A DNA stretch of 64,000 bases from Candidatus Sungiibacteriota bacterium (GCA_016180435.1 JACPBG010000003.1:13791-77790); one strand, 5' to 3'; positions 1 to 64,000 are shown, counted from the first letter of the stretch. Made by a program: numbers and translations. The notes: generated by a model not told the origin, from the letters alone.

Positions 1-1
1 T

Positions 2-2140
2 GAGCTTCATGAAAAAAGCGGCGGCGCGAAAAATCAATATATTTTTATGCGGCATGGCCAGGCCGTGACTAATGTACGCGATATCGTGTCTACCGATCCG
101 GGCGGAAATTATTCCTTGACTCTTCGTGGCAGAACACAGGCAGAAAAAGCCGGAGAAAAACTAAAAAGCAAAAAAATTGACATCATTTTTTCATCCGATA
201 TTTTGCGCGCCAAGGAAACAGCTGAAATTGTAGCGGGCAAACTCGGTATTAAATCCATCCGGCTCGATGAGCGTCTGCGCGAGATTATTGTCGGGGAATT
301 TGAGGGGCGTTCCATCGGCGCGTACCGTGGTTTTTTTGCGGACGCGCGAGCCCGTTTTACAAAGGCTCCGCCAGGCGGCGAAACATTGCATGATGTACGG
401 CGGCGCGCAATTTCTTTTTTGTACGAATTGGAACGAAAATACGAGGGCAAAACCATTCTTATCGTAAGCCACGGCGATACGCTCTGGATGATGGGCAATA
501 CTGCGCGCGGTTTTTCGGAAGAAGAAGTTTGTGCGCTAAATTTAATGCCCGGGGATGAGGCCACACCCTTTGCGGAGCCGTATGAGGTGGCATATAAAAA
601 TCTGCCGCGGGACGAGACCGGAGATATAAATTTACATCGTCCGTATGTAGATTCGTTTCTGCTGATTTGCCCGAAATGCCGCGGCTCTATGCATCGCGTG
701 TCTGAGGTCGCGGACGTGTGGTTTGATTCTGGAGCAATGCCATACGCGAGCGTTCACTATCCGTTCACGCCCGCGCAAATTCCAAATTCCAAACTCCAAA
801 TCATAAACAAATTCCAAACCCCAAACTCCAAATTCAAAATTCCGTTTCCAGCTGATTATATAGCAGAAGCCGTGGATCAGACGCGCGGATGGTTTTATAC
901 GCTGCTTGCGGTAGCGGTGCTTTTGGGCAAAGGAACGCCATATAGGAATGTAATTTCTCTCGGCCATGTTTTGGATAAAAACGGGCAGAAAATGTCTAAG
1001 TCTAAAGGCAATGTGGTAAATCCGTGGGAAATGATTCAAAAATACGGAGCCGATGCCTTGCGCTGGTATTTTTATACTATAAATTCTCCAGGCGAGCCGA
1101 AGCGTTTTGACGAAAAGGACTTATTGCAGAAATTACGCGGATTTTTAATGACGTTTTGGAACAGTTTTGTTTTGTTTGACACATACATTGATAAAATTCC
1201 AAATTCCAAATTCCAAATTCCAAACAAATCCCAAAGAAAAAATCCAAAAATTCAAAACGTTTTGGATCAGTGGATTATTTTGAAACTGGATATGCTTACG
1301 GCATTCATCACGGAGAAGTTGGATCAGTACGATATCACAGCTGCGGCGCGCGCTATAGAGGATTTTACCGTCATTGATTTTTCGCAATGGTTCTTGCGCC
1401 GTTCGCGCCGCCGTTTTCAGCATCCGGAGTCAATGAAAGAAAAAAATGAAGCAGCAACAACCGCGGCCATAGTTTTGGAAACCCTTTGCCGGATTTCTGC
1501 GCCTTTTGTGCCGTTTCTTTCCGAGGCAATATACCAGGAACTCCGTAAAAAGGGAAAATACAAGGAAACGAGCGTGCATCTTACGGAGTGGCCCATAATA
1601 AAATCAAAAATCAAAATTCCCGCCCCCGCTAAGGCTTCGGCGGACAGGCAAAAATCAAAATTACTGAACGACATGGAGATTGTACGGGATGTTGTAGCAG
1701 AGGCATTGAAATTACGGGCGCAAGCGGGAATTAAGGTAAGACAACCATTACAAGAACTTAGAATCAAGAACTTAGAACTTAGAAATCAGTCGGGACTGCT
1801 TGAATTGATAAAAGACGAGGTGAATGTGAAAAAAATAACTTTCGGAAAAGAACTTAAACTTGATATAAAAATTACGCCGGAATTGAAAGAGGAGGGCTGG
1901 GTGCGTGAATTTATCCGCAATATTCAGGAAATGCGTCGCGATGCCGGGCGAAAACCAGGCCAAAAAATCAGTTGTCAGATTATGGGCTCGCAGAAACTTG
2001 AGCAAATCATGGAGCGCTGGACCAAATTCATTAAAAAAGAAACGAATACGACTGAATTTAAAGTCGGAGGAAAGCGCGTATTCAAAATAGAGCGGGAGGT
2101 TGAATTCGGCGAAGAAAATTTATGGATAGGAATTTCGTAA
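2..2140 (+). CDS. ileS: Isoleucyl-tRNA synthetase, 5'-partial, with an inserted histidine-phosphatase domain
   Basis: Frame is open from position 2. Motifs DVWFDSG, EAVDQTRGWF and KMSKS are present. An RHG...SHG phosphatase domain lies at about 30-590. Confidence 0.95.
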   Translation, partial: ELHEKSGGAKNQYIFMRHGQAVTNVRDIVSTDPGGNYSLTLRGRTQAEKAGEKLKSKKIDIIFSSDILRAKETAEIVAGKLGIKSIRLDERLREIIVGEFEGRSIGAYRGFFADARARFTKAPPGGETLHDVRRRAISFLYELERKYEGKTILIVSHGDTLWMMGNTARGFSEEEVCALNLMPGDEATPFAEPYEVAYKNLPRDETGDINLHRPYVDSFLLICPKCRGSMHRVSEVADVWFDSGAMPYASVHYPFTPAQIPNSKLQIINKFQTPNSKFKIPFPADYIAEAVDQTRGWFYTLLAVAVLLGKGTPYRNVISLGHVLDKNGQKMSKSKGNVVNPWEMIQKYGADALRWYFYTINSPGEPKRFDEKDLLQKLRGFLMTFWNSFVLFDTYIDKIPNSKFQIPNKSQRKNPKIQNVLDQWIILKLDMLTAFITEKLDQYDITAAARAIEDFTVIDFSQWFLRRSRRRFQHPESMKEKNEAATTAAIVLETLCRISAPFVPFLSEAIYQELRKKGKYKETSVHLTEWPIIKSKIKIPAPAKASADRQKSKLLNDMEIVRDVVAEALKLRAQAGIKVRQPLQELRIKNLELRNQSGLLELIKDEVNVKKITFGKELKLDIKITPELKEEGWVREFIRNIQEMRRDAGRKPGQKISCQIMGSQKLEQIMERWTKFIKKETNTTEFKVGGKRVFKIEREVEFGEENLWIGIS

Positions 2141-2156
2141 TCATCGGTTAAAGCTC

Positions 2157-2411
2157 ATGATTTATTTCACGGCACACGCCAAGGACAAATTTGAAATATT
2201 GAAACGGCACGGCGTTTTCATTATCCGACGTCAGGTTCTGGATGCGGTGCTGTGCCCTGAAATTGTTGATAATTCTCGGGCTCCGTTAAAAATTGTCCAG
2301 CGTCAGTTTGACGAAACACGGGTATTGCGCGTAGTATATAGGGAGGAAAGGCGAACAAAAATAATCATCACTTTTTATCCGGGCAGAAAATCTCAATATG
2401 AAAAAAAATAA
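2157..2411 (+). CDS. Small DUF4258/BrnT-like putative toxin
   Basis: 84 aa with FTAHA at the N-terminus and LRVVY...IITFYP at the C-terminus. Overlaps the next small gene. Confidence 0.65.
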   Translation: MIYFTAHAKDKFEILKRHGVFIIRRQVLDAVLCPEIVDNSRAPLKIVQRQFDETRVLRVVYREERRTKIIITFYPGRKSQYEKK

Positions 2412-2628
2412 TATAAAAATGAGTTATGAGCCGGAAGCTGATGTTTTGCGGATAGAGGCGCAAAAAGGGCCCATTTGGTATGCCAGCGAAGTCGGAAATG
2501 TCATTGTGCACTTTAATCGGAAAGGTAATCCGATGTATTTCGAAATTCTCGACGCAACAAAATTCCTCAAAAAAGCATCGACTCTTCTTCATTTTCCTGT
2601 GTCGCGAATTGGCGCGATGGCACAATGA
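2398..2628 (+). CDS. DUF2283-like putative antitoxin
   Basis: YEPEADVL...EILDA pattern. Coupled to the upstream gene. Confidence 0.7.
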   Translation: MKKNNIKMSYEPEADVLRIEAQKGPIWYASEVGNVIVHFNRKGNPMYFEILDATKFLKKASTLLHFPVSRIGAMAQ

Positions 2629-2735
2629 GTTATCTCTATATGGGACCGGTAGATCGCACATGCCAAAATTGTAAAAACGAGTTCACTATCGAACCCGATG
2701 ATTTTGAGTTTTATTTACCCTCCCAAGTTTTGTAA
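2625..2735 (+). pseudogene. N-terminal fragment of a Cys-rich Zn-binding protein
   Basis: Manual translation gives MSYLYMGPVDRTCQNCKNEFTIEPDDFEFY. The frame then stops inside a palindrome at 2718-2751. Confidence 0.6.
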
Positions 2736-2765
2736 TGCAAAATTTGGGAGGGCGAGCGAAAAAAC

Positions 2766-4585
2766 ATGACACGCCAATGCCAAAATTGTAAACAGAGTGC
2801 CGTATTCATGTCCCGCCGCCGACCTGGTGCCCGGAGTGCAGATTGGTTCGTAGAATTCTCTGGCGAAATGAAAAAACGCTCTATAAGCGGAGTTGTGACG
2901 TTCCGGGACATACGGAGCAATTACTTTCTACGTATTCGGCTGAAAAGCCGTTTAACGTTTATGACCAAAAGTATTGGTGGTCAGATGTATGGGATCCTCT
3001 GCAATTCGGGAGGAAATATGATTTTACACAGCCATTTTTTGAACAATTCCGGCAACTCATTCGGGCGGTTCCGCATCCTATACTTTTGACCGAGTATACT
3101 ACCTGTATAAATAGCGATTATTCCAATTGGGCCGGGGAGCTTAAAAATTGTTATTTAATCTCCGATGCGGATGTGGTGCAGGATTCCGCATACGGATCAG
3201 GAGTGTTTAACTGTAAAGATTGTTTTGATAACGGGAATATCTCGGAATCCGAACTATCGGCGCATAATTTCAATGTGCGTAAGTGCTACCGTACTGTTTT
3301 TTCGGTAGATTGTTCGTCATGTACGGAGGTATGGCTATCTAAAAATTGTATCGGATGCACAAATTGCTTTGGTTGCGTTAATTTAAGAAATAAATCTTAC
3401 CACATTTTTAATGTCCCCTACGATAGAGATAACTATTTTAAAAAATTGGAAGAATTCCGGCTCGGATCATTTGAAAATTTTGAAAAACTGCGGTTTGAAG
3501 CGGAGAAATTTTGGAATGCGCAGCCACAGAAATATATGCGAGGATTTTCTAATACGCGAACCTCGGGTGATTATATCTATCACTCCAAAAATGTTCAGCA
3601 CGGTTTTTTAATTACCGGCGTGGAAGATAGTAAATTTGTAGTTCTTACTCATGTTCCTTCTACGAAAGATTGCTATGACTATACGGATTGGGGATATGGA
3701 GCGGAGCGGCTATATGAATGTATGACGGTGGGGCTAAAGGCGAGTGATATAAAATTTAGTCACATTGTTTTCAGAAATGTGATGGATGTACAATACAGTT
3801 TTTGGTGCGGATCCGGATCATCAAACCTTTTTGGCTGCATCGGCCTCCGCTCCAAATCCTACTGCATCCTAAACAAGCAATACACCAAAGAAGAATACGA
3901 AACACTCGTCCCCAAGATCATTAAACACATGAACTCCATGCCTTATATAGATAAGAAAGGAAGAGTATATAAATATGGTGAATTCTTCCCTCCAGAGCTC
4001 TCTCCCTTCGCATATAACGAAACCATAGCCCAGGAATACTTTCCTTTAACCAAGGAACAAGCCATAGAGCAGGGATATGCCTGGAAAGACCCCGAGGAAC
4101 GAAATTACAAAATCCAAATTCCAAATGATAAACTACCGGATCACATTAAAGACGTTCCCGACGATATCGTGGGGCAGGTGATAGAGTGCGGCCATGCCAT
4201 ACAAGAATCAAGAAGCATGAATCATGAATCAAGAGTAATCTGTAACGAACAATGTACCGAAGCCTTTAAGATCATCAAACCCGAACTGGAGTTCTACCGT
4301 AAAATGAACCTGCCCCTGCCCCGTTTATGCCCCAATTGCCGGCATTACCAGAGAATCAAGCAAAGAAACCCCCTCCGCCTCTGGCACCGCCAATGCATGT
4401 GCCAAGGCGCAAAATCCCAAATCTCAAATTCCAAATCCCAAACAAATTCCAATTTCCAATATAAAAACACTGCCGCTCATTCCCACGGACCAAGTCCCTG
4501 CCCCAATGAGTTTGAGACATCTTACGCTCCGGAGAGACCGGAGATAGTTTATTGCGAGGCCTGTTACAATACGGAGATTATTTAG
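2766..4585 (+). CDS. Large Cys-rich Zn-ribbon protein of a common CPR type, frameshifted near the 5' end
   Basis: MTRQCQNCKQ starts at 2766 in one frame. RIHVPPPTWCPECRLVRR continues from 2801 in the frame of ORF 2843-4585. Many CxxC motifs, ending YCEACY. Confidence 0.75.
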
Positions 4586-4620
4586 ATAAAGACAGGCCGA
4601 TGTCTCGCCGAAGCTTTAGC

Positions 4621-4816
4621 GAAGGCGGACGAAAGTTGCTACAATTCTGAAGTTGTATAATGAAAGCATGCGGAGTCCCGCTTCAATTCAAGAATTGATT
4701 TTGTATATAGACGTAGTAAGCCGAAGGCGTTGCCGCGCGATGATCATAATTTTACTGCTGACTTCGCATGGAATTGAGGCGGGACGAAAGTTGCTACAAT
4801 GCAGAAGTGGTATAAT
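4621..4816 (+). repeat. Imperfect ~40 bp direct repeat containing TATAAT, flanking a structured segment
   Basis: GGACGAAAGTTGCTACAAT-n-GAAGT-n-GTATAAT occurs at about 4627-4661 and 4782-4816. Confidence 0.8.
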
Positions 4817-4868
4817 AGTTTCTTATCTTCTCTAATTCGCGTGAATTAGAGAATAGCAGAATACGTAT

Positions 4869-5357
4869 ATGTTTATATATAGTACGCAAGGAATAATTCT
4901 TTCTCGTTCGACCGCCGGAGAGGCGGATGCGATTTTTTCAATCTATACTAAGGACTTTGGAAAAATTTTGGCACGCGCGCAAGGAATTAAAAAAGAAGAA
5001 GCAAAATTAAAAGGTCATCTGGAGACATTGCATTTAAGTTCAACCCAGTTTGTTTTGGGGAAAAATGGCGCACGGCTCATCGGCGCCTCATTATTGAATT
5101 CGTGGCCCATAATTCGATCCGATTTTGATAAGTCCATGGCCGCTCTGCGTATTACAGAAACGTTTGATCGCCACTGTTTTCCGAATGACCGTGACGAATC
5201 GTTATGGAACGTATTGCTTGAAAGTTTGACCCTGCTTGAGCGCAGCGAATTTTTTGCTGGTGATTTCCAAAAATTTCTACGTTCTTTCGAGGAAAAGTTT
5301 TCGGTCACGCTCGGTTATGGGGATACAAAAAGTGCGGTAAGTTATGGTATACTATAA
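4869..5357 (+). CDS. recO: DNA repair protein RecO (short form)
   Basis: GIILSR..GEAD..YTKDFGKI.A.A.G matches the RecO N-terminal OB-fold pattern. Confidence 0.85.
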   Translation: MFIYSTQGIILSRSTAGEADAIFSIYTKDFGKILARAQGIKKEEAKLKGHLETLHLSSTQFVLGKNGARLIGASLLNSWPIIRSDFDKSMAALRITETFDRHCFPNDRDESLWNVLLESLTLLERSEFFAGDFQKFLRSFEEKFSVTLGYGDTKSAVSYGIL

Positions 5358-5359
5358 TT

Positions 5360-7276
5360 ATGTCAAAATTAGAGAATCTTGAAGAAGAACTTTATGGTAA
5401 AGAAGCCGAGGGAAAATTAGCCAAGCGCATGCGCCATAAAGAGGAACTTCCTTTGCCGCATCGCTCCGATCAGACCTCGTGGCAGGAATACGAATCGCCG
5501 CCTCCACCCCAAAATACAAAGCGGCCGCGATTTTTTATTTTTGACTATCGGGCTCTGATTTTGCTTCTGGGGGGATTGGTATTCCTGGCGGTTTTTGCCG
5601 GGGCTATTTTTGTGTATTTTTATTTTCAGACCCAGGGTAAGGAAGCGGAGATTGCAATTTTTTCGCGCGATACCGCAGAATCCGGGGAGAGGGTAACATT
5701 CTCGGTGGTGGTGAAGAATGTTTCGCGATATTCTCTTGAGGACGGGGAGGTGGTGCTAGTTCTTCCTTCCGGCTCGATTCTTATTGAAGAGGGCGAGGAG
5801 CGTTCTGCTCCGTCGCGGCTTGTCAAAAAAATATCTCCGGTCCAGCCGCGTGGCGAAGAAACAATTGAAGTTGCGGCGCGTATTTTTGGGTCGGAGTTTG
5901 AAGAGCGCAAGATTGACGCGTCTTTTCATTATCGGCCGGAGAATCTCCGCGCGCGATTTACCGCGCGCGCCTCCAAGGCGTTTACCATAAACCGTGTACC
6001 CATTGCAATTTCTTGGGAAGTTCCGGAATTGGTTACGCAGAATCAGGAAATGGAACTTCGGGTAGATTATATATCAAACGCGCGCGCGCCTTTTGATGAT
6101 TTATCGTTTCGTATCGAGTATCCGCCCGGGTTTAAATTTATTTCCGCCGATCCCAAGCCGGGTTCCGGAGAGACGATTTGGAGAATCGGCACCCTGGACC
6201 CCGGCGGCGGAGGGAGTATACGCATACGCGGGATTATAACCGGACAGGAAGGCGAGACCAAAGCATTCCGGGGGAGTATCGGATTATATAACTCGGCAAC
6301 CCGTGACTGGAAACCATATGTGGATGCCAGCCAGGATTTGAAGTTTTCAACCGATCCTTTATCGGTCAGGATTTCGCTCGGGCGCGATGTCGAAAATATA
6401 ATTGTACCCGGGGCTCATCCCACATTTTTCGTGTATTATCGGAACAATACGCCGGTTATTTTGCGGAATGTATCCATATTGGTATCTATTGAGGGGGGTA
6501 TAATTTTAAAAGATACGATTTTTGTCAGCCGCGGCGGAGTATTTGATGGAGCGAGGCAGGCAATCATTTGGGGGCCGGGGAATATTCCGGAGCTTCGCGA
6601 AGTTTCGCCGGGCAAAGAGGGAGAATTCTCTTTTTCCGTTCAGACGCGGGCACAGCCCGTGATGCGAAGCGCCACGGATAAGAATCTTTTGGTGAAAGTA
6701 AAGTCACTGGCGCGTCCCGGCGATATCCCGCCGGAACTTGCGGGAACCGATTTGGAGTCGGAACATTCGGTTGAATTTAAGGTATCGTCCAAAGTCATAT
6801 TTTCGGGGAAAAGCGTTTATCGCACCTCCCCTATTAAAAATTTAGGACCCCTGCCGCCTAAAGTCGGCGCAGAAACAACCTATGTAATCGTGTGGGAAGT
6901 TAAGAATTTCACTAATGATTTAAAAAATACCGAAATTAGAGCCACTCTTCCACCGAATATAAAATGGGGGGGAGCAGTTTTCCCGTCCGATGCCAAAATT
7001 ACGTTTAGTGAATCATCGTCCGAGGTGCGGTGGAATATAGAAAATGTTCCGGCCGGTACCGGTGTTATTTCAAAGTCAATGGTGGCCGCGTTTCAGGTCG
7101 TCGTAACGCCTTCGCAGATAGATGCGGGGCGGGCGATTCCTCTGGTTAATGAAGCGCGTTTGACGGCACTTGATAGTTTTACGGGAAGCGGGATGGATGA
7201 GAAAATTGATCCCTTGACTACGGAGACAAGGCAGGATACGTTGACGAATCCTAAAGAATGGCAGGTGGTTCGGTGA
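5360..7276 (+). CDS. Membrane-anchored protein with several Ig-like (DUF11-like) beta domains
   Basis: One N-terminal TM helix followed by repeated beta-rich modules (IWRIGTL, IIWGP, VRWNI). Confidence 0.7.
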   Translation: MSKLENLEEELYGKEAEGKLAKRMRHKEELPLPHRSDQTSWQEYESPPPPQNTKRPRFFIFDYRALILLLGGLVFLAVFAGAIFVYFYFQTQGKEAEIAIFSRDTAESGERVTFSVVVKNVSRYSLEDGEVVLVLPSGSILIEEGEERSAPSRLVKKISPVQPRGEETIEVAARIFGSEFEERKIDASFHYRPENLRARFTARASKAFTINRVPIAISWEVPELVTQNQEMELRVDYISNARAPFDDLSFRIEYPPGFKFISADPKPGSGETIWRIGTLDPGGGGSIRIRGIITGQEGETKAFRGSIGLYNSATRDWKPYVDASQDLKFSTDPLSVRISLGRDVENIIVPGAHPTFFVYYRNNTPVILRNVSILVSIEGGIILKDTIFVSRGGVFDGARQAIIWGPGNIPELREVSPGKEGEFSFSVQTRAQPVMRSATDKNLLVKVKSLARPGDIPPELAGTDLESEHSVEFKVSSKVIFSGKSVYRTSPIKNLGPLPPKVGAETTYVIVWEVKNFTNDLKNTEIRATLPPNIKWGGAVFPSDAKITFSESSSEVRWNIENVPAGTGVISKSMVAAFQVVVTPSQIDAGRAIPLVNEARLTALDSFTGSGMDEKIDPLTTETRQDTLTNPKEWQVVR

Positions 7277-7526
7277 TGCGGTCTTGCAATGTTATTTTGA
7301 AACACGGGCGGGCATCCAGCGATGCCCGCCCTAAGCATCCGGCGCGGCGCCGAGCGCTAAATTCTGAAATAGTATTCTTCGAGCTTGTCGAGAAGTCACC
7401 TTATTAAATGTATTTGTGTATTCGATTATTTAGCGCTCGGACCATGCCGCCGCGCCTTCTGATTGTTTTAAAATAACATTGCGATACCGCATCGTTCACT
7501 TTTAGAATTTTCTTGATGTAGCGCTA
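7275..7526 (+). repeat. Structured multibranch element, copy A
   Basis: Outer stem of about 30 bp (7275-7304 with 7464-7493), a CCAGCG-loop hairpin, TAAGCATCC, CCATGC and the tail ATTTTCTTGATGTAGCGC. Confidence 0.85.
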
Positions 7527-7664
7527 TGTGCCGTCGTCACAATAAATTTCTTTATATAAGCCATTTTTACGGCTTGATTTTTTATCTTTCCGATGTATAA
7601 TTAGAATATTATAGAGATTCGTGATTCGTAAATATTCGCCATAAATCCGTGAAAATTTGTTTCC

Positions 7665-9338
7665 ATGAATGACAAAGAGCAAAATCTAATGGAAAAAATT
7701 GTATCGCTTGCCAAAAGACGGGGGTTTGTGTTTCCGGGTTCGGAAATTTACGGAGGACTTGCCGGAACTTGGGACTATGGGCCTTTGGGCGTGCGTTTGA
7801 AAGAAAATATCAAGCATGAGTGGTGGCGGCACATGCTTCGTGAAGACCGCATTTATCCCTTGGATGCCGCGATTTTGATGAATTCGAAAACTTGGGAGGC
7901 ATCCGGGCACATTGAGCATTTTTCCGACCCCCTAGTTGAGTGTAATAATTGTAATTATAGAGATAGACCAGATCAGTTGGTTGAGAATGAACTTGATTTA
8001 GCAACAGTTAGAAAGGAATTTCTTGTTATTATAGATGATATTGCGGACAAAATAGATTCGGATACGAATAAAGCAAAAGATCTAATGAAATCTGCAAGAA
8101 TTATAATTCAGGACCGCCTAAAAGACAACTCGCTGTCTCCCGAGGAAATATCTGCACTTCAGTCAACAGTTGAAATGATACTTAATCAATCTGAGTATCT
8201 ATTGAAAAAAAGTGGATCTAGTTTGCAAGTTAAAAGCTTTATTATTAAGGAAGTTTCAAATTCTTTAAAATACCATGGAATAGTTTTGCGTAGATATCTT
8301 AATGCTTTTGTGAGGTGTCCAAATTGTGGAGCAAGAAAATGGGGTATACCAAAGCTATTTCAAATGATGTTCAAAACTCATGCCGGACCAGTTGAAAATG
8401 CGTCCACAGTTGTTTATTTGCGTCCGGAAACCGCGCAGGGAATATTCACAAATTTTAAAAATGTGGTGGATTCGTTTCGTCCGGTTTTGCCGTTTGGCAT
8501 TGCGCAAATTGGGAAGGCGTTCAGAAATGAAATCACTCCGCGTAATTTCCTGTTCCGCGCGCGGGAATTTGAACAAATGGAACTTGAATATTTTTGCCAT
8601 CCGGAAAAAGCGGATGAATACTTCACCGATATACGCAATATGCGGATGGAGTGGTTTTTGTCGCTCGGAATCCGGAAAGACAACATACGATTTCGTGATC
8701 ACGCGAAAGACGAACTCGCGCATTATTCCCGTGCTGCCACAGATATTGAATATCGGTTCGGCTTGAATGAGGGCGGATTTTCCGAATTGGAAGGGATTGC
8801 CAATCGCGGAGATTTTGACCTTTCCAACCACGCCAAGCATTCCGGCATTGATTTGAAACTGGAAGGCATAATGCCCCACGTCATCGAGCCGTCGCTTGGG
8901 CTTGACCGTGCGTTTTTGGCGTTTTTGATGGATGCATATTATGAGGAATCCGTTGGAAGTCCGACTTCCAGCGGGAAGTCGGACTTCCCCGGAAAGCGCG
9001 TGGTATTGAAACTTCATCCTCGCCTTGCTCCGCTGAAAGTCGCCGTATTCCCGCTTCTGGCGAACAAACCGCAATTAGTTGAAAAAGCTAGGAGTATTTA
9101 TGTGATGTTGCGGGAGGCCGGAAGCTGGGGGTTGGGGGCCGCGATAGCTTGGGATGATCGTGGAAACATCGGCAAGCGTTATTTCGCGCAGGATGAAATC
9201 GGCACGCCTTGGTGTGTTACCGTAGATTTTCAGACATTGGAAGATGATACCGTGACGGTGCGGGATAGAGATACGGCCAAGCAGGAAAGAATTTCAATCA
9301 GTGAATTGCAAAAATATTTCAGAGAAAAGTTAATTTAA
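7665..9338 (+). CDS. glyQS: Glycyl-tRNA synthetase (alpha2 type) with a ~110 aa insertion
   Basis: Motifs YGGLAGTWDYGPLG, YLRPETAQG, FRNEITP, EFEQME and IEPSLG, plus the anticodon-binding domain. Confidence 0.95.
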   Translation: MNDKEQNLMEKIVSLAKRRGFVFPGSEIYGGLAGTWDYGPLGVRLKENIKHEWWRHMLREDRIYPLDAAILMNSKTWEASGHIEHFSDPLVECNNCNYRDRPDQLVENELDLATVRKEFLVIIDDIADKIDSDTNKAKDLMKSARIIIQDRLKDNSLSPEEISALQSTVEMILNQSEYLLKKSGSSLQVKSFIIKEVSNSLKYHGIVLRRYLNAFVRCPNCGARKWGIPKLFQMMFKTHAGPVENASTVVYLRPETAQGIFTNFKNVVDSFRPVLPFGIAQIGKAFRNEITPRNFLFRAREFEQMELEYFCHPEKADEYFTDIRNMRMEWFLSLGIRKDNIRFRDHAKDELAHYSRAATDIEYRFGLNEGGFSELEGIANRGDFDLSNHAKHSGIDLKLEGIMPHVIEPSLGLDRAFLAFLMDAYYEESVGSPTSSGKSDFPGKRVVLKLHPRLAPLKVAVFPLLANKPQLVEKARSIYVMLREAGSWGLGAAIAWDDRGNIGKRYFAQDEIGTPWCVTVDFQTLEDDTVTVRDRDTAKQERISISELQKYFREKLI

Positions 9339-9417
9339 TCAACGAATAACGAATCCTGTACGAATATACGAATTGAATTTATAAATTCGTTACGAAATTC
9401 AATATTCGTTGATATCA

Positions 9418-10689
9418 ATGTTTAAAAAAATAACTCTTGACAATGGACTGCGCATAATTACCGCTCCCATGCAAGGTACTAACACCGTGACCACGTTGGT
9501 GCTTTGCGGCACGGGTTCGGATTATGAGTCGCAGGAAATAAGCGGGATTTCCCATTTTTTGGAGCACATGTTTTTCAAAGGCACTCAAAAACGTCCCCTT
9601 CCGACTGATATTACGCACGAGTTAGATAGCATGGGCTCGATTTCAAATGCTTTTACTTCGCACGAATTAACCGGATATTTCGTTAAAGCCGGGAAAGAAT
9701 ATTTAGATCGATCGTTTGATATTTTGTCGGATATTTATAAGAATTCGCTTTTGAACGAAGAGGAAATCGAAAGAGAAAAACAGGTGGTAGTTGAAGAAAT
9801 GCACAAAGACCGCGATAATCCCATGCTTTATATCTGGTGGGTGTGGGAGAAATTGCTTTACGGCGATCAACCGGCCGGTTGGGACGTGATTGGGACGGAA
9901 GAGGTTATAAGAAAATTAAAGCGCGAGGATTTTGTAAATTATTTTTTCCATCAGTATGTTGCATCCAATACGGCGATTGTGGTTGCGGGGAATTTTGAAG
10001 AAATATCCATGCAGAAGCGTATTGAAGAAATTTTTGGGGACATAAGGCATGATCCGCCGGTGCGCAAAAAAGCCGACTTTCGTGAGGGACAAAAAGATTC
10101 GGCGCTGGATATCCATTATAAAGAAACCGATCAGACTCATATTACTTTGGGGTTTCGGGGTTATGACGCCAATCATCCCCAGCGCTATGCCGCTGAATTG
10201 CTTGCCGCAATTCTGGGTGCGGGCATGTCCTCGCGCATGTTTACCGAAATTCGGGAACGATTAGGGTTGGCATATGCCGTATCTTCTGTTCATGAGTCAT
10301 ATTCAAACCGCGGTTATCTTGTGACTTACGCGGGTGTGGCGCACGAGAATGTGGAAAAAACAATTCGCGCAATTTTAGGAGAGTACGGGCGGCTTTGTGA
10401 AGAAAAAGTCAGCGATAAGGAGTTTAAAAAAGTTAAGGACTATATCCGTGGTACAACCCTGATCGCGCTTGAATCCTCTAACGCCGTGGCAAGTTTTGTG
10501 GGCGGAGAGGAGATGTTGACCGGCAAGCCCCTGACAATTGATGAAGTTTTTGCTAAGATAGACGCAGTAACACCCGATCAAATCTGCGCGATTGCCAAAG
10601 ACATCATGCGCCCGGAGAGGTTAAATCTTGCCATGATCGGGCCGTGGAGGGACAGCGCATCATTTATTAAGTTGCTTCGGGAATTTTAG
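9418..10689 (+). CDS. M16 family zinc peptidase
   Basis: Inverted zincin motif HFLEH, plus NAFTS and IRERLGLAY. Confidence 0.92.
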   Translation: MFKKITLDNGLRIITAPMQGTNTVTTLVLCGTGSDYESQEISGISHFLEHMFFKGTQKRPLPTDITHELDSMGSISNAFTSHELTGYFVKAGKEYLDRSFDILSDIYKNSLLNEEEIEREKQVVVEEMHKDRDNPMLYIWWVWEKLLYGDQPAGWDVIGTEEVIRKLKREDFVNYFFHQYVASNTAIVVAGNFEEISMQKRIEEIFGDIRHDPPVRKKADFREGQKDSALDIHYKETDQTHITLGFRGYDANHPQRYAAELLAAILGAGMSSRMFTEIRERLGLAYAVSSVHESYSNRGYLVTYAGVAHENVEKTIRAILGEYGRLCEEKVSDKEFKKVKDYIRGTTLIALESSNAVASFVGGEEMLTGKPLTIDEVFAKIDAVTPDQICAIAKDIMRPERLNLAMIGPWRDSASFIKLLREF

Positions 10690-10701
10690 TTTTTTAGGAA
10701 A

Positions 10702-11745
10702 ATGCCAAATAAAAATTTACAATCCATGCATATTTCTACCGGAACGATAATCCGCCTCTTTTTGATATTTTTTGGAATTATTTTAATTTATATCATCCGC
10801 GATATATTAACCTCGCTACTTTTTGCCGTGATTATCGCATCGGCCCTGGAGCCGTCAATTGAATGGTTGAAATCATACAAAGTTCCGCGCATTGCCGGAG
10901 TGGTGTTGATTTATGTTGCTATTGGCGCCATGCTTTTCTTTTCTCTTTATCTTGTTTTTCCGTTATTTTTTGATGAGTTCAAGGCGATTTCTTCGACATA
11001 TCCGTCTTTGCAAGACCGTTTGATTTCTGAACTTCAGCGCGTTGATATTTTGCCTTTTGGAGAATATTTACGCGGCAATGTAGAAGAGGTTATCCAAATA
11101 CCCGCGGGTTTTTTCGGGCAATTGAGCGGGGGCGTAATAAATTTCGCTTCAGCCGTATTTGGCGGGGTATTCTCTTTTTTTCTTATCATAATTTTTTCTT
11201 TTTATCTGGCGACGCAGGAAAAAGGAATTGAGAGTTTTTTGCGTCTGATCGCGCCGGTTGAATACGAGCCGTATTTAATAGATTTGTGGCATCGGTCGCA
11301 AAGAAAATTGGGGCGCTGGCTAAGGGCGCAGATGCTTCTGGGCGCGATTGTCGGTGTTTTAATATTTTTTGGGCTTACTATTCTGGGAGTCGAGCATGCC
11401 ATGTTTTTTGCGATGCTGGCAGCGCTATTTGAGGTTATTCCGGTGGTTGGGCCGATTTTGGCTGCGGTTCCTGCGGTTCTTGTATCGGTTTTTGTATCAC
11501 CCATGTTTGCGATATGGGTTGTTGTACTATACATCGCGGTTCAACAATTGGAGTCGCATGTGATTGTGCCTGTTGTTATGCGTACCACTATTGGTTTAAG
11601 TCCGTTGATCGTGGTGCTGGCTTTATTGATTGGCGCGAAATTGGGCGGGATTTTCGGGATTTTGCTTGCGGTGCCTTTGACCGCGATTGGGGCGGAGTTG
11701 ATTAATGATTGGGATAAAAAAAAGAGGGCGCTAATACCGGAGTAG
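10702..11745 (+). CDS. AI-2E family (PerM-like) transporter
   Basis: Multiple TM helices, IPVVGP and QQLESHVIVP motifs. Confidence 0.9.
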   Translation: MPNKNLQSMHISTGTIIRLFLIFFGIILIYIIRDILTSLLFAVIIASALEPSIEWLKSYKVPRIAGVVLIYVAIGAMLFFSLYLVFPLFFDEFKAISSTYPSLQDRLISELQRVDILPFGEYLRGNVEEVIQIPAGFFGQLSGGVINFASAVFGGVFSFFLIIIFSFYLATQEKGIESFLRLIAPVEYEPYLIDLWHRSQRKLGRWLRAQMLLGAIVGVLIFFGLTILGVEHAMFFAMLAALFEVIPVVGPILAAVPAVLVSVFVSPMFAIWVVVLYIAVQQLESHVIVPVVMRTTIGLSPLIVVLALLIGAKLGGIFGILLAVPLTAIGAELINDWDKKKRALIPE

Positions 11746-12028
11746 GGGCGGTATTCCTCGGTAATATGATTTTGAAACACATGCGGCCGTCCAGCGACGG
11801 CCGCATTAAGCATCCGGCGCGCGCCGAGCACTTAATTTATCAAAAATAGTTCCCGAGCTTGTCGAGGGACTACCTTTAGTGAAGTCAATACCGCAATCGT
11901 GGGTTGAGTGCTCGGACCATGCCGCGCGCCTTCTGATTGTTTCAAAATCACATCACCTCGACCGCCCCACTCTGATATTTTATTAAAAGAAGATTTGCTA
12001 AATGTAGCTCAACGGAAACGTTGAGCTA
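11745..12028 (+). repeat. Structured multibranch element, copy B
   Basis: Same junction motifs as copy A, with different but paired stems (ATGCGGCCGT-CCAGCG-ACGGCCGCAT). Confidence 0.85.
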
Positions 12029-12106
12029 TCGATTTTGTTTGACAATAGAATATGGGTAGTGTATCCTTATTTCAGAACTTTAGACATGAATTTATAGAGG
12101 CGAACA

Positions 12107-12304
12107 ATGTCCAGAGTTAAAAGAACTAGCACGGATAAGTTCGGAGAACACATTGACGAAATAATTAATCTTTTTCGCGGTGCCGATAAGAAAAAGTTGA
12201 AAGCCGCCACTGCGTCCAAAGATCCGGAAAAAATGATCGAAGCACTCGATGTTACAAAAAAAGAGTTAAAGGCGCTCCATGAAAGAGGAAGAAAGTTGTG
12301 TTGA
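12107..12304 (+). CDS. Small hypothetical protein
   Basis: 65 aa helical ORF with an upstream TTGACA and a GAGG RBS-like motif. Confidence 0.5.
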   Translation: MSRVKRTSTDKFGEHIDEIINLFRGADKKKLKAATASKDPEKMIEALDVTKKELKALHERGRKLC

Positions 12305-12383
12305 GTATTTTGAGCGAAACTTTTAAAGAACTGGCCCCCCCTGGTATTAGGTGAATCCATCAAGAAATAACTTGATGGAATTT

Positions 12384-12878
12384 TTATATGAGAAAATAAA
12401 CCGCGATTAAAAGAATGGCAAGTTGAAATGGGACGCCAATCAGGGGGTAGGGTCCGAGGCGGATTCGGGTGTGCATGCGATTATGGAAGCGGTGGACGGG
12501 TTCAAGAAATTTTAATCCGAGAATCGTATAAACTCCTTGTAAAAAATCAGGAAGGCAGCTGCCTACAGCGGCAAGTCCCATCCAAATTATGGTTTCAAAC
12601 GACACGGGTCCGACGATGAACCACATTAAAGCAAGTCCCAAAGTCCCGTCCAGTGACATTTTTATGAAATCCCCGCCAAACTTCGGATGGCGAATACTGA
12701 TTTTTTTTACATTCGTCGATTCATCTCTTTCGGGCGAGTGAAGTTCATAATCCCAATGAGGGATGGCATCGGATAGATAGTGTGTTGCGAGTGCAATAAC
12801 AAAAGTAAGCGCAGGATGGACATGCGCGATAGGCCGGGTTATGGCGGCGGCAATGGCTATATGGGTGGTAAGGGTCAT
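12384..12878 (-). CDS. Membrane protein, possible metal-dependent hydrolase (YdjM-like)
   Basis: THIA...HYLSDAIPHWD...LPD...FH motifs with TM helices. Confidence 0.7.
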   Translation of the reverse strand: MTLTTHIAIAAAITRPIAHVHPALTFVIALATHYLSDAIPHWDYELHSPERDESTNVKKISIRHPKFGGDFIKMSLDGTLGLALMWFIVGPVSFETIIWMGLAAVGSCLPDFLQGVYTILGLKFLEPVHRFHNRMHTRIRLGPYPLIGVPFQLAILLIAVYFLI

Positions 12879-12965
12879 GAAGACAAATTTTCAATTTTTA
12901 ATTATCAATTTCCAAACAAATAAAGTATAACATTATTAGATAAAAAAAGAAGCGCTGGTGGGCGC

Positions 12966-13427
12966 TTAGATTTTTTTATTGAGGCGGGCCCTGATTCTGA
13001 GAAGATCGATATCGTTGTCTATGCGGCGTAAGAAGAGTTTGTTGTCTCTAATTTCGGTCGGGTATCGTGCTTCGTCGGGGAAGAGAATGATGATTGCTAT
13101 GCTATTTTCTGAGATCTTTTTGAGTGTCGCATGCAGATAGGAATCGCTAACGAGAATATCCAGCTGTTCCCGACAATCTTCGGGCTGGATTTTATCGGAG
13201 CAACTGAATTGACCCGTTTCCAGCAGTGCTTTACGATTCCTGTCTATTTTTATGGATTGAACCCCCTTTTCTTTTACTTCCCGAATAATCCTATTTGCTG
13301 CGATTTCTGGCGACGAGGTTGATTGCGAATGCCGTGAAACGATATCTATTGGAAAGAGTGCTCCTAGAAAGAAAGATAGAATAAATATTCCGGCAAAGGC
13401 GAGATAGCACCTGGTATGATTGTTCAT
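12966..13427 (-). CDS. Hypothetical protein with N-terminal TM or signal segment
   Basis: Hydrophobic N-terminus and GAGGAG upstream on the minus strand. Confidence 0.55.
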   Translation of the reverse strand: MNNHTRCYLAFAGIFILSFFLGALFPIDIVSRHSQSTSSPEIAANRIIREVKEKGVQSIKIDRNRKALLETGQFSCSDKIQPEDCREQLDILVSDSYLHATLKKISENSIAIIILFPDEARYPTEIRDNKLFLRRIDNDIDLLRIRARLNKKI

Positions 13428-13478
13428 AAAACTCCTCAATTTGAAGGAACGATAAGATATATGTATCATAAAGCTATT

Positions 13479-14972
13479 ATGCCGTCAAGCGAAAAGGAAA
13501 CTTTCTATATAACCACCACCCTGCCTTATGTAAATGCGGATCCGCATATCGGGTTTGCTTTGGAAATTATTCAGGCCGATGTGATCGCGCGGTATAAGCG
13601 TCAGCAGGGGTATGATGTAATATTTAATACAGGCACGGATGAGCACGGGTTAAAAATTTATCGCAGGGCGCTTGAAGAAAAAAAAGATCCGCAAAAATAC
13701 GTGGACGAACTTGCTCCGCGATTTGAACGCCTGAAATCCGCGCTTAATTTAAGTTACACCCATTTTATCCGCACCACCGATCCGCATCACAAGCTCGCGG
13801 CACAGGAATTTTGGAAACGGTGCCGGGCCGCGGGTGATATATATAAAGCGGCGTATCATACCAAATATTGCGTGGGATGCGAGCTTGAAAAGACCGACTC
13901 CGAACTTGAAGATGATCGCTGTCCCGTCCATCCCAATCTGCAAGTTGAGATAATTGAAGAAGAGAATTATTTTTTCAGATTTTCCAAATATGAAAAACCG
14001 CTTCTCGGATTCTTCGCAGAGAATTCAAAATTCGTACTTCCGGAACACCGTTTTAACGAGGTTAAAAATTTTGTGGCTTCGGGTCTGCGTGATTTCAGTA
14101 TTTCGCGCCGATCCGAGAAAATGCCATGGGGCGTTTCGGTCCCGGATGATCCGGAGCATGTTATGTATGTCTGGTTTGATGCTCTGGTAAATTACATTTC
14201 CACCCTGGGCTGGCCGGAAGATAGGGTAAATTTTAGCGCATACTGGCCGGGCATGCAGGTTGCGGGAAAAGACAATTTGAGGCAGCAGGCCGCTATGTGG
14301 CAGGCTATGCTTTTGTCTGCGGGGATTCCCAATTCAAAACAGATTTTTATCCACGGATTCATTACGGTAGACGGAGAGAAGATGTCAAAGTCCCGCGGAA
14401 ATGTAATTGATCCGGCGGAGCTTGTTCAAAAATATAGCACAGATTCAGTTCGATATTATCTGCTGCGTGAAATTCCGTCCGGCGAGGACGGGGACTTTTC
14501 ATATAAAAAATTTGAAGATAGATACAACGGGGATTTAGCCAATGGACTGGGGAACCTGGTCGCAAGAGTTGTAACGCTTGCGACCAAAGTCAAAAGTCCC
14601 GCCAGGGGCGAGGCTCGCTTGAGGCGGCAAAAACCAAAAGCCAAAACCGAAGTTCAAAATATAAAATTAATCCCTGAACTGAAAAATGTAAAAGAAAATT
14701 ATGAAAAGGCGATGGAGGAGGTACGGCTGATTGAGGCGCTGGAAGAAGTATGGAAATTAATTCATATAGCGGATAAATATGTGAATGAAGAAAAACCATG
14801 GGAAAATAAAAAGCCGGAAGTGATTTCCGATCTTTTGTTTCTGATTCTTGAAATCGCGTCTTTGCTTAACCCGTTTTTGCCCGAAACCGTGGAAAAAATA
14901 AGGGAACAGATAAAAATTGCCGACGGTCAATTTGAGATAAAAAAAAGCGAAAATTTGTTTCCACGGCTATGA
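13479..14972 (+). CDS. metG: Methionyl-tRNA synthetase
   Basis: PHIGFA (HIGH-like), GTDEHG, YVWFDAL and KMSKS motifs. Confidence 0.95.
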   Translation: MPSSEKETFYITTTLPYVNADPHIGFALEIIQADVIARYKRQQGYDVIFNTGTDEHGLKIYRRALEEKKDPQKYVDELAPRFERLKSALNLSYTHFIRTTDPHHKLAAQEFWKRCRAAGDIYKAAYHTKYCVGCELEKTDSELEDDRCPVHPNLQVEIIEEENYFFRFSKYEKPLLGFFAENSKFVLPEHRFNEVKNFVASGLRDFSISRRSEKMPWGVSVPDDPEHVMYVWFDALVNYISTLGWPEDRVNFSAYWPGMQVAGKDNLRQQAAMWQAMLLSAGIPNSKQIFIHGFITVDGEKMSKSRGNVIDPAELVQKYSTDSVRYYLLREIPSGEDGDFSYKKFEDRYNGDLANGLGNLVARVVTLATKVKSPARGEARLRRQKPKAKTEVQNIKLIPELKNVKENYEKAMEEVRLIEALEEVWKLIHIADKYVNEEKPWENKKPEVISDLLFLILEIASLLNPFLPETVEKIREQIKIADGQFEIKKSENLFPRL

Positions 14973-15152
14973 TTTTTTGGATCGTCCAGTGGCGTATCTG
15001 TGCCGATCGATGTGGGTACGTTTGGCTTTGAATTTTTGTTCCAGCTCGTAATTCCTGCAGTAATTGCACACTGTGTTTGGCCAGCGACACCTACATTTTT
15101 GGTCATTAAGCTTATCTTGCGCAGCAGATAAATTATGAGACATGATTATCAC
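14967..15152 (-). CDS. Small Cys-rich hypothetical protein
   Basis: CRC...CNYC pattern. A TTGACG...TATCAA promoter-like sequence lies upstream on the minus strand. Confidence 0.35.
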   Translation of the reverse strand: MIIMSHNLSAAQDKLNDQKCRCRWPNTVCNYCRNYELEQKFKAKRTHIDRHRYATGRSKKS

Positions 15153-15271
15153 TTTTAAAAAACTTATTCTATTGATAGCACGGGGGCTATATTTACGTCA
15201 AGCATTAAGGGTTAATAAAAAAGCGGAAATTTGTTTCCGCTATTATGGCGTTTATTTCCGCTGTTGTAAAA

Positions 15272-15526
15272 CTATCGGAGTATTTTGATCGTTTTTGGTA
15301 CTTCGTGCGAGAAAGTATACATTGCCTTGCATTCCAGGCATTGTACCACTATGTACCCTACGTACTCTACGTAATGTTTGGGGGAGATGAAGGAGAAGGT
15401 CGTTTCCACGGCATGCCGGTGACTTGGTGCGCCGTCGCAATAATAGCGACCACCATTTTTGGAAACCACCTCTGCTTTTACGACAAATTGTGATATGTCG
15501 TTCGGTACGAAAAGGGGACGTGCCAT
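15272..15526 (-). CDS. Small hypothetical protein, possibly Zn-binding
   Basis: C..H.H...CLEC pattern. Followed on the minus strand by a hairpin and T-run (15217-15241). Confidence 0.5.
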   Translation of the reverse strand: MARPLFVPNDISQFVVKAEVVSKNGGRYYCDGAPSHRHAVETTFSFISPKHYVEYVGYIVVQCLECKAMYTFSHEVPKTIKILR

Positions 15527-15577
15527 CTTTTTACTCCAGTATAAGATCTGGGATTAGTTTATCAGAAGACCATAATC

Positions 15578-16459
15578 ATGTCAACTCTAAAGTTATTTGA
15601 TGTCCATACTCATACTCAATTTGCCGCATTTAAGGATGAAATCGATGTGGTGATTAAACGCGCGCTGGACGCCGGGATCTGGTTGGTAAATGTGGGAACC
15701 CAGCGCGATACTTCGGCCAAGGCAGTTGAAATAGCGAATAAATATTCGGAGGGAGTATATGCAACAGTCGGGCTTCATCCTATTCATACGGAAAAGTCAT
15801 TCCACGACGAAAAAGAATTGGGTGCGTTAGTGTTCTCTAATTCGCGCGAATTAGAGAATAAGAACTTGCCTGGATTTTTAAGTCGAGCAGAAGAATTTGA
15901 TTATGAGTATTACAAAAAATTAGCCGAAGATCCGAAAGTTGTTGCGATCGGGGAGTGCGGGCTGGACTATTATAGAACTAAGAATTTAGAACTTAGAACT
16001 AAGCAGTTTGATACTTTTAAAAAACAGATTGAGTTGGCGGTTGAATTAAAAAAACCATTGATGATTCATTGCCGTAACGCCTTTGAAGATTTGATCGACA
16101 TTCTACAAACTACAAACTATAAACTAAAATCCGGTATAATACATTTTTTCTCCGGTACCGTAGAAGATGCGCGAAAACTTTTGGATCTCGGATTTTCATT
16201 TTCTTTCGGTGGTGTTATAACGTTTACCCGAGATTACGATGAAGTCGTGAAATATATGCCACTGGAGCGAATCTTGCTGGAGACCGATGCGCCATATGTG
16301 GCACCGGTTCCATATCGCGGGAAACGCAATGAACCATTGTATGTTGTGGAAGTAGCAAAAAAAATAGCGGAGCTTAAAGCCGTTGCGCCAGGCGATATAG
16401 AAAGAATTACAACCGAAAACGCCTTGAAAATATTCGGAATAAAAAATGACCGCGATTAG
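15578..16459 (+). CDS. tatD: TatD family hydrolase
   Basis: DVHTH, GLHP, IGECGLDY, IHCR and LLETDAPY motifs. Confidence 0.95.
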   Translation: MSTLKLFDVHTHTQFAAFKDEIDVVIKRALDAGIWLVNVGTQRDTSAKAVEIANKYSEGVYATVGLHPIHTEKSFHDEKELGALVFSNSRELENKNLPGFLSRAEEFDYEYYKKLAEDPKVVAIGECGLDYYRTKNLELRTKQFDTFKKQIELAVELKKPLMIHCRNAFEDLIDILQTTNYKLKSGIIHFFSGTVEDARKLLDLGFSFSFGGVITFTRDYDEVVKYMPLERILLETDAPYVAPVPYRGKRNEPLYVVEVAKKIAELKAVAPGDIERITTENALKIFGIKNDRD

Positions 16460-16466
16460 TGCGGTC

Positions 16467-17387
16467 TTATTCGTATACATATGTTAGCCAGCGCGAGTAT
16501 TCCGGATGTTTCCCGCGCACCACCTCGGCGTAAAGATTCGCAAACTGCGTAGTAACTTTATCCGATTTGCTGGTCCATGGGGTAATTTGCCCCATGGATT
16601 CGCGTTGGATTTCAACAACCAGAAGAACTTCCATGGCGGTGCCGCAAAGAAACACCTCATCGCTTTTGAAAAGCGCCTCCGGCGTGATCAATGTCTCCTC
16701 TACGCGGTAGCCGTAGTCACGCGCCAGTACCAGGATCGTTTGTCGCGTAACCCCGTCTAATATTGATCCTTTTGACGGCGTATATATATTTCCGTTTGTA
16801 ACCATAAAAATATTTTCTGCAGATCCTTCGGCAACCATTCCCATCCAATCCAGAAGTATGGCTTCGTCGAATCCGGAATCCAGAGCATCGCGAAGCGCCA
16901 AAATTGAGTTTACGTAGTGCCCGCTGATTTTTGCTTCAACGTGGGTGCTTCGCGGGTCAATTCGCAGATATTTTGAAATTTTGGCGCGGATTTGTTCGTG
17001 TTCCAAGCGTTTGTTCCAGGAAAATACGGCAATCGCGACATCAGTTTTTTCTCCGAGGCGTAGTCCCAGGCGTTCTTCTCCGTACCAAGCGATTGGGCGA
17101 ATATATCCTTCGCGGAGTCCGCTTTTTTTGATCAGTTCTTTTATGGCATCCGTGAGTACTTCCGGCGAATAGCGCAGGATCATATATGCTTTGCGCTGGG
17201 AATAGTCAAAACGCTCCAGGTGCTTATCGAGCCGGAAAATAGCCGGACCGCGTTCTTCGGTGTCGTAAAAGCGTATTCCTTCAAATACTCCCATGCCGTA
17301 ATGAAGCCCCTGGCAGAAAATATTGGTTTTGGCATTTCGTCCGTCTATGATCTTGCCATTTTTCCAGACGTATTTTGAAAGCACCAC
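16467..17387 (-). CDS. ilvE: Branched-chain amino acid aminotransferase
   Basis: LHYGMGVFEG, AKISGHY, EGSAEN, ILDGVTR and EVFLCGT motifs. Confidence 0.93.
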   Translation of the reverse strand: MVLSKYVWKNGKIIDGRNAKTNIFCQGLHYGMGVFEGIRFYDTEERGPAIFRLDKHLERFDYSQRKAYMILRYSPEVLTDAIKELIKKSGLREGYIRPIAWYGEERLGLRLGEKTDVAIAVFSWNKRLEHEQIRAKISKYLRIDPRSTHVEAKISGHYVNSILALRDALDSGFDEAILLDWMGMVAEGSAENIFMVTNGNIYTPSKGSILDGVTRQTILVLARDYGYRVEETLITPEALFKSDEVFLCGTAMEVLLVVEIQRESMGQITPWTSKSDKVTTQFANLYAEVVRGKHPEYSRWLTYVYE

Positions 17388-17497
17388 AGCCGTTCCTTAT
17401 GAAAGATCTTCAATATCTTTATACTCTGGCGCCGAAATTTAGGCAAATCGTTTTCTTGCGAAATGGATTTTTTTCGGTTATAATCGAATTATAATTT

Positions 17498-20400
17498 ATG
17501 CGCTATTTTCCCCACAAAATAGAAAAAAAGTGGCAAAAAATTTGGCTGAAAATGGAAATCTATGAACCCGACATCAAGAAAACCAAAAAGCCGTTTTATA
17601 ATTTAATGATGTTTCCGTATCCTTCCGCCGAAGGACTGCATGTTGGGAATATGTACGCGTTTACCGGCGCGGATATTTATGGTCGTTTTATGCGGATGCG
17701 GGGGCGTGATGTTTTTGAGCCGATCGGCCTTGATGGTTTCGGGATCCATTCGGAAAATTTTGCCATGAAAATTGGGAGGCACCCGGCGGATCAGGCCAAA
17801 ATTTCGGAGAAAAATTTTTACCGTCAGCTTGAGGCGCTTGGAAACGGGTTTGCTTGGTGTGAACGGCTTGAAACATATAACCCCGAATATTATAAATGGA
17901 CCCAATGGATTTTTGTGCAAATGTTTAAACGCGGCCTTGCCTATCGCAAAAAGCAGGCAGTGAATTGGTGTCCCAACTGCAAAACAGTGCTTGCGGATGA
18001 GCAGGTCATACAGAAATCCGAAATCCGAAATCCGAAATCCGAAACAAATTCGAAATTCGAAATTCCCGCCGGAGGCGAGGCTCGCTCGGGGCGGCAAAAT
18101 TCAAAACAAAAAATCACGATTGGCGTATGCGAACGATGCGATACGCCGGTGATTAAAAAAGAACTGGAGCAATGGTTTTTCAAAATAACGGATTATGCCG
18201 AGCGGCTTCTCGGAAATCTTGCAAAACTTGATTGGTCGGAGCGCGTCAAAATCGCGCAAAAAAACTGGATCGGGAAATCCGAGGGCGCTTTAATCAAATT
18301 TCCAATTTCCAATTTCCAATTTCCAATTAAGGATCTTGATTTTGTATTTATCCATGGATATAAAGGCGATTCACGGGATATTTTTTGGCCATGGTTTAGA
18401 AAAGAAATCGAACGTAGAGGCGCTAAGGTCTTTGCCCCCGACTTGCCCAATTCAGATGCGCCTAATATAAATGAACAGGTTCAATATGTTTTAAAGCAAC
18501 ATTCATTTAGCGAAAAGACCGTTATTGTGACTCACTCTTTGGGGGGCGTGGTTGCTATGAAATTATTGCCTTTATTGCACGATAAAATAGAACGGCTTTT
18601 GCTGGTGGCACCGCCTCTTCGGACGGAATTTCTGGATGGAAAAAAACGCCCGGCTTTAGAGGACGCTTGTGATTGGAAATTCAATTTTAATGAAATTAAA
18701 AAACACGCGAGGAATATTAGTGTTTTAGCAGATACGGAAGATCATGTTGTGTCCTTGGATCAACTCGTAGAAATTGCCGGACAGCTTAATGCCAGATTAC
18801 GGAAAACTGTGGCGAGTGCCCCGCATTTTAGAGAAATTGTAGAGCCGGAAATCGTAAACGAATTGTTTCCGGAAATTGAGATTTTTACCACGCGGCCGGA
18901 CACGCTTTTTGGAGCAACGTACCTCGTACTCTCGCCAGAGTACGAGGAAATTTCCAATTTCCAATTTCCAATTTCCAATCGCGGGGAAGTTGACGAATAT
19001 ATTAAAAATACGAAAGCTAAAACCGAGGAGGAAAGAATTTCCGAAGGCAGAGAAAAAACCGGAGTTGAATTAAAAGGAATAAAAGTTATAAATCCGGTAA
19101 ACGGCGAGGAAATCCCGGTGTGGGTTGCGGATTATGTTTTGGGCGGAGTGGGGATGGGCGCTATTATGGCGGTTCCGGCGCATGATGAGCGCGATTTTGA
19201 GTTCGCGAAAAAACACGATTTGCCGATTAAGACAGTCGTCGAATCATTCTACATTCAAAAAGAGGAACCGGGCGTATATAGAGAAAATGAATCAATCGTA
19301 CCGCGGGACGGGATAATTACAATTATCAAGCATTGGTCTGAAGATAAATATATTGGTCTTAAATGGAAAAAGGTTGCCTGGGGAACATTTCTTACGGGTG
19401 GCATAGAGAAAGGGCAAACCGCGGAACAGGCCGGAGTTGCTGAAATTTTGGAAGAAACAGGATATCTTCACCCCAAGTTTATTCGAGAACTTGGCATAAC
19501 GCACGGGCTTTTTTATCACGTTCCCAAAAAAGAGAATCGTCTTGTGCATGCACATATTCTCTATTTTGAATTGCAGGATGGGGCCCGGACCGAGATATCC
19601 GAAAAAGAGCAAGAGATTCATGATATAAAATGGTTGACTCTAAAAGAGCTTAAATCTTTCCTTACCCCCGCTACTCATACTTATGCCCTTGATTTATTTA
19701 GGGAGGGAATAAAAGTATATACGGGCGGGGGAATTCTTTGTAATTCCGGAGAATTCAACGGTATGGATTCAGAAAAGGCCAAATTGGAAATTACGAAATT
19801 CGTCTGCGGAGAGCGTAAAATTCAGTATCGCTTGCGGGATTGGTTGATTTCGCGACAAAGGTATTGGGGACCTCCAATTCCAATGATTTTTTGCGAGAGC
19901 TGCAAAAAATCACTGGAAAATTCCAAATTCTCGAAAGGAGAATTAGAAAATCCCGGATGGACAGCGGTGCCGGAAAAGGATTTGCCGGTAAAATTGCCGT
20001 ATGTGAAAAATTTCCGGCCGACCGGTACGGACAAATCACCCCTTGCCACTGTTAAAAAATTTTACAAAGTTCGCTGTCCCAAATGTAAATCTTGGGCTCG
20101 TAGGGAAACCGATGTTTCGGACACTTTCCTGGATTCGGCATGGTATTATTTACGCTATCCGAGCGTAAAAATGCAAAATTCAAAAATCAAAATGCAAAAT
20201 GAAAATTCAAAATCTAAAAATATAGAAATTCCTTGGAATTCGGAAATTACTAAAAAATGGACACCGGTGAACATGTACATAGGCGGAGCAGAACATTCTG
20301 TGCTTCATCTTCTTTACTCTCGTTTTTTAGCAATGGCGTTTAAGGATTGGGGATTGACGCATTTTGAAGAACCATTCACAAAATTTCGCGCGCATGGGCT

Positions 20401-21121
20401 TTTGATAAAAGACGGAACGAAGATGTCAAAGTCCAGGGGGAATGTGGTCAATCCGGATGAGTATATTAGAGCGTATGGCGCGGATGCTCTGCGTATGTAT
20501 TTGATGTTTTTGGGGCCGTTTGAGCAGGGCGGGGATTTTCGGGATGACGGGATCAGGGGAATAACACGGTTTTTGGAGAGAGCATACAAACTAATTTCCA
20601 ATTTCCAAAATCCAATTTCCAAACAAATTCCAAATTCAAAATCACAAATTCAAAAAATATTACACCAGACAATTAAGAAAGTAACGGAAGATATTGAGAA
20701 CCTGCAATACAATACGGCGATTTCGGCTTTAATGATACTTTTGAATAAGTTTGAAGAAAATCCGTCCGCAGTTACTAAAGAACACGTTTCAATATTTTTG
20801 CGATTGTTGGCTCCGGTTGCGCCCTTCATAACGGAGGAATTGTGGAGTATGTTTCCTACAAACTACAAACTACAAGCTACAAGCGTACATAAAAATAAGT
20901 GGCCGGAATATGACCCGAAATTGATTCAAGAAGACACGTTTGAGCTGGTGGTCCAGATAAACGGCAAAGTGCGGGACAAATTTGAGGCTCCGATTGATGT
21001 CTCTGAAGATAATGCAACCCGTTTGACTTTGGGGCGGGAGAGGGTTAAGAGTATAGTTGGAACCTTAAAACCGCGTAGGATTATTTTTGTCCCGAAGCGG
21101 TTGATAAATATCGTGATTTAG
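17498..21121 (+). CDS. leuS: Leucyl-tRNA synthetase with inserted alpha/beta-hydrolase and NUDIX domains
   Basis: MFPYPS, HVGN, FTTRPDT, DWLISRQRYWG and KMSKS, plus extra HSLGG and EILEETG motifs. Confidence 0.95.
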   Translation: MRYFPHKIEKKWQKIWLKMEIYEPDIKKTKKPFYNLMMFPYPSAEGLHVGNMYAFTGADIYGRFMRMRGRDVFEPIGLDGFGIHSENFAMKIGRHPADQAKISEKNFYRQLEALGNGFAWCERLETYNPEYYKWTQWIFVQMFKRGLAYRKKQAVNWCPNCKTVLADEQVIQKSEIRNPKSETNSKFEIPAGGEARSGRQNSKQKITIGVCERCDTPVIKKELEQWFFKITDYAERLLGNLAKLDWSERVKIAQKNWIGKSEGALIKFPISNFQFPIKDLDFVFIHGYKGDSRDIFWPWFRKEIERRGAKVFAPDLPNSDAPNINEQVQYVLKQHSFSEKTVIVTHSLGGVVAMKLLPLLHDKIERLLLVAPPLRTEFLDGKKRPALEDACDWKFNFNEIKKHARNISVLADTEDHVVSLDQLVEIAGQLNARLRKTVASAPHFREIVEPEIVNELFPEIEIFTTRPDTLFGATYLVLSPEYEEISNFQFPISNRGEVDEYIKNTKAKTEEERISEGREKTGVELKGIKVINPVNGEEIPVWVADYVLGGVGMGAIMAVPAHDERDFEFAKKHDLPIKTVVESFYIQKEEPGVYRENESIVPRDGIITIIKHWSEDKYIGLKWKKVAWGTFLTGGIEKGQTAEQAGVAEILEETGYLHPKFIRELGITHGLFYHVPKKENRLVHAHILYFELQDGARTEISEKEQEIHDIKWLTLKELKSFLTPATHTYALDLFREGIKVYTGGGILCNSGEFNGMDSEKAKLEITKFVCGERKIQYRLRDWLISRQRYWGPPIPMIFCESCKKSLENSKFSKGELENPGWTAVPEKDLPVKLPYVKNFRPTGTDKSPLATVKKFYKVRCPKCKSWARRETDVSDTFLDSAWYYLRYPSVKMQNSKIKMQNENSKSKNIEIPWNSEITKKWTPVNMYIGGAEHSVLHLLYSRFLAMAFKDWGLTHFEEPFTKFRAHGLLIKDGTKMSKSRGNVVNPDEYIRAYGADALRMYLMFLGPFEQGGDFRDDGIRGITRFLERAYKLISNFQNPISKQIPNSKSQIQKILHQTIKKVTEDIENLQYNTAISALMILLNKFEENPSAVTKEHVSIFLRLLAPVAPFITEELWSMFPTNYKLQATSVHKNKWPEYDPKLIQEDTFELVVQINGKVRDKFEAPIDVSEDNATRLTLGRERVKSIVGTLKPRRIIFVPKRLINIVI

Positions 21122-21330
21122 GAGGAAGAGGTGCTAGATTTTTTTATGAATATCACGCTCATGATAGTTCTTCTGGCAACAATTGCGTTAGTCGTAACAG
21201 TGATAGTGGTAAAAAGGAGGCAACATGAATAAGGCGCGAAAACGTTTGCGTCAGCGTTGTCCTCGTTGCGGTTCGGCCTGTGATGGCTGGATGTGTGGAA
21301 GAGAGCATAAGCAAAAGAAAGGAGGTATTT

Positions 21331-21570
21331 ATGGCAGGGAAGAAAAAAGATCCGCTTAAATATATGAGCGAATCCGAGGCGCTCAAACGAGCTCACGCGT
21401 GCGTCAAGGATATGGTGCAAAAACTTGAAAGACTGAATGAGAAGCCATTTTCCAAGAAGGAACGAAGATTGCTTCTTCAGAAATTACAAGACGTGACACT
21501 TCGGTATTTAGACAAACATTTCGTCGTTGTTGTCGATACGGACGATCGAGTTCGCAAAAATCCCAGATAA
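21331..21570 (+). CDS. Small hypothetical protein
   Basis: Strong AAGGAGGT RBS upstream and a terminator-like hairpin downstream. Confidence 0.55.
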   Translation: MAGKKKDPLKYMSESEALKRAHACVKDMVQKLERLNEKPFSKKERRLLLQKLQDVTLRYLDKHFVVVVDTDDRVRKNPR

Positions 21571-21595
21571 CTTCTGGGGTATTTTTTATATCCGA

Positions 21596-21699
21596 ACCCC
21601 GTTAAAGAAAAACCAACCGGACATTTTTTAATTTAGAGTTAACAAAAAATACTAAACATTCTTGCAGTAAAAACGTTTTCTGTTTTTCTCTAACGGGGT
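21596..21699. mobile_element. MITE-like element with ACCCCGTTA...TAACGGGGT termini
   Basis: Terminal inverted repeats shared with 37108-37314 and 61976-62078. GAACCC appears at both junctions. Confidence 0.7.
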
Positions 21700-21745
21700 G
21701 AACCCTTTTCTTTCAATAAGAAGTTATATAATGTATAGATACATA

Positions 21746-21982
21746 AGCGCTATAGCGCCACTTTTAGAAAATTCATAAGTGAGCATATGGGCGGTTGAGG
21801 ATGTTTGATTTTAGACAATGGGAGGATTAGTTTGTTAGGTTCTCCGCCGCAGGCGGATTCAATAAGAAAATTCTCCAAGCGAGTCACAGGCGGAATTTAG
21901 CATTTTGCTTTTAAGGCAATGGGAGGATAAGTTTGCATGGTTTCTGCCGCAGGCGGATACAATACGAAAACCCATAAACGAG
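21746..21982 (-). repeat. Two tandem ~100 bp half copies of the structured element
   Basis: 21787-21825 is identical (39 bp) to 41382-41420. Each unit runs from the tail motif to a CCGCCGCAGGCGG-type hairpin. Confidence 0.8.
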
Positions 21983-22135
21983 CTAATCATTCTTTATTCA
22001 ATTAACGCAGGGCTGGCGAATAAATGGTGAGAAAATGTGACAAGGGAAGCCGGCTCTGCCGGAGGGTTTCCGTCACATTTTCGGCTCCATTTATCCAGAC
22101 CGAAGTTTTGAATAAAAATGATTGGCGAGTGAAAA

Positions 22136-23980
22136 ATGTGCGGAATTGTCGGATACATAGGTACAAAACGCGCCATCCCTATTTTATTGGACGGCCTGAA
22201 AGCGCTTGAATATCGCGGATACGATTCAAGCGGTTTTGCCGTACTCACCAAAAACGGAAACATCAAAAGCGAAAGAGCGGTGGGGAAGATTATGAATTTA
22301 GAGGAAAAAATCAGCGGCCGAGAAGATCTTTTCGGAACTTGCGGCATCAGCCATACCCGGTGGGCAACTCACGGCGGAGTTACGGAGGCAAACGCCCATC
22401 CGCATGCCGATTGCCGGCAGGAGATCTGGGCCGTGCATAACGGCATTATTGAAAATTATAAGGAACTGCGGCGCGACTTGGAAAAATTAGGACATAAATT
22501 CCGTTCCGAAACCGATACTGAAACCATCGTGCATTTGATTGAGGAGTTCAAGAATAAAAATCCGGAATTGCCGCTGGAAGAAGCGGTCCGGCTGTCTTTG
22601 CTTACTATCCGCGGAACATACGGCATTGCGGTGATTGATGCGCGCGAGCCCAAAAAACTTGTGGCAGCCAGGAATTTCAGCCCCCTGCTTCTTGGTATCG
22701 GAGATGGAGAATATCTGGTGGCATCGGACGCCTCCGCAGTGCTTAAATACACAAAGCAGGTGATATACCTTGATGACGGTGAAATTGCCGTGCTTTCGCA
22801 TGATGGGCATAGCGTCCATGATTTGAAACGGAAAAATCATGAGAAAAAATTGCACGAGATTGAATGGTCTTTGGAAGACGCGCAAAAAGGCGGGCATCCG
22901 CATTTCATGCGAAAGGAAATTTTTGAGCAGCCGGAAGCAATTGAAAATTCCATTCGCGGAAGGATCGTCGCCAAAGGCGGCCGCGCAAAATTAGGGGGAA
23001 TTGCGGAAATTACGGATCGTTTAAAAAGTGTCCGCCGCATCCATGTCGCGGCTTGCGGCACCGCCTATCTTGCGGGGAGGGTGGGAGAATACATGCTGGA
23101 GGAATATGCCGGAATTCCAACCGAGGTTGATCTGGCTTCGGAATTTCGTTATCGCAAGCCCGTATTTTGCGATGGGGATTTGTTCATTGCCGTTTCGCAA
23201 TCCGGAGAAACAGCCGATACCCTGGCTGCGCTTCGCGAGGCCAAAGAAAAAAGTGTACTAACCCTTGGAATTGTAAATGTGGTGGGGTCAACCATTGCGC
23301 GTGAAACCGATGTCGGAGTATATCAGCATATCGGACCGGAGATCGGGGTGGCGTCCACCAAGGCCTTTACGTCCCAGGTTGCGATTCTTGCCTTGCTTAC
23401 GCTTCTTTTGGGGCGCCAGCGCGAGATGTCCGGGGTTATGGGCGAGCGCATTGCCGCGGAATTAAAAAAAATTCCTTTGCATATCCGCGCAATTTTAAAA
23501 AATAGCGGTCAAATCGCCGCCCTTGCCCAAAAATACCAAAAATACGAAAATTTTTTGTATCTTGGCAGGAAATATAATTTGCCGGCGGCGCATGAGGGCG
23601 CCTTGAAGCTTAAAGAAATTTCGTATGTGCACGCCGAAGGGTGCGGAGCAGGCGAGATGAAGCACGGGCCGATTGCCATGATTGATGAGAATTTCCCATC
23701 GGTTTTTATCGCGCCGCAGGATTCCGTATATGACAAAATGATTTCCAATATTGAGGAAGTCAGGGCGCGCAAAGGCCCGATAATTGCGATCGCCACCCAA
23801 GGTGATGAAAAAATTCGTGAACTTGCGGATGATGTGATATATATTCCCAAAACTCTGGAGATGTTAACCCCGATTTTATCCGTAATTCCGCTTCAGCTTT
23901 TCGCTTACCATTTTGCGGTTTTGCGCGGCTGTGATGTAGACAAGCCGAGGAATTTAGCTAAAAGTGTTACCGTGGAATAG
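22136..23980 (+). CDS. glmS: Glutamine-fructose-6-phosphate aminotransferase
   Basis: MCGIVG, HTRWATHG, SQSGETADT and PRNLAKSVTVE motifs. Confidence 0.98.
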   Translation: MCGIVGYIGTKRAIPILLDGLKALEYRGYDSSGFAVLTKNGNIKSERAVGKIMNLEEKISGREDLFGTCGISHTRWATHGGVTEANAHPHADCRQEIWAVHNGIIENYKELRRDLEKLGHKFRSETDTETIVHLIEEFKNKNPELPLEEAVRLSLLTIRGTYGIAVIDAREPKKLVAARNFSPLLLGIGDGEYLVASDASAVLKYTKQVIYLDDGEIAVLSHDGHSVHDLKRKNHEKKLHEIEWSLEDAQKGGHPHFMRKEIFEQPEAIENSIRGRIVAKGGRAKLGGIAEITDRLKSVRRIHVAACGTAYLAGRVGEYMLEEYAGIPTEVDLASEFRYRKPVFCDGDLFIAVSQSGETADTLAALREAKEKSVLTLGIVNVVGSTIARETDVGVYQHIGPEIGVASTKAFTSQVAILALLTLLLGRQREMSGVMGERIAAELKKIPLHIRAILKNSGQIAALAQKYQKYENFLYLGRKYNLPAAHEGALKLKEISYVHAEGCGAGEMKHGPIAMIDENFPSVFIAPQDSVYDKMISNIEEVRARKGPIIAIATQGDEKIRELADDVIYIPKTLEMLTPILSVIPLQLFAYHFAVLRGCDVDKPRNLAKSVTVE

Positions 23981-24019
23981 TTGATATGATGGCCACCTTG
24001 TCATTAAATTTTAACTTGT

Positions 24020-24571
24020 TTAATCAAGCCGGTTTTTTATGTATGATTTCAAGGCGCTTCTAAATGGAAGCGCAAATTTTTTAGGATGGCGCTTTACGTC
24101 TTTAAGCAGAGATTTAAGGCCAACAAATTTATACATACTTATTTCGTACGAATTGGGGCAAATTTTTTCAGAAGCGCGTCCTGTATATAGATGATGAATT
24201 AATTTTCCGTGGCGGCTTATAACATCAAATCTTCCTATATATTTGAGTCGGGTTTTAATATGCAGTTCCTCATACAATTCTCGTTTGGCAGCAGAAAGAT
24301 ATGATTCGCTTTTCTCTACGTGCCCGCCAGCCGAGGAGGTAAAAAGGCTGGGATATGCTTTGGCAAATTTAGGCCTCTGACAAATTAAAAGCTCGCCCGC
24401 CGGATTGAATAAAAATATATGTACAATGCGGCGCCATAGGCCCAGCCGTTTAGCGTCTTCTTTGGTACTAATGGTAATCCTCTTGTCATTCATATCAAAA
24501 AGATCAAAAATCCGTTTTTGGGGAAACCGTTTAGGATATTTTTTGGTTTTAGGATATATGGTGAAGGCCAT
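24020..24571 (-). CDS. NUDIX hydrolase (Idi/YfcD-like)
   Basis: Nudix box GGHVEKSESYLSAAKRELYEELH. Confidence 0.85.
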   Translation of the reverse strand: MAFTIYPKTKKYPKRFPQKRIFDLFDMNDKRITISTKEDAKRLGLWRRIVHIFLFNPAGELLICQRPKFAKAYPSLFTSSAGGHVEKSESYLSAAKRELYEELHIKTRLKYIGRFDVISRHGKLIHHLYTGRASEKICPNSYEISMYKFVGLKSLLKDVKRHPKKFALPFRSALKSYIKNRLD

Positions 24572-24653
24572 AAAAGCATCACGTAATAATTTACAAGAAT
24601 TGTATGAGAAAAAAATTTGCCGCCTACTTGAGGTAAAAACTGCGTCAAGTTTA

Positions 24654-25199
24654 ATGAGACCGCGCCGTTTGATTATATCAGGAATTTCGGGTTCGGGGAA
24701 AACAACCCTGGGAAAGGCGCTGGAAAAAAGGGGATTTCAAAAATTTCCCAATGTAGTCACCCGGCCACGTCGTCCGGGTGAGCGAGCAGAGGAAAACATT
24801 TTTATTGATGATAAAATATTCAATCGTTGGCGCAAAGAAAGGCGTTTGGTCATGTGCCGTCAAACTAATGGTGTCTGGCACGCCATTTTTAAAAAACATC
24901 TGAATCACGTTAAAAATTCACGCCACCCTATTTATTTTGACAAAAGTATTCCATCGGCTCGTCGTCTCACTGAATTTTTGCCTGGTGTAAAATTTTTATT
25001 GATTTACCTTTTGCCTCCATCATTTCGCATATTGTATAATCGCTTAAAGCTCCGTGAAGAAAAAGATGGAATGGGAAAGGAAGAAATTCATCAGCGATTT
25101 TTTGAAGAAATAAATGAATTGGGGCAAAGCGCGCAACTGCCTTACGCATACATCGTAAATGATAAGATTGAGCGTATTATTCGTCTTATTTCGCAATAA
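24654..25199 (+). CDS. Guanylate kinase-like P-loop kinase (start uncertain)
   Basis: GISGSGKT, TRPRRPGE and YLLPPS motifs. Confidence 0.75.
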   Translation: MRPRRLIISGISGSGKTTLGKALEKRGFQKFPNVVTRPRRPGERAEENIFIDDKIFNRWRKERRLVMCRQTNGVWHAIFKKHLNHVKNSRHPIYFDKSIPSARRLTEFLPGVKFLLIYLLPPSFRILYNRLKLREEKDGMGKEEIHQRFFEEINELGQSAQLPYAYIVNDKIERIIRLISQ

Positions 25200-25206
25200 A
25201 TAAAAA

Positions 25207-25899
25207 ATGAAGGCCGTAATTTTAGCAGCCGGAGAGGGGATTCGCATGCTGCCCCTTACGGAAAATAAACCCAAACCCTTGCTTGAGGTCCTTGGCAAGC
25301 CGCTTTTGCAATACTCTTTTGAGGCGTTACCCGACGTGGTGGATGAAGTTATTTTATTGGTTGGATATTTGGGTGATCAAATTCGTGATTATTGCGGCAA
25401 TGAGTTTTTGGGACGAAAAATCCGCTATGTGGAGCAAAAAGAAAAGCGCGGGACTGCGCATGGACTTTGGATATGCCGCGAATTTTTAGGGAACGAAAGA
25501 TTTCTGACATATTATGCCGACGACATTCAGCAAAAAGACGATTTGAAGGCCTGCCTTAAATATCCATTGGCAATTTCCGTAAGCACTGTATCAGATCCGC
25601 GAAAATTCGGAGTGGTCAGCGTAGATAAAAATATGCGGGTGCTGGATTTAGTGGAAAAGCCGGAAATTCCGCCATCCAATTTTGTTTCCACCGGCATTAA
25701 AGTACTGGATGAACGGATTTTTAAATATTTTTCCCCGCATCGCGAAAACGGCGAACATTATATTACGGATCCCTTGCGCGGTCTGGCGCATGATTGCGAA
25801 ATGATCGCGGTTCCGGCGTCGCACTGGATCCCGATTGGATATCCGGAGGATTTGAAAAAAGCCGAAATATTATTGGGTAAACGGGCGGGCATAAGATAA
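25207..25899 (+). CDS. Sugar-phosphate nucleotidyltransferase (GlmU N-terminal-like)
   Basis: LAAGEGIRMLPLT..PKPL, GTAHG and VEKP motifs. Confidence 0.88.
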   Translation: MKAVILAAGEGIRMLPLTENKPKPLLEVLGKPLLQYSFEALPDVVDEVILLVGYLGDQIRDYCGNEFLGRKIRYVEQKEKRGTAHGLWICREFLGNERFLTYYADDIQQKDDLKACLKYPLAISVSTVSDPRKFGVVSVDKNMRVLDLVEKPEIPPSNFVSTGIKVLDERIFKYFSPHRENGEHYITDPLRGLAHDCEMIAVPASHWIPIGYPEDLKKAEILLGKRAGIR

Positions 25900-26096
25900 A
25901 TCCCGCCCTTTCACCGCGGGGTATTACACCCCGCGGTAAATGCAAAACAATCTCCATTCATTCCTGTGCCAAGAGCATGGGGTATTCAGGAAAGAGCGGG
26001 ATAAATACGTCAGATTTTTTTCAAAGCAGGATACTTGCAATTCGTCCTGCTTTTTGATACGCTTTTCATGGTTCTTAACAACAGATAGAGGAAATT

Positions 26097-27464
26097 ATGG
26101 AAAAGTATTTATTGAATACTCGGAGTGAATTCGAAACACATTTGAAAGAACTTGTGGAGATGCCAACAGTAAGTGCGGAGCCGGAGCGGGCGGGTGACAT
26201 CCGGCGTTGTGCCGAATATGCCGCGCGGATGCTGGGCGCCGGGGGTTTCAAATCGGGCGTGTTTGAAACCGCGGGTAATCCAATCGTGATCGGCCAATAT
26301 ATCCATGATGAACGCGCCCAAACCGTCATGATTTATAACCATCTGGATGTACAGCCGGCTGATAAAGAGAAAGAAGGATGGCGCACGGACCCGTTTACCT
26401 TTACGAAGATCGGTGATAAGTATTTTGGGCGAGGAACCACGGACGATAAAGGCCCGGCATTAGCCGCATTTTTGGCAGCGCACTATGCGGTATGGAAAAA
26501 ACTTCCAATTAACTTTTTTATCGTGTGGGAATTAGAGGAGGAAAGCGGCAGCACCAATTTCCATGAGCTTTTTGGCGATCGTTACCCGTTTTTATGCCGT
26601 CCCGATCCCGATGTGGTTATTGTGTCAGATGGCCTTTGGCGTGATCGCGAACATCCGGCCATTGAATACGGGCTTCGCGGCAATCTATGCTTTTCTTTGG
26701 CGCTTCAGACCGCAGATCATGATACCCATTCGGGTTGCACCGGCGGATTTGCGCGGAATCCGATAGTTGAACTTTGTGCCTTAATCTCAAGGATGGTTAA
26801 TGCCGTGACCGGGGATATAAAAATTCCCGGCATATATCGTAAAGTTTGCGGCGTGAATTTAGAGGAGTTGGAGAATTTAAGCCGAGGATTTGATCAGGAG
26901 GTCTTTAAGAAGGCGTGGGGGCTTCACACCACACGTAAGATGACTAACGAAGAAGCGGTTGTCTCTTTGAAGCTTTTGCCGACTTTTGAGGTGGTGAATA
27001 TCTCCGGCGGATATGAGGGTCCTGGGTTTAAGACCATCGTGCCGCACCGCACAGAGGCCAAAATCAGTATGCGGTTGGTTCCTGATCAGAATCCGGAGCA
27101 AGTGCTTGAGGCGGTGAAAAAATTCGTGGCACGAATGAATCCAGATGTGGAGGTACGAGCTTTGAGGGGAACGGCAAAACCATATGCCTCGGATTATAAA
27201 AATCCTTATTTTCAAATGCTGCAGCAGATTGTTGGCGAAGTGACGGGAAAAGAGTGTGCGCTGGATCGTTCGGGCGGATCAATCGGCGCCGTGGGCACTA
27301 TGGCCGAGTATTTAAAGGCGCCCATTGTTTTATTCGGATTAAGTTTGCCCGAACACGGATATCATGCTCCAAACGAATATTTTGAATGGTCCCAGGCCGA
27401 GGCGGGTATCCGCATATTCGCCGAGTACTTTGAAGAAATCTCGAAACTTAAAAGTCCCGTTTAA
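26097..27464 (+). CDS. M20 family dipeptidase
   Basis: HLDVQP, GRGTTDDKGP, EEESGS and HAPNE motifs. Confidence 0.92.
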   Translation: MEKYLLNTRSEFETHLKELVEMPTVSAEPERAGDIRRCAEYAARMLGAGGFKSGVFETAGNPIVIGQYIHDERAQTVMIYNHLDVQPADKEKEGWRTDPFTFTKIGDKYFGRGTTDDKGPALAAFLAAHYAVWKKLPINFFIVWELEEESGSTNFHELFGDRYPFLCRPDPDVVIVSDGLWRDREHPAIEYGLRGNLCFSLALQTADHDTHSGCTGGFARNPIVELCALISRMVNAVTGDIKIPGIYRKVCGVNLEELENLSRGFDQEVFKKAWGLHTTRKMTNEEAVVSLKLLPTFEVVNISGGYEGPGFKTIVPHRTEAKISMRLVPDQNPEQVLEAVKKFVARMNPDVEVRALRGTAKPYASDYKNPYFQMLQQIVGEVTGKECALDRSGGSIGAVGTMAEYLKAPIVLFGLSLPEHGYHAPNEYFEWSQAEAGIRIFAEYFEEISKLKSPV

Positions 27465-27502
27465 TTTAATCGGGACTATTTATTATCCGGTTAGGACTTG
27501 TT

Positions 27503-28447
27503 TTAACGGGACCCATATTTTTTCTCAAGTTCGGCAAGATATGCCTCAAGCGCGGATGTTTCAGCCGGAGATTTTTTAAGATCGGCAATCAGCAATTTTA
27601 GGTCTCCGCATTTTTCATAGAGCGCCACCACGCGATCAAAATATTTATGGTACAGATAATCATAGCTTATTTTAGCCTCCAGTCGATTTTCTTCCAGTGA
27701 CTCTTGGTTAAGAGATTCTCCGATATTTCTGAACTCCGCCATATAGTTTGGATAATCTTCCGCAATCTCAAATATTTTTTCATACCATTCTTCTTCGGGT
27801 ATATGCAAAAAAATATCCAGCACAGTTTTAACAAAATCGTTTAGTTCCCGTGAAATAGCGCGGTAGCGCTGTATCAGGGCCTCGGTTTTAGTATAATTGG
27901 CACGGTCTTCGGCGTATTCAAAAAACTTAAGCGCGGCCAAGGTCGCCAAGGGGGTTATGATCGCTTCTTGGTTGATAGTTCCACGAAGATGCTCGGTGTT
28001 CATATGCAGGTCTTCATGCAGGATGACGTCCACTTTTCTCATAAGCTCTTCTTTGGCAAAATCCGGAGTTATGGTTGATCCTTTGTCGGCGAGTTGCTCG
28101 CCTAGGCGCGTATAGATGCTGTAGCTTTTATTATATAGATACCAATTCTGTATAATTTTTCGCGGGGACTCTGAAAAATACAGCCAAAATTCCATTTCTA
28201 TGGGTTCGTGCAATGCAAGAGTACCGCGCTTTTGCGCCATGACCACAAGCCAGTCCTGGCGCGGGGCCTCCAGAGCAGTTTTGGTTAGTACGGCGCTTGG
28301 TTCAATGCCGATGGTTTTTCCGAATTCTTTGACTTCTTTGGAAAGCGCTGCGGTTTCACGCAGGAGTTCTTCTTCGGATTTTTCTGCAGCTGCGGCCTTG
28401 GGTTCAAAAAGAAAAATGCACAGGATAATCAAAAGGATTTTTCTCAT
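27503..28447 (-). CDS. Secreted hypothetical protein with an HExxH motif
   Basis: Signal peptide, ILHEDLH and a downstream E. Confidence 0.6.
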   Translation of the reverse strand: MRKILLIILCIFLFEPKAAAAEKSEEELLRETAALSKEVKEFGKTIGIEPSAVLTKTALEAPRQDWLVVMAQKRGTLALHEPIEMEFWLYFSESPRKIIQNWYLYNKSYSIYTRLGEQLADKGSTITPDFAKEELMRKVDVILHEDLHMNTEHLRGTINQEAIITPLATLAALKFFEYAEDRANYTKTEALIQRYRAISRELNDFVKTVLDIFLHIPEEEWYEKIFEIAEDYPNYMAEFRNIGESLNQESLEENRLEAKISYDYLYHKYFDRVVALYEKCGDLKLLIADLKKSPAETSALEAYLAELEKKYGSR

Positions 28448-28596
28448 AAACTACCGGGGTTTTATTGTAAAGTTCTGATTTAAGAATTAGCACGGATGGA
28501 GTATAAAAGTAAAGTCCCGCTGAAGCGGGACGGATCCATATATTATACTGAAAAATTACTATCCAGTATGTCGCGCAGAACTGTATCTACCGCGTG

Positions 28597-29415
28597 TCAG
28601 GTTCCTTCCAGGATCAGGTCAATCGGCATGCGGCCATCAAACACTTTGTGCGGGCGGGTTAGCCATTCATAGATAAGGGCGGGGTGTCGGGTCGCATCTG
28701 TTTCCGTTTGTGAAAATACTGACTTGAGAAGTTCAATCCGTTCTTTTCCGATTTTTATTTTCTCAAATCCCTCGGCTGTTTTACGGAGATATGTACTTTC
28801 GCTTTGGTGCTCCTGTGCGCGGGCGATTACCATTGTATATGGTCGGACATCTCGTGAAATAGTTGATCCGGCTGCCACCATGGCATCGTTTCCGATCGTG
28901 ATAGGCGCTATGAGATTCGCGTTTGTTCCGATGAATACGCCGTTGCCGATTGCGATGGGATGTTTTTTCGTGCCATCATAATTTGCGGTAATTACACCCG
29001 CGCCGATATTTACATTATTGCCTATATCTGCATCTTCTATGTCGCAATGGTGTTTCGCCGTAAAGTTTTTCCCAATCCTGCAGCGTTTAAATTGTGCCGT
29101 AAATCCGATTTTCGCTCCGGATTTGATTTGGCAATTCTCTATGCAGGCTGTGGGGCCAATAGAGGAGTCGGGCCCGATTTTGCTGTTTACAATCCAGGAG
29201 CCGGGAAGTATGGTTGATCGCGGACCAATTTGTATATTTCCGACAAAGAAAATATTCGGACCAAGCCGCACTCCGCCACCAAATTTTAAAGATGAACCCT
29301 CGCTCACAAATACCGTTTCTTCGTTATCAACCAACATGTTCGGTCTGCGGGAATTTTTAAAGAATCCCGATTCACGCAGGGTTATAAATCGTGGCGACGA
29401 TTCGCGCTTTTCCAT
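28597..29415 (-). CDS. GlmU C-terminal-like hexapeptide acetyltransferase with a C-terminal extension
   Basis: NIGAGVITANYDG..KH...IG..VFIG and VAAGSTI motifs. Confidence 0.8.
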   Translation of the reverse strand: MEKRESSPRFITLRESGFFKNSRRPNMLVDNEETVFVSEGSSLKFGGGVRLGPNIFFVGNIQIGPRSTILPGSWIVNSKIGPDSSIGPTACIENCQIKSGAKIGFTAQFKRCRIGKNFTAKHHCDIEDADIGNNVNIGAGVITANYDGTKKHPIAIGNGVFIGTNANLIAPITIGNDAMVAAGSTISRDVRPYTMVIARAQEHQSESTYLRKTAEGFEKIKIGKERIELLKSVFSQTETDATRHPALIYEWLTRPHKVFDGRMPIDLILEGT

Positions 29416-29474
29416 ATAATCCTTTCTTTGTGGAACTACTTTTGAAACGAACTTTACGCTATGCTGGTTATATC

Positions 29475-30146
29475 ATGCGTAAGATAAATTACAAGGTGAT
29501 GCGAAAGAAGCCCCAGAATCAAAAGTTAATATTTATAGATTTTGACGATGTTTTGTTGAATACCAAAACATTCCGAAAAGAACTTTTCTCCGGTCTCGGC
29601 GTGCCCTATAAATACGCGGTCAAGTGCTATGTAGAAATGCAGAATACGCGGGGACGGTATGATCCCCATCCTTACTTTATGTTTATACGGAGGTGCTATC
29701 CCAATATGCGATATCGGCTTTTGATGCGGATGCTTAATGCCAAGCAAATGCGCACGCGCCGTCACGTTTTTGCGGATTCGGAAAAGTTTTTGCGCTGGTT
29801 GAGAAAGGACGGTTGGCGAATTGAGCTTGTGTCAAGCGGGAATTACGCCATGCAAAAAAGGAAAATTCTGGGCAGCGGCCTTGCCAAATTTTTCCATAAG
29901 ATTCATATTGTGCCCATAACCCGTGCCAAGGGCCGCGAAATACGCCGGGTTTTAAACGGCAGGCGCGGCAATTTCGTTTTTATCGATGATGTTAAAATTA
30001 TTGTTGATGATGTGAAGAAACTTCATCCGGAAGCATTTGTATTTCAGATGCGCAGGCGCAGAGACCGGGAAAAATCAAATCGAGTTGATGCGGTTGTTAA
30101 AAATTTTTCCCAGGCCGTTAATATCCTTAAAAAATTACATGCTTAA
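29475..30146 (+). CDS. HAD family hydrolase
   Basis: FIDFDDVL, VSSG and FIDD motifs. Confidence 0.8.
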   Translation: MRKINYKVMRKKPQNQKLIFIDFDDVLLNTKTFRKELFSGLGVPYKYAVKCYVEMQNTRGRYDPHPYFMFIRRCYPNMRYRLLMRMLNAKQMRTRRHVFADSEKFLRWLRKDGWRIELVSSGNYAMQKRKILGSGLAKFFHKIHIVPITRAKGREIRRVLNGRRGNFVFIDDVKIIVDDVKKLHPEAFVFQMRRRRDREKSNRVDAVVKNFSQAVNILKKLHA

Positions 30147-31098
30147 AAAAAATAAGGAAAAGAAGCCGCGAATTGTGGTAATCGGCGGCGGTACCGGGGC
30201 ATTTACCGTGCTTTCGGGCCTGCGCAAATATCCGCTGGAGCTGGCGGCCATAGTATCTATGGCGGATGATGGCGGATCAACCGGCGTTCTCCGAGAAGAG
30301 TTCGGAATCTTGCCGCCCGGCGACGTGCGCCGGGTTTTGGTCGCTATGGCGCATTCCGATAACCGCATGATGTCGGAGCTTTTTAATTACCGCTTTGCCG
30401 AAGGAGGATTACGAGGCCATACTTTCGGCAATATAATGCTTGCCGCACTTTCCCGCGTTACTGGCAGTTTTGAGGGCGCAATTTATGAGGCATCGCGGAT
30501 TTTGCGCGTGCGCGGAACTGTGATTCCGGTAACTCTTGATAATGTGCGGCTTTGCGCGAAATTGGAAAATGGCGCCGTGATACGCGGAGAATCCAATATT
30601 GATATGCCCAAACACGATGGCCGATTGCATATTAAAAAATTATGGCTTGATCCGGCGGCATATTTAAATAAAAAGGCGCGGGAAGCGATTCTCGCGGCGG
30701 ATATGATTGTAATCGGTCCGGGAGATCTTTATACAAGCATTATGCCCAATTTGGTAGTTCACGGTATGAGGGATGCCATCCGAAAATCCAGAGCCAAAAA
30801 AGCGTATGTTGTGAATTTGATGACCAAATGGGGGGAAACCAACGGATATGCAGCCGCGGATTTTGTGCGCATGGTGGAGAAAGAATTGGGCGGCGGGGTT
30901 TTGCATTATGCGCTTATAAATTCTAAGCATCCGTCTGCGGACCGCCTGCGGCAATACGAAAAAGAATCCTCGGAATTTGTTGCCCCAGGAGAACTTTCCA
31001 AGAAACCCGTTGCGGTTTTTGGAGATTTTTTGCGTAATCGCGGATTTGTGCGCCATGATCCGGATAAATTGGCGAAAGTTCTGGTATCACTTATTTAG
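30139..31098 (+). CDS. yvcK: YvcK/GlmR (CofD-like) family protein
   Basis: GGGTG, DDGGSTG.LR, PPGD.R, GPGDLYTS and RHD motifs. Confidence 0.92.
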   Translation: MLKKNKEKKPRIVVIGGGTGAFTVLSGLRKYPLELAAIVSMADDGGSTGVLREEFGILPPGDVRRVLVAMAHSDNRMMSELFNYRFAEGGLRGHTFGNIMLAALSRVTGSFEGAIYEASRILRVRGTVIPVTLDNVRLCAKLENGAVIRGESNIDMPKHDGRLHIKKLWLDPAAYLNKKAREAILAADMIVIGPGDLYTSIMPNLVVHGMRDAIRKSRAKKAYVVNLMTKWGETNGYAAADFVRMVEKELGGGVLHYALINSKHPSADRLRQYEKESSEFVAPGELSKKPVAVFGDFLRNRGFVRHDPDKLAKVLVSLI

Positions 31099-31120
31099 CG
31101 TATAAATCCGTATAAATTTT

Positions 31121-31780
31121 ATGCAAAAAGCGGTTATTTTTGATATGGACGGCGTTATTGCCGATACCCAGATAATTCATGCCTCGGTCGCAAGCAACAT
31201 GCTTCGCGATGTGGGGATTGTTGTAGATCCAGACATCATATCTTATAAATATGCAGGCGTTTCTTATCCAACGATGTTTCGGGAAATTTTTGACCAATCC
31301 GGAATTCAAAAAGGCGTTGAGGAAATAGTTGCTAAGACCAGAAGTACGGCGTTAAAAGCGCTGCAGGAAACCGAAATTGTACCACTTCCCGGGGCCTTAG
31401 AATTGATACAAATCTGTCTTGAAAACGGATTTGCTACGGCCATCGCGTCATCTTCGCGGTTTGCCATGATTGATACGGTTTTGAATAAACTTGGTTTAAC
31501 CGGAAAATTTCACGCAATTGCGTCGGGCGAAGAAGTTAAACGCGGCAAGCCCGATCCGGAAATTTTTCTTTTGGCGGCGCAAAGAATCAGTATAAATCCG
31601 CAAAATTGCGTAGTAATTGAAGATAGCTATCATGGCATGTTCGGAGCAAAGTCGGCCGGGATGAAATGTATAGGACTGATACGTGATGGAGATTTTGACC
31701 GGGGATATCCGGCCGATCTTCTTGTAAAAAACCTTCATGAGGTGTCAGTTGGAACCATCCTGGATATTTTGGGACAGTAG
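31121..31780 (+). CDS. HAD phosphatase (beta-PGM-like)
   Basis: FDMDGV, KPDPEIF and VIEDS motifs. Confidence 0.9.
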   Translation: MQKAVIFDMDGVIADTQIIHASVASNMLRDVGIVVDPDIISYKYAGVSYPTMFREIFDQSGIQKGVEEIVAKTRSTALKALQETEIVPLPGALELIQICLENGFATAIASSSRFAMIDTVLNKLGLTGKFHAIASGEEVKRGKPDPEIFLLAAQRISINPQNCVVIEDSYHGMFGAKSAGMKCIGLIRDGDFDRGYPADLLVKNLHEVSVGTILDILGQ

Positions 31781-31811
31781 AATTTTCAAAAATAAAAGCC
31801 CGCGGGGGGCT

Positions 31812-32456
31812 TTATGCAAATTGGCAAATGATATGGATGGCGTCAACAAGAGCTTGCCGTGAAATGGATGGCGCATGCCGGTGATGTACATTGCGGCAAA
31901 CTTCATCCGATAGCAAAGGAAGCTGTATCAAGCCGAAATGTGCCGAAATGTCAGGAAGTTCAATAGAGCCGGGTCTTCTCGGAGAGTTTTTTTGCCTTTC
32001 TATCATAATTGGTACAATTGAGGAAACATAGCTGCAATCCGATGGCCGGAGATCTTGTGCGCATATTGCCGGAATTTCTTTTTCGGCAAGCGCCTGGATA
32101 ATCATATCCGCATCCAGGGTGCATGGCAGTATGCGGCTTTCGTCGTCCAATCCCACACTTGTCCCTCCTCGTTCTATCGGAAAACGGTTATACACGACTT
32201 TTTGGAAAGTAATGCAAGTACGCTGCGGAATTGTTTCAAACGTCAATACCGCATCGGGTTTGAGCACGTGAATACGATTACTTAGTCGTGGAAATGTTTG
32301 CCCGAGGTTGTCGTTATCTACGATCATTGATTCAATGTGCAGATCGTCTGGAAGAAACATATCCTGATGCCATTGTTGAATGATTCCGGCTATTAGTTCG
32401 CAGGGATCCGCTAAAAGGTCATTTCGTTTGCAGGCTACAATTATAATTTTTTTCAC
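31812..32456 (-). CDS. Diverged pyroglutamyl peptidase I (C15)-like protein
   Basis: KPDAVL, ITFQKVVYN, CSY and GLIQLP resemble Pcp, but the catalytic residues look degenerate. Confidence 0.5.
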   Translation of the reverse strand: MKKIIIVACKRNDLLADPCELIAGIIQQWHQDMFLPDDLHIESMIVDNDNLGQTFPRLSNRIHVLKPDAVLTFETIPQRTCITFQKVVYNRFPIERGGTSVGLDDESRILPCTLDADMIIQALAEKEIPAICAQDLRPSDCSYVSSIVPIMIERQKNSPRRPGSIELPDISAHFGLIQLPLLSDEVCRNVHHRHAPSISRQALVDAIHIICQFA

Positions 32457-32605
32457 GGTTTTATCCCCAGTTTGCTAAGAGCTGTTTTTATTTGTACGCT
32501 ATTTATAATCCAAAGTCAATGTTATGTTAAGTTGTCGTAGCTTCGAGGCTAAACCTCGATAGTTAACTATCGAGGTTTAGCCTCTGTTGCATTTGTCTAT
32601 AGTTT

Positions 32606-33295
32606 ATGCGAATTATCAAACTTAACGAATCAAATCAAGCGATAGTTATAAAAAATGCCATAAAAATTATTCAAGGTGGCGGAATTGTGATTGGTCCCAC
32701 CGATACGGTTTACGGGATTTTTTGCGATGCGCGGAATAAAGATGCAATAAAGAAAATTTTTGCCTTAAAAGGGCGCCCCCGACAAAAAGCCCTCCCGATT
32801 TTTGTGCGCGATATAAAAATGGCGCGATATTATACGTATATTTCGGATGCCAAAGCGAGGTTTTTGGAGAAAGTGTGGCTTACCCCGTTAGATAATGAGC
32901 GAAGCGAAAATATAATGGGGCCCGGATTCGTAACCGTAGTTTTTCAACATAAGGATAAGTTGCCGAGGGTTTTAACCGGGGGCCTTGACACCGTCGGGAT
33001 TCGTATTCCGAATCATCCTTTTTTGCGCGAATTATTATTTATTTTGGACTATCCGGTTGCGCAGACCTCGGCCAATGTTTCTGATGCGCCTCCGGCCCGT
33101 AATGTCGCGGAAATTAAGAAGTATTTTATAGGCGCCAAAACCAAACCCGATTTAGTCATTGATGCCGGAGAGATTGAGGGGGAACCATCCGCGGTGATTG
33201 ATTGTACTGGAGTAAGGCCCGTTATTTTGCGAACCGGCACGCTTTCATTCGATACTCTGAATGATTTTTGGGACTCTCCGACGGATGGAAATTGA
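32606..33295 (+). CDS. tsaC: Threonylcarbamoyl-AMP synthase (SUA5/TsaC)
   Basis: PTDTVYG, K.R..K, GIRIP and TSAN motifs. Confidence 0.92.
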   Translation: MRIIKLNESNQAIVIKNAIKIIQGGGIVIGPTDTVYGIFCDARNKDAIKKIFALKGRPRQKALPIFVRDIKMARYYTYISDAKARFLEKVWLTPLDNERSENIMGPGFVTVVFQHKDKLPRVLTGGLDTVGIRIPNHPFLRELLFILDYPVAQTSANVSDAPPARNVAEIKKYFIGAKTKPDLVIDAGEIEGEPSAVIDCTGVRPVILRTGTLSFDTLNDFWDSPTDGN

Positions 33296-33353
33296 CAGAT
33301 ATTCCGTACTCTGATACGATTTTTACAGTTCATTCACGAAAGAAAAATAATCC

Positions 33354-34109
33354 ATGAAATCGGTAATGGAGATGACCCTGGAAGAACTATCTGCGTTTGT
33401 TGCGGAACGATGGCCGTTTGATGAAAATAATTATGATCAACTCAGACGCATTATGTCTGTACCGGTAGCCGTACGTACAAAATTTTCGATAATGCATATT
33501 CATAAGCATTTGAGTAAAACAGTAGGATTGATAGCTGACTTCTTGGAGCCGCTTGATCATCAAACTTTCGCTCTGCTGGCTAGATATTTGGATTCGGTTA
33601 AATGCAGAAATATTTTGGCGATGGTGGCAAAAAACCTTTTGGTCAGTACGGTTCGTCTTATAGAAGCCGCTAATCTCGCTCCTTACGACGCGAATCTAGA
33701 GCGGCAGATTAATGAAATGACACTGTCGGAACTGTGTTCACATGTTGAAGCGCATTACCCTTTCGGTTACGGTGAGCTTGGGCGGATCCCTCCTCTGACG
33801 CACAATAAGGATTATGATACATTGCGTTTGAAATTCGCCCTGGAGGACATTCACTACGAATTAAGTGAAGCGACTGGCGTTATTGGTAAATTTTTGCGCG
33901 ACCGCAATAAAAATCCAATCATTGGTAATATGATTGCTTATATGGAATCGCCAGTCTCCAGAAAAGAACTTGAACCCATAGCGATGATGCTGACATTAAA
34001 TATGGCCCGTTTAATCGGAGTCATGTCATTGGCGCCATACTTGGAAGAAGAATTTTCCTTACGGGCATACGAACACCACCGGATACACCCGAAGAATAAG
34101 AAATTATGA
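33354..34109 (+). CDS. Hypothetical protein made of two tandem helical repeats
   Basis: EMTLEELSAFVAERWPF and EMTLSELCSHVEAHYPF lie about 115 aa apart. Confidence 0.65.
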   Translation: MKSVMEMTLEELSAFVAERWPFDENNYDQLRRIMSVPVAVRTKFSIMHIHKHLSKTVGLIADFLEPLDHQTFALLARYLDSVKCRNILAMVAKNLLVSTVRLIEAANLAPYDANLERQINEMTLSELCSHVEAHYPFGYGELGRIPPLTHNKDYDTLRLKFALEDIHYELSEATGVIGKFLRDRNKNPIIGNMIAYMESPVSRKELEPIAMMLTLNMARLIGVMSLAPYLEEEFSLRAYEHHRIHPKNKKL

Positions 34110-34206
34110 CCCCTCACGGGTCTTTTTTATATCCCGGGTTGGCATGTGGATTGCGGTATATTGTTGGACTTATAAGTTTGGAGTATCCTTTAAGTTACAT
34201 TCTTTT

Positions 34207-34884
34207 ATGCTTTTATCTCGCCATGCCATTTTGCGTCATTTCAAAGAGGGGAATATTGTAATTGACCCCTTTGACGATCGAAAATTAAAAACCACCAGCT
34301 ACGATGTTGCGTTGGGTGAGTGGTTTTGGCGCGAAGGACATCCGGAGAGTCGCGCAACACTTCATAATGTATATGACGAGGAATCAACTAAGCGGGTGTG
34401 GCAGGGGCCTTATGGTGCGGAAAGTGCGAGGGCGGTAAGCGAGCGGCTTGGGCTTAATCTTAAAAATATTAAACCCGAAGATAAAATTATTCTTTTACGT
34501 CCGGGCGAGACGGTCTTGGCGCACACTGATGAATTTATAGGCGGACGCAATAAAGTGGTTTCCAAAATGTATGCGCGCTCGTCTCTTGGCAGAAACTTTG
34601 TGGAAGTTTGCAAAGACGCGGGCTGGGGGGACATCGGATATTTCAACCGTTGGACCATGGAGGTGACAAATAATTCGCAGTATTTTACGATCCCGTTGGT
34701 GGTGGGGCGCCGCATCGGGCAGATGGTGTTTTATGAGGTAGAGCCGGTGGCAAGCGGAGCGGATTATGTGGCGGAAGCGGGAAAGTATCAACTATCGCAG
34801 GATATTGAGGAGGTCAAAAAAACCTGGAAGCCGGAGATGATGATACCGAGCATGCATTTAGATTGGGAGGTACGCTCCGTATAG
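34207..34884 (+). CDS. dcd: dCTP deaminase
   Basis: SYDV.LG, ARSSLGR, GWGDIGY..WTME, IGQMVF and GKYQ motifs. Confidence 0.88.
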   Translation: MLLSRHAILRHFKEGNIVIDPFDDRKLKTTSYDVALGEWFWREGHPESRATLHNVYDEESTKRVWQGPYGAESARAVSERLGLNLKNIKPEDKIILLRPGETVLAHTDEFIGGRNKVVSKMYARSSLGRNFVEVCKDAGWGDIGYFNRWTMEVTNNSQYFTIPLVVGRRIGQMVFYEVEPVASGADYVAEAGKYQLSQDIEEVKKTWKPEMMIPSMHLDWEVRSV

Positions 34885-35083
34885 CGGTTATCGGCAATTC
34901 TTTTTACAGACACGCAAAAATTTCCCTGCGAGAAATTTTTCTCAGGATCCGGCATTGCTCTCCCGCCTTTAGCGGGATCCATGCCCGCAATGTCTCATCA
35001 TGGTCTGTAAAAAGAATTGCCGATAACCGCATTTATTTTGCTATAAGGTTTTCGTAATGTAACCGGCATTTGCCGGTTTTTTT
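34884..35083 (+). repeat. Structured multibranch element, copy C, with terminator
   Basis: Perfect 28 bp outer stem (34884-34911 with 35003-35030), CCTGCG loop, TCAGGATCC, CCATGC, the tail, then AACCGGC-ATTT-GCCGGTT and a T-run. Confidence 0.85.
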
Positions 35084-35147
35084 GATTGACATAAAAAAGC
35101 AAGCGTGTTACTAATGGATATAGATCTTTAATGTTGAGGATGAATCT

Positions 35148-35597
35148 ATGTTAACGAAGCCGACAGAAGCGCAGATCAAAAAAGCATGTGAGTTCTGGGC
35201 GGGAAAACTTGGTAAATTTAACGCATTTTTCCAGACTAAAGAGGAACGGAAAGATCCGGCGAACCGCGAAACATCTTATGAAGAAACTCGAGCGACAGTA
35301 GACGGCCAGCAACATGCGGCGCAATTTTCTACGGCGGAGGCCAAAGAGCGGTTGAAAGTGGAAATTCGTAAATATTTACGTGAGCATGAGTTTGAATTCG
35401 TTCCGGATTTGGGAAGGCGCGTCCATATTTGTTTAGATGTAGATTACCACCCAAGGTATGATTTTTTCGATATCGTAGATAAAGCCGGACTTGATCCGCA
35501 TGATTTTTTGTTTCCGATCAAGACACAACTTGTTATAAAGCCGGACGGCGGGGTAGTTGTTTTTGAGGGCATTAACGCGGAACCGTATGAAATTTAA
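35148..35597 (+). CDS. Hypothetical protein
   Basis: 149 aa ORF with a TTGACA promoter, GAGGA RBS and downstream terminator. Confidence 0.6.
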   Translation: MLTKPTEAQIKKACEFWAGKLGKFNAFFQTKEERKDPANRETSYEETRATVDGQQHAAQFSTAEAKERLKVEIRKYLREHEFEFVPDLGRRVHICLDVDYHPRYDFFDIVDKAGLDPHDFLFPIKTQLVIKPDGGVVVFEGINAEPYEI

Positions 35598-35695
35598 ATA
35601 GGTTCGAGTCAGCATCTGCCGGCTTATTTTAATTGCCGGTTTTTGTTTGTTTACGCGGGGGTTGACTTTTATTTTAGGATTAGTATCATAGAATT

Positions 35696-35953
35696 ATGAA
35701 ACGCATCCCAAAATTACCAACTATTGATGTTAAAAAATACGGAGGGCGGCAGGTTGCGATTGTGGATGGAAAGATCATCGCATCTGGACGTACTTTACGT
35801 CAGGTTATTTTGCGGGCGCGAAAAATAATTCCTTCGCGGCCACTGCATGAGATTAGAGTTTTTTCCGTACCAAGATCTCTGTCGGTGATTTATTATGCCC
35901 AATATTCAGATTTTTCCATATGGTATCACGCTTCGGGAGGGGGGTGCAGTTGA
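35696..35953 (+). CDS. DUF5678-like small protein
   Basis: KYGGRQVAIVDGKIIASG. Paralog at 46530. Confidence 0.65.
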   Translation: MKRIPKLPTIDVKKYGGRQVAIVDGKIIASGRTLRQVILRARKIIPSRPLHEIRVFSVPRSLSVIYYAQYSDFSIWYHASGGGCS

Positions 35954-36359
35954 TGTTTTCCCGGCGGCAGAAGTTACTTTTGAGGTGAGCAAAAATGAGC
36001 GGTTAACCCTATTTTTTATCATTGATTCCGGAGCGGCAATTTCCGCACTTCCTAAAAGCGATGCTCCAATGCTTGGTATAGATGCCAAGAGCGGTATTTT
36101 GACGAATATTTCTGGTGTCGGCGGAAATTCCGTTATTGGCTGGACGCATGAAGTTGCTGTGGGTTTGGGGAAATATAATTTAAAGCTCCCGATCGTCTTT
36201 TTGGATCATAGCGAAGCGCCTCGGGTATTAGGACGTGCCGGACTCTTTAACCGCTATACGATTATTTTTGAAGAAACCAAACATAGAAGCAGTTTCATGG
36301 ATAATTCTACCAAGGAGTCCCGTAAAATTGCTAAAATCGTTGATGGGGGCGCATCTTAG
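35895..36359 (+). CDS. Retropepsin-like aspartyl protease
   Basis: IIDSGA, GVGG flap and VLGR motifs. Confidence 0.8.
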   Translation: MPNIQIFPYGITLREGGAVDVFPAAEVTFEVSKNERLTLFFIIDSGAAISALPKSDAPMLGIDAKSGILTNISGVGGNSVIGWTHEVAVGLGKYNLKLPIVFLDHSEAPRVLGRAGLFNRYTIIFEETKHRSSFMDNSTKESRKIAKIVDGGAS

Positions 36360-36458
36360 AGGTTAAGAAAAATCAGTTCCGGCTTAGCCGGTTTTTTAAT
36401 TGCGTGCTTAATCGGTTCGTGGTATTCTCAAAGAAGCACTTTTCTACGGAGAAATGAG

Positions 36459-37064
36459 ATGAAGAAGGCCCATTTATTGGCGTTGACTGTTTTGATTGTT
36501 GCGCTTTACGCCAACAGCATATTCGCTCAAGAGATTAAAGTAGGCGGGAAGAGTTTCCAATTTTCCGAGATTCTTTCTAAAACAAAATTAGAGGGCGATA
36601 TAGTGACAAATCCCATCGACTATAAAATCGTTACCATACGTTTTGCGCCGGGTTCGAGCTGGAAACAACAGCTTCCGGAGCTTCAGAATCGCATATGGGG
36701 GTTGAACAAACTCAATTTTAGTTTTAATATTTTTTCTGATTACAGTCCGTTTTATCAACTGGAAGGCGAACTTTTATTTTATCCTAATACAAAATTCGGT
36801 ACTGTTAGAGTGGAAATTTATACGGTGAGCTACGCCGAGCGCCACCGTTTTAGCAGATTGACCGATATTTGGAATAAAATATTGGTCATTACGGAGAAAT
36901 CAAGAGAGACAGATGGAATGGGATTATCGTGTGTTGAGATGACCGGGCTTTTATATTTAAGCGACGCGGTTCAAGAAAATACCGTGATGACCCTGGACGA
37001 ATCCGAATGGAAATTCAATTTTGATCCGCAATCCGCCGAACTTGTGAATTGCAATAAAAAATAA
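36459..37064 (+). CDS. Secreted hypothetical protein
   Basis: Signal peptide ending IFA-Q. Terminator at 37065-37085. Confidence 0.6.
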   Translation: MKKAHLLALTVLIVALYANSIFAQEIKVGGKSFQFSEILSKTKLEGDIVTNPIDYKIVTIRFAPGSSWKQQLPELQNRIWGLNKLNFSFNIFSDYSPFYQLEGELLFYPNTKFGTVRVEIYTVSYAERHRFSRLTDIWNKILVITEKSRETDGMGLSCVEMTGLLYLSDAVQENTVMTLDESEWKFNFDPQSAELVNCNKK

Positions 37065-37107
37065 AACCCCGTCAAGGGGTTATTTTATTTAAACGCGCGG
37101 ATGTTTT

Positions 37108-37314
37108 ACCCCGTTAGAACGCCGTCGACTCCTGTCGGCGGTAATGGCAGAGATAAATGATGGAAGTGTAATGCTCCCATCTACGGGTCGCTCGCCCCGT
37201 TAGAGATGCGGCGCGACAAGACCCCGGCGGTACTAGTGAAAAATGTAATTTTTTTCTTAAATGGATTCAACTCTATAAATCTCTAACGGGGCGAAGCGCC
37301 CGTTCTAACGGGGT
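37108..37314. mobile_element. Nested MITE-like elements (outer 37108-37314, inner 37194-37292)
   Basis: ACCCCGTTAGAAC...GTTCTAACGGGGT encloses GCCCCGTTAGAGAT...ATCTCTAACGGGGC. GTTTTAC appears at both outer junctions. Confidence 0.8.
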
Positions 37315-37351
37315 TTTACAATAAACAATAGATGTTTTAGAATTTAAGAAT

Positions 37352-38722
37352 ATGGCAATGCAATATAAAAACGTAAAAAAATATGATAGGGAGATTTATA
37401 ATCTTATCCGTGAAGAAGAACGAAGGCAGAAAGATGGGTTGGAACTTATCCCTTCGGAAAGTTACGCATCCGCCGCTGTGCTTGAGGCCCTGGGCAGTAT
37501 TTTGAATGACAAATATGCGGAGAATTATCCGGGAAAACGCTATTACGGCGGGTGCGAGACCGTGGATAAGGTGGAACGGTTGTGCCAGGAACGCGCCTTA
37601 AAAGTTTTTCGCGCGCAAGGATACAAAGTAAATGTCCAGCCCTATTCCGGAAGTCCGGCCAATATTGAGGTGTATGCGGGATTGCTTGATTTTGGAGATA
37701 CGATCATGGCTTTGCGCTTGGATCATGGCGGCCACTTGACCCACGGTTCTCCGGTAAGTTTTTCAGGTAAGGCATACAAATTTATTCATTATGGAGTTGA
37801 TCCAAAAACTGAATGTCTTGATTATGACGAAATTGCGCGGCTCGCCCAAAAACATAAGCCCAAAATTATTCTTTCCGGATTTACCGCCTATCCGCGGCTG
37901 ATAGATTTTAAAAAAATGCACGCGATTGCAAAATCTGTCGGCGCAATTTCCATGGCGGACATTTCGCATATTTCGGGACTTATCATCGGCGGCGCTCATC
38001 CCTCGCCTTTTCCGTTCACGGATGTGGTGACAACTACTACGCATAAAACCCTGCGCGGTCCGCGCGCGGCTATGATATTTTCTCGAAAAGATAAAAGTAT
38101 AAAGATAAAAGATAAAAACGTCTTGATTTCTGAAGCTATTGATAAGGCAGTTTTCCCCGGCATGCAGGGCGGGCCGCATGAGCACACGATCGCGGCAATT
38201 GCCGTGGCTTTGCACGAGGCAAAAAAACCGGAATTCAGAAAATTTGCGGAGCAGGTGGTTAAAAATGCCAAAGTACTTGCCATAGCCATCCAAAAAGAAG
38301 GACTCCGTTTAATTTCGGGGGGAACCGATAATCATCTGATGTTAATTGATTTACGGCCGTTTGGCCCGGGTAGGGGAAAATTTATTGAAAAAGCATTGGA
38401 GGCAGTACGTATTAGTGTAAACAAAAGTCCTATTCCCAATGACCCTTCGCCGCCGTTTTATCCGTCCGGAGTCCGTCTGGGCACCCCGGCGATAACCAGC
38501 CGCGGCATGAAAGAAAAAGAAATGCGTGTTATTGCGGGATTTATCGCGCGTGTGGTGCGGGAATTTTCGCACGTCATACTGCCGGAGGAAAAATCCGAGC
38601 GCGCCACGGCGGTACGTGAATTTACCCAGAAACTTTCTCGCAGCCAATTTGTCAAAAAAATAGGTAGTGAGGTTAAACAGTTCGCATCAAGATTTCCGGT
38701 CCCGGGGATTGACACGAAATAA
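37352..38722 (+). CDS. glyA: Serine hydroxymethyltransferase
   Basis: LIPSE, GGHLTHG, TTTTHKTLRGPR and SGGTDNH motifs. Confidence 0.97.
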   Translation: MAMQYKNVKKYDREIYNLIREEERRQKDGLELIPSESYASAAVLEALGSILNDKYAENYPGKRYYGGCETVDKVERLCQERALKVFRAQGYKVNVQPYSGSPANIEVYAGLLDFGDTIMALRLDHGGHLTHGSPVSFSGKAYKFIHYGVDPKTECLDYDEIARLAQKHKPKIILSGFTAYPRLIDFKKMHAIAKSVGAISMADISHISGLIIGGAHPSPFPFTDVVTTTTHKTLRGPRAAMIFSRKDKSIKIKDKNVLISEAIDKAVFPGMQGGPHEHTIAAIAVALHEAKKPEFRKFAEQVVKNAKVLAIAIQKEGLRLISGGTDNHLMLIDLRPFGPGRGKFIEKALEAVRISVNKSPIPNDPSPPFYPSGVRLGTPAITSRGMKEKEMRVIAGFIARVVREFSHVILPEEKSERATAVREFTQKLSRSQFVKKIGSEVKQFASRFPVPGIDTK

Positions 38723-38783
38723 TCAGTATGTTACGTATAAACACATAAGTTCTTTATAGATTTTTTGCGTAGATGGTAGCAAT

Positions 38784-39071
38784 ATGAAGAAGCGGACATT
38801 CATGATGTTGGTTGCGATCTTTCTTCTTGTGCCGATTGGCAGTTTTGGGCAAAATAAGCCGGTTGATATCTGTATTTCAGTAATTGATATGCAGATCGTC
38901 CCGGTTGCACGAATTCCTTTCTTCGGTGGGCAAGTGCTTGTAGGAGGGCGTCGCTATCAATTGCCCGACGGCAGGATCATCGAAATTCCCATTCCAGTCT
39001 TTCCGGAACACATGAAAATCGGATCAGATGGATTGCCCCTTTATTGCGGGCCACACAAAGTAGTGAAATAA
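38784..39071 (+). CDS. Small secreted hypothetical protein (cargo 1 of the glyA array)
   Basis: Signal-peptide-like N-terminus, located between the repeated promoter and terminator. Confidence 0.55.
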   Translation: MKKRTFMMLVAIFLLVPIGSFGQNKPVDICISVIDMQIVPVARIPFFGGQVLVGGRRYQLPDGRIIEIPIPVFPEHMKIGSDGLPLYCGPHKVVK

Positions 39072-39135
39072 AGGAAGCCATTTGCGCTTCCTATTTTATT
39101 TGACCCATTTTGCGGCTAATGATATTATAAAAAAT

Positions 39136-39369
39136 ATGAATGTTATTACTATTCCAAAAGGAGAATTTGTGGTTATTCCGCGTAAGGACTACGAGGAACT
39201 TACTGAACTAAAAAAATGGATTCCAGTAGTTAAACCCACCCGGGGTGAGTTACGGGTTATACGGCGCGGTGAGCGGGAGATTGCACGTGGCGAGTACGTT
39301 TCGTGGTCAAAGGTAAAATATGAACTGGAACGCCGTCTTAACCGAAGTCGCAATAAAGCATCTGGATAA
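39136..39369 (+). CDS. Putative antitoxin
   Basis: VVIPRKDYEEL...EREIARGEYVSW. Overlaps a RelE gene. Confidence 0.75.
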   Translation: MNVITIPKGEFVVIPRKDYEELTELKKWIPVVKPTRGELRVIRRGEREIARGEYVSWSKVKYELERRLNRSRNKASG

Positions 39370-39577
39370 AATTCCGGCGCATGATGTCAAGGCAATTAAA
39401 ATAGTTATACAGCAGATGGAGGAGAATCCATATCTTGGTGATATTGTAAAGCTGGGGGGAGAAAATAATCGTTGGCGAAGACGCGCCGGAAATTATCGCC
39501 TTATGTATAACATTCTTTCCAAAGAAAGGATTATTTTTATTTATGATATTCGACGGCGTACCAGCAATACGTATTAA
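39320..39577 (+). CDS. RelE/ParE family toxin
   Basis: KL.G...WRRRAGNYRLMY...IRRR pattern. Confidence 0.88.
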   Translation: MNWNAVLTEVAIKHLDKIPAHDVKAIKIVIQQMEENPYLGDIVKLGGENNRWRRRAGNYRLMYNILSKERIIFIYDIRRRTSNTY

Positions 39578-39690
39578 AACGTTTCTTTTGACTGAAAAGA
39601 TTTGCCTCCAAATTTCCAGTTCCGGGGATTGACACGAAATAATCAGTATGTTACGTATAAACACATAAGTTCTTTGCATCGGAGGTAATT

Positions 39691-39948
39691 GTGGCTTCCC
39701 AAATACGCATTTTTTTGAAAAGTGCTTACTTTATTTTATGCGTTGATGCTATCGCACAAGGCGGGATTGTATCACTTCTGGTTTTTCGGGATCCCGCCCA
39801 ACTTTCGTATAGCCACGGCTGGGACGTATTTGCGCGGGCATTGTTTCTTTTAATGAGCATATGTTCGGCCGCGGGAGTGTCCATTTTGTGTTTTGCGTTC
39901 TTTTTCTCTTTTACATCGCTCTATAAAAGAGCATTTTTAATCAGTTAG
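39691..39948 (+). CDS. Small two-TM membrane protein (cargo 2 of the glyA array)
   Basis: GGAGGT RBS, GTG start and two hydrophobic segments. Confidence 0.55.
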   Translation: MASQIRIFLKSAYFILCVDAIAQGGIVSLLVFRDPAQLSYSHGWDVFARALFLLMSICSAAGVSILCFAFFFSFTSLYKRAFLIS

Positions 39949-40010
39949 GAAGCCATTTGCGCTTCCTATTTTATTTGACCCATTTTGCGGCTAATGATAT
40001 TATAAAAAAT

Positions 40011-40247
40011 ATGAATGTGGTTACTATTCCTCAAAAATTAGCGCAGAAAGGTGATTTGGTAGTAGTCCCTCGGCGGGAATATGAGGCGCTTTTACGCAGG
40101 CAGCCCAAACTTATTCCAGTCATAAAGTTGACCCCTCTTGAAATGCGGGCTATTGAAAAAAGCGAGAAAGAACTTGCACGCGGGGATTATGTAACTTTAG
40201 ATGAATTAGAACATGAGTTGGGAAGTGCGAATACCAAAAAACGTTAG
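40011..40247 (+). CDS. Putative antitoxin
   Basis: Paralog of 39136 (LVVVPRREYEAL...ELARGDYVTL). Confidence 0.75.
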   Translation: MNVVTIPQKLAQKGDLVVVPRREYEALLRRQPKLIPVIKLTPLEMRAIEKSEKELARGDYVTLDELEHELGSANTKKR

Positions 40248-40470
40248 GAAATGTATCAAGCGATTCCCCAAGGAAGATCGCGAACGCGTGATTGAAACGC
40301 TTCGCGATTTTGTTATTGATCCGTGGCGCGGGGATATCGCCAAAATTGGCGAAAAGGACAATTTATGGCGCCGACGGATCGGTAATTATCGCATTTCTTA
40401 CTCCATATTTATAAATTTGAACGTTGTTGAAATTAAAGACATTAAAAGGCGTACCAGCAATACGTATTAA
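40213..40470 (+). CDS. RelE/ParE family toxin
   Basis: WRRRIGNYRISY...RRTSNTY. Confidence 0.88.
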   Translation: MSWEVRIPKNVRKCIKRFPKEDRERVIETLRDFVIDPWRGDIAKIGEKDNLWRRRIGNYRISYSIFINLNVVEIKDIKRRTSNTY

Positions 40471-40609
40471 AACGTTTCTTTTGACTGAAAAGATTTGCCT
40501 CCAAATTTCCAGTTCCGGGAATCTGACCCGATTTTATTGACACCGGAACGGTTTAAATGCTATAAGTAGTTAAAGTTCTTTGCAATTTGTTTAGAGAAAG
40601 GAAAGAGTT

Positions 40610-41164
40610 ATGAATCATAAAAAAGGTCTTACTCTGATGGAGATGTTGATAGTTATGACTGTGATTGGGATTTTGGCAGCGATAATCGTGCCGAGATTGC
40701 AAGAACGTAATCCGTGGTCACCTCCGGAAGTATACGCTTTATTTAGCGGCGAGCACGAATTGCGGCGCATGGTTGAACGTGAGGGCGCTGCTGAAAGTCG
40801 TTTAAGCGGTAGCGGGTTTTTTGTTCTAGGAACCGGAGCGATAACGATTGAAGGTACAACCAAATCGGCAACCCATATCACGTTTGCGTGGAAACATCCA
40901 CATGGAAAGAAAACTTTTGTGATCAGCACCATGCCCATTGAAAAAATACAGCCGACGTTTGACGTTTCGGCAACCGTTCCGCGTATCCGGTTTCAACTGC
41001 ATCCGAATTGTGCAGGAGGTGTGGGAAATGTTCGTTGTCCGGAGTGGAAACTGAAAGAGTGGGGGCCGCAAGCGATGATTGATAGCGGGTACATCGTGTA
41101 TGCGACATTGTTTATAAGAGAAGAGGATTGGCCAACGAAAATTCAGTTGCCGCTTTCAAAATAG
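40610..41164 (+). CDS. Type IV pilin-like protein (cargo 3 of the glyA array)
   Basis: Prepilin motif KKG|LTLMEMLIVMTVIGILAAIIVP. Confidence 0.8.
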   Translation: MNHKKGLTLMEMLIVMTVIGILAAIIVPRLQERNPWSPPEVYALFSGEHELRRMVEREGAAESRLSGSGFFVLGTGAITIEGTTKSATHITFAWKHPHGKKTFVISTMPIEKIQPTFDVSATVPRIRFQLHPNCAGGVGNVRCPEWKLKEWGPQAMIDSGYIVYATLFIREEDWPTKIQLPLSK

Positions 41165-41249
41165 AATATAAAGGAAGCCCTCGCGCTTCCTATTTTATTT
41201 GATTTTATGCAAATTTTATGCTATTTAAAGGTAGTGTAATGTATCAGGC

Positions 41250-41532
41250 GTGAAGCGCTACACTAAGAAAATTTTAAGTGAGTCAAAACGGTTGAGGCGT
41301 TTTGTTTTCGAAGCGATGGGGGGCGTTAAATCATGTTTTCCGCCTTAGGCGGACACAATAAGAAAATATCTAAGCGGAGTCATGGGCGGTTGAGGATGTT
41401 TGATTTTAGACAATGGGAGGTCCGATTTGCTTGGTTCCGCCGAAGGCGGAAAATCGGACTGACCTTTAGTGAGGCGGCCGCTGGGAGCCGCCGAATCGTG
41501 TCTAAAATCAAATATCCGAAAACCGCCATACG
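41250..41532 (-). repeat. Structured element copy D plus one tandem half copy
   Basis: Full copy at about 41356-41532 shows the reverse-complement motifs GACAAT, GCTTGG, TGACCTTTA, CGCTGG and GTGTC. Half copy at about 41261-41353. Confidence 0.85.
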
Positions 41533-41541
41533 AAGCGATCT

Positions 41542-42399
41542 ATGATTTTACTTGACGGGAAAAAACTGGCGGAAAAAATTCTGGATGAGGTGAAAAAGGA
41601 TGTTGCGGGATTGGATGAAAAACCGCGTCTGGCTATTGTGCTGGTGGGCAAAAATACGGCCATTGAGAAATTTATTGAACAAAAAAAGAAGGCCGCGAAG
41701 TCGGTCGGTATTGACGTGTGCATATATCCGTTTGATCAGGCCATAAGTACGAACGAACTCCGTAAGCGTCTTTCCGAAATAGTGCATGAGAAAAAAAATA
41801 CCGGTGTGATTGTGCAGTTACCTTTGCCGGAACAAATTCATGTTCAGTATATTTTAAATGCCATTACGCCCGAAAAAGATGTGGATGTATTATCTTCCCG
41901 CGCGATTGGGAATTTTTCCACCGGACGAAGCAAAATCATGCCGCCGGTTGCAGGCGCCATAAAAGCACTGTTTGAGGAATACGGAATTGATTATAAAAAT
42001 AAGCATGTAGTAATTTTGGGCGCCGGAAATCTGGTTGGAAAGCCGACGGCATTATGGTTGCTCAATGAAAAGGCGACATTTAGCGTTATACGCAGTTCCA
42101 CTCGGCATCCGGAAGAATTTTTGCAGCAAGCCGATATAATAATATCCGGAATCGGTAAACCGGGATTTATCACGGGAAACATGATAAAGGACGGCGCGGT
42201 TTTAATAGATGCCGGAACTTCGGAATCCGAAGGCCCCTCGACCGGGCTCGGGGTAAAAAAATTAGTTGGTGACGTTGATTTTGAGTCAGTTGCCGCCAAA
42301 TGTTCATTTCTTACTCCGGTTCCGGGTGGCGTAGGTCCACTGACAGTTGCGCTACTTTTTAAAAATTTAGTTGCGATATCCCCCCATGAATATCCTTGA
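41542..42399 (+). CDS. folD: Methylenetetrahydrofolate dehydrogenase/cyclohydrolase
   Basis: VQLPLP, KDVD, VGKP, GDVDF and TPVPGGVGP motifs. Confidence 0.95.
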   Translation: MILLDGKKLAEKILDEVKKDVAGLDEKPRLAIVLVGKNTAIEKFIEQKKKAAKSVGIDVCIYPFDQAISTNELRKRLSEIVHEKKNTGVIVQLPLPEQIHVQYILNAITPEKDVDVLSSRAIGNFSTGRSKIMPPVAGAIKALFEEYGIDYKNKHVVILGAGNLVGKPTALWLLNEKATFSVIRSSTRHPEEFLQQADIIISGIGKPGFITGNMIKDGAVLIDAGTSESEGPSTGLGVKKLVGDVDFESVAAKCSFLTPVPGGVGPLTVALLFKNLVAISPHEYP

Positions 42400-42961
42400 T
42401 TTAGAACTATTTAGTATTTTAAACTCTTTAGCCGGAATTAATGAATTTTGGGATGGGATAATTATCTTTCTGGCAAGTTGGACTCTTTATTTTATGATAG
42501 CGGGCGTGGTTATTTTTCCAATTATTCCGTATATATCTTCAGGGTTTTACGGATTTTGGCGAAAGAATAAAGAATTTTTTTTGACAGCCCTGCTGTCGTC
42601 TTTTATCGCGCGGTTTTTATTGACGGAATTAATCCGGATTTTATATTATCGCCCCCGGCCATTTTCTATCGCGCCGGAAATTTTAGCCAAAAGCCAGGTC
42701 TATGTAATCCAGCTTCTGCCCCATGCCAGTAGTTCGTCTTTTCCTTCGGGGCATGCGGCATTTGCTTTTGCATTGGCTTTTGCGGTCTATTACTATTATC
42801 CGCGGCTGGGCGGAGTATTTTTTGCCGTAGCGATTTTAATGGGTGCGGCGCGGGTGGCAGCCGGAGTGCACTGGCCCCTGGATATTTTAGGCGGCGCGGT
42901 TGCGGGGATTGGATCGGCATGGCTACTGTGTGTTCTACGTGATTGGTATTTTAAAAAATAA
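42386..42961 (+). CDS. PAP2 family phosphatase (BcrC-like)
   Basis: RPRP, SFPSGH and ARVAAGVHWPLD motifs. Confidence 0.9.
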   Translation: MNILDLELFSILNSLAGINEFWDGIIIFLASWTLYFMIAGVVIFPIIPYISSGFYGFWRKNKEFFLTALLSSFIARFLLTELIRILYYRPRPFSIAPEILAKSQVYVIQLLPHASSSSFPSGHAAFAFALAFAVYYYYPRLGGVFFAVAILMGAARVAAGVHWPLDILGGAVAGIGSAWLLCVLRDWYFKK

Positions 42962-43297
42962 AGCCCCGTCGGGGCCTAACATATAAGTTTTCTAATTGTT
43001 CGGTGGTCAGCCTTCGGTTTTTCCGGGGGTTGTTTTATATGGAGTAAATCGCACATTTTGTAAAACATACATTGTTTCGGCGCGTTTGAAATGCATTTTT
43101 TTGCATGATCACAGGGCTTCTCCGCATAACGAAAATCAAAATCATGCGAGCTTCGGCTCATTATTTACTCATTTTTCGGGTACTTCTGCTGTTTTAGCAA
43201 ATTCTTGCGGGGAAAGCAATACTACACGCCGTTTGACAATGCAGGAAAGCGGTTTTACTATATATTCAGTACCTTTAATTCACGGAGATGTTTTTCC

Positions 43298-43855
43298 ATG
43301 AAATTATTTACCGAGTCAAAAATTCTTTGGGGGAGTTTTCTCAAATCCACCGTTCTTAAGGCGCTTGGCATAGTTCTCATGTCGCTGGGCATGCTTGCCT
43401 TATTTGGGGCGCTATTTTTATTCGCATCACGTTTATTTGCGGCTGAAATTTCACTTGTGCCCAAGTGTGTCCCATTTTCTATGTCAGAAGTTCCGGATGA
43501 GACCAGGCCGGAGTGGAAGTTTATGTATGAATGGAAAGTTGATGATGACCGCACAGGATTTATGTATGAAATTGATTCCGGATTTCATCTCGGCGTGTGG
43601 TATCATTTTGGGAAACTTGCACACAAGGCATGGGCTTGTGACGCGTCGGAGAATAACGGAAAACATCCGTTGGACAAAGCCGATCATATGATTTCAATCT
43701 TTCTGGAAGACGGAACATGGTCAATTCCGGTTTATGCCCAGCGGCCCGAGCGTATGAATTTATACGCAGGATCGGTTCTCTCCGGATATTTTTTATATCT
43801 CCGGGATAAAGATGGCAATATAGTCGCGTGGCGAACTATTGAACGCCCAAAGTAA
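43298..43855 (+). CDS. Hypothetical membrane-anchored protein
   Basis: Hydrophobic N-terminal segment, GGAG RBS and upstream TTGACA. Confidence 0.55.
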   Translation: MKLFTESKILWGSFLKSTVLKALGIVLMSLGMLALFGALFLFASRLFAAEISLVPKCVPFSMSEVPDETRPEWKFMYEWKVDDDRTGFMYEIDSGFHLGVWYHFGKLAHKAWACDASENNGKHPLDKADHMISIFLEDGTWSIPVYAQRPERMNLYAGSVLSGYFLYLRDKDGNIVAWRTIERPK

Positions 43856-43927
43856 AACCGTTCCTTTTGGAGCGGATTTTTATTGATTTTTTTGAATTTT
43901 ACATTACAATGGGAAAGTATAGAAGAC

Positions 43928-44010
43928 GGGCGAGTGGCGGAATGGTTTACGCGCACGACTCAAAATCGTGTGGTCGAAAGGCCGTGTGGGTTCGAATCCC
44001 ACCTCGCCCA
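43928..44010 (+). tRNA. tRNA-Leu(CAA), CCA not encoded
   Basis: Acceptor GGGCGAG/CTCGCCC, anticodon arm CACGA-CTCAAAA-TCGTG, long variable arm and GGTTCGAATCC T-loop. Confidence 0.95.
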
Positions 44011-44024
44011 ATTAGTATTTTTTT

Positions 44025-44801
44025 ATGGCCAGAATCATCACATTATGTAATCAAAAAGGCGGGGTGGGGAAATCAACATCGGCTCAAAACCTTTCGGTTT
44101 TTTTGGCGGCACTTGGAAAAAAAGTGCTATTGGTTGATTTTGATCCGCAAGCCAATACCACGTCTGGCCTTGGTTTTAACCCGCGCAAAATAGAAAAAAG
44201 CATTTATCATGCGCTTATCGGGAAAATTACCGCTAGCGACGCCGTAAAAAAAAGCGGGATTCTGGCTGTTGATATTTTGCCGGCATCTCCTGCGCTTGCC
44301 GGCGCGTCGGTGGAACTTGTTGACATGCGCAGCCGAGAGTATAAACTAAAAGAAATCCTTGAGCCGTTGCGCCGGAAATACGACTTTATTATAATTGATT
44401 CTCCGCCGAGTTTAGGGCTTCTTACCATAAACGCGCTTACCGCATCGCAAAAGGTGGTTATCCCGGTGCAGTGCGAATATTACGCCCTGGAGGGCCTTGC
44501 TGATCTGCTCCGTACTATACAGCTTGTTAATTCCAATTTGAAAACCCGTACCGCTATTTTAGGAGCGCTTCTCACCATGTATGACCGGAAATCGCGTTTG
44601 CATCGCGCAGTAGCCAAAGAAATCCGGCGTAAATTCCCGGGATACGTGTTTGAGGCCGTGATTCCGCGAAACATAAGTTTGGCCGAAGCCCCGTCATTTG
44701 GTAAAACAATTTTGCAATATGATCCGTATTCGCACGGAGCCAAAGCGTATAGGCAATTGGCGGAAGAGATATTGAGGTTGGAGGGAATAAGAAAAATATG
44801 A
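44025..44801 (+). CDS. parA: ParA/Soj ATPase
   Basis: NQKGGVGKS, DFDPQAN, DSPPSLG and LAEAPS motifs. Confidence 0.95.
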   Translation: MARIITLCNQKGGVGKSTSAQNLSVFLAALGKKVLLVDFDPQANTTSGLGFNPRKIEKSIYHALIGKITASDAVKKSGILAVDILPASPALAGASVELVDMRSREYKLKEILEPLRRKYDFIIIDSPPSLGLLTINALTASQKVVIPVQCEYYALEGLADLLRTIQLVNSNLKTRTAILGALLTMYDRKSRLHRAVAKEIRRKFPGYVFEAVIPRNISLAEAPSFGKTILQYDPYSHGAKAYRQLAEEILRLEGIRKI

Positions 44802-44993
44802 TGCCAATCTACAAATCTTATGCCAATTTGGCGAATTGCGAATCGTTACTATTTGAGCTTGCTTGCCTCGCTGTAGCGAGAGCGAAGCGGGTCGATAATA
44901 TACATTTAAGGCATCTTCTCGATTTCACTTAAAGAATAAGTATTTGCAATTTGTAGATTAGCATTAAATTCGCATCGGATTGGCATCACATTT

Positions 44994-46028
44994 ATGGAGT
45001 CATTAGGAAGAGGTCTTGAATCCTTAATTCCCGATAGGGGGCCGGAAGAAATTCCGGCGGATTTGGGCGCGGAAAATAGTGAGGATAAAATTACTCCGGA
45101 ATCCGAACACAATTTAACTGCCAGGGCGGGAACGCCCGCATCTCCTCTGGCATCGCTCGGCGCGTCACAGCGCGCTACTTTTCATGATAATTTCCAGCCC
45201 AAAAAAACCGATTCGGTTTTTTGGATTGAAATAGATAAGATTGAATCCAACCCTTATCAGCCGCGCCGCGAATTTAACGAGGGCGCGTTGAAGGATCTCG
45301 CCATGTCCATACGCGAGCATGGATTATTGCAGCCGATTTTGGTTTCCAAGCAAGAGATCGAGACCCAAACCGGACTGGATGTCAGGTATCAATTGATTGC
45401 TGGAGAAAGAAGGTGGCGCGCGGCGACGCTTGCCGGACTTTCGCAAATTCCGGCTGTGATCAGGCGCGGCGTGCCGGATAATCGCCTGAAATTGGAATTG
45501 GCTTTGATTGAAAATGTTCAGCGTGAGGACTTAAATCCCATGGAGCGCGCGCGGGCCTTCAAGCAATTAGTTGATGAGTTCCATCTGATGCAAAAAGAAA
45601 TTGCCGAGCGTATTGGCAAATCGCGCGAAACCGTGGCCAACACTTTAAGGCTTTTAACCCTTCCTGCAGACATCCAGCAAGGGTTGCATGAGGGGCGTAT
45701 TACCGAGGGACATGCGCGCGCGGTTTTAATTGCCGGGGATGATCAAACCAAACAATTTGAAGTATATAATGCGATCTTAATGGATCGTTTGAATGTGCGC
45801 GAGGCGGAAAATCGCGCACGGCATGTGTCCGGCAAAGCGTTTACCCCGCGCAAGCGCCCTTCGGCAGTGCAGGACCCGGAACTTCGCCGTTGGCAGAATG
45901 AATTGCAGGAGCGTTTGGGAACCAAAGTGCGTTTGGAAAAATTGGGCGACCGCGGAAAAATTATTGTTGAGTTCTATTCCGACGAAGAGCTTCAAGGGCT
46001 GTTGGGCAAATTAATACACGAAACATAA
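44994..46028 (+). CDS. parB: ParB/Spo0J
   Basis: LGRGL, NPYQPR, AGERRWRA, ENVQREDL and an HTH. Confidence 0.95.
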   Translation: MESLGRGLESLIPDRGPEEIPADLGAENSEDKITPESEHNLTARAGTPASPLASLGASQRATFHDNFQPKKTDSVFWIEIDKIESNPYQPRREFNEGALKDLAMSIREHGLLQPILVSKQEIETQTGLDVRYQLIAGERRWRAATLAGLSQIPAVIRRGVPDNRLKLELALIENVQREDLNPMERARAFKQLVDEFHLMQKEIAERIGKSRETVANTLRLLTLPADIQQGLHEGRITEGHARAVLIAGDDQTKQFEVYNAILMDRLNVREAENRARHVSGKAFTPRKRPSAVQDPELRRWQNELQERLGTKVRLEKLGDRGKIIVEFYSDEELQGLLGKLIHET

Positions 46029-46036
46029 ATTTGATG

Positions 46037-46129
46037 GCGGAATTTTATCCCCACACCAAATTTGGTGTGGGGGTTTGTTTGGATGAGGAACTTAGGGGAA
46101 TACTTGACAAATTGATCAGAGAGGTGTAG
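46037..46129 (+). pseudogene. parB 3'-end remnant 1, interrupted by a palindrome
   Basis: Reads AEFY[CCCCACACCAAATTTGGTGTGGGG]..DEELRGILDKLIREV*. Contains TTGACA-17-TAGATT. Confidence 0.8.
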
Positions 46130-46161
46130 ATTTATTGTGGTTCATTGCTGGGAGTTTATTT

Positions 46162-46458
46162 ATGCGAAACTTGTGGAAGTTATTGTTAGATCTTTTTGGT
46201 TTAACTAAAAATTATTATCCTTCTTTCAGTCCTGGTGAAACCTTGTTGGTAGAAGAAGGCGGACGGCTACTCTTTGGGGTAGTAGAACAGGTTACCGGTC
46301 GTCATGAGTTCGATAGGGTGTTGTTTAAGTATTCAACAACTTCAAGTTTTAGCGCCAATCTGCCTTTTTTTGTTACCATGGTTCGGCAAAAGGTTTCATT
46401 GGCGGATGTCTTGACTAAGGCCAATCAGCTCCCCAATCCGTATCTTAAAACAATTTAG
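46162..46458 (+). CDS. Hypothetical protein (cargo)
   Basis: GGGAG RBS and the terminator TCGGCTCTCGGGCCGA plus T-run. Confidence 0.55.
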   Translation: MRNLWKLLLDLFGLTKNYYPSFSPGETLLVEEGGRLLFGVVEQVTGRHEFDRVLFKYSTTSSFSANLPFFVTMVRQKVSLADVLTKANQLPNPYLKTI

Positions 46459-46529
46459 TCGTTGATCTAATCGGCTCTCGGGCCGATTTTTTTGTTTGAC
46501 ATTTTTGGCTGGTAAGTTATACTAAAATT

Positions 46530-46751
46530 ATGAAGCGGTTTACAACCCCTATCATTGATGTAAAAAAATATGGCGGAAAACAGGTGGCGATTGTGAAAGG
46601 AAAAATTGTGGCTTCCGGTATCACCACCCGGGAGGTGTTGGAGAATGCCAGAAAAAAACTTCCGCATGCGACTTGGCGCGATATTCTCTTGGTGAGCGTT
46701 CCTATAATTTTATCCCCACACCTTTCCAGAGTATTTCATAGGAAGGTGTGA
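46530..46751 (+). CDS. DUF5678-like protein with its 3' end disrupted by a palindromic element
   Basis: Paralog of 35696. No protease partner. Palindrome at 46714-46753. Confidence 0.6.
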   Translation: MKRFTTPIIDVKKYGGKQVAIVKGKIVASGITTREVLENARKKLPHATWRDILLVSVPIILSPHLSRVFHRKV

Positions 46752-46774
46752 GGATTTATTAATTTGGGTGTAAG

Positions 46775-46852
46775 CGCGGAAAAATCATGACTGAGTTTTA
46801 TTCGGATGAGGAACTAAGAGGCATACTTGACAAATTAATAAGGGAGGTGTAA
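46775..46852 (+). pseudogene. parB 3'-end remnant 2
   Basis: RGKIMTEFYSDEELRGILDKLIREV* versus ParB RGKIIVEFYSDEELQGLLGKLIHET*. Contains TTGACA-17-TAATCT. Confidence 0.85.
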
Positions 46853-46885
46853 TCTGTGTGTAGCTATTTGGAAAGGTGAATCGCA

Positions 46886-47248
46886 ATGGAAGAACAAATG
46901 TTGGTTGCTCCGACTTCGGAAGATTTAAGGTTATCCGACTTTATTAAGGGTGAGTTCGTGCGGTGGCATGAAAAAGGAGTAGAACATTTTGGGATAGTGG
47001 CCGAAATAAATTTAGGTGAATCTCAGGTTTTGGCGGTTCAAGGTGGGAATCCTTTCCCCACTTGTTTCTTTTATTTTGCGACGTCAGAACAGCGGGTTCG
47101 CAATAAGGAGGTAGACCTGCGAAAGACGACTTTGGGTGAGTTTCTGATAGATTCGAACACGATATCTAGGAATTACTCGGACTGTTCTAAAAAATATAAC
47201 GAAGTCGTCGATTCATTGGCAGTTCTTTTGCGTGCTGTAAATCATTAA
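46886..47248 (+). CDS. Hypothetical protein (cargo)
   Basis: GAAAGG RBS and the terminator TCGGTCCTCGGGCCGA plus T-run. Confidence 0.55.
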   Translation: MEEQMLVAPTSEDLRLSDFIKGEFVRWHEKGVEHFGIVAEINLGESQVLAVQGGNPFPTCFFYFATSEQRVRNKEVDLRKTTLGEFLIDSNTISRNYSDCSKKYNEVVDSLAVLLRAVNH

Positions 47249-47298
47249 CAGTTCGGTCCTCGGGCCGATTTTTTATAGTTTAAATAATAGCCAGGCTC

Positions 47299-47644
47299 AA
47301 AGCCCTACCTGTCGGTAGGTAGGGCTACCATAAGCAAACCTTTTAAGCGAGCGTTGCGGCCGAAGGTATTTTCTATTTTAGACAATGGGAGGATAAAATT
47401 GCTTGCCCCGCACCAAATTTTGACTGCCGCTTTCGTTTCCATCCAAGCAAATATGAACATCTGTTAAGAAATACAGAATATGTCCCGCCAGCTTATTCGA
47501 GGTGGCACGGAAACGGTCAAAATTTTGATGACGGGGCTTGGCTTGTGCGAAGCGCAAAAATTTGTCCGACCCTTAGCGAGGCCGCCGCAGGAGCGGCCGA
47601 GACGTGTCTAAAATAGGAAATACCCGAGAAGCCGCATCAGCGAG
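47299..47644 (-). repeat. Structured element copy E, containing a 131 bp secondary insertion
   Basis: Starts right after the relA/spoT stop and has the same motifs. CCCCGCACCAAATTTT...AAAATTTTGATGACGGGG is inserted at 47406-47536. Confidence 0.85.
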
Positions 47645-49375
47645 TCACAGTAATTTATAACTTACATCCTCAATCCCTTTTATCCCCTTTAATCTCACCA
47701 TCATTTTTTCCACCTCGGTTTTATTTTTAAATCCCTCGGCATGTATTAGAAGCGCCGCCCATTTTTGATTTTTGGTGTCGGTATCCACTTTTTTTATATT
47801 TATTTTGTGTTTGGCCAGCATGTGGGTTACGTCGCGTAACAGTCCCACCCGGTCGCGGATCGTCAGGTTGAATTCCACTGTTTCTCCGCCGCGTTTTTCG
47901 AATTTTTTATCCCCCTCGGAATGTTTAAGAAAAGAACTTATTTTTTTACGCGCCTGCGCGCTTTTTACTATTTTCAGCCAATCGCGGCTCGGTTTTTTGT
48001 TTTTCTGTTTTAAGATTTCCACAATGTCCCCGTTTTTCAGGATATGATCCAAGGCAACCATTTTTCCGTTGATTTTGGCGCCGACTGCGGTGTTTCCAAT
48101 ATCGGAATGCACATGATACGCAAAATCAATGGGCGTAGATCCTTCCGGCAGATCAAAGGCATCGCCTTTGGGAGTCAGGACAAAAATCCTATCTTTGAAA
48201 AAATCGATTTTTAGCGCCTCCAAAAATTCCTCCGGTTTTTCAAATTCCTTTTGCCATTCGCGTAGCTGCTCAATCCAGGCAAAGTGCCGCGCATTTATTT
48301 TGGAGGAGCGCCCTTCGGCATACGCCTGGGTGTCGCGGCGTTTCATTTCCGAATATGCCCAATGCGCGGCAATTCCGAATTCCGCTTCTCCATGCATTTC
48401 TGGCGTTCGTATCTGAATTTCTATCGGACGCTCTTCATGGCCGATTACGGTGGTATGAAGCGAGCGATAGCCGTTGGGCTTGGGAAGCGCAATATAATCT
48501 TTGATGCGCCCGGGTAGGGGTTTCCAGAGTTTATGTATTACGCCAAGCGTCGCGTAGCAATCTTCAATTGTAGGCACAATGATGCGCAGCGCCACTATAT
48601 CCGTGATTTTTCTTACATCCATGCCATAACGCAGAAGTTTTTTGTAGAGCGAATAATAATGCTTGGCGCGCGCATTTATTCCGGTGAAAGGAATTCTTTC
48701 TTTCACAAGCTCCTCGGTAAGCACCGGTTTTATCCGCTCGACATATTTTCGCCAATCCTCATAGGTTTCTTTGGCCTCTTTCATAAGCCATTCGTATTCC
48801 GAAGAATACACATGGGGGAAAGACAGATCCTCCAATTTTCCCGAAAGATCCGCCATGCCGAGGCGATAAGCCAGGGGCGCGTAAATTTCCAGGGTTTCCA
48901 ACGCAATCCGTTTTTGTTTTTCCGGCGGCAGATGAGAAAGAGTTTGCATATTATGGAAACGGTCCACGAGTTTCAGTAAAACCACGCGAATATCTTCGCC
49001 GATTGCCAGAAACATTTTACGCAAGCTCTCGGCCGAGCGTTCGGTGCCGCGGTATCTTATTTTATCCAGTTTGGTGACTCCTTGAACCAGAAACGCAATT
49101 TCGTCTCCGAATTCTTTGCGTATGTCTTTAATCGAGTGGTACGTATCTTCGCATACGTCGTGCAGGAGCGCGGCGGCAATGGTGGAGGAGTCAAGATGCA
49201 TGTCAACGAGTTCAGATGCGGTTGCCAGGGGATGGGATATATATGGGTCGCCGGATTTCCGTTTTTGTTCTCCATGGGCTTTGGCGGCAAAATCGTAGGC
49301 GCGTTTAATCAACATCAGGTCCTCTGCGGAGCGCGCCTGCGCTTTTATTTTTTCGAAAAGATTTTGCGCGGTCAT
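47645..49375 (-). CDS. relA: RelA/SpoT family (p)ppGpp synthetase/hydrolase
   Basis: Q.RKSGDPYI.HP, LLHDVCED, KPNGYRSLHT and EIQIRT motifs, with TGS and ACT domains. Start moved to 49375. Confidence 0.95.
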   Translation of the reverse strand: MTAQNLFEKIKAQARSAEDLMLIKRAYDFAAKAHGEQKRKSGDPYISHPLATASELVDMHLDSSTIAAALLHDVCEDTYHSIKDIRKEFGDEIAFLVQGVTKLDKIRYRGTERSAESLRKMFLAIGEDIRVVLLKLVDRFHNMQTLSHLPPEKQKRIALETLEIYAPLAYRLGMADLSGKLEDLSFPHVYSSEYEWLMKEAKETYEDWRKYVERIKPVLTEELVKERIPFTGINARAKHYYSLYKKLLRYGMDVRKITDIVALRIIVPTIEDCYATLGVIHKLWKPLPGRIKDYIALPKPNGYRSLHTTVIGHEERPIEIQIRTPEMHGEAEFGIAAHWAYSEMKRRDTQAYAEGRSSKINARHFAWIEQLREWQKEFEKPEEFLEALKIDFFKDRIFVLTPKGDAFDLPEGSTPIDFAYHVHSDIGNTAVGAKINGKMVALDHILKNGDIVEILKQKNKKPSRDWLKIVKSAQARKKISSFLKHSEGDKKFEKRGGETVEFNLTIRDRVGLLRDVTHMLAKHKINIKKVDTDTKNQKWAALLIHAEGFKNKTEVEKMMVRLKGIKGIEDVSYKLL

Positions 49376-49425
49376 GTGTATTTTTAATAAATCCTGGCGT
49401 TTTTTCAATACAAATCCGCGTATTT

Positions 49426-51537
49426 TTACGCGGATTTTTCTTTTGTTTCTAGCTCTGATAGAGGATTTGTCCACGATGCAAAATCGCAGTTGGGGTAGCG
49501 CGAGCATCCGAAAAACACTTTGCCTCGGCGCGTGCGCCGCATGATCACGTCTCCCCCGCCCGCCGGGGCGGGCGAGGCTCGCCCGTCTTTGATGGGCGGC
49601 TCTGCGCATTTCGGACACTTCATGCCAATGGTTTGGGGCTCTTGTTTCAGGGTCTTGGTTGTTTTGCAATCGGGGAAGCCGGAGCAGGCCAAAAATTTTC
49701 CAAATCTTCCAAGTTTAACAATCATGGGTTTTCCGCATTTTTCGCAAATTTCGTCCGTGGTTTCGGCAATTTCATGTTTTTTCACCTCTTCGTATTTTGA
49801 TTCAAGATGCTTGGCGAATGGCTCGTAAAATTCGCGGATAACCGGCTGCCACTCCATTTTTCCTTCGGCTATCTCGTCCAGTTCCTCCTCCATTTTAGCA
49901 GTAAATTGTATGTCCACGATTTCCGGAAAGTGTTCGACCAGCATATCGTTTACCAGAAATCCGACCTCGGTGGGTTTTAGATACCTCCGTTCATGGCGTT
50001 CAACGTATTTTCGGGCAAGAATTGTGGAAATAATAGGAGCATAAGTGGATGGCCGGCCAATGCCATTTTTTTCAAGAGTTTTTACCAAGGTTGCTTCTGA
50101 AAAACGCGGCGGCGGCTGGGTAAAATGCTGAAGGGGTTTTAACTCCCGGCATTCAAGTCGATCGTTTTTGGCAAGTTCCGGAAGTTCGGCTTCGGAAAAT
50201 TTCATGGGGTAAATTTTGAGGAACCCGTCGAATTTCATAACTTGTCCCGTTGCCCGAAAAGTATAGCTGGTAGCTGGTAGCTGGTAGCTGGTAGCTACGG
50301 CAATATCTATGCTGGTGGCATCAAATATTGCCGCTGGCATTTGTGATGCGATAAATCTTCGCCAGATCATGTCATAGAGCCGGAATTGGCGCTGGTCCAG
50401 GAACTTTTTAATGGACTCCGGAGTGCGTCGAGGATCGGTTGGCCGAATGGCTTCATGGGCCTCTTGCGCTCCCCTGGAAGTTGTTTTGAACCGGCGGGGT
50501 GAGGCCGGGGCATAGCGATCTCCCAACTCTTTTTTCAAGAATGCCGCGGCATCGCGCAGTGAGTCCTCGGAAAGATTAAGCGAGTCGGTCCGCATGTATG
50601 TGATAAGTCCGGTGGATCCCTCGTCTCCGAGTTCAATTCCCTCATAAAGCTGCTGGGCGAACATCATGGTTTGTTTGGAAGAAAATCCGAGGCGGCGGAA
50701 CGCATCTTGTTGAATAGTTGAGGTCATGTATGGAGGAAGAGGATTTTTGGATACTGCTTTTTTTTCCACTTCATTTATCGTCCACTCCGCATTTTCCAGA
50801 TTTTTAACAATTTTTTCTGACTCTTCCGCGCTTGCGATATCAAATTTATCCAGCGTCTTATCCCCGATTTTTACTAAATTCGCTTCAAACTGCTGTTCGT
50901 GCTGTTGGTTTTCTGTTCGCGTTGTTTGTGTTTTGAGGAGCGAAGCGACGATAGACCAATATTCTTTGGTCTTAAAATTTTGAATTTCTCGTTCCCGCTC
51001 CACAATCAGGCGCACCGCAACGGACTGCACTCGTCCGGCGGATAGGCCGCGATACATTTTTTTCCACAAAAATGGCGATAGTTTATATCCTACCAGCCGG
51101 TCAAGGATCCGGCGCGCCTGCTGGGCATCAACCTGTTTTAGGTCAATATCGCGCGGATTTTTTAAAGCGTCATTTATGGCGCGTTCAGTTATTTCGTGAA
51201 ATACGATCCTTTCGATGTTATCGCCCGGCCGATCTTCGAGTCCGAGTGCGCTGATAAGATGCCAGGCAATGGCCTCTCCCTCGCGGTCTTCGTCGGTCGC
51301 GAGTATTATTTTATCCGCGGACTTGGCTTCTTTTTTTAATTGGTTTACGTTTTTCCGGCTTTTTAAGGGGATTATATAGCGCGGTTCGAAGTTTTTTTCT
51401 ACATCAATTCCAAGATCGGATTTGGGCAAATCGCGCACGTGGCCATAGCTTGATTCCACAATAAAATCGCTCCCTAAGAATCGGGAGATGGTTCGGGCTT
51501 TGGTGGGACTCTCAACTATTACTAAACTTTTTGCCAT
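49426..51537 (-). CDS. topA: DNA topoisomerase I
   Basis: IVESPTK, DEDREGE, SAGRVQS, ITYMRTDS and C-terminal Zn ribbons. Confidence 0.97.
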   Translation of the reverse strand: MAKSLVIVESPTKARTISRFLGSDFIVESSYGHVRDLPKSDLGIDVEKNFEPRYIIPLKSRKNVNQLKKEAKSADKIILATDEDREGEAIAWHLISALGLEDRPGDNIERIVFHEITERAINDALKNPRDIDLKQVDAQQARRILDRLVGYKLSPFLWKKMYRGLSAGRVQSVAVRLIVEREREIQNFKTKEYWSIVASLLKTQTTRTENQQHEQQFEANLVKIGDKTLDKFDIASAEESEKIVKNLENAEWTINEVEKKAVSKNPLPPYMTSTIQQDAFRRLGFSSKQTMMFAQQLYEGIELGDEGSTGLITYMRTDSLNLSEDSLRDAAAFLKKELGDRYAPASPRRFKTTSRGAQEAHEAIRPTDPRRTPESIKKFLDQRQFRLYDMIWRRFIASQMPAAIFDATSIDIAVATSYQLPATSYTFRATGQVMKFDGFLKIYPMKFSEAELPELAKNDRLECRELKPLQHFTQPPPRFSEATLVKTLEKNGIGRPSTYAPIISTILARKYVERHERRYLKPTEVGFLVNDMLVEHFPEIVDIQFTAKMEEELDEIAEGKMEWQPVIREFYEPFAKHLESKYEEVKKHEIAETTDEICEKCGKPMIVKLGRFGKFLACSGFPDCKTTKTLKQEPQTIGMKCPKCAEPPIKDGRASPAPAGGGDVIMRRTRRGKVFFGCSRYPNCDFASWTNPLSELETKEKSA

Positions 51538-51720
51538 AATTTATAAAAATACAAAATATAGGAACCAAAATTCAAGCAGGGATTAAAATTCAAAATTCAC
51601 CTAATTCCTAATTCACCTAATAAAATTTTTAAGGCCCGAATTCTTAATTGCTTTATTAGATATTTTATTAGAAATTAGACAATTAGGTAATTAGGAATTT
51701 ATCTTAATGGGCTTTGTGTT

Positions 51721-52803
51721 TTAAGTGATTCGTTGATATGTATCTCCCCCCGTATTTTTTATGAGCCCCTTTAATTCAAGCATTGAAAGCGTGGCTATGA
51801 TTGCGGAGGTTTCTAAATTCGTGCCGACTTTAATGGCGTCTACGCCAAGCGGTTCGGTCAGTATTTCAAAAATTAATTTTTCCTTTTCACCCAGCCCGGC
51901 GGCAAATTTTTCCGCCCCCTCTTTATTATACTCTATTCCGAGCTCTTCTAAAATATCTTCGGCAGTTGTTACGCATTTGGCGCCTTCTTTTATAAGTGCG
52001 AGCGGTCCGCGGGAATATAGAGAAAATATTGATCCGGGTAGCGCAAATACGTCGCGATTTTGTTCAAGAGCAAGCCGCGCGGTGATAAGCGCTCCGGATC
52101 GCTCCGGCGCTTCAATAACCAGCACTCCTTGTGACAATCCGGAAACAATCCGATTTCTTTGCGGAAAATGCTCTTTGAGCGCCGGAGTCCCGGGCGCGTA
52201 TTCGGATATTACTGCTCCATTATTTTCTATTATTCTTCGGGCAAGGCCTTTGTGCTGCGGCGGAAAAATAGAATTTTGATCAATACCCGAACCCAAGACC
52301 GCAAGAGTGTGCCCGCCGGAATCAAGCGCGGTTTCATGCGCCCGTCCGTCAATGCCCGTGGCAAGTCCGCTTACGATAGTTAAAAAGTCAGCCAGGCGCT
52401 GGGTAATTTTTTCCGCCGCCTCAAGCCCATAGTGGGTTGGTTTTCTGGTGCCGACCACCGCAATGGATCGGGTATTAAGGAGCGAAATATCTCCTTTGCC
52501 GTAAATAACGGCAGGCGGGCTCGGAATTTCCTTTAACGATTCGGGATAATTCGGATCATCTTCGTGGATTGCCCAAATGCCCTCGCGGATCAATGTTCCC
52601 AGTCCTTTATCCGGATGGATAGACGGGCGTTTCCAGAGAATTGATTGCAGGGCGGCGGCCGTAATTCCAACGGAAGCCAGCGCCGATTCATTGGCGTACC
52701 AAGCTGTTTCATAATTCCCGAAATGGTTTTTGAGCGCGCGCAAAGTTACCGGTCCGATGCCGGGGATGGAATTAAAAGCATGTAGAAATTTCAGATCAGT
52801 CAT
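51721..52803 (-). CDS. dprA: DNA-processing protein DprA
   Basis: VVGTR, SGLATGID, FPQRNRIVSGL and SGALITA motifs. Confidence 0.95.
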   Translation of the reverse strand: MTDLKFLHAFNSIPGIGPVTLRALKNHFGNYETAWYANESALASVGITAAALQSILWKRPSIHPDKGLGTLIREGIWAIHEDDPNYPESLKEIPSPPAVIYGKGDISLLNTRSIAVVGTRKPTHYGLEAAEKITQRLADFLTIVSGLATGIDGRAHETALDSGGHTLAVLGSGIDQNSIFPPQHKGLARRIIENNGAVISEYAPGTPALKEHFPQRNRIVSGLSQGVLVIEAPERSGALITARLALEQNRDVFALPGSIFSLYSRGPLALIKEGAKCVTTAEDILEELGIEYNKEGAEKFAAGLGEKEKLIFEILTEPLGVDAIKVGTNLETSAIIATLSMLELKGLIKNTGGDTYQRIT

Positions 52804-52878
52804 GTCGGTTACTCTACACAATTTTTATTTATTGGGCAAATGAGGTAATATAAAATCGATAGTTCTTTGGGAATATAT

Positions 52879-53373
52879 ATGCGCGTATTCATGCGATATG
52901 TGCTCGTTTTGCTGCCACTTTTTTTCTTTGTGCAAAGTTGCGCATTCTTTCGATTCAATCCTCGTTCGGATACGGAATTTCGTAAACATCCTCTCGGCAT
53001 GAGTATCTATAATATGAGCGGGATGGAAATAAGCGATGCAGAATGGCAGAGGATTTTTAGTGAGGTTGCGGCCGCGCATCAGGCGCTTAAGGCCTGTTTG
53101 AAAATGAAGGGGGCTACATATAAAGAGCTTATGACACGCTCCATTGTTATTATTCCTCCGGAGGATATATTTTATATCGATGATAAAACGGGCGGGTTTG
53201 TAAATCTAATCTCCATTTTTATCCGTAAGGATAACGTATTTTTATTTTCCATACGCCATGAATGGATTCATATGTACATTTTTTTCGAGAATCCTTTAAC
53301 GCTTGGTGACCCGCCTCATTGGAGCAGGAAGTTCGCGCGCTGCGAAGAAAAATATCATCGTGAGAACAATTGA
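52879..53373 (+). CDS. Putative lipoprotein with an HExxH motif
   Basis: VQSC lipobox-like sequence and IRHEWIH. Confidence 0.55.
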   Translation: MRVFMRYVLVLLPLFFFVQSCAFFRFNPRSDTEFRKHPLGMSIYNMSGMEISDAEWQRIFSEVAAAHQALKACLKMKGATYKELMTRSIVIIPPEDIFYIDDKTGGFVNLISIFIRKDNVFLFSIRHEWIHMYIFFENPLTLGDPPHWSRKFARCEEKYHRENN

Positions 53374-53512
53374 GCACGGCACGGAAATTTTCCGCGCTTT
53401 TTTATTGACACAGCTACGCTACAAGCTCAGCCTTTGGGTTGGGGAATTTGACACTTAAATAACGTGCCGGTAGGGTGATAATATTGTACTTTGCTAAAAA
53501 AAGGGTGCAGTC

Positions 53513-55621
53513 ATGCAAAAAAAGATATTTTATGCAGTCGCGATTTATCTGTTACTGGTCGGAACTGTTGTCCGGGCGGGTGACATGCCCGAGACCAGAA
53601 TTGAGAACGTGTGCGAGATTATGCATGCGGTTGAAGTGTGCGATCCGTATCAGTGGCTTGAAAGTGACGCTTCTGAAGTTAAACAGTGGGTGGATGAACA
53701 GAATCGTTATGCGGCATCACAGTTAAGCGGCATTTCCCAACGCACGGCTATCCGTAAACGGCTTGCGGATCTTTATAAATCGTACAGTCGATCATTGCCT
53801 TATGTTTATGGCAATCGGTATTTTTTTAGCGCAGGCGGCAGCGAACAGAGGATTCTCTATGTTCAGGAAGGAGAAGATGGAACACCCCGCGTGCTTATTG
53901 ATCCTAACGCGTTGAGTGAAAAAGCCGGAAAAACAATTTCTTTGGGCGGTTGGAACGTGTCGCGTGACGGTAAACTCTTAGCATACGGATTATCCGACAC
54001 CGCGGGTGATGCCAAGTCGCGCTATGTGTTGAAAGTTGATTCCGGCGAGAACCTTTCGGATGTCATTCCATCTTACCTGTTTCCTTATGTCAATGACTGG
54101 GCGTATGACGGAAGCGGGTTTTACTATACCCGAAGGCCGTCTTCCGTTCCGGCCGGAGAAGAAAAATATCACCAAAAGCTTTATTTTCACCGACTCGGAA
54201 CACTATGGCAGGATGATACACTGCTTTGTTGTGAGGGCCTTAGAAAAGAGGCGTGGCCGTGGGCGCGTGTTTCCGATGACGGCCAATGGCTTTTGGTGAG
54301 TGTCATGGTTGAGGCGCGAAAGCACGAGATTTTTCTGAAAGACCTTTCAGATGATGCAGTTGATCTTATTCCGGTGATACGCGGCGTTAGTGCGGAATTT
54401 TATTCCGTAATCCACGGCCAGTATTTGTATATTCTCACTAATCATGAAGCGCCGCTTTGGAAAATAATGCGGGTAAAAATTGAGGATGTTTCCAAAGGCA
54501 TGGATGCCTGGCAGACGGTTATTCCCGAAGGAACGCATGGAATAGAAGGTATGCATATTTTCGGTGATCAATTGTTCGTGAAAACCCTGGAAAATGTTTC
54601 CTCCCGCTTTACAAGCCATACTCTTGAAGGTCAGTATCTTAGGACAATTCCTCTTCCGGTTTTGGGTTCGCTGGACGGATTCAGTTATGAACCAAGATCG
54701 CAAGAATTCTTTTTTGGGTTCAGTTCTTTCTTTTTTCCATATACTGTTTATCGGTACGACCTTGAAAGTGAAAATTATGAGAAACTTTGGGGCGATAATG
54801 TGTCGGGCGTAGATCCCACGCAGTTTGATATTTGGCAGATTTGGTACTCGTCTAAAGACGGCACCGGGGTTCCCATGTTTTTAATGCACAAGAAAGGACT
54901 GGCGCGCGATGGGAACAATCCGACGCTGCTTTACGGATATGGCGGATTTGGCATAAGCATTACGCCGTATTTTGACAAGGACATGCTTATGTTTCTTGAA
55001 CGCGGCGGCGTATATGCGATTGCCAATTTGCGCGGCGGAGGCGAATTCGGAGAAAAATGGCATGAAGCCGGGCAACGCGAGAAAAAGCAAAATGTTTTTG
55101 ATGACTTCATTGCCGCAGCCGAATGGTTGATTCGGGAAAACTATACCAACCCGGAACGCCTTGCCATATTCGGGTGGTCAAACGGCGGGCTTCTTACAGC
55201 GGCCGCCTTGACACAGAGATCGGATCTTTTTAAGGCGGTAATCATTGGCGCTCCGGTGCTGGATATGGTTCGCTTTGTGAAGTTTGTGGGCGGAAGATAT
55301 TGGATAAATGATTACGGCGATCCGGATGATCCGGCGCATTTCAGTAATCTTCTGGCGTATAGCCCCTACCACAATGTTCGGGACGGCGTGTTTTATCCAG
55401 CCACCTTGATTCTTATTGCCGATACGGATGATCGGGTGCATCCTCTGCATGCCTATAAAATGGCTGCCCGGCTTCAGGCGGCCAACGCTTCGGACAATCC
55501 TATTTTGCTTCGCGTAGAAAAAGGAACAGGCGGACATGGGGGGGCTACGACCATGTCTCGAAAGATTGAGATGAATGCGGATAAGTGGAGTTTTATATTT
55601 TTGCACCTCAATATTGAGTAA
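53513..55621 (+). CDS. Secreted prolyl oligopeptidase (S9A)
   Basis: DPYQWLE, YGYGGF, GWSNGG, DDRV and GGHG motifs, plus a signal peptide. Confidence 0.93.
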   Translation: MQKKIFYAVAIYLLLVGTVVRAGDMPETRIENVCEIMHAVEVCDPYQWLESDASEVKQWVDEQNRYAASQLSGISQRTAIRKRLADLYKSYSRSLPYVYGNRYFFSAGGSEQRILYVQEGEDGTPRVLIDPNALSEKAGKTISLGGWNVSRDGKLLAYGLSDTAGDAKSRYVLKVDSGENLSDVIPSYLFPYVNDWAYDGSGFYYTRRPSSVPAGEEKYHQKLYFHRLGTLWQDDTLLCCEGLRKEAWPWARVSDDGQWLLVSVMVEARKHEIFLKDLSDDAVDLIPVIRGVSAEFYSVIHGQYLYILTNHEAPLWKIMRVKIEDVSKGMDAWQTVIPEGTHGIEGMHIFGDQLFVKTLENVSSRFTSHTLEGQYLRTIPLPVLGSLDGFSYEPRSQEFFFGFSSFFFPYTVYRYDLESENYEKLWGDNVSGVDPTQFDIWQIWYSSKDGTGVPMFLMHKKGLARDGNNPTLLYGYGGFGISITPYFDKDMLMFLERGGVYAIANLRGGGEFGEKWHEAGQREKKQNVFDDFIAAAEWLIRENYTNPERLAIFGWSNGGLLTAAALTQRSDLFKAVIIGAPVLDMVRFVKFVGGRYWINDYGDPDDPAHFSNLLAYSPYHNVRDGVFYPATLILIADTDDRVHPLHAYKMAARLQAANASDNPILLRVEKGTGGHGGATTMSRKIEMNADKWSFIFLHLNIE

Positions 55622-55734
55622 ATATGAATCGGCGTGGTTTTTATAAATCGCGCTTTTTTATCGGTTGCGTTATTTTTTAATAGTGCTACAGGTGGGTATA
55701 AGTACATTGAAATTTAACGAATGGAAAGAGTTGC

Positions 55735-56913
55735 ATGAAGCGCCTGATTTTTCTAATGTCGCTTTTTTATCTTATTCAGGTTTATGGAGGAAATCCCGGC
55801 ATATATGATCTTTCATTTGGTTTGTATCTTAAAGAAACGCTTGGATTTTCGGCGGAAAAAATTGCGCATATCGGGACTATTATACTTCTGCCCTGGAACA
55901 TAAAGCCTCTCTGGGGAATCATGGCGGATAGTTTTCCGCTTTTCGGGTCTCAACTACGGAATTATTTTTTCCTATGCTATGCGCTGGCCGCCGTTACTCT
56001 TTTTGTTCTATCGATCGTGGATTCTTCTTCCGTCTCAATCATTATCGGGGGAGTTTTTATGGTTTCTTTGTGTATCGCGTTTTCCGATGTTCTTACCGAT
56101 AAGATGATGGTGGTTGAGGGTTCGGCTCGCAAGAAAACAGGAGTTTTGCAAGCTACCCAGTGGACAGCCGCGGGACTTGGCGGTGGGGGAATGTATTACC
56201 TTGGAGGAATTTTTGCCGGGCGATTGGGCCTTAAAGTCGCGTTTCGCATGAGCACCATTGTTCCGCTGGTCGGACTCTTTGCCACATATTTTTTTATTCG
56301 TGAGGAAAGAACGGATCGAGAGGCGATATCTTTGGGAAAAAGCAGCAGGGCACTATGGATTGCCGCGAAATCCAAACAATTTCTGGCGGTCGCCGCCTTT
56401 ATTGCTTGTCTTCGTTTCAGTCCGAATCCGCCGCTTCTTTTCTATTTGCGCGATGTATTGAAGTTTGACCCGGAATTTATGGGCACGCTGGATGCGATTG
56501 GATCTATAGCGCAGGGTATCGGGGCGGCGGTATTCGGGATTTTATGTTCAAGAATCTCGCGAAAAACGCTTCTAAATATGACAATCGGACTTAGCGCGCT
56601 CTCGTCTTTAGGCCTTATATTCATGCATGATGTCCAAAGTGCCATATGGGTATATGGTTTTACCGGATTTTTCAGCATGATTGCAACGCTTGGAATTTTG
56701 GAACTTGCGGTACGCCTTTGTCCTGTGGGAGCAGAGGGGACCGCCTATGCGTTTCTCGTATCGATCTACAATTTTGCTGGACGGCCCGCGACGATTATCG
56801 GTGCGCGGATGTATGATAACGGCGTTTCGTTTACCGCTTTAGTTCTCGTCGGTTCGGCGTTCACGCTTCTTTGCTGGTTTCTAATCCCCATTCTTAAACT
56901 TGAAAAAGAATGA
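55735..56913 (+). CDS. MFS transporter, BT1 folate-biopterin-like
   Basis: About 12 TM helices, PWNIKPLWG..D, DV..D..MV and CP.G.EGT motifs. Confidence 0.8.
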   Translation: MKRLIFLMSLFYLIQVYGGNPGIYDLSFGLYLKETLGFSAEKIAHIGTIILLPWNIKPLWGIMADSFPLFGSQLRNYFFLCYALAAVTLFVLSIVDSSSVSIIIGGVFMVSLCIAFSDVLTDKMMVVEGSARKKTGVLQATQWTAAGLGGGGMYYLGGIFAGRLGLKVAFRMSTIVPLVGLFATYFFIREERTDREAISLGKSSRALWIAAKSKQFLAVAAFIACLRFSPNPPLLFYLRDVLKFDPEFMGTLDAIGSIAQGIGAAVFGILCSRISRKTLLNMTIGLSALSSLGLIFMHDVQSAIWVYGFTGFFSMIATLGILELAVRLCPVGAEGTAYAFLVSIYNFAGRPATIIGARMYDNGVSFTALVLVGSAFTLLCWFLIPILKLEKE

Positions 56914-57022
56914 AAGATTTTTATGGTAGTTGGGGCGTCTCTATCGGGCGCTCTTTTATTTTGTTGCGGTTTTGGTATGTTTATAGTAGGTCATTAAATA
57001 GAAGTTTTTTGAGGAGGTTTTC

Positions 57023-57799
57023 ATGAATAAAATAGCGCGATTGCGAGTGGGTTTTGGGGTATTGCCTTTGATATTCGGTTTTTTCTTTTTTGCTTGCGGA
57101 AACGATGATGTCGAAAATGGAAAGCCGGTTGACACTCATCCCATCGGAATTGCGCCGCCGAAAAAAAGCTCCGGGATAATTACGGGCCGAGTTATGCTCG
57201 CGCGCAATGTATATGCGTCGCAGCCGAAAAGTATCTCAATCAGCAAGGATACGGATATTTGCGGGTTCAGCAAGTCGGATAAATCTTTGTTGATGCGGGA
57301 CGGCGGCATTGAAAATACGGTCGTATGGATCGAGGGTATGCCCGCGGGCCGTTCCTGGCCGTTTCATTTTCCGGCGCTTGATCAAAAAAAGTGCGAATTT
57401 AAACCGAGATTAATGTTTGTGGGGGTCGGAGAGGAAATGACCGTTTTGAATAACGATGGCATTCTTCATAATTTACATACATACAGCCGCATAAATCCGG
57501 CGCTGAATATCGCCCAGCCGAAGTTTAAGAAAGAAATTAAAGTTAAATTTGAAAAACCCGAGATTATAAAAATCGGTTGCGATGTCCACAGTTGGATGTC
57601 CGGCGTTGTCGTTGTTGCGGACCATATTTATTATGCGGCCACCAATAGCGAGGGCGAATTTAATTTTTTGCAGGACGTTCCTGCCGGAAAATATATGTTG
57701 CGCGCCTGGCACGAAAAACTCGGGGAATTATCACAGGAAGTTTTGGTTGAGTCGGGGAAAACCACTGAAATCATTTTTGAATATACAAAAATCCCCTAA
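57023..57799 (+). CDS. Lipoprotein with cupredoxin-like and carboxypeptidase-regulatory-like domains
   Basis: FFAC lipobox, DQKKCEF.P, HNLH, CDVHSWM and VPAGKY..WHE. Confidence 0.75.
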   Translation: MNKIARLRVGFGVLPLIFGFFFFACGNDDVENGKPVDTHPIGIAPPKKSSGIITGRVMLARNVYASQPKSISISKDTDICGFSKSDKSLLMRDGGIENTVVWIEGMPAGRSWPFHFPALDQKKCEFKPRLMFVGVGEEMTVLNNDGILHNLHTYSRINPALNIAQPKFKKEIKVKFEKPEIIKIGCDVHSWMSGVVVVADHIYYAATNSEGEFNFLQDVPAGKYMLRAWHEKLGELSQEVLVESGKTTEIIFEYTKIP

Positions 57800-58080
57800 G
57801 GTTTCTTCGGGGACTTTTTATTGCGATAACCCGAATGGCTGGATAAGTCAATGTTGACGTGATTTAATCCGGAGATATTCTTAGATTAGTAATCTAAATA
57901 CGCTTATTTTATCAAGGATCCCAGAAAGGAAAGGGCAACCCGCCTAAATTTTGCCGAGCAAAATTTAGGCGAGGCCATTCTATCCCTAAGGATAGAATTT
58001 GTAATAGCCCTTTACTTTTCTCGGGATTTTTTGGTAGGGTTGGCGTAGCGGTCTTTTACAAGACAAGGAAGGAATATGTT

Positions 58081-59568
58081 ATGAAAGCGCGAATGCTTAT
58101 CGGGGGATTGATGGTAATATTCCTTGTGTTCTTTGCAGGGAATGTCAGCGCCGAATGGCCGAAAGTTTGTGAAGGCCAGCCGCCTCATTATTTAAGAGGA
58201 TTCACTCAAACCAACGATCAGATTGATGCATTTAAGCAGATGCAGTTGAATTTTGCGGCCAGCCGTTCCGACTCTTCGTTGTTGCGTGCCCGTTGGGCGT
58301 CAAACATCGGAGAGAGCGCCACCTTCATCTTTTATGGACATACCGTAAGTATTTATTTCCCCATGTATCAAAGGTTGGGGAACGTGGTGTATTATTATAC
58401 CGCAGCTGGAGCGACTCCTTTGACGGTTGAGGAATTTGAGTGCGTAAAAGAAGACTTTGGGCAGTGGATTCAGCAGGCAATTGATGCGAATTACGATGAT
58501 CACAGGAGAATTACCGATCTCGCGGTGGAAAGCTTTGCTGCCGGAAATAATATGACTCCCGATGCGGTGCGTAAGTTGATTGCAAGGCCCATTCCTGAAT
58601 ACGGCACGAATTACGGAGATGTCTTAAAAATACCCCTGTTGGAACCCGCCGATTTTATCAAGGGCGTAAAACATATTTATTTTACTTCGATGTCTTCCTG
58701 CAATGCCTGGGTGTATTTGCAGACGATCGTAGCATTTTCTCCGTGCACTCGCCGTTGGGACTACATCATGGGATATCCCACGGTTGCCAAGCATGAGCTT
58801 ATACATGCCAACGCCAAATTACAAGGGTTTCCTATCGGATGGTACTCCAATATGGAGCTTTTTGCGGCACTGCTTCCTTTTTTGGAACAGCCGACTGATC
58901 TTGAAACATTTTTTTATCACGGATACCTTTCCAAACCATGGGAGGCACTGGAAGTGTTTGGCAGTTTTGATGTGGCCAAAATCCGAAAAGAATTTTTCAG
59001 ATATGACGTTTGGGGGGGTGGATCCGCGATGAATCGCGAAGTAATTGCCGAATATCTGTCCGAAATAAACAAGGCCGCCGAATGGCTGCGTGAAAGCGGG
59101 CTGAAGGTGCTTGCTAAATTCTATACTGATCCGCATTTTTGGGTGGCCGTGAATGATATGTCGCATGACGATGACATGGCCTATATGGTGATTATGGCCG
59201 GACTCTATGAGCCTACGGCTCTCGGAGGGCATGATAACACCGTGCGTTTCATTCTTAAACACTCGGATCAATCTAAAAGCATTGCCGATGGCGCCTGGAG
59301 CCGGGTAGGCAAGTCGCGTTCCTTAATGTTTGATGAGCGGCGCCAGAAAGCACTGGAGGAACTTGTGCGTTTTGCCGATGCGCTTGGAATTTCTAAGGAG
59401 GAACTGATTCGCAAGGGACGCGCCTACGGGTTCCGCAGCGAGCATTTGGAAAACATGGACTTGGATTTGGCGCGCGAAATTTTAAGAAGTTTTTTGAGCG
59501 GCGATGGCGTATTTGGTAAGCCCATCGGATCTAAATTACTGCAAGAAAAGGAGGTACGATTGCCATGA
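58081..59568 (+). CDS. Large secreted hypothetical protein with an HExxH motif
   Basis: Signal peptide ending VSA-E and KHELIH...E. Confidence 0.65.
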   Translation: MKARMLIGGLMVIFLVFFAGNVSAEWPKVCEGQPPHYLRGFTQTNDQIDAFKQMQLNFAASRSDSSLLRARWASNIGESATFIFYGHTVSIYFPMYQRLGNVVYYYTAAGATPLTVEEFECVKEDFGQWIQQAIDANYDDHRRITDLAVESFAAGNNMTPDAVRKLIARPIPEYGTNYGDVLKIPLLEPADFIKGVKHIYFTSMSSCNAWVYLQTIVAFSPCTRRWDYIMGYPTVAKHELIHANAKLQGFPIGWYSNMELFAALLPFLEQPTDLETFFYHGYLSKPWEALEVFGSFDVAKIRKEFFRYDVWGGGSAMNREVIAEYLSEINKAAEWLRESGLKVLAKFYTDPHFWVAVNDMSHDDDMAYMVIMAGLYEPTALGGHDNTVRFILKHSDQSKSIADGAWSRVGKSRSLMFDERRQKALEELVRFADALGISKEELIRKGRAYGFRSEHLENMDLDLAREILRSFLSGDGVFGKPIGSKLLQEKEVRLP

Positions 59569-61196
59569 AGCGCGTACGTAACCTATTTTTATTTTCACTC
59601 CTCGCAACATTTGCGGCAGGATGTGTTACTGCTGCCAAGCAAGGATGTTTGGATGAATTGAGTGCGCGATATCCAACGTATACCGTAAAAGAGCGCCTGG
59701 TTCTTTTTTATGGAGCAAAGGGCGTGGGATGCATTCAAGAGTGGTTCTATGAGGTGGAGCGGGATAAAAGTGGTAAGCCCGGCATTCCGCGTATAGCGTA
59801 TCACAAAGTAAAGATGGATCAGATTTTGCGCGTGGAAGAAAAACAGTTGAAGGACGTGGAAGAGGTACTTGATACCAATCCTAAAAATGAGGAATGGTAT
59901 AAGCTTTTGGAAGAAACCGGCCGGCGCCCCGACTTCGAGGCCAATGAGCGGGCTTTGCGATTTCGCGTAGCGCGTCTGCGTCTTAATGTCAATCACAATG
60001 AATTCCGGAAGTTTTTAGGAGAGGTTGACACCTCGGCAGAGGCCGAGAAACGCCGTCAAGGTTATTCGGTACGGATTTTCCTGCCGGAATTTGATCCGCA
60101 ACGCGAAGCTCCTTTTACCGCCAAATTCGTGGCAGAAGCCAAACGTGACGGAAAACTTGCGTTTATTGGCATGACCACGGTATTTGACTACGAACTGCTC
60201 GGGAAAAAAGAGCCGGATCCGGAATTTCCGTCCGATCCTAACCGTTTCCTTTGGAAGGAAAAATACGAGGGATTGGAAATGCGGATCTATAAAGTAATGA
60301 ATTCACGGCAAGTGCGCGACAAACAGCCGCATTATATAGAAGCAACCCGTATTACGCATCGTTTCGATAAGAATGGTGCGCTGATCGCCACGGAACGTGA
60401 ATCAAAACCGGCTTTGCGCATTTTTGCTTCTCCATCCGACACCCTGGACATTGTGGTGTTGGATACTGATCGCGAAGGCGATTTGGGATTTGGATTCCCG
60501 GATATTGTTGAGAAGTTGTACGGAGGTATTACTACCGGTAAGGAACTTTATTTACAGCATCAAACCCTGCTCTCTAAACTTTTTCCGGATCGAATTGATG
60601 ATAAGCGAAAACCCATGCCCAAGCCCAAACCTCAAAAATTTGGGGTGGTCGTAGCCGGTACGCCGGTCGATCCTTGGGAGAAGGCGCCGACGAATGATGG
60701 TTGGAAAGTCCCACATGATTACATAAGTGAAAAAAAGGATAATTACAATGTGGACGTGGTGCTTGAGTCGCGCAAAAGCGGTGATTACACTTCGCCGCGC
60801 AAAATTCTGGCTTTATCCAGGGCGTATTATTCAACGGCCAATTCGTGGCAGCCGGTCAAGGGAGAGGTGGTGGAATATTACCGGCCGCTTCCGGAATTTT
60901 ACGAACAAAATATTTTGGAGGCCAGGGTGGATTGGTCCAATCGGCGGAAGATTGTTATTGAACGCGAGGGCAAGGCCGGTGTTTCGGGTATCGTGAATCC
61001 AGGCAAAAATGCCTTTACCGAAGAACGTCCTTATATGGTTGAATTTAGTGACGGCGAGACGCGATGGAGGATTGTTGATCGCGACAAAAGCGGCATTTTC
61101 ATGTATCGCATGGAGGTAGTGCGATCGGGCGGAAGCATGTTTGGGGGTTATTCGGACAATTCTCCGGTGGATTCTTCCTCCGGTAATGATTGGTGA
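59565..61196 (+). CDS. Large hypothetical lipoprotein
   Basis: FAAGC lipobox, ATGA overlap with the upstream gene and AAGGAGG RBS. Confidence 0.65.
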   Translation: MKRVRNLFLFSLLATFAAGCVTAAKQGCLDELSARYPTYTVKERLVLFYGAKGVGCIQEWFYEVERDKSGKPGIPRIAYHKVKMDQILRVEEKQLKDVEEVLDTNPKNEEWYKLLEETGRRPDFEANERALRFRVARLRLNVNHNEFRKFLGEVDTSAEAEKRRQGYSVRIFLPEFDPQREAPFTAKFVAEAKRDGKLAFIGMTTVFDYELLGKKEPDPEFPSDPNRFLWKEKYEGLEMRIYKVMNSRQVRDKQPHYIEATRITHRFDKNGALIATERESKPALRIFASPSDTLDIVVLDTDREGDLGFGFPDIVEKLYGGITTGKELYLQHQTLLSKLFPDRIDDKRKPMPKPKPQKFGVVVAGTPVDPWEKAPTNDGWKVPHDYISEKKDNYNVDVVLESRKSGDYTSPRKILALSRAYYSTANSWQPVKGEVVEYYRPLPEFYEQNILEARVDWSNRRKIVIEREGKAGVSGIVNPGKNAFTEERPYMVEFSDGETRWRIVDRDKSGIFMYRMEVVRSGGSMFGGYSDNSPVDSSSGNDW

Positions 61197-61227
61197 TTTA
61201 TTTGAAACAAGTCCTGCATTAGCGGGA

Positions 61228-63453
61228 CTATTTTTTATAAGTTTCCACGGCCTCCGATAAAATTTGACAATACAGATTAAGCCCCACTTTGTTGATGGCG
61301 CCGGATTGTTCGCGGCCAAGCACATTTCCCGCCCCGCGGATTTCAAGATCGCGCAAGGCAATTTCATATCCTTGGCCGAGTTCCGAATATTCTTTCAGCG
61401 CCTCAAGGCGTTCGGCGGCTTTATCTGTTAAGTGTCGCGGTTTGTATAGAAAGTAGGCATGAGCCTTTTTGGATCCGCGGCCAATACGGCCTCTTAGCTG
61501 GTGGGCTTCGGCAAGTCCCAGGCGCGTGGCGTCATCTACAATAAGTGTGTTGGCGGACGAAATATCAAGTCCGTTTTCGATGATGGTGGTTGCCAGAAGA
61601 ATATTTATTTTTTTATCGCGGAATTGGTCCATGATATGAATTATTTCTTTTTCTTTCATGCGGCCGTGCATAATCCCTATTTTTTGGAAACTAAGTTTCC
61701 AAGCGCTTGGAAACTTAGTTTCCAAATAACGAAGAAGTTTTTCTTTCACCGCATCCATGGTTTCAATGCGGTTATGTAAAAAATATATTTGTCCGTGGCG
61801 GGAAAGTTCATGATCAATCGCGCGGACAATCGTTTGTGAAGAATAGGGCAGTACATAAGTCGCGATAGGGAGGCGTTCCGGAGGCGGGGAGTCAATGCGC
61901 GAAATATCACGGAGCTTGGCTAGCGCCAGCGACATGGTGCGCGGGATCGGTGTAGCGGATAAGGACAGGATGTCAACCCCGTTAGAGATATGGAACGAAT
62001 CGGCATTAGGGGGAGCGTGCTTGGGGACATAGCGATTTTCACTTAGTGTTTCGGTGTCGGATAAATCTCTAACGGGGTCAACTTCGGAACGCAAATCTTT
62101 AAAATATTCTTTTTGTTTGACCCCGAAGCGCTGTTCCTCGTCAATAATAACCAGCCCCAGGTTTTTAAACCGGATATCGCGCGAGAGTATACGGTGCGTT
62201 CCGATTACGCAATCAATGGATCCGTCCGCAAGGCCTCCGAGTATTTTTTTAGTTTCGCTTATGGATGTAAGGCGCGACAGCATGGATATGGTCACCGGCA
62301 GACGGCCGCCTATCCGCTCTTTAAACGTATTTAGGTGCTGTGCCGCAAGAATCGTGGTGGGAGCCAGAATGGCAACTTGTCGGCCTGAGCAAATTGCGCG
62401 TAAAGCCGCGCGTATGGCGATTTCGGTTTTTCCGAACCCCACGTCTCCGCAAAGAATCCGGTCCATGGGCCGCGGTCCGGAAAGATCGTGCATAATTTCA
62501 TTCTCGGCTTTTATCTGATCAGGCGTTTCCGTAAATGCAAAAGTATGGCGCAGTTCTTTCTCCAGTGTTTCGTCTCCGGGATGCGGCGGGCGCATGGCCG
62601 TGGCGCGCTTTTGATAAAGTTTTATGAGTTCCTGCGCCATTTTTTGCGTATCCTCGCGGATTTTGCGCGTGGTTTTTTGCCAGATCGATCCGCCCAAACG
62701 ATGAATTTTAGGAGTTTCAAATCCTATGTACGGGGACAGGCGGTTTTTTTGGTCAATGGGAACATATAGTCGATCCGGCGCTTTTCCTGACCCAGGTGCT
62801 GCGTATTCAATGAGAAAGAACTTAGAACTTGGAGTTGACAACTTGGAATTATCGCTAAGTTCTTGTTTGCTAAGATCTAAGTTCTCGGAATAGGAATTTT
62901 CAGAAACGATTCCTCTGAAAATTCCTATTCCGTGGTCCACATGCACCACATAATTTCCCGGAGCAAGTTTATCTATCGAGGCTAAGCCTCTATAGTGGTA
63001 TCGAGGCTTAGCCTCGATAGGAGGCGTTGGCCTTGGATAAATTGAGACAATCTGGTTTCCGGAAAACTCAATTAAATACGGTTTCTCGGTATTTATCGGC
63101 CAGATTTCTATAATTCCCCCGCGTACGGCAAAAATTCCTTTGCCGGACGTATGTGTGCTTCGTTCATATCCGAAATCGGCAAATTGTCGTAAAACCTCAT
63201 GTGGACGGATAACCAGATCCTTTTCAAGAAACAATGAATTGTCGCGCCACCATGGATTGGAAATACGTGCTTTTTTAATTGCGGCGGCGTTTTCCGAGAA
63301 CCAACCTCCTTCGCTCGCCGCGGCGAGCTTCGGTGGGCGCGACAAAACAGCCCGCTCCAGATTCTGGGGGGATATAGATACGATCAACAGTTCGCTTATT
63401 ACATCTGACATCTGACATCTGATATTTAACGCGGGATTAAAGTCAATCGTCAA
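61228..63453 (-). CDS. mfd: Transcription-repair coupling factor (shortened Mfd)
   Basis: UvrB-like segment, CarD/RID (VVHVDHGIG), GDVGFGKT, DEEQRFG, SATPIPRT and QLRGRIGR. The C-terminal TRCF domain is missing. Confidence 0.9.
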   Translation of the reverse strand: MTIDFNPALNIRCQMSDVISELLIVSISPQNLERAVLSRPPKLAAASEGGWFSENAAAIKKARISNPWWRDNSLFLEKDLVIRPHEVLRQFADFGYERSTHTSGKGIFAVRGGIIEIWPINTEKPYLIEFSGNQIVSIYPRPTPPIEAKPRYHYRGLASIDKLAPGNYVVHVDHGIGIFRGIVSENSYSENLDLSKQELSDNSKLSTPSSKFFLIEYAAPGSGKAPDRLYVPIDQKNRLSPYIGFETPKIHRLGGSIWQKTTRKIREDTQKMAQELIKLYQKRATAMRPPHPGDETLEKELRHTFAFTETPDQIKAENEIMHDLSGPRPMDRILCGDVGFGKTEIAIRAALRAICSGRQVAILAPTTILAAQHLNTFKERIGGRLPVTISMLSRLTSISETKKILGGLADGSIDCVIGTHRILSRDIRFKNLGLVIIDEEQRFGVKQKEYFKDLRSEVDPVRDLSDTETLSENRYVPKHAPPNADSFHISNGVDILSLSATPIPRTMSLALAKLRDISRIDSPPPERLPIATYVLPYSSQTIVRAIDHELSRHGQIYFLHNRIETMDAVKEKLLRYLETKFPSAWKLSFQKIGIMHGRMKEKEIIHIMDQFRDKKINILLATTIIENGLDISSANTLIVDDATRLGLAEAHQLRGRIGRGSKKAHAYFLYKPRHLTDKAAERLEALKEYSELGQGYEIALRDLEIRGAGNVLGREQSGAINKVGLNLYCQILSEAVETYKK
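61976..62078. mobile_element. MITE-like element inserted in-frame in mfd
   Basis: ACCCCGTTAGAGAT...ATCTCTAACGGGGT with GTCAAC duplicated. Net gain is 105 bp (35 aa). Confidence 0.85.
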
Positions 63454-63463
63454 ATGTCAATTG

Positions 63464-64000
63464 TCAGGTGTTTTTGTTGATTATTCCCACTGCTTTTTCC
63501 TGTTCTCCGGTTGCGAATGCCCCGACGCCCTCAAAGATTTTCTTTTCGAGTTTGCGGATTTGTTTTTGTTCATCCGGTTTAAGTTTCTGCAACACAAGCT
63601 TTTCCGCCTCTACGCGTTTTTTGCGCCCGCCTTTGGCGAGGCTCGCCCCAAAGGGCGGCTGGATTCCGACACGAAGCCGCCAAAAATCCCAACTTCCTAA
63701 AGCGCGTTTTATCGATTCCACCCCTTTATGGCCTGCTGAATGCTTATGGAATGAAAGTTTGGCGCGGCCAAGCAAAATATCGGCGTCATCATGAAGCACT
63801 ATCGTATCACGCGGTTTTACTTTATAAAATCGGGCTACGGGACCCGCGGCATTTCCGGATTTATTCATAAAGGTATCGGGCAGGAGTAGTGTGGCTTTTA
63901 TTTTTTCGATTCTGCCTTCGGAAATAAGCGCGTTCCATTTTTTTTCAAATTTAAATTCTGGAAAGCCGAATTTATTTCCGATGGATTGTGCGGTTTCGCG
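63464..64000 (-). CDS. pth: Peptidyl-tRNA hydrolase, 5'-partial
   Basis: TFMNKSG, LHDDAD, SAGHKG and RLRVGI motifs. Frame is open to the window end. Confidence 0.92.
   Translation of the reverse strand, partial: RETAQSIGNKFGFPEFKFEKKWNALISEGRIEKIKATLLLPDTFMNKSGNAAGPVARFYKVKPRDTIVLHDDADILLGRAKLSFHKHSAGHKGVESIKRALGSWDFWRLRVGIQPPFGASLAKGGRKKRVEAEKLVLQKLKPDEQKQIRKLEKKIFEGVGAFATGEQEKAVGIINKNT

Follow-up and report, generated by a model that had tools for sequence, protein, structure and literature searches.

A dispersed three-way-junction repeat with covarying stems at gene boundaries of a Sungbacteria/Parcubacteria genome

Several families of short repeats provide points of comparison for the sequences described here. 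The bcr1 elements of the Bacillus cereus group (Okstad 2004, Klevan 2007 and Kristoffersen 2011, summarised in a review, PMC3184786) measure about 155 bp, adopt a cruciform-like fold with compensatory changes, are flanked by 5-bp direct repeats and are transcribed. The repeat found in the window, that is the whole stretch of 64,000 nucleotides analysed, resembles bcr1 as presented there in its size, its lack of coding capacity, its outer pairing around two independent stem-loops, the compensatory changes that keep its fold and a genomic distribution that is not conserved among related strains. It differs from those descriptions of bcr1 in that no duplication accompanies it at a clean empty site, and further in its three-way-junction core, which is invariant and carries tandem G·A loops, in its spread across a whole class of the CPR, and in folding best on the strand that is mostly antisense to the neighbouring genes. 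The Correia/NEMIS elements of Neisseria and the ERIC elements of Enterobacteriaceae are MITEs that, according to the same review, are likewise intergenic, 100-160 bp long, bounded by hairpin-forming long terminal inverted repeats, often located just downstream of genes and present or absent between relatives; unlike the present repeat, whose arms vary and in which only the internal junction is conserved, they have conserved terminal repeats and TA duplications (PMC3184786). Among the features expected of a MITE, inverted repeats and presence/absence were found here; a target duplication and an autonomous transposase-bearing relative were not.

REP and REPIN sequences are structured GC-rich hairpins with a short conserved foot motif, a strand-specific fold and an intergenic dispersal, all of which recall the present repeat. 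The latter is nevertheless five times longer than REP and branched and, unlike in REPIN-RAYT systems, Y1_Tnp genes were not found in its genome, copy number is not tracked by such genes and no copies flank them in the loci examined. Similarly, the PATEs derived from IS200/IS605 share single-strand folded ends, the absence of coding capacity and of an obvious target duplication, but neither TnpA nor TnpB is found in this genome, and a mere 14 of 45 copies have their better-folding strand on the template of lagging-strand synthesis. Rickettsia palindromic elements also crowd gene ends in a reduced genome; they typically lie in frame inside genes, whereas none of the 57 copies reported here falls in an open frame of at least 200 codons. 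On our best reading, the nearest counterparts of the repeat would be the bcr1, Correia and REPIN elements.

Copies in the window and their layout

The five copies of the preliminary description (A to E) were all recovered in place, each followed by a tail and a hairpin (Table 1), and its layout proved correct: outer stem, ACACR, hairpin with a CCWGCG loop, TAAGSRTC linker, P2, variable P3, CCAWGC, P2' and ATKGT. A long outer helix carries two inner hairpins, P1a (loop CCWGCG) and P2/P3 (CCAAGCA bulge). As had been described, four copies begin at stop codons and D faces away from folD. The distance is 0-3 nt past the stops of the DUF11 (A), AI-2E transporter (B), dCTP-deaminase-like (C) and RelA/SpoT (E) genes, the first base of C overlapping the TAG stop (34882-34884), and D ends 14 nt from the folD start codon (start 41542, + strand). 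The inserts in P3 of A, B and E proved to be nested extra modules; in E, module M2 is a second, independent repeat with CAAGC on either side. Watson-Crick pairs take the place of internal loops in C. The units of the half-element array comprise the tail motif, a GC hairpin, ACCAWGCA, P2', TCCCATTGYCT and the 3' outer arm. A terminator scan of 34000-48500, which covers the tails of C, D and E, called only that of C terminator-like, and the tail was rejected as a general terminator.

Table 1. Repeat copies, their parts and adjoining stop codons (window positions; model, covariance model)
Feature	Position	Strand	Details
Copy A, stem to stem	7278..7490	+	'TAAGCATC' subtype; model match 7268-7500, 64.9 bits
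Copy A, P3 position	7340-7455	+	nested ~100-nt palindromic module
Stop codon of DUF11 gene upstream of A	7274-7276	+	
Tail of A	7491..7532	+	TCACTTTTAGAATTTTCTTGATGTA and short GC hairpin
Copy B, stem to stem	11746..11968	+	subtype of A, nested module in P3; model match 11742-11975, 60.9 bits
Stop codon of AI-2E transporter gene at B	11743-11745	+	
Tail and final hairpin of B	11969..12026	+	
Tandem array of half-elements	21780..22000	-	5' half missing
Copy C, stem to stem	34884..35030	+	model match 34875-35040, 99.5 bits
Tail of C	35031..35078	+	hairpin 35061-35078, then T run
Remnant beyond tail of D	41236..41320 (approximate)	-	second 3' outer arm and second tail, ..aaaacaaaacgcctcaaccg..CTCACTTAAAATTTTCTTAGTGTAGCGCTTCACGCC
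Tail and hairpin of D	41339..41384	-	GACTCCGCTTAGATATTTTCTTATTGTG and TCCGCCTAAGGCGGA
Copy D, stem to stem	41385..41527	-	cleanest short-P3 copy; model match 41376-41535, 131.2 bits
Copy D, 3' arm	41385-41409	-	
Copy D, CCTCCCATTGT	41410-41420	-	
Copy D, P2/P3 hairpin	41421-41460	-	CCAAGC bulge
Copy D, ACACG..TAAAGGTC with hairpin P1a	41461-41501	-	loop CCAGCG 41479-41484
Copy D, 5' arm	41502-41527	-	
Tail and long final hairpin of E	47302..47355	-	
Copy E	47356..47644	-	CTCGCT box 47639-47644; outer stem from 47635; 3' arm 47356-47381
P2/P3 region of E	47393..47567	-	~150-nt module M2 inserted at CCAAGC bulge
Copy E, model match	47503-47633	-	C1:61293-61423
RelA/SpoT stop codon next to E	47645-47647	-	

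Covariation and the folding strand

The helices vary in sequence yet pair, and across genera hardly any change is seen in the residues of the junction, loop and bulge, in line with the original remark that only junction and loop residues are conserved. In 64 distinct copies, 93.9% of the cells pair versus 63.3% in 500 shuffles, none of which reaches the observed value; since the copies are kin, such family counts overstate independence. The stems covary strongly, with a score of 0.756 versus 0.188 after shuffling and 0.083-0.106 after a shift of the partners by 1-3 columns. Both sides changed in 34 of the 37 pairs in these copies (27 of 37 in a smaller set of 20), and orthologous copies of two species differ by 7 double compensated changes among 185 pairs. 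Maintenance of a fold despite changing stems, as first suggested, is thus supported; the compensated changes at shared sites also fit a host function or gene conversion.

The outer stem has 18 modelled pairs (93.6% paired), and its arms are copy-specific and not conserved in sequence, although they form the terminal inverted repeats bounding the short non-coding unit. CTCG boxes flank it in 36 of 64 copies. Two conserved internal loops read 5'-YTCG/CTCR on the strand originally described, and their closing pairs covary (C-G 35 times, T-A 21 times), a 5' TTCG going with a 3' CTCA; because their outer bases covary as a base pair, the boxes are regarded as structural internal loops. For the same reason, and because the genome holds no uninterrupted "landing-pad" unit, we rejected the idea that CTCG is a target-site duplication left by insertion into a hairpin loop. 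The base of P1a is C..G in 32 cases and T..A in 13, and a sub-lineage in which the P1a arms are unable to pair persists in both species of the genus. A search for pseudoknots by mutual information revealed none and corrected a single pair (column 98 with 136, not 230).

On the described strand, the 2362 cells include 33 G·T (1.4%) and 60 A·C, so that the complementary strand presents 60 wobble-type pairs versus 33, that is 2.5% versus 6.4% for the 35 tRNAs of this genome (787 pairs, 50 of them G·U), whose bracket notation may list allowed pairs only. Selection at the RNA level should leave the functional strand with many G·U pairs and far fewer A·C, and no such excess was found. Among the mismatches of the outer stem, taken over 85 distinct copies, A·C/C·A is counted 60 times and G·T/T·G 20 times; P1a alone reverses this trend (G·T 9, A·C 4), the strand signal coming from the outer stem and the loops. 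With RNA parameters, stability predictions favour the complementary strand in 89 of 101 copies (mean -5.9 kcal/mol), and with DNA parameters they do so in 85 of 101. On that strand the internal loops read 5'-YGAG/CGAR, which are tandem G·A motifs; py-GA-pu contexts form sheared pairs, a rule from which we infer a probable tandem G·A geometry for these loops. Internal loops, wobble-type mismatches of the outer stem and predicted stability would hence favour the complementary strand over the one initially assumed. The preliminary observation that G-T pairs always fall on the genomic + strand did not hold genome-wide, as the outer stems of "+" copies contain 13 G·T and 22 A·C, and those of "-" copies 2 G·T and 16 A·C. 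Its proposal of a 3'-UTR RNA is likewise weak, given an orientation bias of just 28:15 and G·U-type pairs at 1.4% versus 6.4% in tRNAs.

Distribution, turnover and candidate enzymes

The 1.05-Mb genome of this groundwater bacterium (Sungbacteria/Parcubacteria; G000) contains 57 copies of the three-stemmed repeat of about 160 nt, which make up about 1% of its DNA; the covariance model gave 59 matches at these 57 loci and a plain regular expression recovered 32 copies. The median pairwise identity is 77% and a single pair exceeds 92%, namely two copies 95% identical at unrelated loci; most copies are thus old. The model matched 29 of 41 relatives, with 0 to about 50 matches per genome, and 16 of 121 genomes sampled across the class. 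The core occurs in at least 14 taxonomic families with patchy copy numbers, and many genomes of the taxonomic family hold no copy or one. In Rfam 15, the whole window at gathering score gave tRNA only, and a permissive scan of either strand (E up to 10; 7200-12100 and 41250-41600) returned nothing beyond noise (13-18 bits); the families without a match include hammerhead, twister, twister-sister, hatchet, pistol and HEARO. The family, which the first description could not recognise, is absent from Rfam, and a full-text literature search found no description of such repeats in CPR. Among public genome contigs, one exact core pattern hit 97 loci, of which 37 of Parcubacteria type were put to the covariance model and include the model matches; the others (Pseudomonas, Streptomyces, etc.) were judged chance hits on differing match lengths alone. 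The 8 loci of an IMG/VR scan with the core pattern were dismissed as chance hits because the model matched none of them.

All 57 copies are intergenic and fill gaps flush with gene ends, at stop or start codons, in both orientations. The claim that the elements mostly follow stop codons in the sense orientation is right for A, B, C and E, but family-wide it is only a trend, since genes of like direction enclose 28 sense and 15 antisense copies as read on the described strand, the better-folding strand being antisense in 28 of these 43. Relative to GC skew (contigs C1, C7 and C8), the bias is 31:14, 14 of 45 copies having the better-folding strand on the lagging-strand template. The tail motif follows 22 of the 57 copies by a loose pattern that has 619 matches in all (a strict one has 14), and two copies of genome G005 lack it.

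Turnover was assessed with G001, a genome of another species of the same genus with 30 copies, 19 of which lie at sites whose two flanks are side by side in G000. Ten of these sites are filled in both genomes and nine have no copy in G000, where gaps of 32-188 nt are found, a difference that may reflect gains or losses; one G001 copy of about 215 nt, for instance, faces a spacer of 32 nt. Three of the six copy-less sites inspected hold a different palindromic repeat. Reciprocally, the G000 copy at C7:327421-327582 faces a 29-nt gap in G001, so that the search for empty sites in relatives, suggested at the outset, gave cases in both directions. The differences concern entire units and have sharp edges, and no target-site duplication was seen at a clean empty site. 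The junction after the DUF11 gene carries three different copies in G000, G001 and G005; that before folD is occupied in opposite orientations in G000 and G005 and has no copy in G006, G008 and G022. Copies also nest, truncate and form tandem half-copies, and P3 (sometimes P2) modules are swapped whole between orthologous copies otherwise 80-87% identical. In contigs of four DNA runs over 30001-50000, no clean excision form was found; these contigs break at D and E with joints linking different repeat copies, and repeat copies would be the cause of assembly breaks at such sites. A search for RNA runs containing positions 40000-48000 of the window listed none.

Searches for a mobilising enzyme were negative. 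G000, which is 97.5% complete, has no match to Y1_Tnp, TnpB-type, DDE_Tnp_1 or rve families, and tblastn with Y1 proteins of five relatives found nothing in it. Y1_Tnp (PF01797) has no match in 33 of 41 genomes overall; its counts are unrelated to those of the element, and PDDEXK_3 gene counts do not follow them either. Nine loci around Y1-like genes contained no model match. G000 encodes one Xer-like tyrosine recombinase and one reverse transcriptase, the latter within a type I restriction-modification operon. The expectation that copies might lie next to HUH/Y1, reverse transcriptase or nuclease genes was not borne out in the loci examined: Y1_Tnp, PDDEXK_3, TnpB, DDE, rve, reverse transcriptase, tyrosine recombinase and GIY-YIG were rejected as mobilisers, none adjoining copies in the loci checked, which leave out the surroundings of two small GIY-YIG genes. 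No transposase-like family stands out among the multi-copy protein families of G000, and no gene-carrying copy was found that could be an autonomous partner, the largest inner inserts being 216 nt.

Possible origins and significance

We give about an even chance to the reading that the family is a dispersed non-coding three-way-junction repeat which is probably a non-autonomous mobile element acting through its folded complementary strand. This agrees with the earlier suggestion of a mobilised single-strand substrate, which fits presence/absence between species, the range of 0 to about 50 copies and the nested and truncated copies. An enzyme acting in trans would find the folded strand by its loop, bulge and junction, all of them invariant; the likeness of CCWGC to CCAAGC suggests that it binds at two sites or as a dimer. 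The same putative enzyme would be responsible for moving or copying the element. Stems could be shuffled when copies recombine at their conserved junctions, and revision of palindrome tips could make P3 hypervariable. The enzyme would lie outside the transposase families recognisable in G000. Against such mobility stand the failure of the family searches in G000 to find an enzyme, the lack of target-site duplication at a clean empty site, the age of the copies (a single pair above 92% identity), the persistent pairing, with 7 compensated double changes, at sites shared by two species, the absence of the strand signal in P1a and a use of the lagging-strand template opposite to that of IS200/IS605. 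The 31:14 orientation bias relative to GC skew is compatible with an absence of dedicated mobility, the repeat arising by host template switching, quasi-palindrome correction and gene conversion as a self-perpetuating DNA structure or host-protein binding site. Very few wobble pairs, near-perfect arms, the whole swapping of P3/P2 modules and a nearly complete genome devoid of the searched transposases are also in its favour. We nevertheless hold it to be rather improbable, considering the sharp-edged presence or absence of whole units, the 95%-identical pair at unrelated loci and the patchy presence of the core in at least 14 families; moreover, correction leaves the invariant loops, the junctions and the strand asymmetry unexplained.

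Slightly less improbable, though still unlikely, is a cis element useful to the host within mRNA, such as a 3'-end stabiliser, processing site or terminator/insulator working in either orientation, whose spread was passive or ancient and which is now under host selection. Copies flush with stop or start codons, the 10 of 19 assessable sites kept in both species with paired stems and compensated changes, and stems 94% paired though copies are only about 77% identical point in this direction; described MITE-like repeats are co-transcribed and alter mRNA stability (review PMC3184786). However, the frequency of G·U-type pairs is 4-5 times below that in the tRNAs of G000, with more A·C than G·T; in 28 of 43 copies the strand that folds better runs antisense to its neighbours; only C among three tails is terminator-like; P3 and tail hairpin loops are not enriched in stable RNA tetraloops; one copy or none is found in many genomes of the family; and a different palindromic repeat occupies 3 of 6 copy-less sites. 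A small RNA or self-cleaving ribozyme on the complementary strand, with a promoter in the tail (which then reads hairpin-TACAAT-AAGAAAA), seems distinctly unlikely. Invariant unpaired residues and covarying helices across many families of the class, tandem G·A beside helices, a better fold that is clearest with RNA parameters and a TACAAT-like box upstream in tailed copies would suit it. It is opposed by the lack of an Rfam match to either strand with E values allowed up to 10, a tail motif present in just 22 of 57 copies and missing from two in G005, the lack of an evident -35 element, wobble at 2.5% versus 6.4% in tRNAs, the persistence of the sub-lineage with unpairable P1a arms, and 57 dispersed copies, with nested and half-copies, unlike a gene family. 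A resemblance to the hammerhead (tandem G·A by a helix, three-way junction) was set aside, the core being UUAGYGA and not CUGANGA and Rfam giving no match. We hold equally doubtful the speculation that CPR harbour an undescribed selfish nucleic acid devoid of protein genes, with the invariant three-way junction and its pair of tandem G·A loops as working core, which would propagate as a folded single strand by its own catalysis or with a borrowed housekeeping enzyme; it would explain dozens of gene-junction copies, class-wide, in reduced genomes without a recognisable transposase.

Few known genomes are as small and compact as those of CPR/Parcubacteria, yet about 1% of this one is a single repeat family, with fold, loops and junction conserved in many taxonomic families. 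The covariance model and the strand assignment make it a testable object, as they specify the strand for transcription, folding or use as bait. If the repeat is kept by the host, it would represent a signal common at gene junctions of bacteria in which transcription and RNA decay have hardly been studied; if, as we favour, it is mobile, movement without a recognisable transposase would suggest that some new enzyme or mechanism acts on folded single strands.

Architecture and covariation of the repeat

The preliminary description proposed a dispersed family with a conserved fold, which is confirmed here and enlarged from five copies to 57 loci. Copies A to E are all real, lie where they had been placed and share one common architecture. 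A long outer stem opens and closes the element; its 5′ arm is followed by the junction ACACR, hairpin P1a with the loop (T)CCWGCG, a linker (CTCRCTAAGGGTC; in A and B, TAAGCATC), another hairpin, whose stem P2 carries the variable tip P3 and whose 3′ side has the conserved bulge (A)CCAWGCA, and the segment CCTCCCATTGT before the outer stem returns. Some copies (22 of 57 in the source genome, by a loose pattern) carry behind them a tail, CTCRCTTA..TTTTCTTAWTGTA with a GC-rich hairpin. A simple regular expression retrieved 32 copies in this 1.05 Mb genome, and a covariance model built from 20 short copies gave 59 matches at 57 loci, two of the matches being reverse-strand echoes. Within the window, copies A to E are the only ones, apart from some truncated pieces. 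The presumed novelty of the family was upheld in Rfam 15, where neither strand has a match, and a full-text literature search returned no description of such repeats in CPR.

Feature coordinates (window positions unless a contig of the source genome, G000, or of the same-genus genome, G001, is named; copies A to E from stem to stem)
Feature	Position	Strand	Remark
Copy A	7278-7490	+	
Copy B	11746-11968	+	
Copy C	34884-35030	+	
Copy D	41385-41527	-	
Copy E	47356-47635	-	
Truncated pieces	21780-22000	-	tandem array of 3′ half-copies, each unit opening with the tail motif
Truncated piece	~41236-41320		
M2 module	47393-47567	-	in P3 of E
M2, further sites	G000 C1:81224, C7:155371, C7:180077, C7:322163, C7:364750, C8:140547		
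Unpaired-P1a copies	G000 C7:327421-327582, C7:330221-330382, C11:48914-49078, C7:353544-353864; G001 locus L048		
Other high-copy repeats	37131-37297; 44843-44940		
tRNA-Leu (CAA)	43928-44010	+	ARAGORN; sole Rfam match in window
Reverse transcriptase	G000 C8:158120-161581 (locus L182)		outside window
Y1 gene	G001 C14:8300-10300 (locus L177)		IS200/RAYT-like, ~221 aa
Region with the gap syntenic to Y1 gene	G000 C4:113899-114838		130 nt

RNAalifold predicted 37 pairs on 20 copies, with double changes in 27. Covariation proved strong in 64 distinct copies from several genera, where both sides change in 34 of the 37 pairs and standard pairs fill 93.9% of cells against 63.3% in shuffles, none of 500 reaching the observed value. 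The covariation score reached 0.756; shuffles gave 0.188, and sliding the partners by 1-3 columns gave 0.083-0.106. Fitting the alignment to the model favours the structure, a bias that also affects the slid controls, and the difference is large. Among the modelled pairs one is wrong, column 98 being partnered with 136 (C-G 33, T-A 27) and not with 230. Among five clearly orthologous pairs from G000 and G001, 167 of 185 modelled base pairs are unchanged, the others comprising 7 compensated doubles, 10 single changes and 1 uncompensated double. Seven compensated doubles are far more than chance predicts at such divergence; about four of them lie in a single P2 stem, probably exchanged as a block, and the covariation is therefore due in part to the shuffling of modules.

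The selected strand

Wobble pairs are scarce in the element. Of 2362 cells on the strand originally read (mis-assigned pair left out), G·T fills 33 and A·C fills 60, and 35 tRNAs of the same genome have 50 G·U among 787 pairs, in a bracket notation that may list allowed pairs only. An A·C on one strand is a G·T on its complement, and the outer stems of 85 distinct copies contain 60 A·C/C·A and 20 G·T/T·G; the corresponding counts are 4 and 9 in P1a, 10 and 11 in the GGG:CCC helix, and 7 and 4 in P2. Replication bias converts C to T on the leading strand and would push opposite to the A·C excess, since the strand originally read is the G-rich one in 31 of 45 copies (GC-skew tally).

The "CTCG" boxes, initially read as target duplications, turned out to be structural: a 5′ box YTCG faces a 3′ box CTCR (C-G, T·C, C·T, G-C) and their outer pair covaries (C-G 35, T-A 21 of 61 cells). 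The same motif closes P1a (C..G 32, T..A 13, one discordant), and Watson-Crick pairs stand in place of the internal loop in about 9 of 64 copies. On the strand originally read, the motif is a destabilising pyrimidine-pyrimidine loop; the complement reads it as 5′-YGAG/5′-CGAR, with G·A mismatches in tandem and a pyrimidine-GA-purine context, which gives stable sheared pairs in RNA and DNA alike. ViennaRNA predicted the complementary strand to be stabler in 89 of 101 copies when run with RNA parameters and in 85 when run with DNA parameters; the mean differences were -5.9 and -2.1 kcal/mol. Together, the scarce wobbles, the outer-stem A·C excess, the tandem G·A boxes and the predicted stability show that the selected form is a single strand, the complement of the preliminary orientation. 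The fold is real and constrained, on the strand opposite to that first assumed; relative to the upstream genes of A, B, C and E this strand is antisense, and in D it runs towards folD. A screen of RNA runs for window 40000-48000 found none containing this DNA.

Gene junctions, nested modules and turnover

Copies had been thought mostly to follow stop codons in sense orientation, which stands as a 2:1 trend and not as a rule: by crude ORF calls, 28 of 57 lie sense and 15 antisense between same-direction genes, 10 between convergent and 4 between divergent ones. The regular feature is that the 5′ edge, as originally read, falls a few bases from a gene boundary, a stop codon for sense copies and a start codon for antisense ones such as D, whose neighbour Pfam also identifies as folD. 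No copy among the 57 lies within an open frame of at least 200 codons.

P3 is a landing site for other modules. M2, an independent module of about 150 nt with inverted ends (CCCCGTCAYCAAAATTTTGAC / GTCAAAATTTGGTGCGGGG), has 12 copies in the source genome, six of them inserted into the CCAAGC bulge of the main element and bordered by CAAGC on each side, which looks like a 5-bp target duplication; P3 of A and B harbors another palindromic module. Half-elements, composed of tail, hairpin, bulge, P2′, TCCCATTGT and 3′ arm, the tails forming their start, can trail a full copy or build tandem arrays. No single insertion rule accounting for the tails could be derived, and the source genome has no uninterrupted landing-pad unit.

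In one sub-lineage, kept in both species of the genus, the P1a arms have become repeated CTCG units (CTCGCTCGCT-CCTGCG-GCTCGCTCGC) unable to pair. Summed contig depth is 176-413 around 44.7-45.3 kb of the window against about 10-20 elsewhere, and many contig joints swap the two other high-copy repeats for other sequence, so that these junctions are common to different repeat families.

The genes of G001 share about 77% DNA identity with those of G000. Of 30 G001 copies taken, 19 have both flanks adjacent in G000; both species have a copy at 10 of these sites, and G000 has no model match at nine, with gaps of 32-188 nt. Six of these nine were examined: three carry another kind of palindromic repeat, which is word-built, and the remaining three have spacers that are short or unrelated. 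Where G000 has a 32-nt spacer, G001 has a copy measuring about 215 nt with its tail and tail hairpin; conversely, one G000 copy stands opposite 29 nt of spacer in G001. Both sites have sharp edges and show no duplication. Among eight same-site pairs, three are 28-57% identical, indicating that a different copy occupies the same junction, and five are 80-87% identical with P3 swapped wholesale (P2 too in one case). In L006/L052, L012/L048, L013/L022 and L195/L040 (G000/G001 orthologues), an unrelated GC-rich hairpin takes the place of P3 and the remainder is 80-87% identical; the hairpin tip is hypervariable. The junction behind a DUF11 gene has three unlike copies in G000, G001 and the relative G005, and the one upstream of folD has oppositely oriented copies in G000 and G005 and lacks a copy in three other relatives (G006, G008, G022).

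Distribution and possible mobilisation

Of 41 related genomes, 29 have model matches, among them 20 of the 24 from the same taxonomic family; there are 0 to about 50 matches per genome, several genomes having exactly one. An even sample of the class, run with stricter filters and only 24 candidates scored per genome, gave matches (E up to 1e-6) in 16 of 121 genomes, which span at least 14 taxonomic families. Scanning 185,579 species genomes with the core pattern gave 97 loci, and model matches fall among the 37 Parcubacteria-type loci submitted to the model.

Y1_Tnp, the TnpB-type domain, DDE_Tnp_1 and rve have no match in the source genome (97.5% complete), whose recombination and nuclease inventory comprises one Xer-like tyrosine recombinase, three GIY-YIG matches (one in a 487-residue open frame, which we take to be UvrC by size), five PDDEXK_3 genes and one reverse transcriptase; among the families searched there, nothing that moves the element was found. 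The reverse transcriptase (556 aa) sits in a type I restriction-modification operon, between methylase and specificity genes, and is like defence-associated ones. PDDEXK_3 genes number 5, 0, 0 and 5 in the four copy-richest genomes (G000, G001, G005, G022). Of 41 relatives, 33 have Y1-like genes, four of these without the element. Such genes are missing from three genomes having 12-57 copies; copies beside Y1 transposase genes, envisaged in the preliminary description, were absent from nine loci around Y1-like genes. The Y1 gene of G001 is missing from the syntenic gap in G000.

That the host keeps the element at junctions, where it would work in transcripts, seems unlikely, and palindrome dynamics operating without a dedicated enzyme would be slightly less likely; an RNA or ribozyme made from the complementary strand is the least probable of these alternatives. 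The reading with most support, to which we give an even chance, is a mobile repeat that is non-autonomous and is recognised as a single folded strand. The closest in kind are the bcr1, Correia and REPIN elements, from which the present one differs by its conserved branched core, with no duplication found and no mobilising enzyme recognised. The closest pair in the source genome, at unrelated loci, is 95.4% identical over 151 nt, the next 91%, and the median 77% (169 aligned pairs), which indicates an old family with little recent activity in this genome.
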